NCBI RefSeq assembly: GCF_964355755.1
Contig: NC_092673.1
Coordinates: forward strand, 25,784,269-25,848,268
From: Antedon mediterranea
Taxonomy: Eukaryota > Animalia > Echinodermata
Length of the DNA stretch: 64,000 bases
Reading direction: 5' to 3'
Shown here: in pieces, positions 1 to 64,000 of the stretch
Numbering within the stretch: the stretch's first letter is position 1
Layout: each line of letters starts with the position of its first letter
Translations under genes and position numbers: made by a program
Notes under the pieces: generated by a model
Told to the model about the DNA's origin: nothing
The model's database searches: none
The model's input: the letters and a program-made list of their open reading frames with translations, nothing else

Positions 1-133
1 ACCCCTCCCCGACTCCTTAACCCCTCCCTAACTACCTAACCCCTCCCTAACTACTTAACCCCACCCTAACTACTTAACCCCACCCTAACTACCTAACCCC
101 TCCCTAACTACCTAACCCCACCCTAACTACCTA
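1..133. repeat. Seven tandem copies of a 19-bp telomere-like satellite unit ACCCCWCCCTAACTACYTA. Each unit contains the telomeric hexamer CCCTAA. The window starts inside the array.
   Basis: Direct reading: units at 1-19, 20-38, 39-57, 58-76, 77-95, 96-114 and 115-133 differ only at W/Y positions. CCCTAA is the reverse complement of TTAGGG. Confidence 0.85.
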
Positions 134-3100
134 ACACATCTGATGTTGCACGCATTACTTACATAACTGTCAAGGGTGCCTTTCTCAATCTTATTCAAGG
201 TCACTGTTTCTTCAACCAGCTTATCGTGTTGTTGTATAACGATGTCATGTTGCGGCATCGATGTTGGAACGGGCGTTGCTGACGTAACGTGTAAAACACA
301 CAAGGCTAAATGAAAAAAATTATAATTATAAATTCGTTATAGTTGCAGATAAATAATACAATTTAAAATGAAAGGGAAATTATTTCAATATTACATGGTT
401 TCGTCGGTGTTAATTTTAATTAAGCCTACACTATATGATCGTAGCGGTTGGTATAGCGACTAACTCGTGAAATCGGTCAGTCAAGTATAATTTGTGGAAG
501 TTAACTACAGGAGCCCTCGAAAGAACACATACTGTACTGAAGATAGGTTTAACACTCAATTTCACAATTCTAATTTCCTATTTTAAAATTCCGACCTTGT
601 GTCGATGCCTAGTCTCCCTTATTGATTTGGGTGCTTTAACATAATGAATAATAATAAAAGCGCATCTGAGATTTAATTTACTGATGGTAAGTACTGTAAT
701 GGAAATTGTCTGAATATCCCGCTACTAAATTGCCGCTGCGCCTCTTTACCCACTGGAAATGGATTCATGCATTAAATCCTAGCCTAAGCCCTTTTGTAGC
801 CCTGGTCGATATACAGGTAAGCATTTTTCAGACGGCCTGTCTGTATTAGGGTATGCAAAATTTTAGTTTAAAAAAATTAGGTTCGTTCGTTATTTTTATG
901 AATTTATTTATGTGAATAAATAGTATACTCATTGTTTATCTATAAAACAAATGTTGAAACATTTGTAAATTTTAGCCTCATTATATAATCTACTATTGTA
1001 AAACTGATGAGTTATATCATTTCAACTGACGAAGTGTATGAATATTGTTAGACTATGATTATTATAATTATGATTATTATGATTATTTTTTATATCTATT
1101 AATGCATAATACAGTATTCTATTGCCCTTGATAAATACATTAACGATATCGTATCAATTGATTATGTAATGTTTTGATGTGGTAGGCTAAGTTTATACGA
1201 AATATCGTGGAGCTTTTGGTTGGTGGTTAAGGTCCCGGGGGTAATCCTCTATTTACCTCTAGCCCTCAGCCTCAAGTGAGACTTAACTTTCCTTAAGCTG
1301 GACAGTGAGTTAAATTAATAATAGTAATAAATATATTATATGTTATGTTAAACTTTAAAAAAAAGAGAAGAAATACATTAAAAGATGATATGTATAAATT
1401 ATAAGAGACAATATTGTAAGGAATGATAATGAATAGAGAAAAGATTACAACAAAAATCATGTATGTAAAAACACGATAACATTACAATGTTAGAACAGTT
1501 GTGTATAAATTAATATACAGTATTTATATGAAAATGTATATGATGAAAATAAAAAAATATATTTTAGTTTTATATCCATCATAATCGGCGCGGTTATTTC
1601 TGTTGGATGATGCGTATCAAATAAAATAATAAGTTTATGATGAGACCTTCGATAAAAACGGGCGAGAAATTTGGCATGTAAAATTATATGAAAAAAAAAT
1701 AGCCAGGCTCAGATTAAATAGGAGATCAATATCTATAACTACAGATTTTGCTCATGTGCAAATAAAATAAAGCTTATGTCTGTAAAATTATATTGGAAAC
1801 TTACCGATCAAAAAACTGTAAACCATTTTTCTCTCATCCATTTTTGTTCACAATTTTCCTTACAGTTTCAACCTAATTTTGTCAACAATGTTGCTTAACC
1901 AATGTTTCTGCCGGTGTTTGAATGTATAACGAAACATTCTCAGATGTGCCTTTATATATACCTACTAGCAATACAAAAACAAATAGTAATGCGCTAAAAA
2001 TAAGTGATTTAAAGTGTAAAACCGAAAAAAGACAATGTCCCCTCATATCCTAACCTACTCAGAATTCAGTTAACTTGAATCGATCTTAAAATATTGTATT
2101 CTCTGTGTTTGTTTAGTGTACTAAAATCAACTAAGTATATATACATTATAAATATAGATTAGATCGCCATAGGCATGATATTTATCCTAGTAACGAATGT
2201 GTGTTTACATACTGCAAAGGGGTTGTAGCCGTTTTCTCGGAAATTAATTTAAGGTAAACTGCCCTCTATAATATTTTCGAAGTAAGCTTTGTTGAAGTCT
2301 ATTAGGGTATTTCCCTATTACGTCATTTGCGAACGTATTCAAAATGCCTTATATGAAAATAATACTGTCATGAACTAAAAGTATATTGTTATTAAGAAAA
2401 TTCGGTCGTATGATACGTTCTTCTTTGTTGTTGTGTGTTTGTTTGTTTGTTTTAGTAAGGCGTGATTGATTCTGATGTAAACAAAAACAAATCGTATTTT
2501 CTAGTGAAACATAGGCGTAGCCTAATATTATTATGAACGGTAACGAATGTCTTAAATGGATATGAACGGGTTCCTAGCAATATTATTTTATTGGCTCAAC
2601 GTGTAGATTAATCAGTTTTTCATATCCACTTAATATGGATAAATGATTCAGATTCAGATTCAATTTTATTTTGCCACTTAAAATATGGAGTACTAAATAA
2701 GTAGTAAATAATAAATATGAGTACATTTTAAAAAATGTATATTAATAAAATTATTATACAATATTTAAATGCATTGGTTTATCCTACATTATGCATATTA
2801 TGTTTTTTTATAATTGTTTTATACTTTTACTACATTTTGATAATGAAAAATACAAATAATGAAATTTTTTCTGTGACATATTTGATTGTTATCTCATTTT
2901 CAATTTCAATTGGGGGAATTGCGATAATGTTTTCTTTTAATGTATGTATACATTCTTGGTTAATCGAGGTTTATCAGTATATCTAATTTAATCAAGATTT
3001 CATATGAAATGCTTTTCGACGGTTTTTAGTTTTCAGAATTATAACAGCACGGGCTTTTATTTACAATGTACACAGTGAAATCAGAATCACGCTTCTCATT

Positions 3101-6100
3101 TTTTTTTTAGACCAGCCTAAACCATCAAATCAGTTTATGAATGTTATGTGTTGCTTTCGTTAAGAATTTTAGCTCTAAGTGTGGGCTACTTAGGCCTACT
3201 TGGAACGTAGTAGCACGTGTAATCATTTATATGTAAATGTGAACTTTATTCAATCAATCGTACATTTTTTGGGTATTATAACGGTAACCAAAATAACGTA
3301 TATTTACAGTGACTTTTTACAAAAAAATATTAAATATAAAGTATATACAGTGATTATTTACAGTAATGATAATAATACAAATTAATTGTTTATATTGACT
3401 ATTATTGGAAACAGAAGTTGAATAATAAAATACTGAATAAATACAAAGTTTCATTAGAGGTTTACAATAAATGGAAAAGATGAATACGTATAATATTGTA
3501 AGTATAAAAAATAGGAAATAGTAATAAGGATTACTGTATATTGGGAACGGCCTACAAATGAACATAGTTATAAGCAAAAGTTCCATTGATTCATTTGCGT
3601 GATATAAACGGTTAGATAGGCTGGTGATATTTTACCAGCAGATCTATTGGCAATTTACCACTGTTGATTAATATAATAGTATCCAATATAAATGTATATC
3701 CAAAATAACTAAATCGCCTAATCCCGCGGCTACAAGGTGTACGGCCAATTCTAAAATTACTAGCCGGATCGTTATCCGGATCCGTTTAATATCAAATGTG
3801 TCATAAGTTGGAATTTACTTAGGTAAACTTCGTTACTTTTTACAAATATTCATTTGTTGTTCATATTTGAATTCCTTGTTGGTTGTGGTTTATCTACAAA
3901 TTTCATTTTTTATCAATGCGTATTTTTCTTTTTTATTTTTCCAAGGATTTTTATACATCCTATAGGCCTACGTCACTTAATATTCATTGTTTGTCTATGA
4001 CTACCTCAAGATCATAATAAACCTAAACAATTAATAAATAAAATATTTAGTTATTATGTCATACCGTAAAACCTCGAAAACTGTAGAGGGGGGCTTCTTT
4101 TCGAGATGGGCTTCTTTTCGAGGTTTAAGCCCATGGGCTTCTTTTCGAGGTTTTACGGTATCTTAAAAACTGATCAGCTCGTTTTAAATAACATAAAATA
4201 TAACACAATGGGTTATCTGCCAAGTGCGAATAACCAAATGGAACATGGGATTCATCATGGGTATAGAGACATTATTCCACAACGCCAATCCGATACCGGG
4301 GGTTCACAATAAATCTTTAAGACATTGTTAATGAATTCATCATTTCATTTTAAATTATGCCGATTTAATTTTATCTTTAGGCCCAAAAAGGTAGTCCCCT
4401 TTCATGAATACAGGCCCTATTTAAATTGACCAGTACGGTTTTGGATTCTTTTCTCATTTTCTCAGGCTATTACTACTATAGTCTTGTATCTACGGTATAT
4501 ATAAATTTACGTAATGGCAAAATTCGGTATATTCGGTTGGTCCGCACACAATAATACGAGGATGCTTCACATTTACCTATCTCCTTCTACGATAATTGTT
4601 TTTAATAGCTTAAAACAGTGGAACAGCTCGAGTACAGCATCATAAATATTAAAGACTGGCCGATTTTCTTTAAAAAAATACTATTTTGATAGATGTAATA
4701 TACGTTTATACAAATATATTGATTTGCGATGCATGGAACATTCCATAGGCATCCATTAGACAGTGTATGTACACCACGATCGGGGCAAATTGTTGAACCT
4801 AAATTCGTTTTAATCGTCAATAACAAATTATCTAACTCAATTTAATTAGTACAGGGTTACATCAGGTGGTTAAAATCAGTACCGAAAGTACGAAACAACT
4901 TTATATACCATCGAGTAAAAATTCTAGAAGTAACACGCGATTTTCCAATTTTGCCCTTATTACGTAAATGTATGCATCCCTCGATTTTGTTTGTTCCAAT
5001 TTACTTTCAATAATCATCCGTTACTTTTTATAAATATCATATTTGTTATTTCCTAATTAATTGCTTCCGTTCGTTGGCCTCATATGTACTTTTGATTGTT
5101 TGTTTGCTTTTATTTTTCCTCGTTGTCTTTGTTGTTTACTGTTTTGTAAATCACAGGTTTGCCCGCTGGGTATGTGATGTTTTTAGGTTGAATAAATAAA
5201 TAAATAAAATAAATTTGCTATATTTAGTGAATAAATAGAGAATAAAATATATACATATTGACATGATGATGTCATATCACTACCGTATTTGGGAATAATA
5301 TGACCATAAACTAGTTTGATAGTGTGGACAGACCTTAAAAGGTAATGTGTATTCTTTATTATTGTTATTTAAAAAAAAATAGAATAAGTCTATAAATAAA
5401 TGTAATAATGAGGATTATGCCTTGCATCCACGTGGAAACCAGTGGAAGAGATTTATATATAGGCCTACATTTATGTTTACACATTAACCTACAAATTGAA
5501 TATCAAGTCATGTAATCATGTCCTTATTTGTTAAAGCCATTGACTAGACAGGGAGTATAATATATTTTGACGTCATATATCATGTATTACGGTATTTTTA
5601 TACCCTTTTATTTATTTTTATATATTTGCTGTACTATTGTGGTTGTTGAACAAGGTATTGTCGTGTATACTTTTAAATTGACCTTGTTGTCCATATATTG
5701 ACGTGCAATTTTAAGAACTATGAAAGGAAGGAAGGAATCACCCTATTCCGGATTCAGGGAATTGTTGACTACGGGGCGCAGTTTAAAACTTTCTACTTTC
5801 TCATTTAAAAAAACTCTTAACTAAACGCAGCCACGAATTAATAGTAATAATAATGTAGGTATGTGTATAGCACTAGTAATAGTATCAACTAAACCGAAGT
5901 AAAAATCAAAGGCGCTTGTATTAGATGTTAACAAGATGCGTTTTAAGTTCTTTTTTAAATATAGCAATAGATTTTGATTTAGTAATATGTCGGGGGAGAG
6001 AATTCCAAGGAGAAGCAGCAGAGAACATAAAATACCTTTGTTCATAGGATTTGGTGTTTATTCTAAGAACAATCAGTAGGTTCTGATCAGCCGAACGAAG

Positions 6101-6765
6101 ACTAGCAAGATGGGTGTAGGAGGGAAGTAGAACAAGTATATAGGTTGTTTTAGAAGTAGCGTTTTAAATGTTAGTAAAAGGATCTTATATTTTATACGGG
6201 AGTCAATAGGTAGCCAATGAAGGTTATATATAATAGGAGATATGTGTGAGGATCTTCTAGTAAGTGTTAGAATTTAACCCTACAGCTTCTCACTAGGACG
6301 CAATGTAAAGACGTTAACGCAACGCGACCCATAACAAGCGATGGATTATGCGAAACTTGCGTTGCCTTTATGTTTTTGCGTCCTTGTGTGAGAACAAAGC
6401 GCACAAATAGGTTGACCAATCACGACGCGATTGGTGATGGGTGACACAGCTATATCCACTGTGCTATTCAGACTGTAGGCCTACTATATTGTCCACGAAT
6501 TACTGTGGTGTATAACTGTCAATATTGTAGTAATGTTTCAAATGGCGCCTCATAAGATATACGGTTTACGTAGACGCACAGACACACCCATTATTCCATT
6601 ATTATTATTATTACAATACACGTACGTTATTACTGATGGCTATATAAAAAGTGTCATCTCATCGTGACAAAGATCACTGGCAAATAGGCCCATTGAAAAA
6701 TAACCAAATAGATAACATAAATATAGTGACTTCCTTTCTTATATCTATTTTTCGATTCGTGTCTA

Positions 6766-7000
6766 AAGCTCTGTCTAGACTATCAAACTTTATGTGACGA
6801 AAAAGTTTGATGTACCCATATGGTAGTGCTATGCTTAAATATGGTAGTGATATGACATCATCATGTCCATATATGGGCACATCACATTTTTTTGACACAT
6901 AAAGTTTGATAGTGTAGACAGGGCTTAAAGCTCTGTCTACACTATCAAACTTTATGTGTCAAAAAAATGTGATGTCACCATATTCCATTTGTCCTAGTTT
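6766..7000. mobile_element. Stowaway-like MITE (family A). One full copy at about 6766-6925 is followed directly by a second, 3'-truncated copy.
   Basis: Terminal inverted repeat AAGCTCTGTCTACACTATCAAACTTTATGTGACAAAAA, with its reverse complement at the other end. The internal CDVPKYGSDMTSSCP-coding stretch produces spurious ORFs. Confidence 0.8.
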
Positions 7001-8633
7001 GAATGGAAATTACTATGATTTGATTAAGTAAACACCGCCTATTCACAATAGTATATTTGAGATATATGTACGTGATAACATTTTCATCCATCACAAAAAT
7101 AAAACAACATATTAATAAAACCCAATACCAAACTTTATTGCACAGATCGCATTTTAAAATGAGAATCACAGTATACAAACATATCCAAATGTCTTAATTA
7201 CAAAATCTTGCTACTAATGATAATGATAATAATATTCGTTCTTACATAGCGCTTATTGCACAATGCTTCTAAGCGCTGAACATTATTACCCCGGTCATTT
7301 GTTGTGGATCAAACACGTATGGAAACACACTCCAATAATGCAGCTAGTACTCAGCGCAAAGTTGTGTCTTGATCTAACCGGGTAGGCCTACACATGGGAA
7401 ACGAAAGTAAAATATCGTCGCCCCGTATCAAGGCAAATGATGTAATACATGTCACACATATATCACATGTACTTGTCACTCTCTTAACATAATAGTTTAA
7501 TATAAAACTTAACATTAACAAATAAAACTATTCGAGTGTTGTCCTTTAACGTAAAATGCATTAATAATTAACACAATTGATTGTAAAGTTAAATTAAATA
7601 AGTTTAAATATAATAGTATATAATGTTATTTATCTTAAGCTTATTTCAAAATAAAGACTAAGCATGTTTTTCTAGTAGATAAGGTTTAAAATTAAAGAGT
7701 TTCTTTGAGGATATTTTTCTATTAAGTAACTCCTGTATCATACGTCCTCCAACCATTGCGGATGATGAACATCCATATTAAATTTAAGCATATCATTAAA
7801 CACCATTAGTAAAAAACATTTTGAATACCAATTAGGCCTACAGACATAATTTAAATTCAACAGACGTTTTTTTAAATCATAACAATTTCAATACAACAAT
7901 ACGTGTGGGATCAATAACTGGCTTTAACCATTAGGCCTATTATGTTTATTTATTTATTTGTTTACCGGATACACAGTATCCCAATACAATTGAATGTTGA
8001 TCGGAGTCAAGTTTCAGAATAAAATGGATACCATTTTCCAAAAATTAATAATTAAGTTTTCAAAATTTTCAATAATTACGCTTTTAATAAATACGTTTTA
8101 TATAATTAAATACTTTAAAATAATACTGTTTAGTTTAGAACCGATTAAAGTGATAAAAATACATATTTGATATGCAATGGAATTAGTTTTGACAAACGTT
8201 ATTTACAGTTGCATAGCAACAACTATCCACCTTTTTATCAATAAGAAATTGCATCAATATTTTTTATAAATATAATAATTAATTGCATCTAATTACTACT
8301 TACAGTCTAGGTAAATTCGTTTAAAACCCTGTCGTAAATGCACCGGGATATCTTCCTAATAAGCTAAACAGTAGAACCACTCCTTTCGGGACACACCCCT
8401 ATTAAGGGTGACACCCCTATTAAGGGTGAAACTTTAACATGAAACGAACAAATAAAAACCTTATTGAGAGGAAAGTTTGTTCAGTCCCGGAAGTGTCTTC
8501 TTAGTAGGAGTTCTACTGTTGTCATTACATTACGGTTATATCATGTAGCGTTTATAATAAATATTCAATGAAAGCTTATTATTCATGATATTAGGATAGA
8601 TATCCCGGTGATAAATATTCCAGTGGGTACAAT

Positions 8634-9072
8634 AAAGCGTGGTTCCCACTAGCGACGCAACGTAACGCAACGCAGCGACGTTTTGACGCAAAGTTCTATA
8701 TTGCGTAATCACAAGTGAGAACGACGACGAAATAGTGTTGCATGCAAGCGGGGCACAACACAATTATCGGAAGGGCATTTTCTTACGTTGCGTCACTTGT
8801 GGGAACCAAGCTTAAGCATTGTTCTTGCTCTAAAGCAAGACACGTACGTCAAAACAACAGTAGGCCTACTGCCAAACTGTGACACGGGCTAAAGCTTGGT
8901 TCCCACTAGAACGTAACGCAAGGACGTAAACGCAACGCAAGCGTTTTAACCAATGACAAGCGAAGTTATAGACAGTTAGCAATCACAAGCGAATAAGCCA
9001 TCGCTTGTGATTGGTCAATTCACTTGCGTTGCGTTACGTCCTTGCGTTGCGTCGCTAGTGGGAACCACGCTT
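8634..9072. mobile_element. Two adjacent copies of MITE family B (about 8634-8820 and 8890-9072) with terminal inverted repeats AAGC[GT]TGGTTCCCACTAG ... CTAGTGGGAACCA[AC]GCTTAAG.
   Basis: The inverted termini were read directly. The internal acgcaacgcaa repeats and the gaccaatcacaag motif are shared with other copies. Confidence 0.75.
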
Positions 9073-9240
9073 AAGTACGTACAAATGACGCGCTTGCGTA
9101 ATGCATACGTACTATACCACATTGGTGCATTGAACTATTTGCGAACTACACAGTGACGCATTTACATACTAACGTGACGGGCTTGATTACTTAATTGACG
9201 TATTTGCGTAAAATACAACGCATTGCACATTTTAAAAGTA

Positions 9241-9429
9241 TTACCCTTGTGATGTTGTTGTAGGCATATAGAGTGCAGTTACGTGGAAATCAACGTCAAT
9301 GACATAGTGTGTTGTAGTCAATAGAAGTTCCATTGCATAATCATTTAGATCGGCCTTTCTGGTCTTGTTAGTATAATCAACTGTCGTAGCGTTTCTTATT
9401 AATACTGCGTTTTGATTTCTATGTTTTAT
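9241..9429 (-). CDS. Terminal coding exon (IKHRNQNAVLIRNATTVDYTNKTRKADLNDYAMELLL...TTSQG*) with the stop codon.
   Basis: ORF 9241..9435(-). Acceptor ttcttgcag|ata, in frame with the previous exon. Several NxT/S sequons. Confidence 0.5.
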   Translation of the reverse strand: MKHRNQNAVLIRNATTVDYTNKTRKADLNDYAMELLLTTTHYVIDVDFHVTALYMPTTTSQG

Positions 9430-9912
9430 CTGCAAGAAAAAAGTTATGTTATTACATTTATTTAATGTTAAGTAGCTGTGCTGTTACTAAATGCATATTT
9501 TGTGAATTATGTAATTTGTGTAAATCACTCACGCGCGCCCAAACATGATTAACAAAAATATGGGTTTAATCAGGTAGCTGATGTGTTTGTGTTTTTAAGT
9601 GTTAATTGACCAAATAGAACTAGTAAATAGTTCCATGTCCGGTTTTTGACATATTTGCGAGTGAGAGTAATAACTATTATGAAGCGAGGGAAAAAAATCA
9701 GTAATATTCGATTTGTTTATTTAAAACAGGGATGAGTGACACTTCCCTGTTTAGATTTTTAAAAAGACCGAAAATGTGGAAAATGCTGTTTTGATAGAGG
9801 TGGAATGAATCGCATAGAAGCGTGACGGAGCTATGTATGTAGGCCTACTGGTGTAACAAGAAAATAAGTAAGTAGGTCTAAAACGACAATTTAACAATCA
9901 AATTGTACTTAC

Positions 9913-10086
9913 AATATTTGACATTTTATCACTGATGGTCGTCATCAAATCAGATACTTCCTGAAATTCATTGCTGAAGTTTCTTAGAGATTGGCTATAT
10001 AATCGGGCTTCGTTCACCTTTACTTCTTGAAAGACAGTGCGGTATATACCGAGATCAGTTACGTATGTTAATAACAAGTCCACTTC
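9913..10086 (-). CDS. Internal exon (EVDLLLTYVTDLGIYRTVFQEVKVNEARLYSQSLRNFSNEFQEVSDLMTTISDKMSNI).
   Basis: ORF 9898..10083(-). Acceptor cgtcag|gaagtg and donor att|gtaagt. Phase 0. Confidence 0.55.
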
Positions 10087-10606
10087 CTGACGATTAAAAA
10101 AATATAGTAAATCAAACTGAACGGAATATATTTCATCAGTGTGGCATATGTTTATTAAGCACGTAATAGAGTAAGATTGTTCATCGTAATAATCAACCTT
10201 ACAAGGTAAGAGGGACTAACATAAGAAAAATGCCTACAAAATGATCTAATCTTTGTTACACCTGCTGGTTTCTACGAAATTCATTGACGGTGAATATAAG
10301 GACTGAATTCAGTATATGATATAATACGACGAACTATAAAGGGTCTATAGTTCGGTATTGTACTAATGTGTGAATTGTTCCATGGTTAAATACTACAGAG
10401 AACAGTCATTGTTGATCGACGTAAAGCGTTAATCAAGTGGAAACTATTCTTTGTGAATTCCTATAGTGCCATATGAATTACATGTTATATAGTATTATAA
10501 CGATTGTTATGGATCACCGGTGTCCGGATAAAAATCCCGCAGGCAGGATCCAGGACATCCGGTCCCGTCCCTTTATGTCTATCCTGTTGTCAGCCATAGT
10601 AGGACT

Positions 10607-10914
10607 GAAGCTCTGTCTACACCTCTGTCTAAACTATCAAACTAGTTTGACAAAAATGTGTGATGTGCCGAAATATGGTAGTGATATGACATCATCATGT
10701 CATTTGTTGTCACATAAAGTTTGATATGTACGTAGACAAGGAACAAGCAAATTATGTGAATAAAGCTCTGTCTACACTATCAAACAAAAAGTTTGATGTA
10801 CCCATATATGGTAGTGCTATGCTTAAATATGGTAGTGATATGACATCATCATGTCCATATATGGGCACATCACATTTTTTTGACACATAAAGTTTGATAG
10901 TGTAGACAGAGCTT
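10607..10914. mobile_element. Two adjacent family-A MITE copies (about 10607-10740 and 10772-10914).
   Basis: Same terminal inverted repeats. The second copy is flanked by TA on both sides (ataA|AGCTCTG ... CAGAGCTT|TAtgg). Confidence 0.8.
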
Positions 10915-10947
10915 TATGGATAGTATTATTTCAGTACTAATACTAAC

Positions 10948-11040
10948 CCTTGCATTACGGGCGTCTTCAAACGCAAGATGAGGTACAGTAATGTTAATGT
11001 CGTTGGTGTTGAAGTGTCGTCTACGGAAACGTGTCCGATT
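10948..11040 (-). CDS. Internal exon (NRTRFRRRHFNTNDINITVPHLAFEDARNAR).
   Basis: Acceptor tttacag|aat and donor agg|gttagt. Phase 0 on both sides, consistent with the flanking exons. Confidence 0.5.
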
Positions 11041-11797
11041 CTGTAAAAAAAAACAAGCTAATAAGTAAAAAATATTACACTGAATAACATTAAAAGCATC
11101 ATATCAGATACAATACTAATTTTAAAAAATACACCATGCTAGACATACACCTGAGTTTGTTTATAATATTTAAAAAATAGTGTGTACTAATTATTAAAAC
11201 AATTTTCAGAATAAAAGTCCTTATATCATATTAAAATGAAAGTGATAGTAGGCCTAAGTTAAGTAAACACGTTAGTTATTTTTATTGTAAGAATATTATA
11301 CAACAAACAGAACAATAGTATGAATAGGAAAAACATCCTAAAGAACATTTACGTCATTAGTTACCGTAATCGTTTTGATTGTAGAAGAATTCTAATAATG
11401 CGTCGGTAGGCCTATAGTTTATCAATCGTTGTCTTTTTAGGAGTATGATAATAAGGATAAGAATGATGATGGTAACCATGAATGATGAGATGATGATGGG
11501 ATGTTGTTGGTGATGTTACTGGTGATGTTACTGGTGAGTGGGAGGGTGATAAGATAGTAACATTGAGAATTAAATGTTAGAGATTGAGATGAGGATGGTA
11601 ATATTGATGCGGATTTTGTTGATGAGTTTAAATCATAATGATAATGATATTGATGGTGATAGTGGTGTTACTGGTGACGAGGAGGATAATAAGATGGTTA
11701 CATTGCGAATGTTAAAGATAGAGATGGGGATGATAATGTTATTGAGATAGAACATTCACTAACTGTGAATTGATTATAATTGTGGAAAATCACTTAC

Positions 11798-11922
11798 GTA
11801 TTCGTTAACAAATGCACTGCAAGACCTCTGTAATTCCGTGATTTTCTCAATAAGAGATGTGTGATGTATTGTCCCTGCTAATGACACAGACGTTTTGAAG
11901 CAGACCAGTATAAACAATGATC
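11798..11922 (-). CDS. Internal exon of the secreted glycoprotein gene (..SLFILVCFKTSVSLAGTIHHTSLIEKITELQRSCSAFVNEY).
   Basis: Acceptor ctttcag|ga and donor tac|gtaagt. The exon enters in phase 1, so at least one upstream exon is missing between it and exon 2. Confidence 0.5.
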
Positions 11923-14094
11923 CTGAAAGATCAACGTAAAATGATTATTATCTTTTTTAATTTCAATTCACACTCGGAGAGCCCATCACTTACTAATTGG
12001 AATACATAGCAATACGAGACAACATGACAAGAGCAAAACACAATGTGAACTTTGTTGTAATAATTTGTTTGTAACTTTCAGCTATGGGTTACCCTCATGG
12101 TATCGTGTTTGAGTATCGATTAAAGCAAACAAATAAACCAACTTAAAATATTTCTTAATTTTGGATTTATTTAAAGATAAACTATGACAGAAAATATCAA
12201 TATAATGCATGAAATATTAATTAAATAATCTCGGAAGTCTACAAATAAATTTACTGTACACATCCGTTTGGAGGTATCACTTATGCCTACTTAAATGTTG
12301 CTTACTGCACGTATAAACAAAACCTATCACACATGGCGTGCTTATTCACTCTTCCCTGGCTTATTTACCGATAAACATAATGACCGATTTTTCATGTAGT
12401 ACCGGTATAAAAATAGATAACATGCTACTTTATTTAATGTCACAATTTTCTACATTTACTATCATGAAAAGTCGGACAACTGTAATGTTATGGCTAAATT
12501 AGTATATTAAATATAAAAAAACTCGTAATAGTTCACTACATTTGTTTGGCCATGTAATTATTGTTTATTTGCATTATTATTATGTATTATGAAATATTGC
12601 TTTAATTTAGAAATAATTACCAATTTATACAGTTTTTAATTGATTAAAATAAATCATTGCGTGCCACAGAAAGTGTAAATGGGTCATGTTTACAAATGAA
12701 ATACCCTTATAGGCATATACCATTGCAAATAAAAAATTCGGATACATCTTAATATTTCGTATCGTTAATTTTCATGAGCTGTGATAGTGAGAGAACAGTT
12801 GTAGTAAGGAGACAAGAAACTGCACGTGCTGTCTATGTATCTAGACATAATACCGTACGGGAATCGGGTATTCGAAAAAGTATACATGCCTCAGTAAAAT
12901 ACATCACGCATGCAACCGAATAGGCGTTGCAGTAAAATCAACCAAACAATTGTACTGCAGTAAAAATAATACGTTGCTAAGAAGCGTTGCAGTAAAAATA
13001 CATTATCCAACATCTTGAAAACAACGATAAAATTGCCGTCAATTTATCGTATATAATTATCTTAAGTAAATTAAAAAATAACTTACCAAATATATTAATA
13101 ACCATCATTATAGCAATATACAGCTTTAAATGTAAAGAATCGAAATGATTGGTAAGTCGGTGAGTAAATTTTTGCTTGTTGGTCCTATTAACAATTTTAG
13201 TTTATTTATGTTGATGAAAAACTCAGAAATGATGGATGCATTGGTTTAAACTGTTGCTTTTATTTGTTTTTAAGAGGATTTACAATTGAATACTATTGTA
13301 AATTATTATTAGAAATCTTTGTCAAAGCCGGACCGACGTGACGCAAAATCTATTTTTGGGTTTAAGGATTCGTGAAGGAAAAGGGTTGACCTTTAACGAA
13401 TTTTGTTGCTATCTAAAAGCACAATAATATCAATTGTTTTGTTATTTTTAAGTTTCATTTTTTATAAGTTTTCCAAGAAAATTTTTAAGAGTTGGGCTTA
13501 CTTGATTTTTTTTTGTTTTTTGTAGTGCCTTATTCATTAACTTGTTTCATTTTTTAGATTGAGGTTTAAACCGTGGGAGTAAGGGACAAAACCAATAAAA
13601 CACAATTTTAAATTATTACAAATGTTGTTTTATTTTATTTGTTATTACAATTTTGAATAACATTAGGACTAATTAATTGGTAGTAATAAAAGTATATGTT
13701 TAATGTGCAGAGCTTTCAACAAAATTCCCGTGATGTACGTATGACGAGGCCCTTTCATGTATAGCTTAAGTGGGTGATGCCTTAAGTGAAATAAGGAGGC
13801 AAAGATTATCACTCGTATAATACTCCTGTGAGCCGTTACTTTTATTGGATGGCTATATTATTGCTATGGGTATTTTAATTAGTAAGCGTACAGTCTTACC
13901 GGTTTTTCAATTATTCAAGTATTATATTTTGAATCATGTAGGTCTTTCAAAGTTATTTCCCGTGGTTTACATGCACTTTATATTAGGTCTACAATTTCAT
14001 TATAAGTATAAGTTGGTTATACATCATGTTACCCATCTAACAGGTTGCAGAATTATAAGTATATTTTGAAAATATGTTTTCCATGGTTTACGTA

Positions 14095-14305
14095 CTTTAT
14101 GATGAGTGTGTGACAGTGGCTGTGTGTATACTAGTACACCGGGGTAACCCCCTACTCGTCTCGAAAGATGTACCAGGTCCTACGGTTTATATTTCTTATC
14201 CAAGAAGACTCATTCTACCATACCGCCAGAATCATGTAGCAGGCGAACCCGGAACCCTTGCTGATTTTATGGCTAGATTTTATGGTTCCACTGTCTTAAC
14301 CGATT
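14095..14305 (-). mobile_element. tRNA-derived SINE (family 1). On the minus strand the head resembles the D-arm of tRNA-Ser/Leu (GTGGCCGAGCGGTTAAGACAGTGGAACC). Other copies lie at 24310-24550, 28985-29100 (partial), 44050-44290 and 47490-47700, with an inverted fragment pair at 57665-57905.
   Basis: The conserved block ACTAGTACACCGGGGTAACCCCCTACTCGTCTCGAAAGATGTAC...GGTTCCACTGTCTTAACCGCTCGG is repeated at all the listed sites. Confidence 0.75.
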
Positions 14306-15249
14306 AGGCACCCACTTGATAACAATAATATAATATTATTCATAGTATTTGTGTCGACAACAATTCCTTCTTTTCCTCGGTCAATAATTATCATCATCGT
14401 GTAATCATCTGTACCTGTCATTGTCATCACCACCATCATCGTATTCATAACCATCACCATCATCAGTACGGTGATCAACATCATTTATTATTAAGATTTA
14501 TCTTGTTTTCCCATTATATTCGTTCAATGTATTAACGAAATACAGGAACAAAACATAATTCATTATTTCAAGTTACTAACCAGTACCAACACGACCGAGA
14601 CTAGAACTCGGAATCTTCTGCCTGATATATCTACCATTTAGGCTATCATTATGATAGTCAAATTACTCATATATGTTTTGGTTTTAACCATTATTTAAAC
14701 ATAGGGCCACTAATCAGTTTCTCTCTTTCGTTAGAACAATATACAGTACTGAAAAAAATGTTGTTAGACCTATTTATTGATAAACGACTTATTCCTATAT
14801 GCATTTATAAAAAAATGAATAATATAGAACATTTGATTATAAAAAAAATAAGAATAGAATTAAGTTTAATATAGAAAATAACAGAGATGTTCACAGAAAT
14901 TATTAAAAGAATTGTTTCCTTTTTTGGTATGATTGATGCGCTATTTATACCGGCATCAAAGAGGGTTTGGCTTTGTGCTTCCGACCAATTACAAATGGAT
15001 TGCTTCCAGAACAGATTAACAATATATCGTTGTATAGGATAATACAATATAGAATCACTTCAAATATATAATTAATCCTCATCGGTTAATAGATTAAGGC
15101 CATCTATCCTGCTGCGATTATCGGCCAAGGAATTAGCACGTGTGTGGACGTTCCATTGTCCACGATACCAATTTTGGTAGTCCGGACCATCTATCGTGTC
15201 GTGATTGGTCAATTTACTTACGTCGCATCCAAGTGGAAACCAATCTCTA

Positions 15250-15465
15250 AAGCGTGGTCCCCACTAGAACGTAACGAAGTGACGTATTGACGCAAAGATA
15301 ATTATGTATTGCGTAATCAGAAGTGGGAACCGACGACGCAACAGTGCTGCAAACATCGAAGGTTTGATTTCACGCAGACGGGGGAAACATATTGGAAGGG
15401 CATTTTCTTAGGTTGCGTCGGTTGCGTTATGTTGCGTCGCTAGTGGGAACCAAGCTTTAGGGAGG
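15250..15465. mobile_element. Family-B MITE copy. A partial copy lies just upstream at 15110-15240.
   Basis: gcgtggtccccactagaacgtaacg ... gcgtcgctagtgggaaccaagcttta. Confidence 0.7.
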
Positions 15466-17171
15466 CTTCAACAAATATTATTAGCCAGTTTGAATCGAAA
15501 GGAATGGTCACTCTGCTAGATAAATCTTAAAGATGTATTGTCCCCCAAAAACATAACAAAAATAAAGATTAATAAAATTAGACTTTAAATATGCTATTTT
15601 TGCATTTTATAGAGCAGAGGAATGAAAGTTTTCCTTATAAAAAGAAAGCATAAATTCTTCAATGTAACCAATTATTGTCTGACAGAAAATTTACTATATT
15701 TTGCTTTGAATTACGTTGATTTAGGTAAATGTTTTTCTCTTATGTGTCATTAAAATGACATATTCAACATACACACTTAAAAAAGGTATTTTTTTCGAGA
15801 GGTGGAGGGGTGACAGTATATCTTTAAAATTTAAAATTGTCATTTACATAGATATATTATTGTACTTCCTGTTCATTTTTAAATACAGTATTGTTATTGT
15901 TTTGTTTATTATATCAATATTCCAGTTATTAATCGGCAACAATAATACAGAAGTGTCGGGAATTAAACGTCAGGCAAAAACCACAACTAAGCTTACGATG
16001 CATGTTACGGCGTGTTACCTGATGGAAAAAACCCCACCCTTCAAAGTGACAAATTGAAGGAAGATTCCTTGGAACTAAACGATCTTAGTGTTACATACGC
16101 CCACTAAATAATCAATCTTCTGGTATCAAAATAAACTCTTCCTTAAACACACAAAAATAACAACGAAATATGAAATAAGTGTTCCTTCTAGAACAGTGTA
16201 AATTATTTTTTTATAAAAGGAAAAAAAACGTTTTATCGATGTTAATATTATTACAATCAAAATAGGCATAGATCAGCATAAATTATATTCAATGAGGTAA
16301 ATTGTCATTTACATAGATATATTATTGTACTTCCTGTTCATTTTTAAATACAGTATTGTTATTGTTTTGTTTATTATATCAATATTCCAGTTATTAATCG
16401 ACAACAATAATACAGAAGTGTCGGGAATTAAACGTCAGGCAAAAACCAAAACTAAGCTTACGATGCATGTTACGGCGTGTTACCTGATGGAAAAATTCCC
16501 ACCCTTCAAAGTGACAAATTGAAGGAAGATTCGTGTTACATACGCCCACTAAATAATCAATCTTCTGGTATCAAAATAAACTCTTCTTTAAACATACAAA
16601 AATAACAACGAAATATGAAATAAGTGTTCCTTCTAGAACAGTGTAAATTATTTTTTTATAAAAGGAAAAAAAACGTTTTATCGATGTTAATATTATTACA
16701 ATCAAAATAGGCATAGATCAGCATAAATTATATTCAATGAGGGCGATCTATCTATCTATCTATCTATATCTATCTATTTTCTCTTTTCTAATCTGATCAA
16801 TATGATATTGTTTGCGTGGTTACGGAAATGAAATAATTGAAGACTACTTAATCCCAGAAAAGTAAGGGAAAATAAAATATGTTCAGGTATTTCTAGAGGA
16901 ATGTACTCTATATATTTGCTAGTTTTAAGGATTTCCGCTTAATAAATATCATAATGTTATACAATTTTCCTTTCATATTGTATACAATGTAATTTTTAAT
17001 TAAGCCAACGAAATGCTTGCTGTGTCATCTTAAGAGAAAATGTTAAACAGTTTTACTTCACCTCATGCATAATTAGGAGGATGTGGAAGTCCCATCCTCT
17101 AACTTTACAAAATAGAAAATCCGATGGGTTGATCCCTTCAATATTAAGAAGACAATTTCTTCCATTTGCTA

Positions 17172-17326
17172 AGGCTCTGTCTACACTATCAAACTTTATG
17201 TGACAAACAAATGTGACGTGCCCATATGCGGACATGATGATGTCATATCACTACCATATTTAAGCATATCACTACCATATTTAAGAACATCACACTTTTT
17301 TGTCAAAGTAGTTTGATAGTGTAGTT
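17172..17326. mobile_element. Family-A MITE copy inside tandem-duplication unit 1.
   Basis: TIR ggctctgtctacactatcaaac ... gtttgatagtgtag. Confidence 0.75.
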
Positions 17327-18907
17327 TAAATATTTTAATTGTTTTTTTAAGCCTGAAAGACAATATATTTTAATTAAATTTTTTTAAATGTAATATGGTT
17401 CCATGAATAGTCAAATTAATTCTTAAATACGAAAAAACACAATTAATAACTGAAAAAAATTGTATTAACACGCTTGATAAAAATTAATGTATGGAATTTA
17501 ACGAATTACAACAAATAGAAATGTGTTAATTTATCTTCGCGGGATATTGACTTCGCGGTAATTGACGACCTCATCAATAATTTTTATTATATATTCATTA
17601 TGTCCTTTGATTTCCTTTTGTGCTTCTACAGTACACACATTTCTTAATTGAAGAAAATATATAAAATAATACCTAATGGCCCATCGACAGTTTATTTATA
17701 ATTATCTTTGAAATAGTTTTAATGATGTTTTGTTTGTCAAAGAGCTTAACGTTGGAAAATATATGTAATGCATAATGGTGTTTAGAGCAGAGGAATGAAA
17801 GTTTTCCTTATAAAAAGAAAGCATAAACTCTTCAATGTAACCAATTATTGTCTGACAGAAAATTTACTATATTTTGCTTTGAATTACATTGTTTTGGGTA
17901 AATTTTTTTCTCTTATGTGTCATTAAAATGACATATTCAACATACACACTTAAAAAAGGTATTTTTTCGAGAGGAGGAGGGGGGACAGTATATCTTTAAA
18001 ATTTAAAATTGTCATTTACATAGATATATTATTGTACTTCCTGTTCATTTTTAAATACAGTATTGTTATTGTTTTGTTTATTATATCAATATTCCAGTTA
18101 TTATTCGGCAACAATAATACAGAAGTGGGGAATTAAACGTCAAGCAAAAACCACAACTAAGCTTACGATGCATGTTACGGCGTGTTAACTGATGAAAAAA
18201 CCCCACCCTTCAAAGTGACAAATTGAAAGAAGATTCCTTGGAACTAAACGATCTTAGTGTTACATACACCCACTAAATAATCAATCTTCTGGTATCAAAA
18301 TAAACTCTTCCTTAAACACACAAAAATAACAACGAAGTATGAAATAAGTGTTCCTTCTAGAACACTGTAAAATATTTTTTTATAAAAGGAAAAAAAAACG
18401 TTTTATCGATGTTAATATTATTACAATCAAAATAGGCATAGATCAGCATAAATTATATTCGATTAGGGCGATCTGTCTATCTATCTATCTCTATCTATCT
18501 ATTTTCACTTTTCTAATCTGATCAATATGATATTGTTTGCGTGGTTACGGAAATGAAATAATTGAAGACTACTATACTTAATCCCAGAAAAAGTAAAGGA
18601 AAATAAAATATGTTCAGGTATGTCTAGAGGAATGTACGGTACTCTATATGTTTGCTAGTTTTAAGGATTTCCGCTTAATAAATATCATAATGTTATACAA
18701 TTTTCCTTTCATATTGTATACAATGTAATTTTTAATTAAGCCAACGAAATGTTTGCTGTGTCATCTTAAGAGAAAATGTGAAACAGTTTTACTTCACCTC
18801 ATGCATAATTAGGAGGATGTGGAAGTCCCATCCTCTAACTTTACAAAATAGAAAATCCGATGGGTTGATCCCTTCAATATTAAGAAGACAATTTCTTCTA
18901 TTTGTTA

Positions 18908-19081
18908 AGGCTCTGTCTACACTATCAAACTTTATGTGACAAACAAATGTGACGTGCCCATATGCGGACATGATGATGTCATATCACTACTATATTTAAG
19001 CATATCACTACCATATTTAAGCATATCACTACCATATTTAAGAACATCACACTTTTTTGTCAAAGTAGTTTGATAGTGTAG
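18908..19081. mobile_element. Family-A MITE copy inside tandem-duplication unit 2. It is the paralog of the copy at 17172.
   Basis: The sequence is near-identical to 17172-17326 and includes an extra 18-bp internal repeat. Confidence 0.75.
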
Positions 19082-20117
19082 TTTAACTATTTTAATTGTT
19101 TTTTTAAGCCTGAAAGACAATATATTTTAATTTAATTTTTTTAATGTAATATGTTTCCATGAATAGTCAAATTAATTCTTAAATACGAAAAAACACAATT
19201 AATAACTGAAAAAAATGGTATTAACACGCTTGATAAAAATTAATGTAGATGGAGTTTAACGAATTACTACAAATAGAAATGTGTTAATTTATCCCGGACC
19301 CCCCCCCCCCCTCACTCTATTCGAGAAGAGGGAGGGACATATTCAAAGCGGGTAAATACGGCGTTTGACTTCGCGGGATATTGACTTCGCGGTAATTGAC
19401 GACCTCATCAATAATTTTTATTATATATTCATTATGTCCTTTGATTTCCTTTTGTGCTTCTACAGTACACACATTTCTTAATTGAAGAAAATATATAAAA
19501 TAATACCTAATGGCCCATCGACAGTTTATTTATAATTATCTTTGAAATAGTTTTAATGATGTTTTGTTTGTCAAAGAGCTTAACGTTGGAAAATATATGT
19601 AATGCATAATGGTGTTTTACCAAACCGATTGAGTGTGAATGCTACGAGGTTTTACGTATCGAAACAATTTCTTTACAAAAACCATGGATGCAATGTGTTT
19701 ATGAATATTTCACAATCATAACTGAGATGACAGATGAGAAAAACATACACAGGCTATTCTACATGACCACGTGTCTGGGTTTTCAATCAATCATCTATGA
19801 GAGTGATCCGGGGGTACGGTATCACCAACCTCACCCTAAATTTCACTCAAACTCCATCTATGTGTCCTTCTCATAGGTGCTCAGCAAAAACGTGGTGTTG
19901 ATAACTGCAGTTAGGCATTCTTGTTTTCGACGTACTTCTCGGAATAACCAAACAAATAGCCTAGCACACAACCAAAATGTTTCATTTTCTTATTCATTTT
20001 ATTGTTAAAATATATTTTTTTCATCTAAATTTTCTTATCAAAATAGCAAATATAATATATGAACTCATCATGAGCAAGATACAAAAAATTAAGTTACGCA
20101 TACGTTCCTGACTATAA

Positions 20118-20272
20118 TGCTTGGTTCCCACTTTAGACGCAATGCAAGGACGTAAACGCACGTAAGTAACGCGCACGATTCGACCAATCACAAGAGATGA
20201 ATTTATTGGTCAACTCGCTTGCGTTGCGTCTACGTCATTGCGCTGCGTCTAGTTGGAACCACGCTTAAATAA
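20118..20272. mobile_element. Family-B MITE copy.
   Basis: gcttggttcccacttta ... tggaaccacgcttaaat, with the internal gaccaatcacaag motif. Confidence 0.7.
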
Positions 20273-21527
20273 GCTTATTATAATAAATATTGGTAGTAGA
20301 CGTTATATTAAATATACTATTAATAAATACTTGTAATAGATAAATCTCAAGGTATCTAAAATAATCTATTATACATATAGATTCAGCTGCATGTATTGTC
20401 TTCGTTATTAGTAATCATAAGCGATTGTCTACATAAATATATAATTGCACGATATATAAATAAACCCTAACTACACAAGCGAGATCGAAATAAGAGGCGT
20501 AATGAAGAAATGGATTAAATGTAAAACTGGTTTGCTGGCTAATTTATATTTGCAACGCTTATTTTTACGGTTATGGAAATAAAAGAGTAAAGTAGATTTT
20601 TTTTTTTCATTCGTCAATGACGAATAATTGATTGTACTTCATAGCAAATTTGGAACGAAAATACTGTTGCTAAATTAGGGCTACTACAATTGAGTATATC
20701 TAATTTGACTCTATATGTTCCTCATGTCTCGTCTTATTAATTTAAAAAAGGTTAGCTACCCCCTTGAAACTAATTCTTGTAGGCATAGGTTTTACCAGAC
20801 CGGTTGATAAATACTAATAGAATAGTGCTAATTGGTGAAATGCCAGACCAACAGATTTTGAATACACCCATTTCTCACACACATTTTGTTCAAAGTAATA
20901 CCAGAAACATTAAGCATTATTTTAGCACACATACAATTAAATAAAGTCAAGTTATACACATCTACACAATTGATTTTGTGACCGTACATAACTTGTCTCA
21001 CAAAAATGATTACAAACACTACTAGCGACTAAATGTTCATTTGTATCTCGATTCTCCTTATAGCTAAAACGGCTGTAGGAAGTATCTTCACGCGACATGC
21101 AGATACCTCCAATCGGCCAATAACGTCTCCCCATCCGTCATTTGTACATACATGTGGATCATAACGAAAGGTTGTGGCATTCATTATCTAAAATTATAAA
21201 ATACATATGAAATTGTTAATTTGACGAAACTTTTAAAACACATTGTAGCATCGAAATGATGGGATTTGTGGAAAAAACATATAGAGCACGCATGTTCTCT
21301 TGCACTGTACATAATTTTAATGTAAAACAGGAAATAGCCTATGCCTAATTTTTATAGGGATGTCAGAGGATGACAAATAATAATACTGTACTGTACTAGG
21401 AAATTAATAATAATAATATCAAACATTCATAAACCGCTCTTTACCGGAATCTCACATCGCAATATGAAAGGTTTTAAGGAGAGATTTGAATTTGAATTGA
21501 AATGTAAAAATGCTAAATTCCACTTAC

Positions 21528-21692
21528 ATTTCTGGCTTCGGTTATCGCATCAACAGTCTTGTTTACTATAATTCCAATGAACGCAAACTGCTCATCTGAG
21601 GTGACGTTATTTTTTACATGAGACTCGTAAAGAGACGTAAATAGGCAATGGTAATTCTCCAACGAATACAGCATATCTTTTAAAATTTCCAC
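21528..21692 (-). CDS. Exon 2 of the secreted glycoprotein gene (VEILKDMLYSLENYHC...VNKTVDAITEARN).
   Basis: Acceptor tttgcag|gtggaa and donor aat|gtaagt. Phase 0 in and out, in frame with exon 1. N-glycosylation sequons are present. Coordinates were anchored to ORF 21513..21767 and may be off by ±1. Confidence 0.55.
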
Positions 21693-22765
21693 CTGCAAAA
21701 ATAACTTAGCTAAATTATTATTTATAAGAATTACTGTACGGTTGTGTCTCGAATACGAAACATTCAAATAAGCCCTGCTTAACTATCGTAAAACCTAAAA
21801 AAAAAGAAGCACCCCTTTCTTTTCGAAAAGACTCCCCTGTTTGGTTTGCAAAAGTAATCTCGAAAAGAAGCCCTTTTCAAAATAAAGATACTGTAGATAG
21901 GCTTCTCTTAATGCCAGATGCAGAATAATAATGTATGATCGTATTTATATCGTACATTTTTTGTTGGTGTTTTGATCTACTTCGTTGGCTAAAAAAAATT
22001 ATTTACAGGGAATTTCTCAAAACCATATTATTGTATTAGCAATTCACAAGATGAGGATGCACATTGGTTTTATTTTGGGATGCGAGAAAAATTGACATCA
22101 AACAGCCCTCTTATTTTTTTTATTATTATTTTTATTTAAAAATAAGTAGGTTAAATACCGTATTGTTTTTTCCAAGGAGAGAAATATATAGACTGGGAAA
22201 ATGAATAGTGCACACATTTGCAGCTGCAGAAATTGAATCCTGTGAATAAATGTATAGAAAACAGTTAATACAGCTATTATTACAGTTCAATTATTATCAA
22301 CGTGATATTTGGTGTAAAACTTAGGGGATATAATATGAGACAATAATGATAACGGTGTATTATTAATCAATTGTTTTAAGTGTGATCCATCAAATAAAGA
22401 TATGAGATGTGATTGGAAGATAGTGAATGAATGATATTTTTAAAAGACGGAAGCCCAGATCAGTGATATCACTGAGGCCTTCCACTGGGGCTCCTGTACT
22501 AATAATATGTACTTATCTCAAATTTAACAAAGACTAATAAAGTTGAAGAAGCCTAAAGCAAAACCTTATTCATCAATCATGTTAACAATTTCAATTACTT
22601 ATAACATTTATCAATACTAGATATTTGGCACTTTACATTTAAAAAATTCAGCAGGATAGTTAATTAAAGATATAATACGGTTGAAGAGAATTTTTGTAAT
22701 AAATGTGTTGAGAGGTGACCTCATTGTTCACACTGCCTTTTAATATAATAATAAAGTAAACTTAC

Positions 22766-23005
22766 CTTTAATTCAAGCGTATCTTCTATAACTTTACACA
22801 GATTTGCGATTGGTTCAAAAAGTGGCGTCAAATTGACTTCAGTATCCCATGCTGGTGCGATTGGTTCAAAAAGTGATGTCAAATTGACTTCAGTAACCCA
22901 TGCTGGTGTAGCCACCACCGTTGTCGCAGGTAGTGTAGTCGGCGCTCCGACTGCAAATGTCATCACGTACCCAATCAATAATATTACTAAAATTATTGAG
23001 AACAT
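22766..23005 (-). CDS. Exon 1 of an uncharacterised secreted glycoprotein gene. It encodes a signal peptide (MFSIILVILLIGYVMTFAVGAP) followed by two tandem copies of the 17-aa motif PAW[VD]TEVNLT[SP]LFEPIA.
   Basis: ORF-track ORF 22721..23005(-). The donor follows ...TLELK|gtaagt. The N-terminus is hydrophobic. A 51-bp DNA tandem duplication is visible. Confidence 0.6.
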
Positions 23006-24828
23006 TTCAAATTATAATTTGACAATTTTGTTTAGAATCATAAACTGCTAAAGATTACCAGTTTATTTTGATTTTACAATTGATTGACAAATTGATTCAT
23101 GTTCGTTTAAAATTATTATCAAATCGCCGCATATTTTCATAGCTTTAGGCCTAGGGTCAACTCATTTGTTAGTTAACCTGATGATCCGACCCACTTAATA
23201 AAATTCTGATTTTCTCCTCACACAACATAATAAACAAAACCAATCCAACAATCCATCACGACAGAAAGCACATTCATCTAACACGAATGAAATAAATTCA
23301 AAACATTTATGAAACCTTAAGTTTTACTAATAAATCAACAAAACAATTAGTGTAACTATTGAGAAGTATATCAGTAAAAATAAATAATTGTATCCACTCA
23401 CCGTAAGATGTATAAGAAGCCATCGCCAATATATTCAAAACAAATTATAACAAAGTATAAATCTAATATCTTTAATCCAAATTGAAGTTATATTTCTTGA
23501 TAAGTAGTTCTTCAGTGTCTCAATGAGAGCGTTTAGTTGAAAATATCAAACTTTGCCACATTTATAGACATGGGAGGATGGCCGCCGGAAGTATAGTATT
23601 TTATTAATTGCAAAAACTGGGACAGCCTCTTACTAAAGATTATGCGCAGTATGCCTGTATATTTGACTTTTAACTTGAATCTATAAATAACTTTATTGTT
23701 TATCCAAGAATTTTTTTTCCGCCGGAAAAATACACTAGTTGCTATTTACGTAAGTTGATAATTATTAATAACGTACTATCATTTTTTTTTCTACAGGATC
23801 TGAGACAGAAATAAGGTGGGTGTTCTCTTTATATCTTGAAGGCAACGTATTTTTTTAATTTGATTTTACCAACCCACAGTAGTCTGATATGGATACTGAT
23901 ATTTATTAAAAATAACCTATTACTCTAGTAACCTTTTTTTTTTATTGGTAAAACGGTTCTGAGTGGCAGTTAGGTCACCCAACATTTTGAAAGATATTGC
24001 AATTTCTTTTTCTTTTTTTATATTGATATTCAATACCTAAATGCTAATTATTATTCTAATAAAATTTAATTTTAACTCCATTCAACCTATAGCTTTTAAA
24101 ACGTTGCACACATTTTGAGTGGGTTTTTTTTTAATGACTAACGAATAATAAATCAATGCAACCTCCTCCCACAAAAAACAGAAGGTATACTATTGACTGT
24201 TACATCAATGTGATAAAGGTGCGGTGTTGCATATTTTTTGTTTTTGTTTTATTACACTTTATTTATAGAGGGTAACCCTAAACAGCGTATGCTGACAATC
24301 AAGGGACCCTCTTGAGAGATTGGCTGTGTGTATACTAGTACACCGAGGTAACCCCCTACTCGTCTCGAAAGATGTAGGCCTACTAGGTTCTTTAAAGTGC
24401 ACATGAGCCAGATGTGTACACTGGACCTAAGGTTTATTGTACTTATCCGAGAAGACTCGTTCTACCACCAGACCCATGGAGTTTAGGCTCGAACCCTTGC
24501 CAATGTTAATATGGCAAGGTATTACGGTTCCACTGTCTTAACCGCTTATATGATTTGTTATGTCTTGATTGTTGGTGGACGCCTGTGAATGTTTAGTGGT
24601 AATCTTTGCTAATTGTTACATGAAGGATGGGGAAATGTTTATATTCTACAGGGAAACCATTAGCATTGCTCTTAATGTGAAAATGTGACTAATAAAACAT
24701 CTCGAATAAGCTGGCCTGGCATTATTAAAAAAACTCAATCAGCTCCAGAAGCATTTAGACCATCATTCTTTATTATCAATAATGACGTGCAAAACCAGTA
24801 TAGTTTGTTACAATTCACATTATTTATT

Positions 24829-24975
24829 AAGCTATGTCTACACTCTCAAACTAGTTGTGATGTGCCCAAATATGGTAGAGATGTTTCCAAGTATGATAGT
24901 GATATTACATCATCATGTCCATGGGGACATCACATTTTTTGTGTCAAATAAAGTTTGATAAAGTGTAGACAGAGC
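24829..24975. mobile_element. Family-A MITE copy (diverged).
   Basis: agctatgtctacactctcaaac ... tttgataaagtgtagacagagc. Confidence 0.7.
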
Positions 24976-25484
24976 GTAATTCTGCGCAATTATTTTCTTT
25001 ATCTTTCCCACCCATCTGATTCCATTTGGCATCCTTGATAGTTGGTCAGCATAGATCCTGAAGGAAGTGGTAAAATATTCTATAGCGTGGTTTATTACAA
25101 AACGTCCTGACGTTTAGTCACTAACGTTATTTTATAAACTTAACCATTAAATATTGAACAACGTGCCATAACATTTCAATTTATTAGATTGTTTTTAGGT
25201 TTTGTGTTTTTTTTTACTTTTTTCGTTTTTAATAATAAAATGAATTGTTTAATAAAATAGGGCTCTTCTGTTAGCGGATTTGGTCAGTGTTAGTGGTAGT
25301 TGTGTTTTTTCTGTGGATTCCAACAGCACTCTCCACACCTCCTCATTTCCCAGCCCGCTTACAGTATTGGTTTCTTGGTAATTAGCCCTAATATTGATTT
25401 GATTTGCGAGTGTAACCTTTTAGAAGCCCAATTGTTCACCTCTTTTTAACTTTTAGAATGGAAAAGGCATTATATTTTTTTGTT

Positions 25485-25600
25485 GGTTCCCACTAGGACG
25501 AAATGCCAAACTTTGACCAATCACGAGGCGATAGATGATAAGTGCGCTTGCGTATGCTACTTCTTGTGTTCCGTTCTAGGGGATTGAGAACTAAGCTTTA
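25485..25600. mobile_element. Family-B MITE copy (short).
   Basis: ttggttcccactaggacgaaatgcc ... gttctaggggattgagaactaagcttta. Confidence 0.55.
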
Positions 25601-25938
25601 CCATGCATTTGGTGCACGTGGTGCTTTTCCTAATACACCTTTATTATTACCAATTGGTCTAATTATTACTGAGTAGGTCCTTGCTTTATAAGTATGTATA
25701 AGCTTTAAATTTAAATGTGCGGCGCTTAAGTTATAATACGACTCTTCCAGTCATCGGATCATTACTTCATTTAACACGAGCCCAGACTTCTTAGAATTGT
25801 GTACAGTACAGAATGTTTTCTTATTACTGATTTTATTGGATTTATTTTATGCCAACATAGCAAACCAGCCTATTGAATACTGGAAAATCATTACAGTGAT
25901 TACTTTTCTGGTAAAACTTGTATAGTAGGGTCTCGATG

Positions 25939-26203
25939 TGACGTCACATTTTGATAGTCCAGTTGTGGATAACTTAAATGTGAAAGTTATATATAATATG
26001 GAAGTAAAAATACAGCTGTTAGTTCTTTTTTTACTGTATAATAGTTTAGGCCTCTAAAACTCATCCGAAAGGGAATTCCCCTAACTTGACGTCACAATCT
26101 CTAACCACTTCCCATTGGTTGATATATTTACAGGTTGTACTTATTTTCCAAGGCACGTTGTGACGTAAAGTTCAAGTTCGCTGAACCATAACCTTTTTCC
26201 AAA
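25939..26203 (+). promoter_or_regulatory. FUOM proximal promoter. It holds two perfect CRE palindromes TGACGTCA (25939-25946 and 26087-26094), a perfect kappaB-like palindrome GGGAATTCCC (26071-26080), an inverted CCAAT box (cccATTGGtt, about 26114-26118) and a half-CRE TGACGTAA (26161-26168).
   Basis: The motifs were read directly from the sequence and lie within 270 bp upstream of the FUOM ATG at 26204. Confidence 0.5.
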
Positions 26204-26288
26204 ATGGTTGTTTTGAAGAATATACCGTCTATTATTTCTCCTGAACTTTTGTACGCTTTGGCCCAAATGGGCCATGGAGATGAAATAG
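26204..26288 (+). CDS. FUOM: L-fucose mutarotase exon 1 (MVVLKNIPSIISPELLYALAQMGHGDEI).
   Basis: The N-terminus is near-identical to vertebrate FUOM (MVALKGVPALLSPELLYALARMGHGDEI...). Donor ata g|gttagt, phase 1 out. Confidence 0.85.
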
Positions 26289-27084
26289 GTTAGTACAGAA
26301 ACATTCTTCAGTACTGAAATAATAACATATATTAACATATTATGTGATAATATACCCCTTTTTCACTTACAAATAGGCCGCTGTAGCCTACTACCGGTTT
26401 AGCTTACCTAAACTACACCACCACTGCTGAGTCTACTGTGTGTACTAGGCCTACTCTACTACTGTACTAGCTAGCTAGCTCAGCTAGGCAGAGTAAGCCG
26501 CTAGCTACTTTACTATACAGTAGTAGTAGAAAATACCCTACCTGAATGTGGTCAGTCACGATTTTTCAATAATTAATATTAATAAAAGCAATATGAAAAT
26601 GAATTTTCTAAAATCACATGAAAAATAAATTAAAAGCATGACTTTCAGAAAAGTATATAAATGTTGCTGGTTGTTCTTGACAATTAGTAATAATAATACT
26701 TATTATATAGTAGTCAGTCAGCACCGATTAACACGTAATAATTTAATATTAAATACTTTTCATAAGTAGATCCTTGATGAGATTTTAGACCTATAACTGA
26801 CCTTGAATAGCACTGGTGATTGGTACTAAAAAGTAATTGTTTTAATAAAACTTTATGTCATTCAGTAGCCTACTGTTATACGTAAATTACCTTACTTAAT
26901 TTGAATGACAGTGTGAATAAACTAGGACAGGTTAAACCAAAACTAACGGAGCAGACAGACAAAATATTGCCGAAATGCTGGTAGCTATCGACCCATTAAT
27001 ACAATCTGAATGATCAATCACATTGCATATAAATTGATTGCAGTAGAGATTGCAATGAAATGATACCTTTGGGACCCAACAAAG

Positions 27085-27410
27085 TGTCCCCTTGAAGATG
27101 TATTGTCCCCCAAAAACATGAAAAGTGAAGATTAATTAAATCAGACTTTGAATAGCTTATTTTGTAGTTTTAATAAAGTTAATCACTTGCGTAGAAAAAA
27201 AAACCGAAAAAATTGATTTTTCACTAATACAATAATTTTCAAAAATAAATGGTTCAACCAAACATCATTAGCTTTCAGCCAATTTGACTATTTTTGCTTT
27301 AAATTACAGTTTTTGGTCACTATTATGATATCAAATTGGCATATTCGACAAAAAAATGTAAAAAAATATTCTGTCAGGGGGACAATACAGTACATCTTTA
27401 ATAGCGGTTG
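27085..27410. mobile_element. Family-C MITE of about 325 bp, with roughly 25-bp terminal inverted repeats AAGATGTATTGTCCCCCAAAAACAT ... TCAGGGGGACAATACAGTACATCTT. A 5' fragment of the same family lies at 15521-15590.
   Basis: The inverted termini were read directly. The sequence at 15521 is similar. Confidence 0.7.
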
Positions 27411-30400
27411 ACCATTAAGGTGCTAATATTTCTCCTCGTTTGTTTTACAGGAACGTGTCCCCTGTTATGAGGTGTTTTTATTCCTAGTTGGTTACAAGAA
27501 CGTTAGTTGATCATACCCAGTAATGTATTGATCACGCTATCATTAGAAAAGATTTTTGGACAAAACATTTTTTCCAAGGCAATATCTGTGTATTTATTCC
27601 TTTAAAATGTTATACCCTGATATTATATATTGATTATTATTGTTTTATTATCTGTCTTATTAAAAATAAAAACAAAAACATACTCTAAATCTGAAATACA
27701 TTCAGATCTACAGTAGATCTAGAGGTCGACGGTGACATACGTGTCACTACACTTTGAGAAAGCCAACTGATAGTTTGGCGAAACGTCAGGTAAATAAAAT
27801 AATCGTTTTTTACCATTATTACTATTATGGTTGAGATATAATTAACTATTATATTTTATCTGAAATACATTCAATTTTACACATTTTTAGAAGTTATTTT
27901 AATAATTATTTTGAAAGATCGAGGTACCATGTTTCGAGGAATTCCCATCTGGAAAAAATGTTAATAACTTTAATTAGCCTTTACCATGCTTGTATTGAGT
28001 AATATAGTTAAAGTGTACGTCAATACTACACTTGTGGTTTCTAAAGGGTGGTTGCTAATCTAATTTGGAAATACATAAATCTAAGGAAATGATATTTGGA
28101 AGCAATTGAAAAAGCCCTTCCGCCTCTTTCCTTCCCGGAATTGATAATAAATCTATACCATCGTGTAATTAAAATTATTTAATTTGATTTAATTAATTTT
28201 TTCTATAAAGCATAATTGTAGTTACATTACATTATAAAGTAAATGTATAATTAGATTTGACAGTAACCATCATTCAAAATATCAATTAGTATAACATAGT
28301 ATAATATTTATAGTAATAATAATATTAAATAATATAATAGCATAATAATACAATACGAAATTCCCTTATTGTCCAAGAAAATGAAAATTACTATATGGCT
28401 CATGACTACCACAGAAAAATACTTAAATTATCAGTTATATTTATAAATTATAGTTTAGTTATTCATGTCTTTTTAATTTTTAATATGTTCTGTTTTGTTT
28501 CTTGGACCGCACCGCATATTGTGAGTGCCACTGATTCAAAGGTATGGTAAAAAAATATATAAATAAATATCCTAACTTTAAGTATTTTAAATTATAGTCG
28601 GTCATCCCAGCTGTGCAGGAAGAGGTTTAATGCATTTTGGTCCTCCGCATATAGTATGCCTTTCTATCCATAATTTCATATTTAAAGACTATCTTATACC
28701 ATATTTAAGTGTAGTACAGTTATAGAAACTTTTTCAATGACGACATCAAGTGACCAAACGTTGCGTTCATGATGTCAGTCTGATGCTTGTAGATCATTCA
28801 TCTTTGTAATGTAATGTGACATTTATATAGCGCTATTTCATGAAGATCAGAGCGCTGTGGACTTAGATGTTACACCTTTTCAACAACATTCTTCTCCCCT
28901 AAGGGTCACATCGTGTCATCAGCAGCCAACTGCGATATTAAATGTCCATTTGCATCAAACCAAGAACCAATTGTTTTTAACTCATTGTTTATAGTATCTG
29001 CGAAGACTTGTTCTACCACCAGAACCATGGAGCGAGTGAGCCTTGAACCCTGGCTATGGATTACGGTTCTACTGTCTTAACCACTCGGCTGTGACTCACT
29101 CATCCTCGAGTCTTTGTGCGTGGACCCAACTATGCAATAATCTGCGTAATGGCATTAACAATTTCAGTAGTCAGTTGAAGAAAGAGTTGAAAACTTGTTA
29201 TTTCAAGCAATGTTGTTAGTAAGCACTGCTGATAATGATAGAAATTTGCGCTAAAATGTTAATAGAAGCATTCACTTTGCAAAATACTTTATTGAAAAAT
29301 AGAAAAATATTTAAAATGAATTAAACTAAATGTGAAATAAAATGTTTGTTTTTGTAATTAACTCATGCCTATGGTTTGGAATAATCTTCCGTTTATCAAA
29401 GTTTTTTTTTTTATTTGCTTAGAATAGAATATTTTTATTTATTTATTTGCCAAAAGCGTCGTCATAAATATTCAATTGTAATTAAAAACTTGAGTGTTAT
29501 GGTTATATTGCACTAAATTGGCTATGTTGTCATTTCTTATTTGATTTTGCGTTACAGTAGAACAGTACACAGATTCAGCTATGATGTTGATGTTGTTGTT
29601 ACGTGGGTATAGCTAGGTCAGTAGGAGGTGTTGTACAAATACAAATAGCAATGAAAATCTTCAATATATTCAATATAATTTATTGTTTACTAGTTTACTA
29701 TACAGGAAGTTATAATTGATCTCGACTTCCGGCCAAGCAGTAATTACTGAAAATTATACAGGTACAGTATATTGAATTGTCTATGTTTTCAAATGTTGCT
29801 TTAATTTGCACATCTAGGAGTTGCTCTAGGAGCGAGCGATCCACCTAAATCCAGCTAAAATTATAAATTGTTGACCGACACTATTAGTTTTAGCTGGGGA
29901 GATCAGACTTTCAGTACTGTTGGGCCTAGGCTAGGCTAGGCTCTGGAACAATCTGCCTATACATATTAGAAACTCGACATACAGTTCTAAGTCACTTCTA
30001 AAACTTTTTCTGATTTTTCTTTTTTAATTTTGTGTTACAGTGGTACAGTACATAGATTCGACTATGATGTTGTTACGTGGGTATAGCTAGTTCAGTAGGA
30101 GGTTCCAATTGTTGTTAAAAATGGAACGATTAATAGTATTATCATTAGTAGCATGCGATGTGGCAATGAGAATATTGTGGCAATGTTTATATTGTTTAAT
30201 TGTCTGAAATAATAAATGAATAATAATTTTATTTAAACAAAGAATAATGAAACAAACCTGAAAGGGGGGGGGGGAATCATTTTTATCTCTCCAAAAAAAT
30301 TGATATGAGCGTATAATGATTACATGCATTTAAATAGTTACTAAACAATAGGTTTTTATATTTGTTGAGTGTTGGATGGATGGTCCCACTGTACAGTATA

Positions 30401-33400
30401 TCTACTGGATGCATCTTACTGGTCATTATACACTAAATTTTGTTTAAATGTATTTTTTTTATAAAGGTCAAAGGTGTTTTTGAAAGAGTGAACATTAACC
30501 ATCTTAATAGCCACCGTTAAGACATTTGGGCGACTGTTTTAAAAGAAATTTAAAACAAGTACTGTAGATGCAGGATATCAATTGTATAACTTATCCCACA
30601 CCTTTTAAACTCAAATTTGTAAATTTATAATCTGTTTATACCACGCCTAGAGTTGGGTAACCAAGTGGTTAGGACACTTGACTGTCGTACAGAAAGACCC
30701 AGTTTACTCGGCTGTAAATGAGTACCTGGTTGAAAAGTAATAGAGAAGGACAAAAAGGTGGTGTGTAATGGAACTTAGCACCCTACCACATAATTCCAAG
30801 GCTTAATAAAAATAATAATAATAGTGATAAATACTTTATTTTAACACGGAAATGTTTGTCACCACTAAGGTGTTCTTCTACAAGGCTGTGATCAACTTAT
30901 ACATTACTAATTAAACATTTTTTTTTTTTAAAGAGATAAAAATATATAAACAAAAACTTTACTTTTTACATTTAGGGTTCAAAATAAAATTCTAATTTGT
31001 GGCGTTTTAAATTGGTTTTTCTAGAGTACATTCCATAATCTAGCACCAAGATATGAAAAACTTTTACAATGACCTCCTAAACAGCTCATTTCTATACTAG
31101 AATCTGAACAGGAACTTTTCAATGCAAGGTTCTTTTTATTTTTTGACTTTGTATTCTAATTTACTGTGATTTTTAAATTTAATGTAAACGTGACAATCAT
31201 ACAGTATGACAGTATCTGATCTGGGGGGAGTTTTGGGGGGGTTTTGAAGTAAATTTTTCTCAGAAAACTACTATTTTAAGGAATTTTAAACATGAAATAA
31301 TCGTTGAAAAATGATCACATTGTGATGCTATATGATTGTCAACAATACAATAGAACGGATATAATAAACCAAATCTTTCTATTGTAAAGTAAGAATTTAG
31401 GTAACATTTCATAGAGGATATCCTTCATACATATTTTAAATACCTGAATACTCTACAATATTTAGGCCTACCTTTATTCCTGTAGGATTAAGGATAAAAC
31501 TTTCTTTGTTATACAAGAAATTGACAAAGACATCTAAACTCTTATCACCAAAACTGTAAGTTCAAATGAGGGTGTACTGTATATTATATAGCCACAACAA
31601 ATAAAGGACAGTAGTATTAATTAAAAACAAATGAAGTATTCTATGGGCATTCAGACTTTTGCATACAATTGAAATGGAAAATCCCTATTTAACTAAATAT
31701 TATATTATGAAAATACAATTCAAGTTCTAATGTGGGTGTATTTACCCACAACAAATAATAGGGATAGTAGTACAGTAGTATTCAAATTTAAACACAAATG
31801 AAAGTATGGCATTCCTATGTAATTATACAATTAAAATGGAAAATCCCTATTAAATAACTTAGCTAACAAACTGACAGTTACACATGTGTTGTGGTTGTGA
31901 AAATATTTTTTTTGTTAAACAGGAAGATCTTGGAATTGTTCAAAGTACAATTTACTTTGTTTTATTTATGCATAAAACAAATTAATACTACAGTACACTA
32001 TTTTATCAATGAAACTTGCGTATTTAAAAAAAAATTTACTACAGTACACAGTAAAAGGTAAAGGATACAAACAATTTTGACCTGCTATTAAAGAATAGTA
32101 AGTAGAAATATGCGCCACCTAGCCCTTTAGCCTGCCGTTGCCTGTTAAAGAGCATATACAGTACAAGACTGCAACCTCTTCATGTACTGTAAGTGTCTTT
32201 GTGGCACGGCTCCACATTATCTTAACAAACTTATTAAACCATATGTCCCACTATGCAGAGGTCTTCAATCTAAACGGATCCTTTTACAGCACATAGAACC
32301 AACCTTAAATCCGTGCCTAAGGGCTTCTTTGCACAGGCACCAGAGATCTGGGACCAACTTCCTCCCCTTTTCTAATCAAATCTTTCCTAAAAACTCACCT
32401 ATTTCAATAGTTATTCTTTTCATATTGTGCTGTGAGACTCCTCCGGTAAAGAGCGCTTTATAAATATTTGATATTATCATTATTATTAATCATGACTTAA
32501 TGTAGTCCACTCAGTATCCCCCAAACACGACTTAAATACCTTTATTATTATTATACTTTCTTAGTATACCCTGTATTTTGCAAGATATTTCTATCCAATG
32601 TGTTGAAATAAAGAGATTTAAGACAAATAGAAACTTACAGTATAATAGTACATTGTTTTTCATTATACAGAAGTACTGTATTAATTGTTTTATAATTAAA
32701 TAATAAATTATAATAATAAAGATTATTAATATTATTCCAGTAGTCTAGTAAATCTGAAACAAATAAATAATAAATAATAAATGCAATGTTTACTATAATC
32801 CCTGGTTCAACAACCTCTCATTTATGGGAGTCTTCACAATTTAATGATCGAAACAAATAATACCATATTAGGCATCATACCAAAAAGAGAAATAAACTTT
32901 AGTTTCATTTTCATAATATTATTCTTAAATTTATTGGAATTGTACCATGATCTTTTTATACAAAATCATGATAAAATATTGTTTTTCTTCTTTTTTTTTA
33001 TTGAAAATATTATTAGCATGATTACAGCTGTTTTGTGAGTTCTATCATCCATCCTTTTGCACTGAAAGTTGCTCTCCAATTTACACTACAGTTAACAAGT
33101 TCCTGGTCTTTTAGGAATTCATACCATTATTTATCAAAGATTCTGCAGTAAGTTTTTCTCTAAAACACATCTCTAAATCAGTCACTCCACATTGATTAAA
33201 AGTATAATACTACACTATTTATTAATTTAATATTTTTATCATGAAATTAAAAAAAAATAAAAATTGTAAATAGTGCTTTTCATAATTACCAAATTTTTAT
33301 ATTTTTCATTGAGTCATAGTGGCCTAGGTTGCTTTTGTTTTTCCTGATTTTTGGGGGGTTTTTTTGGTCAAATAAATTAATGAAATTAAAATTAATTGTT

Positions 33401-35041
33401 AATAATTAGAAATTGTATAATATATTGCAAAAAAAAAAAATTTATAGTATGTCTTCTTACTTTATTTAAGCATGTACTATTACTTCATTTGATAATGTAT
33501 TGTTTATAATAATAATAATTAAATATTTATTTTAAAACGGTGGCTCCTTTGAAAGTTTTCATGGCGGAATGATATGTTGATATAAAGTTTGCGTTACATC
33601 ACATACTGTATATAGTTTTGAAAAGAACTGTTGAGTTTCTCTAGGAATAATAATATGCCTAGAATATTCTATGCTAAGACCAAAAAGAACCCCCTGAAAT
33701 TACAGTAGTGCAATTATAAATTATGACTAAATACAATTAGTCGACTTGATTCTGAGAATGTCATAATTTTCTCACCTCCCAAATGAAGTAATTAGATATT
33801 AAGGTATTTTAAATTAGGGTGTTATGTAAATTGAATTAAAATTTAATAGAATTGCAATGCTATGCCAACCCAATATTGTTTAAATTGTTTTGATTGGTTA
33901 ATAGGATCATTTTGTGGTAGGACACGCCTATTATACCAAATCCTAAACAAATACATACAGTACATAACACACAATACATCACACCATTTTATTACCGGTA
34001 ATAGTACAATGGAAGGTATTTGAGGATATAAGTTTATCAAAAGATAGTATCAAAATGTACTTTTCAACAATTGTCTCATATTCTAGTTCCAGGACACACC
34101 CTTTGATGAGGTGATCTTAAACCAAATTCTAGAATTTTCTGAAGACCATAACAAACATTACACCATCACAAAAATATGGTATGATGTGAGCAAAATTAAT
34201 CTTGGTATATAAATTGAAATCGTTACAATTGTCTTGTGGGTGACCACTCCCATTAATGAGGATGTTAGGTGAATCAATATTTTAGCATCCTAAAGTGGGT
34301 CACACGATGACTGAAATCGCACCAGAGGTTTAGGTCATACGATATCGCACCAGAGGTTTAGGCCACATCTTGTAATGAGGTTATAGTTTTTAACAAAAAC
34401 TGCTAAACATATGATTAAAATGTTTTAAACAAATGTTTGTGGTGCCTACCACATATTTACAGTACCGCATTTCTAAGAAAATCATCTAATTTATTAATTA
34501 AGGAGGATTAGGAATAGCTATACATATGTATACTCTATTGTTAAAATATGAGCATGATATTAATAGAACCTAGGTTGATTGAATAATTAGAACTATTACA
34601 TCACATGTGACATTTATAACAATAAATCACGTCATGAAAATCATATAGCACAATGGGAGCTTAATACTTGGAGTGTGGGATGTGTCTATTGACTGGGGTC
34701 ATTGCCTACAACCATTCACATCAGTGTATGATCTGATTTTAAATAGAGGTTGGACTTAACCTTTAGATTGCCTTTTACATTGTCCAGACACCATAGTTGC
34801 ATACACACTGAACAATCATATCGCTCGTAAAAAAAAAATAACACTATTTTCCCTATTCAACTTATTATTTTTATGGTATTATATGAGCATTCTTCATTTT
34901 ATTTATTTAACCTTATTTATAGAGGGTGATCCAAAACATGCTGACAATCTAGGGGCCCTCATAACCCTAGTTTATCCTCCTGACTGTGGTGGTCTGGAAA
35001 TCATGGGTTTGAGTCCCACTTTTTGATGCTGCTTGTATCCT

Positions 35042-35183
35042 TAAGCTATATCTACACTATCAAACTAGTTTGACAAACAAAGTGTAATGTTCCCAAATAT
35101 GGTAGTGATATGACATCATGTCCATATATGGAAACATCACATTTTTTTGTCACATAAAGTTTGATAGTGTAGACAGAGCTTTA
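35042..35183. mobile_element. Family-A MITE copy nested inside a SINE2 copy.
   Basis: It interrupts the SINE2 sequence gcttgtatcctta|..|gacaagatactttac. The uninterrupted SINE2 at 52540-52560 shows the same empty site. Confidence 0.75.
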
Positions 35184-36224
35184 GACAAGATACTTTACTT
35201 ATGTTTGCCTCTCTCCACCCAGGTGTATAAATGGGTACCTGGTTAGATAAAGACACAACTTTGTGCTGATCTAGCTGCATTATTATGAGAGTATATTTCC
35301 ATACGTGTTTGATTAAAAAAAAGAATGACTGGGGTAATAATGTTCAGTGCTTAGAGGTTTCACAACATTAGGCGCTATATAAATCTATGATATTATTATT
35401 ATACTACATACTGAGCAAGTACATTTTGCATGTCAAAATGCACTCCATACAGTATATCATTATTTCTTTGCTGGACACACTGCTTATTGAATTAAGGGTA
35501 TGTGGCACAGTGTGTTTCTTTGTCAAGAGACTTGCCTCTTTCCGCCCAGTTGTATATGGGTACCCAGTAGGGTCTAAAATCACAATTGCACTGATTACTA
35601 GCTGCATACTGTATTTATGAGAGCAGTTCCTACATGTTTGATCCAATGACCGAGGGAATTATTAATATGAAGTGCTTAAAAGCTTTGAGCATTAAGCGTT
35701 ATATAAGATTGATATTAAATCCCCATCTGTACTGTAGGTAGTATGATTCCAGGCTAGTGATATGTATATTGTTGCTATGTTTTCAATCATAACAATTTTC
35801 CTTTTTAAAAATAAATCACAAACAATAGTATGATTATTTAATGCTATTGTATTGCTGGGAGGTGAGGTGGTCCAGAAGGCTATTCTCTTGTTGTAAATAG
35901 TACACAAATCACACCCCTTATCAAAATATTTTGAAATTTGATAGTTCTGTGTTTTGGTGATGAATAACAAAAGAATCACAATTTTAACATTCAAGAGGAA
36001 CTAAATCACGGAATTTCCAAATCAAACGCACATTCTTATATTTTCAAAGATATTTTGTTGGGTGTTACATCAGGCGTATAATTTGTCAATAGTATGACCA
36101 GGTTGATATTTCATTTGCACCTTCAGGGGCTTTTTAACAAAAGATTGGTACATGACTCATACTACTATCAAACCCTGGTAGACAGAAAGAACGCTCTCTT
36201 TATTCCCTTCTTTTACACCTATAG

Positions 36225-36293
36225 TTTTGGCTGATGCAAACTTTCCTTCAAGTTCAATATGCAAATCAGGACCAATCCTTATACGTGCAGACG
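36225..36293 (+). CDS. FUOM: FUOM exon 2 (VLADANFPSSSICKSGPILIRAD).
   Basis: Acceptor cctatag|ttttgg and donor gacg|gtaagag. The join to exon 1 gives ...GDEIVLADANFP, matching human EIVLADLNFP. ORF 36227..36433 is in this frame. Confidence 0.85.
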
Positions 36294-36786
36294 GTAAGAG
36301 GTATCTTGTTTTTTTTTCTATTTTTAGCAAATTTTGTGTCTTCATGTTGACATCATATTTCAAATTATCCATGCCATTCGATTGGTTGATTACATATCAT
36401 GCATTATTTGAATACATCCCGATTGGAAGTTAATTTTTTTGTTAGAAATATTTGTTTACAAAGCTAATATAGGATTATGAATTTTTTTAATAATGTAAAG
36501 TGCGCCATCTACAATATAACAGCTATTCGCTGCCAAATAATGAATGCCATATTTATTTATGAGTCTTCAACATTCGATTCAAGATGGAAGCAGTGGTGGC
36601 GCCAGAATGTGCCTCCGCCGGAGGTCGAAGGGGTGGCATGTTTGCCAAGCATCCATTTGCTGGATTATAATTAGACATTCTCCTCTTAATCCATAAGGCA
36701 TGGATTATATTACACCACATTGTATGAGCAATGCTGTAGCTTTGTTTAGTTCTTAAATTTGAATTTAAAACATTTTTTTTTAATAG

Positions 36787-36857
36787 GCAATGATATTCCA
36801 GGCCTTCTGAAGGCAATTTTGACACTTCTACCATTAGACACCTATGTCGATCAACCT
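36787..36857 (+). CDS. FUOM: FUOM exon 3 (GNDIPGLLKAILTLLPLDTYVDQP).
   Basis: Acceptor taatag|gcaatg and donor cct|gtaagt. Matches human GLGIPQLLEAVLKLLPLDTYVESP. Confidence 0.85.
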
Positions 36858-39800
36858 GTAAGTGTGATCTTGTGCATTTGATCATATATTAAACTATTTT
36901 AATTTCACGACATGCCACTAGACTACCACATTTAGTAGTAATCAATCACAGTCCTACCATATAAGTGGTAATCCCCCACACACATATATTTCTGAGAATT
37001 ATGTTTTGATGCAATAGCTACAGTATAGCCTTGTAGTTATTCTTGACATTCGAAAATTGTTACTGTAGCATTAGGTAGACTTGTAATGGAATAAAGTAAA
37101 GTAAACAATATCAATTTGTACCGTAAATTTTAAAATGTATTAAATTATTCTGAGCGGCCAAACCTAATTTAATTTTAACTACTGCTGCTTTTTCAATTAT
37201 CTAAATTTGCAGAAATATCATACCCTGAAATAGTATAGCAATTTTTTGTTAGTACCCATGAGAGTACTTATGTACTTAAAATGGTTTGTTGAGCTTAAGA
37301 TTTATACCATAAAAAACTAAATATTGATCTTATTTTAGGTGAATTCTAACTCGGTCAAGCTCTTTCTACACTATCAAACTAGTTTTTAAAAAGAAGTGTG
37401 ATGTGCCCAAATATGGTAGTGATGTGCCCAAATATGTATACCTTTATAATAAAAAAACAGCATTTAAAACATAAGAATAAGTAACAAATATACGTTTTAT
37501 TTTTAATGGGATCATTTCAATTAGGCCTGGATTGAAACAAAAAAAAAATGATTTCTAGTTAATCTTATAAAGTAACATATATGTGTTCATAAACTAATAT
37601 TCATTACTTAAATTACTATTAAAAACAATTTTTTTTTTATATAATAATAAATATAACATATATCCGGTAGTAAATAGTTAATTATCAGTCTATTAGTATT
37701 TTAGGAAAAGCTATAAATACGCATTTTTACAAGCTTATAGATATTGAACAAATATAATAAGTGTTTGTTTATGAGTCTATTATTTGTATTAAAATTCCCT
37801 AATTTTTCAGGAAAAGTACACATACACACTTACTGTTTGTGTGTAGGATGTTAATGATTATTCTGTTTAAACTCTGGATAATATTTTGTTATAGTATAAA
37901 TGTACACATCTATTCTGTTTGTTTGGAAGTATATTGTAGTATTGGTGGATGTTAGGAAGTTTAAATTTAATTTAGTATACTGGCAGGGCAGATCAAGGAT
38001 TTTCTTTTAATATGAAAAGCTAAGATAATAGATATAAAAAAAAGTAGTGCATAATGTCATTTTAGCTGTCAAAGGGGTATGCGCATGACACAAACGCTAC
38101 CCCTTTGCAGGGGTTATTCACCAACCTTCAGTTTGGGATGGTAAATGAAGGTAGGTTGTAACAGGTTTGGAAATGTCTCCTTCGTCTACAGTTCCAAAAC
38201 GAAACAGTATGTCATACTTTGCATTGTGATAAGGTGAAAAAGTTAAAGAAAAGAAAATAAACTGTAAATGTATGCAAAAAAAAGATACAATAGAAATTAC
38301 CAAATGTGTCAATCCTCCATACTGTGACAGTTTATTGAAATTGGAACAAAATCAGGGACAAATTTGAAGAAAAGAAAACTTTCAGTTGATTAAATCCAGT
38401 GACTCATTCATATCTATAAATGTATTTAACTATACAACAGGAACAATATAAGTGTGTCAAGCCTGTATTTCGATTGTTTGCAGGTTTTTAGGAAGTGTGT
38501 GTAGGTAAAAGGAAAACATAATATAAATATTTTGATTAAGCACTGTTCTGTCAGACGCAGTTAGTCAATTAGATTCTTGGAATACGATTAGGTGTAAGGG
38601 ACTATTGGTATACTCCTACGCCAGTCATTGAACCCATTGTATTTTGTATATTAAGAAAATAGAATATAAGCTTCATGTGGAAAAAACTTATTCAATTACT
38701 AATTTAACCTTTAAAATTAGTGTGAATAATAGTAAATACCTGTACTATCACTCTATCATGACACTTCCGGGCTGGGTGGTATCAGGTCCACCCCCTTGAT
38801 CAATGGACCAGATGCCTGCATGAGTTGACCTTGTTATTTATTATGACAATGCAATATTACTATTTAATGAAATGGGTAAATAAAAAAAAAGAATTGGTAT
38901 ATTGGCATATACTGTAGGTACTGCTGATAAAGTATCATATTTGAGTGACCTCTGTATTAACAACTATAATATGTTGATTCCTATTAAAAGTTATGAAATA
39001 TGTTTTACCAGGAAGAGTTAAATTTATTTCACTCTTCACTGGTTTTACATCCCATACATTGCATTTGTTACTGCTGGAAAAGTTCTGGAAATTGACTACA
39101 AAGGCATTATAAGTTATATCAATTTGTGTTTTTACAATATAGTAAAACCCGTCCTTTGGAACACCCCTATGCAAGAGACACCACAAAAGGAACAATTTCC
39201 CATGAGGAGCAAAATACTTTTTAATTTAGAGGACACTACACTCTATAAAGAAATATTTGGGTCCTGAGGGTATCCCCATAATAGTTGTTCTAATGTACAT
39301 TACCACAGTAACCATTCCTAACTCAATCCTATAGTTTGCCCTGATGGGATCAAATATATCTGAATCCAACCAATCTAGATGCTGTTCCTCTTCATATGTT
39401 TGAGTATGGTAGCCAGAATTTAGATTGTACGAAGATAATGTTTCTTTGAAATGTTTACACTGGTAAATTACTTTATGTTTGATCAAGGATATAGACAAAT
39501 ACTATTCATTAATTCACAAGTACAGTAGTTAACCAGTAAAATCCCTATGTTATGAATGATATTTCTGTAGCGCTTTAAAAGGGAACTTATTTTAGAACAC
39601 TCTTTCTGCTTTACCACCCATGACGAATAAAGTGGAGTTTATAGTTATTATCAATTGTGTAGCAAAGCTTTATATTTATATTTTATAATAAGCAAGAACC
39701 TTTTAATACCTAGAGTCACCCTTTAATAAATGTACATTTTAGACATACCCTTCTTTTTGGGCATCTCTACTCAAGGAACATTCCTAGTAAGGTCGTTAAT

Positions 39801-40100
39801 AATAAGGATTCTACTGTTCATTATCATAGGTATTGTTCTTTTTATTGTCATCAAAAAGACGTGGCAATTATCATAAGGGCGTGTGGCGCAGTTTGTTGGA
39901 CGTTGGTTTAATGATCGTGAAGTCATGGGTTCAAATCCAACACTGATTATTAGCTGCATTAATGGGAATATGTTTACATACATTTTTGATGCCAAAAATT
40001 GAATAAAATGGGTTAATGTCTAATAACATTATGCACTTTATATAACTCCAGGATATTATTATGAAATAAAATGAACACAATCTTCATATTTTAATTTCAG

Positions 40101-40202
40101 GCAGTGGTGATGCAGTTAGTGGATAGTGATGCTCAGCGACAGTTAAAAACCCCTGTTTGGGAAATATATAAAGAAATGTTAACAGAGGCAGAAGGTAGAC
40201 AG
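40101..40202 (+). CDS. FUOM: FUOM exon 4 (AVVMQLVDSDAQRQLKTPVWEIYKEMLTEAEGRQ).
   Basis: Acceptor tttcag|gca and donor cag|gtaata. Matches human AAVMELVPSDKERGLQTPVWTEYESIL. Confidence 0.8.
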
Positions 40203-41070
40203 GTAATAATAATATCAACTTTTCCCTGTTTACTGTGATAAGGAATGTCACATGAAATTAAGATTATAATATCCAGTAGTTTCTATGAAGGGATGGATGA
40301 GTCATGCACCTTTGTAGTGCATGCATAATATTATACTGTCCTCCTCTTCTTCTCATGTGTCAGTGCTTCCTCTCTCCCATATGCCTCGCCTGTATCCCCG
40401 GGTATTACACGTACCTCACATCATTCACTACCTCCTGCCTCGCATATGGTAGTGCCTTATCTCTTGCATAAGGAATACCTTCTCCCTTACATATGGAATG
40501 CTTCTCCTTACATATGGATTGCCCACTACAATGATAAGTAGGCACATTCTTCAGTGGGAGATGGAACACTTGACCTGATTTTAAGTACAGTATTGTAATA
40601 GCGGAAATTTAATCTGTTTATTGACCACTGATCAATAAAAACAATTTATTTCTGATGACTTTACCACAAAATGAGACATTGTTTTTAATGTGACCTTCAG
40701 TTTACTATGTAATAATTGTTTATATAGTAGTAGGGGGAAAAAAGATATCATTTTAGAACAATGTGTGATTTTTAGTTGTTTATTTATTAACAAATATTAA
40801 TAAATGTTCCTGTTTTCTGTTCTGTATTTCTAATCTTGAAATGTTTGTATTTCTTCTAGATAATAATTCAGATTATTAGAAAATGCAGTAGGGTCTATAA
40901 ACCCACCCCTTGTTGCACTTTCCCATAATAAACATTAATATATAATCTTTAAAACACCATAATATTCAGAATGAAAATGTCTTACTATTTATACACAAAA
41001 TAAATTCAATAGTGAATCAGTAGTGTCTAATTTCAATTAATTGTTTTGATTTGTATTTTTCTATTTCTAG

Positions 41071-41144
41071 ATAGAATTGAGAAAGGTTGAACGATTCAAG
41101 TTTTATGATCGAGCACGAACAGCTTTTGCTGTTGTAGCAACAGG
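41071..41144 (+). CDS. FUOM: FUOM exon 5 (IELRKVERFKFYDRARTAFAVVATG).
   Basis: Acceptor tttctag|ata and donor agg|gtattt. Matches human IERFEFYERAKKAFAVVATGE. Confidence 0.8.
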
Positions 41145-41396
41145 GTATTTAGAATTTTCTCAAAAAGTATTTTCTATTTAATTTATTTAATAATTAACAT
41201 TGTTATTATATTTGTTGTCATTAACTTGAATAGTACTTTATCAAATAATAGTAATAGTTGCAGGGGCTACACTTGATTAGCTAATTGCAATTTCCTAATC
41301 AAATATTATTATTATGTACAATGAAATTTATTTTACTATTCTCCATATTGTCTTTAGTTTTTTTTAATTTAATTTTTGGTTTTTGTTTAATTTCAG

Positions 41397-41457
41397 AGAA
41401 AAGGCTTTGTATGGTAATCTGATTTTGAAGAAAGGTGTCATATCCTCTTCACAATGA
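41397..41457 (+). CDS. FUOM: FUOM terminal exon (EKALYGNLILKKGVISSSQ*). The stop codon TGA is at 41455-41457.
   Basis: Acceptor tttcag|aga. Matches human ETALYGNLILRKGV. A polyA signal AATAAA lies about 170 bp downstream. Confidence 0.8.
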
Positions 41458-44049
41458 AATCAAATCTACTATCAGTATTATGGGGTACTAAAATTCCATT
41501 CTACATTACATTTATTTCTCAACAATATACAACATAATTTTATTTACTGAAGAAAAGCATTAATTGTGGGCCAAAACAAAAAAAGAAAGATTATACTGTA
41601 AGAACAGAAGAAAATAATAACGAATAAAAATAAAATGTTTATTTTACTTGTACAACAATGGTAAAATGTTGTCTCTAAAAAAGACTATATAGTACATATA
41701 CTGTTTGTTCGATAAATGTTAGTTTAATAATCTGATGAGAGACAATCATACTATATAAATATAAAATATGAAATTGTTTAAAGCAGAAATTGTTGTACCT
41801 AATCTTATTTTCACATTTAAATTTCTTTGAATTAAAACTTGCTTAATTATGGTCAACATAATTTAGTATTAAGATTTAAAATCCTAAATTGATGACATAA
41901 TTTATTTTAAATTAGTGAATCTAAAAAGAAAAATAGTTAATCTAAATTCTAAAATTGTTTATTTTTAGTTTAGTTATATGTAAACTTAAATTAATTATAT
42001 AACTTATGTTAAAATCTGATTTCCAAATACTTTAGGTGCTAATGTCACCATGAGTTTAATTTATACAAGTATAAAATATATATATTAAATTATAAAAAAA
42101 TGATGATTATAAAAATATTTATAATAAAATGTAAATCGGAATATACAATAATGTAGTTGTGAAATTTATAACTCTATAGTCATGTCTCAACCATAGCATT
42201 AAAACAAACATTTAAAAGGCATTGATTCACACAGTAGAACTTATTTGGGACTTATTAGTAAGGCTACACTTTCATATGAAACAAATGGACAATATATGTT
42301 TTAACATGACAGCCAATATACGTTTTAACATGAAGGCAGGAGATACCTTATTAAGGAACACTCTATTGAATCGCAAAAGTGTCGCCATATATGGGTTCTG
42401 CTGTAGTTAAAAGTTTTAGCACCAAACTACCTTGATATTGACTTATAATGTTTTTTTATAAATGTTATCATTGATCACAAAAAAGAGGAAATTGATGCAT
42501 GCACATGATTTAACCAGCTGGTCTATGGGTGTCACCATGAAAGTAATGGTATCAGAAACAAAAAATGATATAAACCAAAAAAAGTTATGTGGTGTTACCA
42601 TAATTCAAAGGAACAGGCACGCAGAGTGAGGTATTGTTATTCAATTCAAAGAACATTATAAGCGTCCAAAAGACAAAAAGTAACAAAAACAACAATGGCA
42701 AGAGATAATTAAGAAAATGGACGAAGGCAGATCCCAGAAAGATGAGAATCTTGTGACAGGATTGACTTCACAAATTAATTAAAAATAGAAAATTATAAAA
42801 AAAATAAATAATTTGTTAAAAATGAAATTTAAAAAATATAATAACACCGGTGGATAAAAGTTTGAAAAAATAACGTAAAAATGATGAGCAGAAAAAAGTA
42901 CAGCTGCAGGGCATAGTAATGAATATGATGACAAAATAAATACTGTAATTCAATCTTTACAGAACTACCATGGGACACCAGGGAGGAGATGCTGCTATAC
43001 ACAATGAAGAAGACATGTCATGGGTGTCAAAAGAACACTCTTTTTAAAGAATATATAAACTCTAAATGTTATTTATTGATCATTGATCAACTGAAACAGA
43101 ATAATAATAATCATCCAGAGAAATGTTTTCATACAACTAAAAAATATGGAATTTTCGCCAATGAGCTATGCTCGACGCGATTATGAGATCATGTTCCGAA
43201 TATGAGCATTTTTTCTATAATTTGACAGTATGATTTATATATAATAATCATAGTTGTTTATGAGCCACACTCATAAATTGTACATTGTTGCATTTATGAT
43301 TTTAAGGCCACACATAGTTTTTATCTTTAGGGCGATGACTTTTAAAGCTGTAATATAATTTTATAATCATTATTTTACAGAACATCCTTTTCATTTTTAT
43401 TTGTTTCATAAATTTCAAAAAGAAAAACCCACACACCAAATATGGACATTTTTATATGAAAGAAGAAACTTATCCTGAATTCCTCATAGTGCAGACCACT
43501 GATCATTTTTTAAATATAATATTACATGATAATGTACTAAAATACCTTTCAAACAGGAAAAATAAATAGATATTAATAGTAATACAATATATTTAAATAG
43601 ATGCCACAGACCAAGGTTATCAAACCACATTTGATAGCCCAATACAAACCAATTTTAAGGACATCCTTCTATGGGAAAACCTGTGATTCCACCCTTCTTC
43701 TGGTTTCAAGGCGATGGAGAACCAGACATAATTCATTATGTTATTCATAATCATAAATATAAATCATATATCATTTTTCATCAATCATGTGTAAAGTGGC
43801 GTAACGTGAGGCCCCTGGTTTAAGAACCCTAAATCCTCGGGCGTTTTTGGCCTTTTTCGACATTATTAATGCCTGTTTTTTCCTCTGGTCACTGCTCATG
43901 GGCCCGTGAAAATTATTATATCATGTATAATGTTTAAGGTATAATTTATTATGTGTAATGTTAAATGTATAATATATTAGTTTAACTCAGTTAGTGAAGG
44001 ATCTGGACCAACAGGTGGTAAACACCTCTAAAACGGTCCAGTCCCAATT

Positions 44050-44290
44050 TGCACAGTGGCTGTGTTTGTGTGGACTAGTACACCGGGGTAACCCCCTACT
44101 CGTCTCGAAAGATGTACTAGGTTCTTTAAAGTGCGCATGAGCTATGTGTACACTGGACCTACGGTTTATAGTCCTTATCCGAGAAGACTCGTTCTACCAC
44201 CAGAACCATGGAGCGAGTGAGCCTCGAACCCTTGCCGATGATATGGCTACGTAATTACGGTTCCACTGTCTTAACCGCTCGGCCACTCAC
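44050..44290 (-). mobile_element. Family-1 tRNA-derived SINE, the best-preserved copy.
   Basis: ...accagaaccatggagcgagtgagcctcgaacccttgccgatg...ggttccactgtcttaaccgctcggccactcactcgct. Confidence 0.75.
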
Positions 44291-44683
44291 TCGCTAACCC
44301 TCACTTATTAGACATTTCATATAGGTGAGAACCAACCAAGATCATCACATCACTTTTAGTAAGCCTAAATCATGTGAGTGCAGTGCTTACTAATGGTTAT
44401 GGGCATAAAGAAAACAACATTGGTTGGTTGGTTTGCTGTCATGTCTATGGATGCAGGTAGAAAAGCTTCTTTTTCTTCTTATTTAAAAAGAAACTGCTTG
44501 AATTTAATATTAAACGGTTCCGTTTTAACTTCCTGCAAGGAGTCTTGCCGCTTGTTAGTGAACTAAACTATGGGAAAATGTGTTCGTATATCGTAGTAAC
44601 CACTAATTGTATCATATTTCAAAAAAAGGACGTTTCCACAAAAACCACATTCACAATGCATACATAAAGCAATATTTAAAGTA

Positions 44684-44965
44684 TTACATCCAGGATTTTT
44701 TAAATTGTTGACCAAACATTAAAGATATGACATTTATACACCCTTCCAAAAAAATTAAGGGTGGATATTCTAAATGGTATTCTATAAACATTTCTATACA
44801 GGAAGTAAAATCTAATGGTAGAAAAACCAAGCTTTTGTGATTTCCCTGAAGTTCCAGGATGAACATTAAAAAGACTAGAAAACCCAAGCTTTTTGGCATT
44901 TCCCAAGACACACAAGATGAATGTTTTCTAAAGCAGGGGAAAATCATGTGATTGGTGCTGGGGTC
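44684..44965 (-). CDS. STX18: Putative last coding exon of STX18 with a hydrophobic tail-anchor segment (KSLGFLVFLMFILEL) and the stop codon. The acceptor choice is uncertain.
   Basis: ORF 44684..44947(-). The only phase-0 acceptor that puts the hydrophobic segment in frame is ccttag|gacccc. The exon holds a 57-bp tandem duplication. The C-terminal tail after the hydrophobic segment is atypically long for a SNARE. Confidence 0.35.
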   Translation of the reverse strand, partial: DPSTNHMIFPCFRKHSSCVSWEMPKSLGFLVFLMFILELQGNHKSLVFLPLDFTSCIEMFIEYHLEYPPLIFLEGCINVISLMFGQQFKKSWM

Positions 44966-45754
44966 CTAAGGACAACCAAATTGACTCCTTACGAACTTTT
45001 TATAAAGAATGATTTAGTTTAGTAAGCCTTAATGTCAAGTGGAGTATGATTAAATTATATATTTAAAAAGTTTAAGCTGAAGATATTTAACTTTATTTTT
45101 ATCTAATTTTATTATCTTCATTTCTACTATTGATCTGTCCAACTCAAAAACAGAATATGTTCATAAACAAAAAAAATGTAAATTTGTTGATGATCTGTAA
45201 TATTTCGATATTTTTATGACGCAATCACAAATAAACCACTATTTGTATAATTTTCTTGCTTGTTTATTGTTTATACTTTATATCAGGATAAATTTTATAT
45301 ACAAAATGAATAATTAATTGTACCAATCAAGGAATAATAATGTAAATGAGCACATAAACAAGAAAAATAAAATCCACACTCGAAGACTTGCATTATTCTT
45401 GATAGCCTGGGGAAAAAATTAAAATAAGAATTAGCGAAAAATTAAGTAATAATTATTTTTACATACCTAAATTGATTCTTTAATGATTTGATATCTTTTA
45501 ATAAGCGCTTTCATTTCGAAAGGTTTAGGCCTTGGCATAGCGTCTCGTTAAAAGTAGGTGCGTTATAAAACAAATGTTTATATTCGTGCAATGTTACAAA
45601 TAATTTCATTCGGTGAAGGATGAAATGTTCTGTTTTAGAGATAGAAACCTATCATCTTTCACCTCATGAAATTATTTGTACCATTCCACTCATAAACATT
45701 CATTATTTGTATAACTAGTATATTTCAGAATGTAACATCATTAATGCAACTCAC

Positions 45755-45835
45755 TTCTCTTATAGCTTCTGTAGCACCTTCAACATTCTCAGTAGATGTC
45801 ACAGCTTTTTCTATAACTTGATCAATAACATTATC
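45755..45835 (-). CDS. STX18: STX18 exon (DNVIDQVIEKAVTSTENVEGATEAIRE) in the SNARE-motif region.
   Basis: Acceptor caatag|gat and donor gaa|gtgagt. Aligns to human ...QLVVGATENIKEGNEDIREA. Confidence 0.7.
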
Positions 45836-46334
45836 CTATTGAGTAAGCAAAGATATTTTATTTACTTATTTGGTGCAATAATAATTCAATATTAAAAATG
45901 GGTTTATTTTTTTAGATAACTGCTTACTATGGTACCATAAGATGATGATAACACAATACATATGCATATATATATTTTAGTGCATAATAATTCATTTTTA
46001 AAAAGTACATGTTTTGCAAATTTTTTGACAAATTCCTTAATATAGTACAGGAATTGTTTTATCAAAAAATTGGCACATTTTTACCATTATAATTTTTTTA
46101 CGCAACTGCTTTAATATGGTAACATAAGATAAGATGCAATATATATGCATATATATTAATTTGAGTGCATACAAATTCATTTGTAATTATTTTTTGTACA
46201 TAATAATTCATTTTTAAAAAGTCCATATTTTTGCCATTTTTCGACAAATTCAACAAATCATAAAATTATTTGTACCATTGCACTCATAAACATTCATTAT
46301 TTTGTATAATATACCACTGTATAAATGTTTTCAC

Positions 46335-46404
46335 CTGTTTTACAACCTCATCCATAAACACTGTTTGTAAAGCTGCAATATCTACAACCTTTCCTTCTAG
46401 TTCT
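46335..46404 (-). CDS. STX18: STX18 exon (R)ELEGKVVDIAALQTVFMDEVVKQ.
   Basis: Acceptor ttttag|aga and donor cag|gtgaaa. Aligns to human IEGRVVEISRLQEIFTEKVLQQ. Confidence 0.75.
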
Positions 46405-46906
46405 CTAAAAAAATAAAAGAAGCTAATTTATTAAAAAACATCAACACTAAACTATTAAACTGGATTTTGGCTCCCAAATATGCAGATGCTGTTGTTAAAG
46501 CCACTCAATTCTTCCTCCCTGAGAGTTCATGCAAAACATACAAAAATATTCTTAAATTTAATTTGAACAATTACAGTATATCTATCTATCAACCGAGACT
46601 CGAACCCGAAACCTTCTGCTTGATATGTAGATATCCTAACCATTAGACCACTGGGCTTTCATGGTATTGTTCAAACTCGATTGGAACACCTCTAGTCCCT
46701 CAATATATATATATCTTTTGACCATATAAATATTAATATTTTTTAATTTATTTTAATTGTTTACATTTGTATATTATAACCTGTATATTGTTTTTTACAT
46801 TGTACAATGAACACAAATTGGTGGTTTCATTTACAATTTCTGGCTTTTAAAATATGAGTGGAGGAGGAGGGCCATCAAACATTTTAGAAAGAAAGAGAAG
46901 TGATCT

Positions 46907-46962
46907 TATTATTTACCTGACTTCATCAAGATTATTTTTCTCCTGCAGCATCATCTGGTTTT
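46907..46962 (-). CDS. STX18: STX18 exon FQQENQMMLQEKNNLDEV(R).
   Basis: Acceptor tatttcag|ttc and donor ag|gtaaat. Aligns to human [22 protein letters not shown]. Confidence 0.75.
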
Positions 46963-47771
46963 CTTGTTGGAACTGAAATAATAAAAATAAATCAAAAATT
47001 CAAGATATAAATTTGCATATTTCGGCAGAGCATAGCACCCTCAATTTGACGATTTTAGCAAAATGAAAAGAAATATGGTGCTTTTAGTGTAGGAAGGGGG
47101 AGAGAACGAAAGTGATAATTTAAATAATTTTGTTTGGATTATTAATTATGAAAAAGCTTATTTTCTCCACAAAATTCTTATGAAATGTGTTTTTTTAAAG
47201 AATAGTGGTAACAAATTATAATAAGTTGGAATAATTTGCCGGCATTCCAGTAATAATTTATACGCAAAATTTATTTTTTAAAAAAAACACTATAGAAGCC
47301 AAAGTTCAGAATGATTTGAATGGCAAATCACCTAATTTTTAACTAACTATAGAGGGGGTTGTACAGTACTGTAAGGAAAATATTTTAAACCAATCATTTT
47401 TCCTATACTTGTTATACCCAGTTCAATTGAATTGGAATATTTTATTTAAACTTGGTAACCTCTCCCGTCTCCAAGAGGGCCCAGTTATGATCAGTGGATG
47501 TGATATACTAGTACACTGGATACAACCTCTCATCTCAAAAGATGTACTAGGTTCTTTAGATTGCACAAAGAGCTAGATGTGTAGTATAACACTGGACCTA
47601 CAGTTTATAGTCCTTATCCAAAAAGACTCATTCTACCACCAGAACCATGGAGCGAGTGAGTCTTGTATCATTGCCGATATTACGGCCACTCACTCACTCT
47701 AACGAATGAAATTTGTTATACCTGTTAGTACTGGGAATACACAAGCTTAAAGAAATTAATGAATAAAGTAC

Positions 47772-47842
47772 CATTGCAATTTCTTCAGGAGATAGCTCAT
47801 TGTCAGAATACTCTTCATGATTAGTTACTTGGTTTGATAAAT
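47772..47842 (-). CDS. STX18: STX18 exon ..LSNQVTNHEEYSDNELSPEEIAM.
   Basis: Acceptor tatttcag|at (phase 1 in) and donor atg|gtactt. Aligns to human GEDELSPEEIQM. An in-frame stop 8 codons upstream fixes the acceptor. Confidence 0.65.
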
Positions 47843-49239
47843 CTGAAATAGAATATAAAAATCAATCCCCAGATTACAAATGCTCACTTTACTGTGCTGT
47901 ATATATACGAAAATAGGGAGAATATTTTACCAGTCACTTTTCTATTAACTATTTCAATAGCAAATCAAACACAAGAACGATCAAACAAAAACGATCAAAC
48001 AATCGGTGGTTGCCACACACAACCCACGCATCTGACATACGCAAACAAAACGTTATCTCATCCGGCCGTGTTTACCAGCGGAAAAAGTCTGATCGTTTTG
48101 CAGATTGTTGTGCTATACATGGGAGTGTTATTTCCGGGCCAACTAGAGGTGCCATTTATCATGAATTTTATGTGAGCGAGAGTACCATTTCCGACCTGGG
48201 GTGTTATTTACAAAAGGGGCCTGTGGCTCAAATACTTAGTATCTGGACCCCCCGCCCCCTATTTAAAAATCCTGGATCCACCCCTTTATACAAATATGTT
48301 ATATACCTGAATTAGAAGTGGTTGCTTTTCTTAAATTTAACCCAGAGGCAAACTTGGCTTTACTGTTTTTGAGCTGGACAGATTCTAACCGAGAGCTGAA
48401 ACAGAAAGTAAGTATAAAAAGAAGTTAAGAGCCATTGTCTGTAAAAATCAAAGATTTGGTGGCAGATGTAAAAAAATGGATTTCTCTCAAATTTTTACCA
48501 TGAATAGACATTTCAATAAAAAGCATATCTATAACATTCATTTTAATTTTTAGCCTCCGTTGCCATGACAACGGTCAATTATCCAAATGTTGATGTTTTT
48601 GCCATTTTTCACAGATTTTCTATAGTGAAAAAGTACAAACTTGTATACTTATTTTAACCAAAAATACTTACAGTATACAGTTTTTGTTTATAGCAGTGTA
48701 AACAACATGTATTGAGTTCCATTTAATGTAGAAAAAAAATAAATTACAAAATGGAGTTTGGTTGATACCATTATTTTAAAAAGGGGTGTTTTTAAAAAAT
48801 ATTTTTTTTATAAAAGTATACCTCATAAACGTACCTATAACTTCTAAAGTGGTGTTTTTAAATCAATGAGGTTTTTTTAATTTGATAGTCAATAGGTTTG
48901 TCAACAATAATCATGAAAAAAACACTGGGGTAAATTTCGTACATAGGTTCTGTGTTGCCAGGAAAATACGAAAAATACAAAAAATGTAACAAAATATCAA
49001 CAAACAAAACACATGAAACACAATTTAAATATGGCTAATCCAATAATAAAATGTATATGTGGCTTGCTATAATGCTACTAGAGTCATACGAATAGTTTAG
49101 ATAAAATAGGAGAATGTGTTGCCAGGTTTATTTCAATTAATTGCCAGAAAAACAGTATTTTGCATTGAAATATTTAGTTGATGGAAAATAATGTTAAACT
49201 TGGAAATAGTTGCGTCAATGGTTTTTATAAATTTTTAAA

Positions 49240-50830
49240 TCTTGTGTAAAGAGATACAGAAAGACCTCTTAAAATATCTGACCTTGTAAATAGGTCATTT
49301 GAGGTCAAAAGGGGTCAGAATGCAAAACAGAACAGGTCCCCACTTTACTACAACTATTAATTTTTGATCAAAATTTACAAGATAGTTCATAACAATTCTC
49401 AACAATTTTCATATTTTACCTATAGTGTTACCTTAGCAACCATTTCTATGTGTAACTAAGGAAAGTAATTTTAAAAAAAACGTAAAAAATGGCGTTTTTA
49501 TAAATACAAAGAATTGATTGCATTTGTAATTTTTCTCAATTTTACTTCTACTGCATTCCATTAATGACAAACTTGACCTTGTAAATTCATTCATTTTGAG
49601 GTCAAAATTTTACCATAGTGACTGTTTCTATGCGAAAATTTCAAAAAAATAAGGAGTTTTTCATAAATACAAAACATTTTTTCTACATAGTTTTACATTT
49701 CTACTTTTTGCCAAATTTACTTTAAATACTGAATCCTAATAATCTCAGAAAGAAAGTCTTGACGAATCTTAATAAAGGTAAAAAAATGACCTTTAGTGTT
49801 ATCTTAAACCTGTTTACGTAACTAATGATATTTAAAAAAAAAAATTAAATATGGAGTTTTCATGAAAAAAAAAATGTTTACATATTGAGGTCAAATGACA
49901 TCAACATTTTACCTATAGTGTATTGTAGCAACTGTTTCTATACGTAACTAAGTACAATATTTTTAATATGGGGTTTCATGACTACAAACAATTGATAACA
50001 TAGCTTTACTACCTTTTCCCAAATTTACTTATCTACTGAATCCCAGAAAATGTCTGAGCTTGTGAAAGGGTCATTTGTTGGGTCAAGTTATGTCAAAATG
50101 TATTATTAATGTTTGTTAGAACCTGTTTCTATGCGTAACTAAGGATAATTGTTTTTTTAAATACAGTTGAACCTCCCGTAAGTGGCCACCCTTGGGACCT
50201 GGAAAAGTGGCCGCTTATAATTGTAGGCCTATTATTATTTATAATCAGGTGGTTTAGTATTTTTTAGCATTTTCAGACAAATTTTAAAAACTTTTATCAT
50301 ATGAAAAATGGTCGGTCAAAATCTGTGTAGTTTTCTCATCTCTTAACAGTAATGTTTTTAAAACCTCTTCAAAATAAAGCTAATATATAAAGAAATACAA
50401 TAAACATGCACCTCTAATTCATAGGTCCATGCAATAAGTATCACATTTTTCGATTGGCCGCTTACAAAAAATCTCATTTTGTATAAAAAGGTGCCCGCAG
50501 CTGCTTACGGTAAGCACTAAATGCACTACTTAGATAGGAAGAACAAACAGGCTTTTCAAAGTGCGTCCGTTAAGGGAGGTGGCCGCTGTAAATAAAATAT
50601 GGGGTTTTCATGAATAAAAATAATCACAGAAGAAAGTGCTTACGAATATGACCTTGTGAAACGGTAATTTGAAAATGCAAATAAGGCATGCCTGCTACTA
50701 ATCTACAAATTTAAATTTGTATAAGATAAATATGCAAAATCTAAAGAATATCTCAATTTTAGTTACCATAGTAACTGTTGCTATGCATAACTAAGGGAAA
50801 TTAAATAATTATCAGATAATTATTAATTAA
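49240..50830. repeat. Degenerate minisatellite array with units of about 300-330 bp and about 5 copies, inside an STX18 intron. Units carry clustered nuclear-receptor-like half-sites (TGACCTTGTAAATAGGTCATTTGAGGTCAAAAGGGGTCA) and the block ACCATAGTRACTGTTTCTATGCGTAACTAAGG.
   Basis: Recurrent motifs appear at about 49281, 49571, 49880, 50050 and 50650. A foldback of about 420 bp with GGCCGC motifs (50165-50585) interrupts one unit. Confidence 0.6.
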
Positions 50831-51099
50831 TAATTAATACTGAATCCAACCATCACAGTAAAAAAAATTTAGAATTTAAAACCAATATTTAATAATAAAG
50901 TGTGATATTTTACATGCTGACCTTAAATGAAATGAAATTTCAAATCAGGGCTTCAATATTTGTTATGTAGCATTAACATACCTGAGTATATCATTGACTT
51001 TTGATTGGTTCTATTTTGGGGAGGGGAAAGTGGTGGATCCAGGACTTTTAAATAGTTAGGTGGTTGAAGGCGAGGGTCTAAAAACTTAACTTTATGTCC

Positions 51100-51360
51100 T
51101 ATCTTTTGCATTGCAATTTTTAACTTGGGGTGGGTGGCGGCTTGGAGAAAGGGGGAGGGGGTGGAATGGAGGAGTTTGAATCCGTCTATTCATTGGAGCG
51201 ATAGTAGCGGCAGTGTGGGTGGTGCTTGAAATGCATGCATTTGACACTCTATAGTGGATGATCGACCAAAGTGTTGCAGTTTATCTTTTTGTGGTTATAG
51301 TCGTGGTGGGGGGGGAGGGGTGGTAGTCGAAAGTGGTGGTAGATGGGCATGTGGGATCTG
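51100..51360 (+). repeat. G-rich, G-quadruplex-prone block on the plus strand (GGGGTGGGTGGCGGC...GGGGGAGGGGGTGG...GTGGTGGGGGGGGAGGGGTGG). It is the C-rich template strand of the STX18 intron.
   Basis: Multiple runs of three or more Gs, with short loops, are visible directly. Confidence 0.5.
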
Positions 51361-52430
51361 CTTAGGTTAGCAAATAAAAGAAGTAAACAAATGAAAGAGG
51401 AGCTTCAAAATAAGAGAGGAGTAATCTGTTGCAAAGATTAAAATTCACAACGATCTGATAATTTATTCAAATTTCCAGAGGATATAACCTATAAAATGAC
51501 ATTAAAACTGGGAATTACAGAATCTATAATTAAAAATTAATTTTTTTTCTCTCAACACAACTAGAACTATATAAAACATTAAGAATTTTTCTGACCAATG
51601 AGTTTCAAATCAAATAATCAAAGAAAATAAAATGTTTTTACTAATATACCATGTTTTTTTTTTATAAAAATGCCTATGTTTCTTGCAACACTGCTTGTAG
51701 ATTTTAAATTTACCCCAGTATTTTATTTTAGAAATCAATTATTAAACATTAGAACTACCTATTTGTAATAAATCAGCTAAAAAAATACACCACTTTGGGC
51801 GTTATGGTGAAGTAAAGTTTAGTTGCATTGAACAATTTAAAAAAAGTGAAAAACACCCCTTTTTAAATAAATGGTATCTCCCAAAGTATGAAATAAAAAA
51901 AAAAAAAAAAATTTGAAACAGGTACACAATGCATTGTTATTATGCATACACTAATTATTTTGTTATAATTAAATGAACAAAACAAAAATATTGTTCATCA
52001 AAGTAGTACCAATATCCATTTTAAAAAACCTTAAAAAAGGACAAAAACACAAATTTGGCCGTTGCCATGGAAATATACGTGTGAAAAAAAAAATACTTCA
52101 TATTTGGTTTCTCTCAACATATATATAGCCATGTGCAAAATTTGAAAGAAATCCATTTTTTTGATTCTGCCACTCTTTTTGATATTTCTTTGATTCTTAC
52201 AGACAATGGCTCTTAAATATCTTACATAACATATAGTATGTTTGTACATAGGTCAAACCAATTTGGTTAGTCCAGAGTATGTGTGTTACAGTTAGTTTTT
52301 ATTGTATTTTAAACTTGTTACAAGAGATGCCATACCTTTTATTTGAAGGGTAAAGTTTTTATCTAAATTAACATACAATTAAAGGAAAATTTAAATAAAT
52401 CCTCCAGTTAGATTCAGTACAACACCTAAT

Positions 52431-52640
52431 AATAATATCCTGGATTTATATAGCGCCTAAATGTTGTGAAACCTCTAAGCGCTGAGCATTATTACCACAT
52501 AATGTGGTCTTGATCTAACCGGCTTTCCATTTATAAACCTGGGTGGAGAGAGGCAAACGTAAGTAAAGTATCTTGCCTAAGGATACAAGCAATGCGGCGA
52601 GAGTTGGATTCGAACCTCGATCACACGTCCTATTAAGAGG
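52431..52640 (-). mobile_element. Family-2 tRNA-derived SINE (about 330-bp unit) with a T-arm-like GGTTCGAATCC motif and an (ATT)n tail. Other copies lie at 7215-7390, 34930-35400 (split by a family-A MITE), about 35490-35640, 39870-39990 (head GGGCGTGTGGCGCAGT...GGGTTCAAATCC) and 61384-61520.
   Basis: Shared blocks are CTAAGCGCTGAACATTATTACC, GCAGCTAGTA[CA]TCAGCGCAAAGTTGTGTCTTGATCTAACCGG and CACCCAGGTGTATAAATGGGTACC. The GFEPMTS-type ORF artefacts are diagnostic of translated T-arms. Confidence 0.65.
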
Positions 52641-52784
52641 ACACTTTCCTGTGAAACTAATTAGAAGCAATATATGTTTCAACTTTATGGCAATCATTTG
52701 TGTCCTGAAGGCGTCCCCTAAAAGGGGGTTCTACTGCACAACAAACATAGCAGGTTACCAGTTCCATATACAGTAGGTACGTAC

Positions 52785-52851
52785 ATTCTTTTCTTGTCAA
52801 CCACTTTCTTGACACGTAAAGCTCTCTGTTCACTGTATAGCTTACAAACAC
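52785..52851 (-). CDS. STX18: STX18 exon (G)[21 protein letters not shown].
   Basis: Acceptor tttacag|gtg and donor aat|gtacgt (phase 2 out). Matches human [21 protein letters not shown] almost exactly. Confidence 0.8.
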
Positions 52852-53543
52852 CTGTAAATAATATGTAAAATTTCCTCAATAAAATAATTTAATTTCCAGA
52901 AAAAAATTGTTTAGTTGAATCTCCCTGCACATAGACCTCTCATAAATAGACACCACACACGCAATGGACACACATCGATAAGTATGTATGTTCTTCATAT
53001 ATACTGCAAATATTATTCTCCCTATCCGACTGAACAATCCTAAAAATGTTTATATATTTTTAGTGTTAAAATGTCCAAATGTGACCTCCATCCACACTCA
53101 TGTTTCTCTGAATCAAATTTATAATTAATCTATGTTTTATTAGAATGTACTGTATTATTTGATGTGTGTGGAAAATTTAATCAAATAAACAAAAAAACAT
53201 CTACAATTTACCAATACAAAATCTTTAATACAAAATTGTGAATAATTTATAATGAACTAATAAATTACAAGGAAAAAAGAGTTTCCACGAAGTATAATAA
53301 TAATTGTTATACAGTGCCTAATACATATTTTTCTAGGCGCTTTACACACAAAAAAAGAAAAAAAAAATATCCAAAAATAACGAAAGCATATTGAAGGTGA
53401 TGCAGGAAAAGATTTTTACCGCACTTTTCTGCAACGAAAACTCGTTAAAACATGATTCACAGGAACCGAAGTTTGTCAAACTTGCTGTATGTGGACATTT
53501 TTTCGTGACCCCTTATGGGAGTCTGTGTAATAGATGTACGAAC

Positions 53544-53621
53544 CTTTTAAGTAATTGTCTAATAGTTCAAACGTAGCTTCTCTGTGTTTTTGTACCTCTT
53601 CTGTTGCCTCCTGCTTCATTG
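53544..53621 (-). CDS. STX18: STX18 exon (A)MKQEATEEVQKHREATFELLDNYLK.
   Basis: Acceptor ttaatag|caatg and donor aaag|gttcgt. Aligns to human AHKEIHSQQVKEHRTAVLDFIEDYLKR. The frame matches ORF 53476..53703(-). Confidence 0.75.
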
Positions 53622-53959
53622 CTATTAACAACAAACAATAAAATACTGTAACTTTCATTGAAAAAAAATGTAAAGAGTTAAGTTTTAACTGAGCTTGAAT
53701 CATTTTTAGGAGAGCTTTCGATTTACAATGACAAACAACTTTGAAACAAGAAAGGTCATGTCAACTCATAGTGTACATGCAGGGAATTTGGGTAGTGCTT
53801 ACTCCCTCTATTTCTTTCCAAAGTTTATTAATATTTATTGTGTAATTTATTATTAAATATTAAGTGGCATTCTCTCAGATAAAATTATTTTCAAGGATAA
53901 ATTTTTAATGGTCAATGCATCTACATGCTTTTATATTGCATCTCTCTGTCTCTCTTTAC

Positions 53960-54065
53960 CCTCTTGTTTAAATGATCTGATTGCATCTAAGCACGTTCTC
54001 ATAAATACTTGAGCGTCTGCATCTATCTGGTCCCGATCAGCTTCCGTCATTGAATTTGAATCGGA
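53960..54065 (-). CDS. STX18: STX18 exon SDSNSMTEADRDQIDADAQVFMRTCLDAIRSFKQE.
   Basis: Acceptor atttaaag|tcc and donor gag g|gtaaag. Aligns to human [30 protein letters not shown]. Confidence 0.8.
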
Positions 54066-54184
54066 CTTTAAATGACTACAAATTAAACAAATTCTATTTA
54101 AAAAGTATTTTTTATTGTATATAATTTCATAACATAAAAATAAAATAATGTTGTGATGATTTTAATGAATTTTTTTAAACAAAC

Positions 54185-54256
54185 TCGCCTTGATGGGTTG
54201 ATATAATCTTTTCTATGTTTTTGAAGAAAATCTTTCAGTTTAGTTATTGCCACCAC
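54185..54256 (-). CDS. STX18: STX18 exon VVAITKLKDFLQKHRKDYINPSRR.
   Basis: Acceptor aaatag|gtggtg and donor cga|gtttgt. Aligns to human ISHIGKLRDFLLEHRKDYINAY. Confidence 0.75.
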
Positions 54257-54902
54257 CTATTTGAAAAAGAAAATTAAAATAATACATACTGTAATTATAC
54301 TAATACAAAAATAAAATTACCTGAAAACAAACAAATATTTGTGAGAGAAGAGCCTCTTTACTTACTTGATGATCAGCTTGTGTGACCCATTGCGTGTCAT
54401 ATACAATACAAGTTGTCTTTTCTGCTGGCTAACGTTTGAGGGACCCAATAAAAAATTGTGTTTGTAAATATTTTGGTTGTAATTATAAATGTGTAAAGAC
54501 AAATTTGAAAAGAATGTTGGTCCAAAAAAGAATAATTAAGGTTGACATATTGACCACCTCAAATGGGAAATTTCAGTAATGTTTTGAAAATAAATATTTT
54601 CAACAAAACGAAGATAACACCGCACAGCCTGTGGTGCGAAATAGCAGTATTACTATTAAAATACTTAAAATATTATATTATTGAATGAAGCAGACCTATT
54701 TATTTATAAATGTATTTACAAATAATCATTGCAAAGCCGATCTCCTATCTATGGCAAACTTCCCTGCGGTAAAACGTCACGGGCCGAAACTTCACGGGGC
54801 GAATCGACCATCTGCCGAATCTTCCACGACCGAATCCTTACGCTGCTGGGCTGTGAGATCACAATACACTACAACGCGGGGGCCTAGCAGCAGTGTACCT
54901 AC

Positions 54903-55049
54903 CATTTCTTTGGATTTGGTGGAGAATTCTGTTTTTGGACGACTGGACTTTAAAATTGAACTTTTTAAATTGTCTTGACCAGTTCCTAGAGCTTTATTTC
55001 TTGTTCGAACAGTTTTAACTGAAGCTTTGAAAAGTGCTGTTATGTCCAT
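54903..55049 (-). CDS. STX18: STX18 exon 1 with the start codon (MDITALFKASVKTVRTRNKALGTGQDNLKSSILKSSRPKTEFSTKSKEM).
   Basis: ORF 54792..55049(-). Donor atg|gtaggt. Aligns to human [24 protein letters not shown]...SPRPKGDFSSRARE. Confidence 0.8.
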
Positions 55050-55340
55050 CTTGCGTTTCGCTGGTTTTGATGATGTGGGAAATCTGGAAATTTAGTCTGC
55101 GCTGCCCAGTTGTGTGACCTTTTGCGTTTAAAACATGGCCATTATGACGGGAATTGTAACGCGATTAAATAACGTTTACCTACGTTTTGTCTAAGATTAA
55201 ACGCGTTTTGTTAAACTGTTAACTCATGAAATCACTGCTTGTCGCTGGAACTCAGAAAAAAGAAAGAAGGAAAAAGGGAAGGAAAGGAGTTGTCAGATTG
55301 ATCAATTTTAGCCTCGTATTAAACGTTTTTATTATTAATT
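55050..55340. promoter_or_regulatory. Putative bidirectional promoter, about 290 bp, shared by the divergent STX18 (-) and VPS51 (+) genes. It is locally CpG-containing and relatively GC-enriched.
   Basis: The STX18 ATG at 55049 (minus) and the VPS51 ATG at 55341 (plus) are head-to-head. CpG dinucleotides (gcgtttcgctgg, aacgcgatt, aacgcgtttt) are concentrated in this interval, unlike the flanking AT-rich DNA. Confidence 0.55.
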
Positions 55341-55353
55341 ATGGCTACTTCAG
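55341..55353 (+). CDS. VPS51: VPS51 exon 1 (MATS + 1 nt).
   Basis: ATG followed by the donor tcag|gtaaac. Joining to exon 2 gives MATSGGDKIDEAGEE.... The exon is short, so the start assignment carries only moderate confidence. Confidence 0.5.
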
Positions 55354-55848
55354 GTAAACTACAATTTAATGATAGTCCGTTTTAATAGTTTATATCGCAT
55401 TTTATTAAAATATAGTTAGCTAAAATTACCAAAATTAGGATTAATAATAGCAAGGCAGGGCTAGGCCTGCCTTCCCTGTTTGTTTTTTGGTTGTGTACTC
55501 GGTTTTTCAATGGGTAAAGGGGAGTGTGCCGCCCTTTTTAGGTGCCTCTTTTTCTTAGGCATAGGTATACATGGGCGGCGGGCTAGGCCTAGGTAGGTGT
55601 TAATAACATTTTACTTTCTAGCCTTTATTTGCATTATGTTTTTTAAAAGGCCTTTCTTATTATTTGTATTTTAGTAGGAAAGAGTGTAATTTCACACTTT
55701 TTTATAAAATAAATAATTCTGTTAGTGTTAATAAAAACATATTAAATTGAGCCTACTGTATCCATAATTTAAAATTGCAATAGAGGTTAGATAGTAATAG
55801 AATAGACCCTTTCTTTTAATTAAATAAATATATTGTTTTGTGATTCAG

Positions 55849-56070
55849 GAGGCGACAAGATAGATGAAGCGGGAGAAGAAATCCGCAGACGACGAAAGCA
55901 TGGGATGTTGAAGCTGTACTATGGAATGGAGGAATCAAATAAGGACAACCAAGATTCAAATCCAATTGATATTAATGGTGCTCAGTTTAATCCACAGGTG
56001 TATCTGTCACGACTGATGAAAGAAAAGCGCTTAAATGAGTTGATAGACAGAGAAAGCGATATGGTTAAAC
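55849..56070 (+). CDS. VPS51: VPS51 exon 2 (GGDKIDEAGEEIRRRRKHGMLKLYYGMEESNKDNQDSNPIDINGAQFNPQVYLSRLMKEKRLNELIDRESDMVK).
   Basis: Acceptor tgattcag|ga and donor aaac|gtatga. Aligns to human RRRKAHGMLKLYYG...DLNGAHFDPEVYLDKL...DSETDMVRQ. Confidence 0.8.
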
Positions 56071-56204
56071 GTATGACATATTTTTTTTATTTGATTGCCA
56101 AATATGCACTTTATCTTTTTCCCCATACAGTATATGGCAATCCTTTTGGCTGGGAGAATTTTTCAGTCAATTTTCTTTCTCCATCTTTCTAAAGATTTGT
56201 AACA

Positions 56205-56330
56205 CCCATGTCCATGGACATGATGATGTCCCCATGGACATGATGATGTCATATCACTATCATATTTGGGCATATCACTATCACATTTTTTTGTCACATA
56301 AAGTTTGATAGTGTAGACAGATTGTAAAAT
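56205..56330. mobile_element. Family-A MITE, 5'-truncated, in VPS51 intron 2.
   Basis: The 3' TIR is ttgtcacataaagtttgatagtgtagacag, and the internal gacatgatgatgtc repeats are present. Confidence 0.7.
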
Positions 56331-57396
56331 TGTATTGATTTTTTTTAAACATTTAATTTAACAGATAAGTACTTTAAACTGGTCACACCATGTCAGTGTG
56401 GAGTTGTGGCTTGGTGGTTATGATGCTTGACTACCAATCCAAGGGTTCAAGTCCTGTCATATGTCAGGACTCCAAAGACTTGTAATAAGTCTTTGTTTAT
56501 GTAGAGCATCTTGTGTATGTTTGTCTTGTGAACAGGATTGCCACCTTTAAGAAGGATAGTGAATGAATTCACTTGTGGTTATCCAAGGGCAATTTGCCAA
56601 AAATGGAAATAAATAAGAAAACAGAATGAACTAGAAAGCCACTCCGAGAGGGCATACCTCCGCCTACTGTAAAATTCTCCTACATAAGATTTCTCCGGTA
56701 AAAAAAAATATATATATATATTTGTGTGTGTCTTATAATGCTCTTTGTGATTTAGGCTAATTTCATTACAAGCATGTGTATGCGAGTTTGGTGTAATGGT
56801 TATGTAACAAGCCTTTCAATTAACAATAGCTTCAGTTGACTAACAATAGAACAGCAACGCGAAAATCAAACGAGTGAATTTGAAAAGAAATAGGTTTTTT
56901 AAACTACTCGCATCAAAAAACGTGCACATTAAATCAAATTATGTTTTAAAATTACAAATCAAAAATTATAACTCTTGCCTCTTGTTCAAACATGAAGTTT
57001 TTTGGACAAGTAGTTCTCGAGAAAATGCAATTTCAGTTTACTTGTTACTTTAAGACTGCTCGCCGGCTTTTGAAAAATTCTGTCCTATCTTTTAACACTA
57101 GCAGGTCTAAAAAAGTATACTAAAAAGTGGTCCAGAATTGGGACTGTGGTTCCAAATGGTCCCAAAATTTAATGGAATGGTCCTTGACCACATATCTATC
57201 TGTCTATTCATTTTGGTAAAGATCTTGTAATTACTTTTTGAGTAATCCTGCTAACAAACAAACAAACAAACACACGCTACCGATTACATATACCTCCTTG
57301 GCGGAGGTAAACAATTACAATTACAGCCAATGACCAGATAATAAGAATGCGACCACCACTTTACAATATTTTTTTTAATATGATTTTATTTTTCAG

Positions 57397-57482
57397 AAAT
57401 TTGTTCTCTAGATAGTGACATGCAAACCCTTGTTTATGAAAATTATAATAAATTTATTAGTGCTACGGATACTATTAGAAAA
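57397..57482 (+). CDS. VPS51: VPS51 exon 3 ([29 protein letters not shown]).
   Basis: Acceptor tttcag|aa and donor aaa|gtaagt. Near-identical to human [28 protein letters not shown]. Confidence 0.9.
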
Positions 57483-58215
57483 GTAAGTGACAAAATAAAT
57501 TATATATTTTGAAATGTAATTTCACTATAAATATCCTAATGATCATGTCCATTTGTATAGCGGAATCATTGTTACACTTTTCAACTACATGCAGCTTCTT
57601 CCCTGGATGTCAGTGCTGCCAATTGCTCTCATGTCTGTGAGTGAATTAGTGCACAACTCCTACCCATCTTGAAAGATTTACTAGGTTCTTTGAAGTGCAC
57701 ACAATTAAAAAAAGTGCCTATGGTTTTTACTCCTGTTTGGATGGATAAGACTATTTACCACCAGAAAAAATCTCGGATAGACTAACTAATTTTTCACTAA
57801 CCCATAGGTCCAGTGTACACATCTGACTCATGTGCACTTTAAAGAACCTAGTACATCTTTGGAGACAATTAGGGTAACCCCGGTGTACTAGTATACACAC
57901 AGCCACTGTCACCCACAGACAATTGTCATAACTCATTAAGAGGGCTCCTTGATTGTCTGCATACGTTGTTAAGGGACCCCCCTATAAATAAGGTGAAATA
58001 AAAATAAACAAAATAAAATCTATTTCTTCAACATTCAATTATTTCGGTATTATTCATTATTACATAATACTTGTACAAGACTGAACTAAAAGTTTAAAGT
58101 ACAAAACATTGCCTGATATATAATTTTTACCTGAATCTTCCAAACATCTCACTTTGGAGTCATGGTTTTCCTTGGCAATTTTTCTAAATAATATCAACAC
58201 AATACAATATTACAG

Positions 58216-58371
58216 ATGAAGAATGATTTCAAGAAAATGGAGGATGAGATGGATAGGTTAGCTACAAACATGGACGCCATTACAGAATTCAGTGCAGGAA
58301 TAAGCAACACATTGCAGGAAAGAAGGCAGCAAATATCAACTCTTAGTGGTGTCCATTCACTACTTAAAAAG
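58216..58371 (+). CDS. VPS51: VPS51 exon 4 ([52 protein letters not shown]).
   Basis: ORF 58216..58404. Acceptor tacag|atg and donor aag|gtgttt. Aligns to human [52 protein letters not shown]. Confidence 0.9.
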
Positions 58372-58453
58372 GTGTTTTTTTATTCTATTTTTTTAAATTT
58401 TTAAATATACATCTACCGTTTCTTGTTTCCACAATTCTAGTACAGTATTATGT

Positions 58454-58617
58454 AAAGCTCTGTCTACACTATCAAACTTTATGTGACAAAAAAGTGTGAT
58501 GTGCCCACATATGGTAGTGATATGCCCAACAATGGTAATGATATGACATCATCATGTCCATATATGGGCACATCACATAATTTTGTCACATAAAGTTTGA
58601 TAGTGTAGACAGAGCTT
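58454..58617. mobile_element. Family-A MITE in VPS51 intron 4. This is a clean copy with a TA target-site duplication.
   Basis: atgTA|AAGCTCTGTCTACAC ... GTGTAGACAGAGCTT|TAcatg. Confidence 0.85.
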
Positions 58618-58930
58618 TACATGTGTTTATTGAAATGGTCTCTGATAACCTTGTTTCTTTTAAAATCAAGATCATGCATTCCATTGTTCAAAATAATGCA
58701 TAACTAATTTGTCTGTCATGCTGATGTATTTGTTTTGTTTCTACTGTATATTATATATTTTATTGTATGTTTTAGTTAGTGGCAGTTTTTATCGCAGTTG
58801 TTTTCAATTGGCTATTGGTTTGTGCTTCAATTTTGTATTGTAATGTTGAAATGAAGACTAGGGGAAAAAAAATGATAAACAAATATACTGTAGCATGTGG
58901 ATGTTTAACAATAGTTGTTTTTATTTACAG

Positions 58931-59004
58931 TTACAATTTCTATTTGAGCTTCCTGCAAGGTTAAAGAAGTGTATTGAAATGAAAGCTTATGGACAAGCTG
59001 TCAG
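58931..59004 (+). CDS. VPS51: VPS51 exon 5 ([24 protein letters not shown]).
   Basis: Acceptor tttacag|tta and donor cag|gtatat. Aligns to human [25 protein letters not shown]. Confidence 0.85.
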
Positions 59005-59117
59005 GTATATAATAGTTAATTAACACTCTCTGTCATAATTGGGACAAGGGCCACAATTCTTATAGGGTCTGGTAGAGTCATTAGCCCAGACATAGTATGA
59101 TCAATGATAAAAGTCTT

Positions 59118-59180
59118 AAGCTCTGTCTACACTTTCAAACTTTATGTGACAAAAAATGCCCATATATGGACAGAGCTTTA
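59118..59180. mobile_element. Internally deleted family-A MITE (about 62 bp) in VPS51 intron 5.
   Basis: aagctctgtctacactttcaaactttatgtgacaaaaaatgcccatatatggacagagcttta. Confidence 0.65.
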
Positions 59181-59405
59181 TGTTAAAATTCTGATTCTAA
59201 GATGTAATGTTTTCGGCTACGATATGATAAATCAGTGAACTGGTGCGCTACTCTTTCCACGATAAAGATGCACTGTCTTTTAAATGCACTTGTGTACACT
59301 GAGTCTTGAGGTATACTGTATGTCCTAGAAGACTACCGCCAGAACTAGGACCCAGAGAGTCTTGTACTATTTAAGGATCAAGAATTTGTGTTTATTCTTT
59401 CACAG

Positions 59406-59538
59406 GTATTATGCTAAGACCAGAACCGTTCTGAACCAGTATCAACATATGCCATCCTTTCATGGTATACAACAAGATTGTAGTGACATTGTTACTGAAT
59501 TAAGATCAAAGCTAAGGGAACAATTTAGAGACAAAGAG
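59406..59538 (+). CDS. VPS51: VPS51 exon 6 (RYYAKTRTVLNQYQHMPSFHGIQQDCSDIVTELRSKLREQFRDKE).
   Basis: Acceptor tcacag|g and donor gag|gtgagg. Aligns to human [42 protein letters not shown]. Confidence 0.85.
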
Positions 59539-59639
59539 GTGAGGGAAGCTGCGCATAATAATGTATGCAGTATAATTATGATTATCATGTCCTTTTTAGC
59601 AAAACAATTAGTTACTTGCATTTTATTTTGTTATGATAG

Positions 59640-59728
59640 TCCACACCAAAACAGCTTGCAGAGTGCGTGGATCTTCTGTTGCAACTCAAGGAACCAGCTG
59701 ATGAACTCTGTGACGAGTTCCTGGCACG
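59640..59728 (+). CDS. VPS51: VPS51 exon 7 (STPKQLAECVDLLLQLKEPADELCDEFLAR).
   Basis: Acceptor gatag|tcc and donor cacg|gtgagt. Aligns to human [28 protein letters not shown]. Confidence 0.85.
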
Positions 59729-59746
59729 GTGAGTATAGTCCTGAAG

Positions 59747-59907
59747 CCTTGTCTACACTATCAAACTTTATGTGACAAAAAAAATATGATGTGCCCATAT
59801 ATGGACATGATGATGTCATATCACTACCATATTTAGGAATATCACTACTATATTTGGGCACATCACACTTTTTTTGTCGAACTAGTTTGATAGTGTAGAC
59901 CGAGCTT
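59747..59907. mobile_element. Family-A MITE beginning 18 bp downstream of the VPS51 exon-7 splice donor.
   Basis: ...cacg|gtgagtatagtcctgaAGCCTTGTCTACACTATCAAAC ... GTGTAGACCGAGCTTaca. Confidence 0.8.
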
Positions 59908-60273
59908 ACATATTCTTGTGTTGCAGTAAAATTATACACAAACACAAAGTAAATCCAGTAGAAATTGGTTTAAGGTAAAAATTTGATTTATTTTTTTATC
60001 CTGGGTGACCTCTTTAGTACTATACTCCTCTTCCAGTGGGCCAATAATCAGAACACCAGGAGATTATCCCCTTCTCTTTTTAATTGTTTTCTTTGTTATG
60101 AAAATCAGCTTTATGTCCTATCTGAAGGATAGGGGTTCAAATCCCTTATGAGTCTTTTTTCTCACACTGCAGTTTCATGAGATTCATGAATATCATTGAG
60201 CACATACAGACACCGCTGATAATGTGCTACGAAAGTCTGAAAGATAATGGTAAATTTTATTTATTCCGTGTAG

Positions 60274-60430
60274 TGCCCAGGAGAAACTTGATGAAGATTT
60301 GTCTGAGATGTCAGATCAGGTAGACCCTGCGAAAGCCATTGAAGTGTCTACCCCTATAAAGGAAATGGTAGAGTCCACAGACAAGAAAGAGGAAAGGCCT
60401 TCAGAGAAGTATATGAGAAATATGCCAATG
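60274..60430 (+). CDS. VPS51: VPS51 exon 8 (AQEKLDEDLSEMSDQVDPAKAIEVSTPIKEMVESTDKKEERPSEKYMRNMPM). The region is poorly conserved and acidic.
   Basis: Acceptor ccgtgtag|t and donor atg|gttcgt. The frame continues the R codon from exon 7. It is the only open frame between stop codons that connects to exon 9. Confidence 0.6.
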
Positions 60431-60528
60431 GTTCGTATTAATTGTTGTATATGAATTGCAATAGAAATAGAAATTATTAATTGTAAAATGCATTATTTTC
60501 TTTGTTATTTTTCTTTTTTTTTATGTAG

Positions 60529-60635
60529 GATATTTTGGAATTTATTCACAAAGGTTGCACCAATTTCCTTGGTAATATTTGTCTTGTGATTGCATCTTAC
60601 AAAGAACTGTTTGTCAACAGACAAACACATTCAGA
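60529..60635 (+). CDS. VPS51: VPS51 exon 9 (DILEFIHKGCTNFLGNICLVIASYKELFVNRQTHS).
   Basis: Acceptor ttatgtag|gat and donor ga|gtaagt. Aligns to human [28 protein letters not shown]. Confidence 0.8.
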
Positions 60636-61229
60636 GTAAGTTCTTTATTAATCATGTTTTTGTCAGTCAAGCCTAACTTTTTTCATGCATTCGCAGCCAC
60701 AAATCACTATGCCAGCGATCAACAAAAACAAACAAACCCAAAATTGTATACTAAACTATCGTAAGTAAAATGTACACATTTTTACCAAGAAATTATTCAG
60801 AAATCATGGCCATCTTCGACTAGACTGTCATGGTAGGAATTTAAGAAATAAAAAAAAAATTAACCAACTAGTCAATATACCATTTTTCATTAAATTCTCA
60901 AAATTTACTCCATTTTTACCTTCCCTGCTGACTTGCGACGGCTCTTGTGTGTGTTTTTATCTTTTATTAGATTTAAATATTTTTAATTCTGCCTTAATTC
61001 TTACACATTTTTATGGAACATTTTTGACATGTTATTGTTTGTTATGTTATAAATTTGGCCATTTGGCTATGAGATGTAAAGTTAGTCAATATTTTTGTAT
61101 TTTTTGGAAATAGAGAGAATGTATATATATATCTGCTCCCCATAAAATCTAATCTATATATCCTAGTTTACTCCCTAGCCTTCATCTTGTTATCTCCGGT
61201 TTCTATTAAATATCAACATTTCTTATTAG

Positions 61230-61341
61230 TCCCCAGGAGCAGGACCAACTAAAGGAGGTTGCCCACGCAAAGTTAGCAGAGTTTGTCAAGTCAAGGATGG
61301 AGCAATATTTCTCATGTGTGGAACAAAGAATTCAAGCTGAG
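61230..61341 (+). CDS. VPS51: VPS51 exon 10 (DPQEQDQLKEVAHAKLAEFVKSRMEQYFSCVEQRIQAE).
   Basis: Acceptor cttattag|t and donor gag|gtattg. Aligns to human [25 protein letters not shown]. Confidence 0.75.
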
Positions 61342-61929
61342 GTATTGTTTACAACCAGACATAAATAAATTATTAATTAGTAAATAATAATAATATTCTG
61401 GATTTATAAAGCACCTAATGTTGTGAAACCTCTAAGTGCTGTACATTATTATTACCATGGTAATTTTTGGATCAAACACGTATGGAAACATACTTCCATA
61501 ATGCAGCTAGTAATCAGCGCAAAGTTTAAAGATACATGTATATTTGTAAGTCATTAACTGTCCAAAGTGACATTTTGGTTCGCACATATTTGGGAGGTTT
61601 GCAACCTTATGAATACGAAAACATACATTCATCTTTTATTTTCATAGAAATAGTCGTATTCAAAGCAAATATACTTTTTTGGTCTATTTTTTTGCATTGA
61701 ATTAAGATTGTATATAATTATAGTATAAACAGAGACAATTTATGAAAATGAATTTACTCAAAATATTTGACAAAATTAGGATAAATAGCAGTTTTTGCGC
61801 TAGGCCTGGGCAGCCCAGTCACCTGCTGTTGGCTCAAAATCTTCTATATTCTTTTCTAAATATGAAACAGTTTTTTACATTTTATAAGTCTTAATTTAAA
61901 TTCATTTTCTTACCTTTTTCAACATTTAG

Positions 61930-62250
61930 AAGGAATCTGTAGAGAACTCAATGCTTGTTAGAGCTCTGGACAGATTCCATCGCCGCCTCCAAGCTGTCGA
62001 TGATCTACTTCCAAAACTCAATATCATCGCTCGAGGAACAGAAATTGTTGCCAATGCTGCCCGAGAGAGGTCGCTGTTTTATTTAGAAGGATTGAAAAAT
62101 CACTTTATCGAATGCACTACGGATGTGCGACAGAAGTTGTGTACGCCACATCTCATTGGAAAACAAGAAACATCAAATCTGATGGATATGCTGTCAATGA
62201 TGTCATCATCAATTGTGGAACAAATGAAAATTGTTCTTGCTAATCTGCAG
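61930..62250 (+). CDS. VPS51: VPS51 exon 11 (KESVENSMLVRALDRFHRRLQAVDDLLPKLNIIARGTEIVANAARERSLFYLEGLKNHFIECTTDVRQKL...ANLQ).
   Basis: ORF 61951..62295. Acceptor catttag|aag and donor cag|gtaagg. Aligns to human SLLVRALDRFHRRL...[35 protein letters not shown]. Confidence 0.9.
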
Positions 62251-62267
62251 GTAAGGCTGCTGTCAGT

Positions 62268-62378
62268 TAGCTCTGTCTACACTACTACAAACTAGTTTGA
62301 CAAAAAAAAGTGTAATGTGCCCACATCATGGTAGTGATATGACATCATCATGTCCATATATGTTTGATAGTGTAGACT
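62268..62378. mobile_element. Family-A MITE beginning 17 bp downstream of the VPS51 exon-11 splice donor.
   Basis: ...cag|gtaaggctgctgtcagttAGCTCTGTCTACACTAC ... TTTGATAGTGTAGACtg. Confidence 0.75.
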
Positions 62379-62497
62379 GTTTCTGTGACTGTATACACCA
62401 TTGGCACTTTGGGAAACAACTGTAACATTTTCCTATCCCTATAAAAGAGAGATTATCCCTCCTTCATCTCTTCTGTCATTGTCATCTTAAGATCTGT

Positions 62498-62590
62498 CTA
62501 CACTATCAAACTTTATGTGATGTGCCCATATATGGACATGATGATGTCATACCACTACCATATTTGGGCATATCACCACCATATGTGTAT
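62498..62590. mobile_element. Partial family-A MITE in VPS51 intron 11.
   Basis: agatctgtctacactatcaaactttatgtgatgtgcccatatatggacatgatgatgtcat... Confidence 0.6.
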
Positions 62591-62725
62591 CTTCTTTTCT
62601 CCAATATCTCGTCACAAAATTGAACTTTTCTTTGCTCGGACACTAATTGTTTTCAATCCTTACTCTGTTCTAGATTCTGTAATTCTTTTTTTTTAAAATA
62701 AATGACATGCACATTTGTGTTATAG

Positions 62726-62848
62726 GGTTTTACCTCTGCTGACCTGACGTTTGCCAACACAGCTTATTTCCAAGGCACTTTCTGTGTTCATGATGTGCGT
62801 GAAGTGGTGGTAGTAGGATTCCTTGAGTATCTGTTTAAAGCATCATGT
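62726..62848 (+). CDS. VPS51: VPS51 exon 12 (GFTSADLTFANTAYFQGTFCVHDVREVVVVGFLEYLFKASC).
   Basis: Acceptor gttatag|ggt and donor tgt|gtaagt. Aligns to human [36 protein letters not shown]. Confidence 0.8.
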
Positions 62849-63482
62849 GTAAGTTAACAATATCAGAGATGTCTATTTTCCAATAACTATATATTTATTA
62901 TTATTTTATTAACAATTTTTGAATATGACATTATTTATTAACTTGAATAAAATTGGAATAAAATAACAAAATTATTTGTTCTTTTTTTTTCTGCCTGAAC
63001 TTTATTAAAACTATAAAATTACCTATTCAGTTTAAATTTATTAATCTGTATTTTTCATGTTTTGAGGGACAATGTTATATATATCAACATTAAGACATCA
63101 TCATCAATTTTGTTGTGTTTTTTTGTAAAGGTAAATGTATATTGTTCCTTAGTTAAAATTGTGACTGATTAATTTTGGATTAAATCCTATACTGCAGACC
63201 CATGTACAGTATGATGATCAGCTCATACAGTAGTAGTAGTACTATTCTCTGCTGTTTTCATATTCTGTATCCTGCATTATATGTGCATTTACATAATAAC
63301 ATTCCATCCTGAAGGACTCAAACAAAAGCACAAGTCTCGAACATGTGACTTAATTCCTTACCATTGTGCAACCTTTAAGAAGGATAGTGAATGATTTCGC
63401 TTATGGTTATCCTTGGCAATTTGCCTAAATATTTCATTTTATACTCTTTTTACTAATCTTAACATACTTTTTGTTTTTTTAG

Positions 63483-63587
63483 GATCTCTGTGAGCGTAGT
63501 GGTGAGAAAGGATCAGCCCCTGCAGCTATTATTCTACTGCTCTCTAGACTTCACATGGACTTTAGTAACTCAACAATAAACCAAATT
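63483..63587 (+). CDS. VPS51: VPS51 exon 13 (DLCERSGEKGSAPAAIILLLSRLHMDFSNSTINQI).
   Basis: Acceptor ttttttag|gat and donor att|gtaagt. Aligns to human [33 protein letters not shown]. Confidence 0.8.
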
Positions 63588-63704
63588 GTAAGTCTTTAAT
63601 AGCTATTTAATCGTCTTTATTCACCTAGAGAAAAATTTGAGAATTCAGAATTTATATAACGATGATTTTAAATAGTAAACATTAATTTCTATTGTTATTT
63701 CAAG

Positions 63705-63845
63705 GTTACAACAGCTGATAAGCAGTTTTCACTTGACCCACGTTGTAAGGTGACCCCTGCTGCCGACCTTTCAACCAAAGCTAAGAAGACGGCTCAGAAG
63801 CTTCTCAACCAATATGTACAAATACAGGGCTTACAAATCTCTCAG
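63705..63845 (+). CDS. VPS51: VPS51 exon 14 (VTTADKQFSLDPRCKVTPAADLSTKAKKTAQKLLNQYVQIQGLQISQ). The gene continues beyond the window end.
   Basis: Acceptor tttcaag|gtt and donor cag|gtaaat. Aligns to human [45 protein letters not shown]. Confidence 0.8.
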
Positions 63846-64000
63846 GTAAATAAAACAAAAGACATTTAATTTTATAAACCTATAATTTAATCAAATAAGG
63901 GGAAACTAAAAAATTAAACTAGAGACTACAAAGTGACACAGATAACGCCAATTTACACAGTCTAGCAGTAATGGTAAGCGGAAAATCGTGTAGTTTGTCC

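Follow-up and report, generated by a model that had tools for sequence, protein, structure and literature searches.

The head-to-head STX18-VPS51 gene pair of Antedon mediterranea: an apparently crinoid-specific adjacency across a presumed bidirectional promoter

In the crinoid Antedon mediterranea, a feather star, the genes coding for the ER Qa-SNARE STX18 (Ufe1) and for VPS51, a subunit shared by GARP and EARP, are divergently transcribed from neighbouring start codons. This raises the question whether their juxtaposition was selected as a means of joint control, or whether STX18 simply acquired this partner by rearrangement. We examined the pair in a stretch of 64,000 nucleotides (contig NC_092673.1, positions 25,784,269 to 25,848,268), hereafter referred to as the window.

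Splicing of 11 minus-strand exons (55049..45314) yields an STX18 product identical over 311 of 311 residues to P0121, the syntaxin-18-like protein of A. mediterranea, with the ATG at 55049-55047 and the stop codon at 45316-45314:

45314..55049, minus strand, STX18 coding region (11 exons, 311 aa plus stop; matches P0121)
54903..55049, minus strand, exon 1 (ATG 55049-55047; donor ATG/GTAGGT)
54189..54256, minus strand, exon 2 (followed by a GC-AG intron, donor AAG/GCGAGT)
53960..54075, minus strand, exon 3
53544..53621, minus strand, exon 4
52785..52851, minus strand, exon 5 (followed by a 4389-bp intron)
48307..48395, minus strand, exon 6 (variable linker; overlooked with the human guide sequence)
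47772..47842, minus strand, exon 7
46917..46972, minus strand, exon 8
46335..46404, minus strand, exon 9 (SNARE motif region)
45755..45835, minus strand, exon 10
45314..45406, minus strand, exon 11 (transmembrane anchor, stop TAA)

Orthology is indicated by a protein search, in which identity to vertebrate STX18 was 50-58% over the full length, and the Syntaxin-18_N domain (Pfam PF10496) is complete (profile positions 1-87 of 87; E = 1.6e-21; 76.8 bits versus a cutoff of 30.6). With the Pfam SNARE model PF05739, the draft STX18 fell short of E = 0.001, as do most STX18 proteins in the database; exons 8-11 align with the SNARE and anchor region of human STX18, and the hydrophobic tail is present. 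The left limit of the locus, 44684, is presumed to be the 3' UTR end.

On the opposite strand, 14 exons (55341..63845) together encode residues 1-613 of P0241, the 803-residue VPS51 of A. mediterranea, with 100% identity and 100% coverage; the C-terminal 190 residues and the remainder of the gene lie beyond the end of the window:

55341..55353, plus strand, VPS51 exon 1, coding part (13 nt, ATGGCTACTTCAG, phase 1, donor CAG/GTAAAC)
55849..56070, plus strand, exon 2
57397..57482, plus strand, exon 3
58216..58371, plus strand, exon 4
58931..59004, plus strand, exon 5
59406..59538, plus strand, exon 6
59640..59728, plus strand, exon 7
60274..60430, plus strand, exon 8 (variable acidic linker)
60529..60635, plus strand, exon 9
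61230..61341, plus strand, exon 10
61930..62250, plus strand, exon 11
62726..62848, plus strand, exon 12
63483..63587, plus strand, exon 13
63705..63845, plus strand, exon 14 (last exon wholly inside the window; reaches residue 613 of 803)

The VPS51 N-terminus, MATSGG, agrees with P0241, so that the 13-nt first coding exon is included in the match. The N-terminal domain common to Vps51, Exo84 and COG1 (VPS51_Exo84_N, PF08700) was found with E = 8.3e-24, and identity to VPS51 of other animals is 50-63% over 96-100% of the query. Protein searches with a 257-aa VPS51 query returned short fragments and no crinoid protein, while the 613-aa query returned the RefSeq proteins. Queries based on human STX18 and VPS51, used as tblastn leads only, missed STX18 exon 6 and VPS51 exon 8, both of which were recovered later via crinoid proteins and Anneissia DNA. 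Both RefSeq proteins are recorded on the same contig of 36,192,472 bp. The gene identities, strands, start codons and spacing of the original prediction are correct, as the RefSeq proteins of A. mediterranea are reproduced, and the tiny first coding exon of VPS51 that it proposed is real, being backed by the same-species RefSeq protein and by a gene model from the crinoid Anneissia japonica.

The exon models describe a head-to-head pair, the two genes being adjacent, on opposite strands and divergent, with nothing between them; their ATGs are separated by 291 bp (55050-55340). Two features were delimited around this junction:

55050..55340, no strand, interval between both start codons (G+C 37%, 14 CpG, observed/expected 1.46; taken to comprise a TATA-less bidirectional promoter and the 5' UTRs of the two genes)
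54541..55344, no strand, CpG-undepleted domain (the interval together with exon 1 and the 5' portion of intron 1 of STX18; 33 CpG in 804 bp, observed/expected 1.14)

No Rfam family and no tRNA was found anywhere in the window, 55050-55340 included. Upstream ATGs occur only in the central part of the interval (55134, 55140 and 55225 on the minus strand; 55070-55226 on the plus strand), and the leaders adjoining each start codon (55050-55133 for STX18 and 55229-55340 for VPS51) are devoid of them. The two transcription start sites would lie within 1 kb of each other if neither gene begins at a non-coding exon further upstream, with which such leaders are compatible.

The CpG observed/expected ratio of 1.46 in the interval compares with 0.69 for the whole window and with 0.53 and 0.40 for the bodies of STX18 and VPS51, respectively. 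The interval had been described as the only CpG-dense spot in the window, which proved false. About 3.2% of all 291-bp windows across the 64 kb hold at least 14 CpG and group into nine regions, and the eight besides the interval match or exceed its CpG density, the densest being 8397-9379 (26 CpG per 291 bp) and 14931-15581 (24). At least five of these eight match repeats elsewhere in the window, and no second copy of the 54541..55344 domain was found elsewhere in the window. A six-frame ORF listing of positions 1-44000 showed no obvious long coding exons. CpG islands are defined by a length of at least 200 bp, a G+C content of at least 50% and an observed/expected ratio of at least 0.6. Taken together, these values do not describe the interval, which has the length (291 bp) and the ratio (1.46) but a G+C content of 37%; "CpG-undepleted promoter patch", amid CpG-depleted gene bodies, is the more fitting term.

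The same pair occurs in a second crinoid. In an independent assembly of A. japonica (GCA_011630105.1), the coding sequences of VPS51 and STX18 start at 9857 and 10001, respectively, and diverge across 143 bp, the orthologous genes having the same orientation as in Antedon (78% protein identity for STX18 and 92% for VPS51). Anneissia VPS51 likewise begins with a 13-nt coding exon, ATGGCCTCTTCAG followed by GT. The spacers differ, that of Anneissia being 143 bp rather than 291 bp long, with 54% G+C versus 37% in Antedon, and containing a GCGCATGCGC palindrome of which the Antedon window has no copy. By alignment and k-mer comparison, the two intergenic regions are not alignable and share no word of 8 nt or longer, the longest common words being two 7-mers; since the spacers cannot be aligned, no conserved promoter element can be named. 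The crinoid sample comprises two species, both comatulids, from two families, and persistence of the pair in both families could reflect selection or inertia alike.

A synteny comparison, proposed with the original prediction, located the adjacency in these two crinoids only. It is absent from the seven other genera compared, namely Acanthaster, Patiria, Lytechinus, Holothuria, Ptychodera, Patella and Branchiostoma. In the acorn worm Ptychodera flava, a TM2-domain gene is divergent from STX18 at 251 bp, and in the sea cucumber Holothuria leucospilota a TM2 gene lies opposite STX18, with its first-exon match about 260 bp away. As in Antedon, a divergent gene thus lies opposite the 5' end of STX18 at a distance of a few hundred bases, and in Ptychodera a FUOM (RbsD_FucU) gene is also found tail-to-tail downstream of STX18, as in Antedon; the difference is that the divergent partner is a TM2-domain gene and not VPS51. 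No TM2 gene was detected in the 64-kb Antedon window. In the starfish Acanthaster and Patiria, an RNase_T gene is the divergent neighbour. The sea urchin Lytechinus has no STX18 partner within 10 kb, and its VPS51 is on the same chromosome, about 17.4 Mb away. STX18 and VPS51 are reported on contigs of equal size in both Ptychodera and Apostichopus. Because the TM2D-STX18 arrangement is common to a hemichordate and a holothurian, it is the likelier ancestral state in Ambulacraria and probably the older one. The linkage had been proposed to be either lineage-specific or ancestral and later lost; its confinement to two crinoids supports the former, while the TM2D-STX18 pair in hemichordate and holothurian speaks against the latter.

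These observations are, in our opinion, probably best explained by an ordinary bidirectional housekeeping pair of crinoid origin, with a TATA-less promoter and a partner whose identity is an accident of rearrangement. The interval would act as an unmethylated, TATA-less promoter of the housekeeping class, from which RNA polymerase II would initiate in both directions at start sites roughly 100-290 bp apart. An intrachromosomal rearrangement in the crinoid lineage would have set VPS51 where the TM2-domain gene ancestrally stood. The promoter region of STX18 has a divergent neighbour in most sampled ambulacrarians and the partner varies, crinoids presumably having acquired a new one. As the divergent partner of STX18 changes across ambulacrarians, its identity most likely reflects a chance rearrangement among genes of broad expression, and its choice is most likely not a device coupling ER and Golgi retrograde traffic. 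Partners would thereby have been swapped at one promoter across Ambulacraria, from TM2D to RNase_T in starfish and VPS51 in crinoids. Start sites, two-way firing and co-expression at the interval are what we infer from sequence.

Head-to-head pairs account for about 10% of genes, and their start sites are in the majority 1-400 bp apart, the modal and largest group being 101-200 bp (PMC4089025, PMC1487180). The Antedon pair resembles such metazoan pairs (e.g. BRCA1-NBR2) in its divergent layout, short spacer and broadly needed genes, in an interval that is presumably TATA-less and is CpG-undepleted relative to its surroundings, and in a predicted start-site spacing of about 100-290 bp, which falls within the 1-400 bp class. 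It differs from the vertebrate type of CpG island in the 37% G+C of its interval. No description of the STX18-VPS51 combination was found in the literature, and the papers examined for a tie between bidirectional promoters and VPS51 or STX18 were irrelevant to the pair. The pair adds one more case to a very common class of gene arrangement, and it already figures in the public annotation. Its significance beyond annotation is small, and it has no bearing on how tethers and SNAREs work; it offers a clean case, confirmed twice over, of a bidirectional pair specific to one lineage, and possibly a small test case for whether neighbours of housekeeping promoters are exchanged neutrally.

An alternative that we regard as unlikely is that the two genes are mere neighbours with separate promoters and no shared control, or that transcripts of one or both start inside the other gene, through an upstream non-coding exon or antisense overlap. 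The gene ends are known as CDS coordinates only, 291 bp would suffice for two separate core promoters, and the CpG-undepleted domain reaches about 500 bp into exon 1 and intron 1 of STX18 (54541-55049), which is compatible with a more leftward VPS51 start. However, upstream ATGs leave the leader at each start codon free while several sit mid-interval, and the 143 bp between the Anneissia ATGs leave little room for separate promoters.

Selected co-regulation, in which crinoids fixed and kept the juxtaposition because one promoter for the ER SNARE and the GARP/EARP subunit balances both retrograde routes, appears quite unlikely. The products of both genes are established components of retrograde membrane traffic, and the pair was kept in two crinoid families despite changes in intergenic length and sequence. 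The SNARE partners of GARP/EARP, however, are the TGN/endosomal proteins STX6, STX16 and VAMP4, while the tether with which STX18 acts at the ER is NRZ/Dsl1; STX18 and VPS51 are therefore not a cognate tether-SNARE pair. Moreover, elsewhere in Ambulacraria STX18 is paired with unrelated genes (TM2D and RNase_T), VPS51 faces dynactin in Branchiostoma, and no promoter motif is common to both crinoids. A statistical inclination of head-to-head partners to share function (PMC1487180) counts in favour of co-regulation, but a genome would hold roughly a thousand of these pairs, if not more, among which a few with a common theme would be expected by chance. That the crinoid-specific fusion of the two 5' ends is an adaptive innovation, its shared promoter coordinating the Golgi-to-ER and endosome-to-Golgi machineries under selection since the two families diverged, despite sequence turnover, is very doubtful. 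To read co-regulation of a tether and a SNARE from the divergent layout, as in the original prediction, goes beyond the data.

A chimeric join of two unlinked loci, for which no supporting point was found, deserves practically no credence, since the same head-to-head pair recurs in another genus whose genome was assembled independently, the first exons of both genes are situated hundreds of bases away from the junction within unique, N-free sequence, and the STX18-FUOM order on the other flank agrees with other ambulacrarians.

Some minor features of the interval were also recorded. A purine tract lies at 55254-55290. A sigma-70/terminator scan, inapplicable to a eukaryote, was disregarded and served only to flag a palindrome. 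Clustered TTAAACGY elements were set aside as a promoter motif because Anneissia has no copies, and are regarded as a local feature, three of the seven copies in the window lying within the 291-bp interval.

Collinear exon series were located in the window by tblastn, with the human STX18 and VPS51 proteins serving as leads only. The STX18 series is on the minus strand, running from 55049 to 45317; that of VPS51 is on the plus strand, beginning at 55884 and continuing to the window end. The spliced STX18 product (11 minus-strand exons, with canonical splice sites and one GC-AG intron) is identical over 311/311 residues to its nearest database match, P0121, annotated as 'syntaxin-18-like [Antedon mediterranea]', the next nearest being from Anneissia japonica. 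Likewise, the 613-residue product of the 14 plus-strand VPS51 exons matches the 803-aa A. mediterranea VPS51, P0241, with 100% identity and 100% coverage. This makes the window DNA of a crinoid, a feather star, and both genes are already present in the public annotation; P0121 and P0241 are each reported from a contig of 36,192,472 bp. Pfam domains Syntaxin-18_N (1.6e-21) and VPS51_Exo84_N (8.3e-24) were detected in the respective products. The GC donor of STX18 intron 2 (AAG/GCGAGT, 54187-54188, minus strand) is needed to obtain the RefSeq protein sequence. The features of the locus are as follows.

Features of the STX18-VPS51 locus
About 36221-41447, plus strand: exons of an RbsD_FucU gene (fucose mutarotase, FUOM-like), tail-to-tail with STX18
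44684: left limit of the originally predicted feature, a putative 3' UTR end
55049-55047, minus strand: STX18 ATG, context aagATGG
55341-55353, plus strand: VPS51 first coding exon, only 13 nt, ATGGCTACTTCAG followed by donor GTAAAC
From 55849, plus strand: VPS51 exon 2, in phase with the 13-nt exon
To 63845, plus strand: end of VPS51 exon 14, the right limit of the originally predicted feature

Because its first coding exon is so short, the VPS51 start codon at 55341 was the weakest point of the original prediction. No in-frame ATG was found in exon 2 upstream of the conserved RRRRKHGMLKLYYG stretch, so that an upstream coding exon is required. The phase of exon 2, the N-terminus of the RefSeq protein from the same species (MATSGGDKIDE, exactly as predicted from the window) and the annotated Anneissia VPS51 coding sequence, which opens with an orthologous 13-nt exon (ATGGCCTCTTCAG followed by GT), all agree with this start. 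With both start codons supported, the predicted ATG-to-ATG gap of 291 bp (55050-55340) follows.

This interval contains 14 CpG at a G+C content of 37%, with a CpG observed/expected ratio of 1.46, compared with 0.53 and 0.40 in the STX18 and VPS51 gene bodies and 0.69 in the whole window (G+C 31.7%). It is therefore a CpG-undepleted patch flanked by CpG-depleted gene bodies, but its 37% G+C is too low for a CpG island as usually defined. The patch as a whole (54541-55344; observed/expected 1.14) reaches through STX18 exon 1 and 360 bp into intron 1. The assertion that the interval is the only CpG-dense spot proved wrong, as about 3.2% of all 291-bp windows, in nine regions, hold at least 14 CpG. 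The highest densities per 291-bp window occur at 8397-9379 (26 CpG) and 14931-15581 (24 CpG). Four of the dense regions carry a common repeat with inverted ends GGTTCCCACTAG..., and a tRNA-derived SINE, with five or more additional copies, makes up a fifth (43986-44391); the window's densest CpG spots are MITE-like copies, not promoters. No second copy of the promoter patch was found elsewhere within the window.

The locally richest CpG stretch lies at the 5' end of STX18 intron 1 (54700-54902; G+C 48%, 14 CpG in 203 bp). It contains imperfect copies of a unit resembling CCGAA(T/A)CTTC, occurs once in the window and does not align to Anneissia STX18 intron 1; it may belong to a promoter-proximal unmethylated domain.

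Neither ATG has a TATA box at a workable distance within the interval, where no Rfam family or tRNA was detected either. Upstream ATGs are limited to its middle (minus strand, 55134, 55140 and 55225 only; plus strand, none beyond 55226). Leaders free of upstream ATGs would accordingly start within 55050-55133 for STX18 and 55229-55340 for VPS51, placing the putative start sites about 100-290 bp apart. Such a spacing would fall within the majority class of head-to-head pairs, most of which are 1-400 bp apart, with the biggest group at 101-200 bp (PMC1487180). Together, the CpG pattern and the predicted spacing fit an unmethylated housekeeping promoter that would be active both ways.

In Anneissia japonica, a different comatulid genus, VPS51 and STX18 are also divergent, their coding sequences starting at locus positions 9857 and 10001 on opposite strands with 143 bp between. 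Since that assembly is independent, a chimeric assembly, raised in the original prediction as a possible objection, is excluded. Between Antedon and Anneissia the intergenic region changes in length (291 vs 143 bp) and G+C (37% vs 54%), with no words of 8 nt or more in common. A GCGCATGCGC palindrome occurs in the Anneissia region only, whereas a TTAAACGY cluster is confined to that of Antedon. The arrangement is conserved between the two crinoids, but no specific regulatory sequence is. Of the seven TTAAACGY sites in the window, three lie in the interval (55124-55131, 55197-55204 and 55319-55326), which is also rich in the related words AAACGC and AACGCG (4 and 3 copies vs about 0.1 expected).

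The adjacency is absent in the non-crinoid species sampled, and tblastn and tblastx with the window VPS51 as query gave no VPS51 match in the STX18 loci of Acanthaster, Lytechinus and Ptychodera.

Neighbours upstream of STX18 or VPS51 outside crinoids
Acanthaster planci, STX18: divergent RNase_T gene
Patiria miniata, STX18: 443-aa gene, RNase_T beyond
Lytechinus variegatus, STX18: no gene within 10 kb; VPS51 about 17.4 Mb off on the same chromosome
Holothuria leucospilota, STX18: TM2-domain gene (locus L006, 2968-9745)
Ptychodera flava, STX18: TM2-domain gene, 251 bp away (locus L005, 7008-9749)
Patella vulgata, VPS51: unrelated 568-aa gene
Branchiostoma belcheri, VPS51: dynactin

Matches to the Ptychodera TM2 gene were found in the Holothuria locus, one of them a segment some 260 bp from the STX18 ATG. 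Being common to a hemichordate and an echinoderm, TM2D-STX18 is the likelier ancestral arrangement, which argues against the suggestion that STX18-VPS51 was ancestral and later lost. The divergent partner at the STX18 promoter region seems to have been swapped between lineages, two starfish having RNase_T in place of the probably ancestral TM2-domain gene. On the 3' side, the tail-to-tail RbsD_FucU gene recurs in Anneissia, Acanthaster, Patiria and Ptychodera, and the STX18-FUOM pair is therefore much older than STX18-VPS51. In Ptychodera and Apostichopus, STX18 and VPS51 are reported on contigs of equal size; with the shared Lytechinus chromosome, this suggests that both genes lie on one chromosome across Ambulacraria and are neighbours in crinoids alone. 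The two genes occupy separate chromosomes in vertebrates (4p16 and 11q13 in human). The Branchiostoma gene, dynactin p150 (CAP_GLY/Dynactin domains), is divergent about 1.5 kb upstream (locus L007, 1-8479 vs 10001), another head-to-head pairing of VPS51 with a transport gene.

The tether that STX18 works with at the ER is NRZ/Dsl1, and VPS51 is part of GARP/EARP, whose partners are TGN and endosomal SNAREs. The two are consequently not a cognate tether-SNARE pair, and the functional argument for their co-regulation is weak. Most ambulacrarians sampled have a close divergent neighbour at STX18, its identity differing by lineage, and VPS51 faces yet other genes in Patella and Branchiostoma. Selection for co-regulation may have played a part, but no observation made here requires it. 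On the simplest reading, broadly expressed genes would tolerate a common promoter region, and rearrangement would have exchanged the partner. Of the original prediction, the structure of the pair is confirmed and is conserved within the crinoids sampled; the CpG statement and the ancestral origin are not upheld. No description of the pair was found in the literature searched; it adds one more case to a very common type of arrangement and is already visible in public annotation.

Several repeats were also observed. The SINE-like repeat at 43986-44391 (G+C about 50%, A-box-like GTGGCCGAGCGGTTAAG, B-box-like GGTTCGAGGC) has copies at 24327-24546, 47507-47689, 14113-14323, 57798-57909 and 28987-29101, some in introns of STX18 and of VPS51. 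The MITE-like CpG-rich family, with inverted ends GGTTCCCACTAGCGACGCAACG..., lies at 8630-9075, ~15250-15460, ~20115-20271 and ~6287-6352. VPS51 intron 1 carries a near-perfect 22-nt palindrome, AAGGCAGGGCTAGGCCTGCCTT, and CTAGGCCTAG-rich DNA (55452-55473, 55570-55600), CTAGGCCTAG itself having a single occurrence in the 64-kb window; the orthologous Anneissia intron (locus L002, ~9400-9760) has abundant TAGGCC/CTAGGCCTAGG runs. A dispersed repeat whose translations contain KYGSDMTSSCP-like strings is common to introns of both genera (window 6839-6925, 10782-10916, 17170-17259, 58446-58619 and 59740-59906; L002 16480-16656), suggesting that a transposon family is of old date, or remains active, across crinoid genera. 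Finally, the window opens with a tandem array of seven copies of the 19-mer ACCCCTCCCTAACTACCTA (1-135), a segment at 15725-19070 is locally triplicated and includes a recurring open frame IVIYIDILLYFLF... as well as two occurrences of a 21-mer array, and a 51-bp repeat occurs twice at 22805-22908.

Follow-up and report, generated by a model that had tools for sequence, protein, structure and literature searches.

Introduction

The nearest kind of element to the one described here is, as we presume, the Tc1/mariner-type MITE with a TA duplication, represented by Stowaway in plants and by comparable TA-flanked MITEs in animals. The conserved terminal motif of the plant Stowaway elements is CTCCCTCCGT. 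Transposon-derived introns (introners) are known in several marine eukaryotes, reportedly including Amoebophrya. In mammals, transposable elements are depleted near exons, and those found within 20 bp are mostly located at donors; only 10% of the full-length AluY elements within 20 bp of exons lie near acceptors (PMC3088655). Exon-close elements also take part more often in chimeric transcripts, with 11.7% versus 1.6% for SINEs (PMC3088655). In plants, splicing changes caused by MITEs are on record (review PMC12595863), and, as far as the work of Zhang et al. 2014 is presented in PMC4647462, exon circularisation is tuned as pairing between different introns competes with pairing inside a single one.

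Here we analyse six MITE copies in the introns of a VPS51 gene in a 64,000-nt stretch of the Antedon mediterranea genome, which will be referred to as the window. VPS51 exists as a single copy and contributes a core subunit to the GARP/EARP membrane-tethering complexes.

Results and Discussion

The VPS51 gene and the age of its introns

The VPS51 model obtained from the 64-kb window consists of 14 exons with a single continuous frame of 613 aa and GT-AG boundaries at every intron (Table 1). A homologue search yielded relatives with at most 61% identity, the best being that of Saccoglossus, and the matches were named VPS51. The exon and intron numbering of an earlier sequence-only reading proved correct, as did the positions it gave for the donor G of exon 7 (59729) and exon 11 (62251). 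The exon 7/8 junction aligns with the homologues without gaps, and the exon-11 boundary, which follows ...VLANLQ, is common to Lamellibrachia. The position of intron 7 is common to VPS51 of Patella vulgata and Lamellibrachia satsuma, and that of intron 11 to VPS51 of L. satsuma. Since these positions are shared with the limpet and/or the tubeworm, both introns are older than the MITE insertions. All VPS51 introns are short (about 100-1300 nt), and any intronic insertion in this gene consequently ends up near a splice site.

Table 1: Coordinates of VPS51 exons and of MITE copies in the 64,000-nt window.
Feature	Position	Strand	Remarks
VPS51 coding exons 1-14	55341..63845	+	gene continues past window edge; based on frame and homologue alignment
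VPS51 exons 1-5	55341-55353, 55849-56070, 57397-57482, 58216-58371, 58931-59004	+	
VPS51 exons 6-10	59406-59538, 59640-59728, 60274-60430, 60529-60635, 61230-61341	+	
VPS51 exons 11-14	61930-62250, 62726-62848, 63483-63587, 63705-63845	+	
VPS51 exon 7	59640..59728	+	phase-2 end; donor GTGAGT from 59729
VPS51 exon 11	61930..62250	+	phase-0 end; donor GTAAGG from 62251
MITE, intron 2, truncated	56214..56321	.	right end only
MITE, intron 4, best preserved	58455..58617	.	TA/TA flanks; arms 72 nt, 90% complementary
MITE, intron 5, 55-nt fragment	59118..59172	.	left end only
MITE, intron 7, full length (164 nt)	59744..59907	.	termini by alignment; terminal repeat begins AAGCC...
MITE, intron 11, donor-proximal, decayed	62268..62377	.	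TA 62268-62269, then left terminal repeat; alignment and BLAST
MITE, intron 11, second copy	62484..62587	.	left terminal repeat and about 60% of element; right arm missing
MITE copies/fragments outside VPS51 (n=10)	5255-5336, 6764-6926, 6927-6983, 10618-10738, 10761-10916		
MITE copies/fragments outside VPS51, rest of the 10	17170-17324, 18906-19081, 24829-24975, 35043-35183, 37354-37436		

An abundant family of palindromic, TA-flanked MITEs

A BLAST search of the 64-kb window with one MITE copy detected 16 copies, some of them fragmentary, which account for 3.1% of the bases of the window. As the sequence-only reading had noted, VPS51 carries copies in introns 2, 4, 5, 7 and 11, six in all, with two of them in intron 11. 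The elements are AT-rich, roughly 165 bp long (155-176 bp for full-length copies), flanked by TA and palindromic over their whole length, with a terminal inverted repeat of 23 nt (AAGCTCTGTCTACACTATCAAAC) whose complement is found at the opposite end. A 16-nt terminal motif, GTCTACACTATCAAAC, was matched 23 times in the window at up to 3 mismatches versus 0.95 matches expected. Most intact copies have TA on either side, among them those at 10761, 24829, 35043 and 58455, and the alignment of the flanks revealed no visible target motif other than TA. Apart from read-through from VPS51 exons, no ORF of at least 110 aa overlaps a MITE copy, and the elements have the small size (under about 600 bp) and non-coding character of MITEs. 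In an exact look-up, neither of the two ORFs that extend from VPS51 exons into an adjoining element (59362-59775, starting in exons 6-7, and 61951-62295, starting in exon 11) was on record. The assignment of this family to the MITEs is thus borne out by all the generic features of the class: short non-coding elements, terminal inverted repeats, duplication of the target site (here TA) and many dispersed copies.

The copies diverge from one another by 10-25%. Those at 17170 and 18906 lie within a tandem segmental duplication and were therefore counted as one insertion, leaving 15 independent insertions in the window. The stretch from 37.4 to 56.2 kb, which includes exons of the neighbouring STX18, is free of copies. 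A literature search found no published match to the terminal-repeat sequence, and the invariant 16-mer GTTTGATAGTGTAGAC hit at least 120 loci of a metagenome collection, each with a single match and with BLAST similarity limited to the seed, as occurs by chance.

The family had been described as Stowaway-like. This holds for its architecture and TA duplication, but not for the termini, which read AAGCTCTGTC... and lack the Stowaway motif. Like Stowaway and other TA-flanked MITEs, the family is short, non-coding, AT-rich, palindromic, present in many copies and often located in or near genes, whereas its terminal repeat has no resemblance to that of Stowaway and its host is an animal. We infer a Tc1/mariner-type MITE, the superfamily being assigned from the TA duplication as its sole basis. 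No transposase or autonomous partner was found in the 64-kb window, which contains just four ORFs of 110 aa or more, and a Pfam search of composition-filtered stop-to-stop ORFs of at least 50 aa between 1 and 46 kb returned no domains. Tourist/PIF-Harbinger elements, which generate a 3-bp TWA duplication, were rejected as the flanks TAA...TTA represent the palindromic element end plus TA and not a direct 3-bp repeat. Equally, piggyBac and Kolobok elements with their TTAA duplication were discarded, the 4-nt flanks being unequal in every intact copy (e.g., TAAA versus TTTA).

The intron-4 and intron-7 copies resemble MITE-derived microRNA precursors in forming long, near-perfect hairpins of comparable length, and they scored E values of 1e-6 to 1e-9 with Rfam covariance models (MIR4387, MIR4371, MIR1435, MIR1878). 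The matches stem from base pairing and hairpin shape, not from common sequence, and these Rfam families are those of plants. Membership in MIR4387 or MIR4371 (Rfam clan CL00144) was rejected, with 51.5 versus 84 bits and 42.4 versus 110 bits at the gathering threshold, respectively, and no Rfam match reached its gathering threshold in the whole window.

Two copies directly downstream of strong donors

Two of the VPS51 copies follow a splice donor closely. For intron 11, the distance of 17 nt given previously was confirmed (TA at 62268-62269); for intron 7, the element starts at 59744 rather than 59747 and hence lies 15 nt into the intron, not 18. Here the target-site duplication is degraded to TG/TA, with TG at the left (59742-59743). 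BLAST aligns the intron-7 copy with the intron-4 copy in the opposite orientation, at 87.6% identity. A palindrome of about 160 bp, as the family had been portrayed, fits the full-length copies (58455-58617 and 59744-59907) but not the donor-proximal intron-11 copy, which has about 110 bp, an internal deletion in one arm and a lost right tip (last ~8 nt). Deleted and truncated in this way, it is consequently an old, tolerated relic.

Is this proximity to donors due to chance? With uniform or TA-site placement in the pre-insertion introns, the probability that at least two of six insertions fall so near a donor (18 nt or less) is 0.012-0.029, and a probability of the same type that includes acceptor proximity of the six insertions is 0.043; a single random intronic insertion in VPS51 has a chance of about 3-5% of falling within 18 nt of a donor. 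The donor proximity of the VPS51 copies is thus nominally unusual, with both the threshold and the gene picked post hoc and a single gene considered. It resembles the exon-adjacent "underrepresentation zones" of mammals (Zhang, Romanish and Mager 2011, PMC3088655) in that the insertions within 20 bp of an exon are on the donor side, the place of most such survivors in human and mouse. The host, however, belongs to another phylum and has much shorter introns, the element class is a different one, and the positions come from one window.

We consider it probable that the VPS51 copies derive from insertions targeted to TA and are now near-neutral relics that persist at the donor side of short introns, where insertions are tolerated. 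An abundant, non-autonomous, palindromic DNA transposon, mobilised by a transposase whose gene lies elsewhere in the genome, would have been inserted by cut-and-paste at TA into pre-existing, ancient VPS51 introns. The copies would be transcribed with the rest of the pre-mRNA and then spliced out together with the intron, without appreciable effect on the gene. With a density of 16 per 64 kb (3.1%), intronic copies are to be expected everywhere. Insertions near exons survive chiefly on the donor side, because a donor depends on no more than about the first 6-8 bases of the intron, but an acceptor on a branch point and a pyrimidine tract. The neutrality itself we infer.

This reading leaves over several hints of non-randomness, all of them post hoc: the donor proximity, the bias towards the first third of the intron and the clustering in VPS51. 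They might reflect a transposase preference, or local hopping out of a nearby donor copy, that favours VPS51 and the 5′ parts of introns, for example, through open chromatin, transcription-coupled access or DNA structure at TA. Six of the 15 independent insertions lie within VPS51, which makes up 13.5% of the window (P 0.01), five of the six VPS51 copies lie in the 5′ third of the host intron (P about 0.02-0.03), and not a single copy is found from 37.4 to 56.2 kb, STX18 exons included. Nevertheless, such an insertion bias appears rather unlikely, as the sample is very small and the tests were selected post hoc, the flanks exhibit no target motif past TA, and the copies are diverged and of differing ages, in poor agreement with a single burst of local hopping.

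Predicted hairpins and accessibility of the donors

Folding predictions differed strongly between the copies. The intron-4 copy is predicted to form a hairpin of -109 kcal/mol (z -19.9), and the intron-7 copy one of -68.5 kcal/mol (z -11.9) starting at position +16. The donor-proximal intron-11 copy reached only -26.6 kcal/mol by itself (z -1.5), and with z -0.14 in its context it folded no better than shuffled sequences; for the second copy in intron 11, z was -2.7. Strong hairpins had been proposed at both donors, and this is supported for intron 7 (z -11.9) but not for intron 11 (z -1.5).

The splicing of introns 7 and 11 might be modulated, as the sequence-only reading had suggested, by a hairpin adjoining the 5′ splice site, through effects on U1/U6 recognition, intron retention or exonisation. 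Consistent with this idea are the very stable predicted hairpin of the intron-7 copy from +16 and the alteration of splicing ascribed to MITEs in plants (review PMC12595863). One minimum-energy fold (241-nt context) also extends the intron-7 stem via the donor region and the right flank, and a transcript retaining intron 7 is predicted, from the reading frame, to reach a stop at once, and one retaining intron 11 after 14 codons. The sequestration of the 5′ splice site hinted at by that single fold was rejected on the basis of ensemble calculations and shuffle controls. In the ensemble with a 320-nt context, 3.1 kcal/mol was required to open the 5′ splice site of intron 7 and 6.8 kcal/mol to open that of intron 11, the other VPS51 donors spanning 1.2-6.3 kcal/mol; after swapping the element for shuffled sequence, the cost was 5.1 +/- 1.1 and 6.8 +/- 1.0 kcal/mol, respectively. 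As the opening cost is the same as or lower than with shuffled inserts, the MITEs are not predicted to sequester the donors.

Several further findings argue against modulated splicing. The donor-proximal intron-11 copy is without significant structure, and donor accessibility is at least that obtained with shuffled inserts and broadly in the range of the other VPS51 donors. The best GT inside the two donor-proximal MITEs matches only 5/9 of the donor consensus, so that good cryptic donors are missing there, whereas the true donors of exons 7 and 11 both match MAG/GTRAGT at 8/9 positions, rank within the top four of the 14 VPS51 donors and, being near-consensus, are robust. Moreover, the elements are old and decayed, and any harmful effect would thus have been tolerated for long. 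Taken as predictions, nothing in these computations suggests that the donor-proximal MITEs change splicing, and we regard such modulation as very unlikely. As near-neutral relics, the elements would be removed with the intron, the self-contained hairpin of intron 7 simply looping out.

Possible pairing of two copies across exons 5-7

The copies in introns 4 and 7 are reverse complements of each other and enclose exons 5-7, a layout of the kind that promotes back-splicing. What matters might then be not the hairpin at the donor but pairing of these two copies, giving rise to a 296-nt circular RNA of exons 5-7, or to double-stranded RNA serving editing or small RNAs. Their arms of 97 nt are 90% complementary, and the predicted duplex (-225.7 kcal/mol) exceeds the summed self-folds (-177.5 kcal/mol). 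Only 15 nt separate the exon-7 donor and the intron-7 copy; the intron-4 copy, 78-83 nt past the exon-4 donor, lies about 310 nt ahead of the exon-5 acceptor. If pairing occurred, the donor-proximal placement would be favoured, as it would put the duplex immediately beside the donor used for back-splicing. In the account given by PMC4647462, circularisation relies on sequence complementarity between the introns on either side. As in the inverted Alu pairs at circularised exons (Zhang et al. 2014, to the extent covered in PMC4647462), reverse-complementary copies flank the exons and the duplex is predicted to be more stable than the self-folds. Unlike the Alu pairs, each VPS51 copy is itself palindromic, so that pairing within the element competes strongly, and the circle is a prediction from sequence. 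Being transcribed whole before its partner, each copy should fold on itself first, and self-folding should win kinetically. In addition, only 72 of 2354 rice circular RNAs have MITEs on both flanks (PMC4647462). Pairing of the two copies as the source of a circular or double-stranded RNA is highly improbable, and there is little likelihood that it would drive a circle of exons 5-7, or duplexes edited or diced into small RNAs that would act on element-bearing transcripts.

An introner-type gain, by which the MITEs would have created introns 7 and 11 on insertion, can practically be dismissed: the elements do abut the very 5′ end of both introns, reminiscent of introners, but they neither span the intron nor supply the splice sites, which lie outside them, the introns run on for another 362 nt (intron 7) and 345 nt (intron 11), and intron positions common to mollusc and/or annelid are ancient and refute this origin.

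Significance

Were RNA processing of VPS51 affected by these copies, this would be a further example of a known principle, namely, the action on splicing or circular-RNA output of repeats that are close to exons or paired between introns, and not a new one. As VPS51 is a single-copy core GARP/EARP subunit, strong effects on it would probably be selected against. If the copies are near-neutral relics, as we favour, the finding would matter for annotation only, providing the termini, target-site duplication (TA) and density of this MITE family in the genome, and the donors of this gene would tolerate a 164-nt hairpin from position +16.

VPS51 and its neighbourhood

VPS51 is encoded on the + strand at 55.3-64.0 kb of the window, which is animal DNA and AT-rich throughout (G+C ~32%). 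Homology-guided mapping yielded 14 exons that form a single unbroken frame of 613 aa, with GT-AG borders in 13/13 complete introns, in agreement with the exon numbering of the sequence-only reading. A 306-aa query (exons 6-11) retrieved 126 proteins, among which those named by their source were all VPS51; the top match, from Saccoglossus kowalevskii, showed 61% identity across 65% of the query, and none of the 126 was near-identical to the query. The exon-7 and exon-11 donors are set by homology, the predicted protein running gap-free against homologues over the exon 7/8 and 11/12 junctions. The neighbouring minus-strand ORFs resemble the human protein STX18 (syntaxin-18) and presumably carry its exons, and start codons ~250-350 bp apart suggest a bidirectional promoter shared with VPS51.

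The protein was also mapped onto the VPS51 locus of Patella vulgata (L121) and that of Lamellibrachia satsuma (L122). The exon 7/8 boundary fell at the identical residue in both species, and the exon 11/12 boundary (following ...VLANLQ) is common to L. satsuma. With such common boundaries and ~350 nt of intron extending past the MITEs, an introner-type origin of introns 7 and 11 is excluded. Patella (L121 10307-11801) and Lamellibrachia (L122 5046-6792) have three exons in place of the single 321-nt exon 11, so that the lineage of the window is without two introns found there; Patella is without VPS51 intron 2, host of the MITE at 56214.

Coordinates of features in the window
Feature	Position	Strand	Location relative to donor	Remarks
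STX18 exon ORFs (presumed)	52721-55091	-		head-to-head with VPS51; e.g. MDITALFKASVKTVRTRNKALG at 54795-55091
VPS51 exon 1	55341-55353	+		13 nt, ATGGCTACTTCAG
VPS51 exon 7	59640-59728	+		homology-guided mapping
VPS51 exon 11	61930-62250	+		homology-guided mapping
Intron 2 MITE	56214-56321		143 nt from donor	truncated
Intron 4 MITE	58455-58617		~80 nt from donor	intact, TA/TA
Intron 5 MITE	59118-59172		113 nt from donor	55-nt fragment
Intron 7 MITE	59744-59907		15 nt of intron before element	intact
Intron 11 MITE, first	62268-62377		17 nt before TA	internal deletion, right tip lost
Intron 11 MITE, second	62484-62587		233 nt from donor	without right arm
3'-splice-site-like stretch	59908-59925			directly 3' of intron-7 MITE
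Tandem segmental duplication	15610-19617			15.6-17.8 kb vs 17.8-19.6 kb
MITEs in duplication	17170-17324, 18906-19081			one per unit
Second repeat family	14027-14304, 24327-24546, 44067-44279, 47507-47678			~170-220 bp
Third repeat family	56539-56604, 63367-63432, 58162-58190			VPS51 introns 2, 12, 3
Repeat-peptide ORFs	5924-6163, 32149-32460	-, +

The MITE family

Terminal inverted repeats, palindrome, TA flanks and copy number bear out the identification of the elements as MITEs. The terminal 16-mer GTCTACACTATCAAAC matched 23 times in the window at ≤3 mismatches, compared to 0.95 expected, and BLAST with 58450-58622 as query detected 16 copies or fragments in the window (2.0 kb, 3.1%). Aligning nine copies together with their flanks gave the consensus TA-AAGCTCTGTCTACACTATCAAACT...AGTTTGATAGTGTAGACAGAGCTT-TA, a whole-length imperfect palindrome of ~165 bp with a 23-nt terminal inverted repeat and a 21-bp internal unit, the number of which varies between copies. 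Most intact copies were TA-flanked on both sides; a 3-bp TWA or 4-bp TTAA duplication was incompatible with the flanks. From the TA duplication, the sole basis for naming a superfamily, we infer a TA-flanked family of Tc1/mariner type. Only the architecture justifies the designation Stowaway-like, since the family lacks the terminal motif of Stowaway. No transposase was found in the window: ORFs of at least 110 aa number just four, three of which are read-throughs of VPS51 exons, and a Pfam search of filtered ORFs from 1-46 kb returned no domain. Pairwise divergence of roughly 10-25% indicates that the copies are not recent. Scanning a metagenome collection for the family sequence gave chance matches only, and a literature search by sequence found nothing. 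Look-ups for further sequence of the same species likewise returned no record.

Other repeats were also observed. The units of the tandem duplication (~1.7-2.2 kb, 93-100% identity) hold one MITE each, which thus represent one insertion, duplicated afterwards. The second dispersed family (82-87% identity) is unrelated to the MITE, and the third, a short repeat, demonstrates that several repeat families, not the MITE alone, reside in VPS51 introns. Two ORF translations resemble the repeat peptide '...LRS..LL.VPR....G.RAF..AAP.LWNSLP...', which is widespread across many animal genomes; they are probably fragments of another interspersed element.

Placement of the insertions

Copies had been reported 18 and 17 bp after the exon-7 and exon-11 donors; the intron-11 coordinates proved exact, whereas those in intron 7 were off by 3 nt. 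The introns were restored to their pre-insertion state by removing the MITEs, which left 5,946 nt, and six insertions were placed uniformly or at TA sites only. The probability of at least two of six lying ≤18 nt from a donor was 0.012-0.029 across the two placements, and 0.043 if closeness to the acceptor is counted as equally noteworthy, values that are weak, as are all placement statistics here, because every test was picked after seeing the data of a single gene. Given introns as short as those of VPS51, ~3-5% of intronic insertions are expected within 18 nt of a donor; with a copy every 4 kb, the genome as a whole must hold many of them. Relative positions in the pre-insertion introns were 0.12, 0.20, 0.33, 0.04, 0.07 and 0.90, placing five of six copies in the first third (P ~0.02-0.03, post hoc), a pattern that hints at non-random placement and that acceptor-end depletion by itself does not explain. 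A second such hint is that VPS51 covers 13.5% of the window and holds 6/15 independent insertions (P 0.01), with no copy between 37.4 and 56.2 kb, presumed STX18 exons included.

RNA folding and splice sites

A strong hairpin next to each donor had been proposed as a plausible source of splicing modulation. Folded alone, the MITEs of introns 4 and 7 reached -109 kcal/mol (z -19.9) and -68.5 kcal/mol (z -11.9), respectively; the donor-proximal intron-11 copy, in which a 15-bp interrupted terminal stem is all that remains, reached only -26.6 kcal/mol (z -1.5). A strong hairpin is thus predicted beside one of the two donors. In one minimum-energy fold (241-nt context) the intron-7 stem extended into the donor. 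Donor accessibility was calculated as the ensemble free energy to open positions -3 to +6 in 320-nt contexts. The cost of opening was 3.1 kcal/mol at the intron-7 donor and 6.8 at the intron-11 donor, compared to 1.2-6.3 for eleven other VPS51 donors tested, and 5.1 +/- 1.1 and 6.8 +/- 1.0, respectively, with the element shuffled. In these models the MITEs self-fold and the donors stay unhidden. Both donors, ACG/GTGAGT (exon 7) and CAG/GTAAGG (exon 11), match the consensus at 8/9 positions, a score found in just 4/14 VPS51 donors, and the best GT within either donor-proximal MITE matches ≤5/9. Read from the sequence and the VPS51 frame, retention of intron 7 would lead to an immediate stop (CGG TGA) and that of intron 11 to a stop after 14 codons. 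Splicing modulation is thus not supported by the computations made. The 3'-splice-site-like stretch after the intron-7 MITE (CTTAC, a pyrimidine-rich run and TTGCAG, with TAA right after) has no evident coding potential and is probably due to chance.

Small-RNA and circular-RNA potential

No Rfam family reached the gathering threshold in the whole window. At relaxed thresholds the intron-4 and intron-7 MITEs matched MIR4387 (51.5 bits, threshold 84), MIR4371 (42.4, threshold 110), MIR1435 and MIR1878. These are plant microRNA-precursor models, aligned almost entirely through compensated base pairs, and the matches show only that these MITEs are shaped like long hairpin precursors.

Exon circularisation is driven by complementary repeats in flanking introns, with which intra-intron pairing competes (Zhang et al. 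2014, as summarised in PMC4647462). The oppositely oriented intron-4 and intron-7 MITEs bracket exons 5-7 (296 nt), the latter copy adjoining the downstream donor, and a duplex of the two is predicted at -225.7 kcal/mol, exceeding in stability both self-folds summed (-177.5). A real effect of this pairing on circularisation appears unlikely, because each palindromic MITE can fold once transcribed. As something to test, circularisation would still be more clear-cut and less costly than the splicing proposal.

Comparison with other genomes

The human and mouse genomes carry fewer transposable elements than expected beside exons, within a zone of 50-100 bp for DNA transposons; those ≤20 bp from an exon lie mostly on the donor side, and elements in the zone occur more often in chimeric transcripts, fixed ones being presumed harmless (PMC3088655). 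Plant MITEs are common in introns and at times change splicing or give small RNAs (PMC12595863). The VPS51 insertions are an ordinary case of this pattern. The presence of MITEs beside its donors is real, with small corrections to coordinates and hairpin, and we consider it likely that they are old, near-neutral insertions that persist near the donor, the tolerant side of short, ancient introns whose donors are strong.
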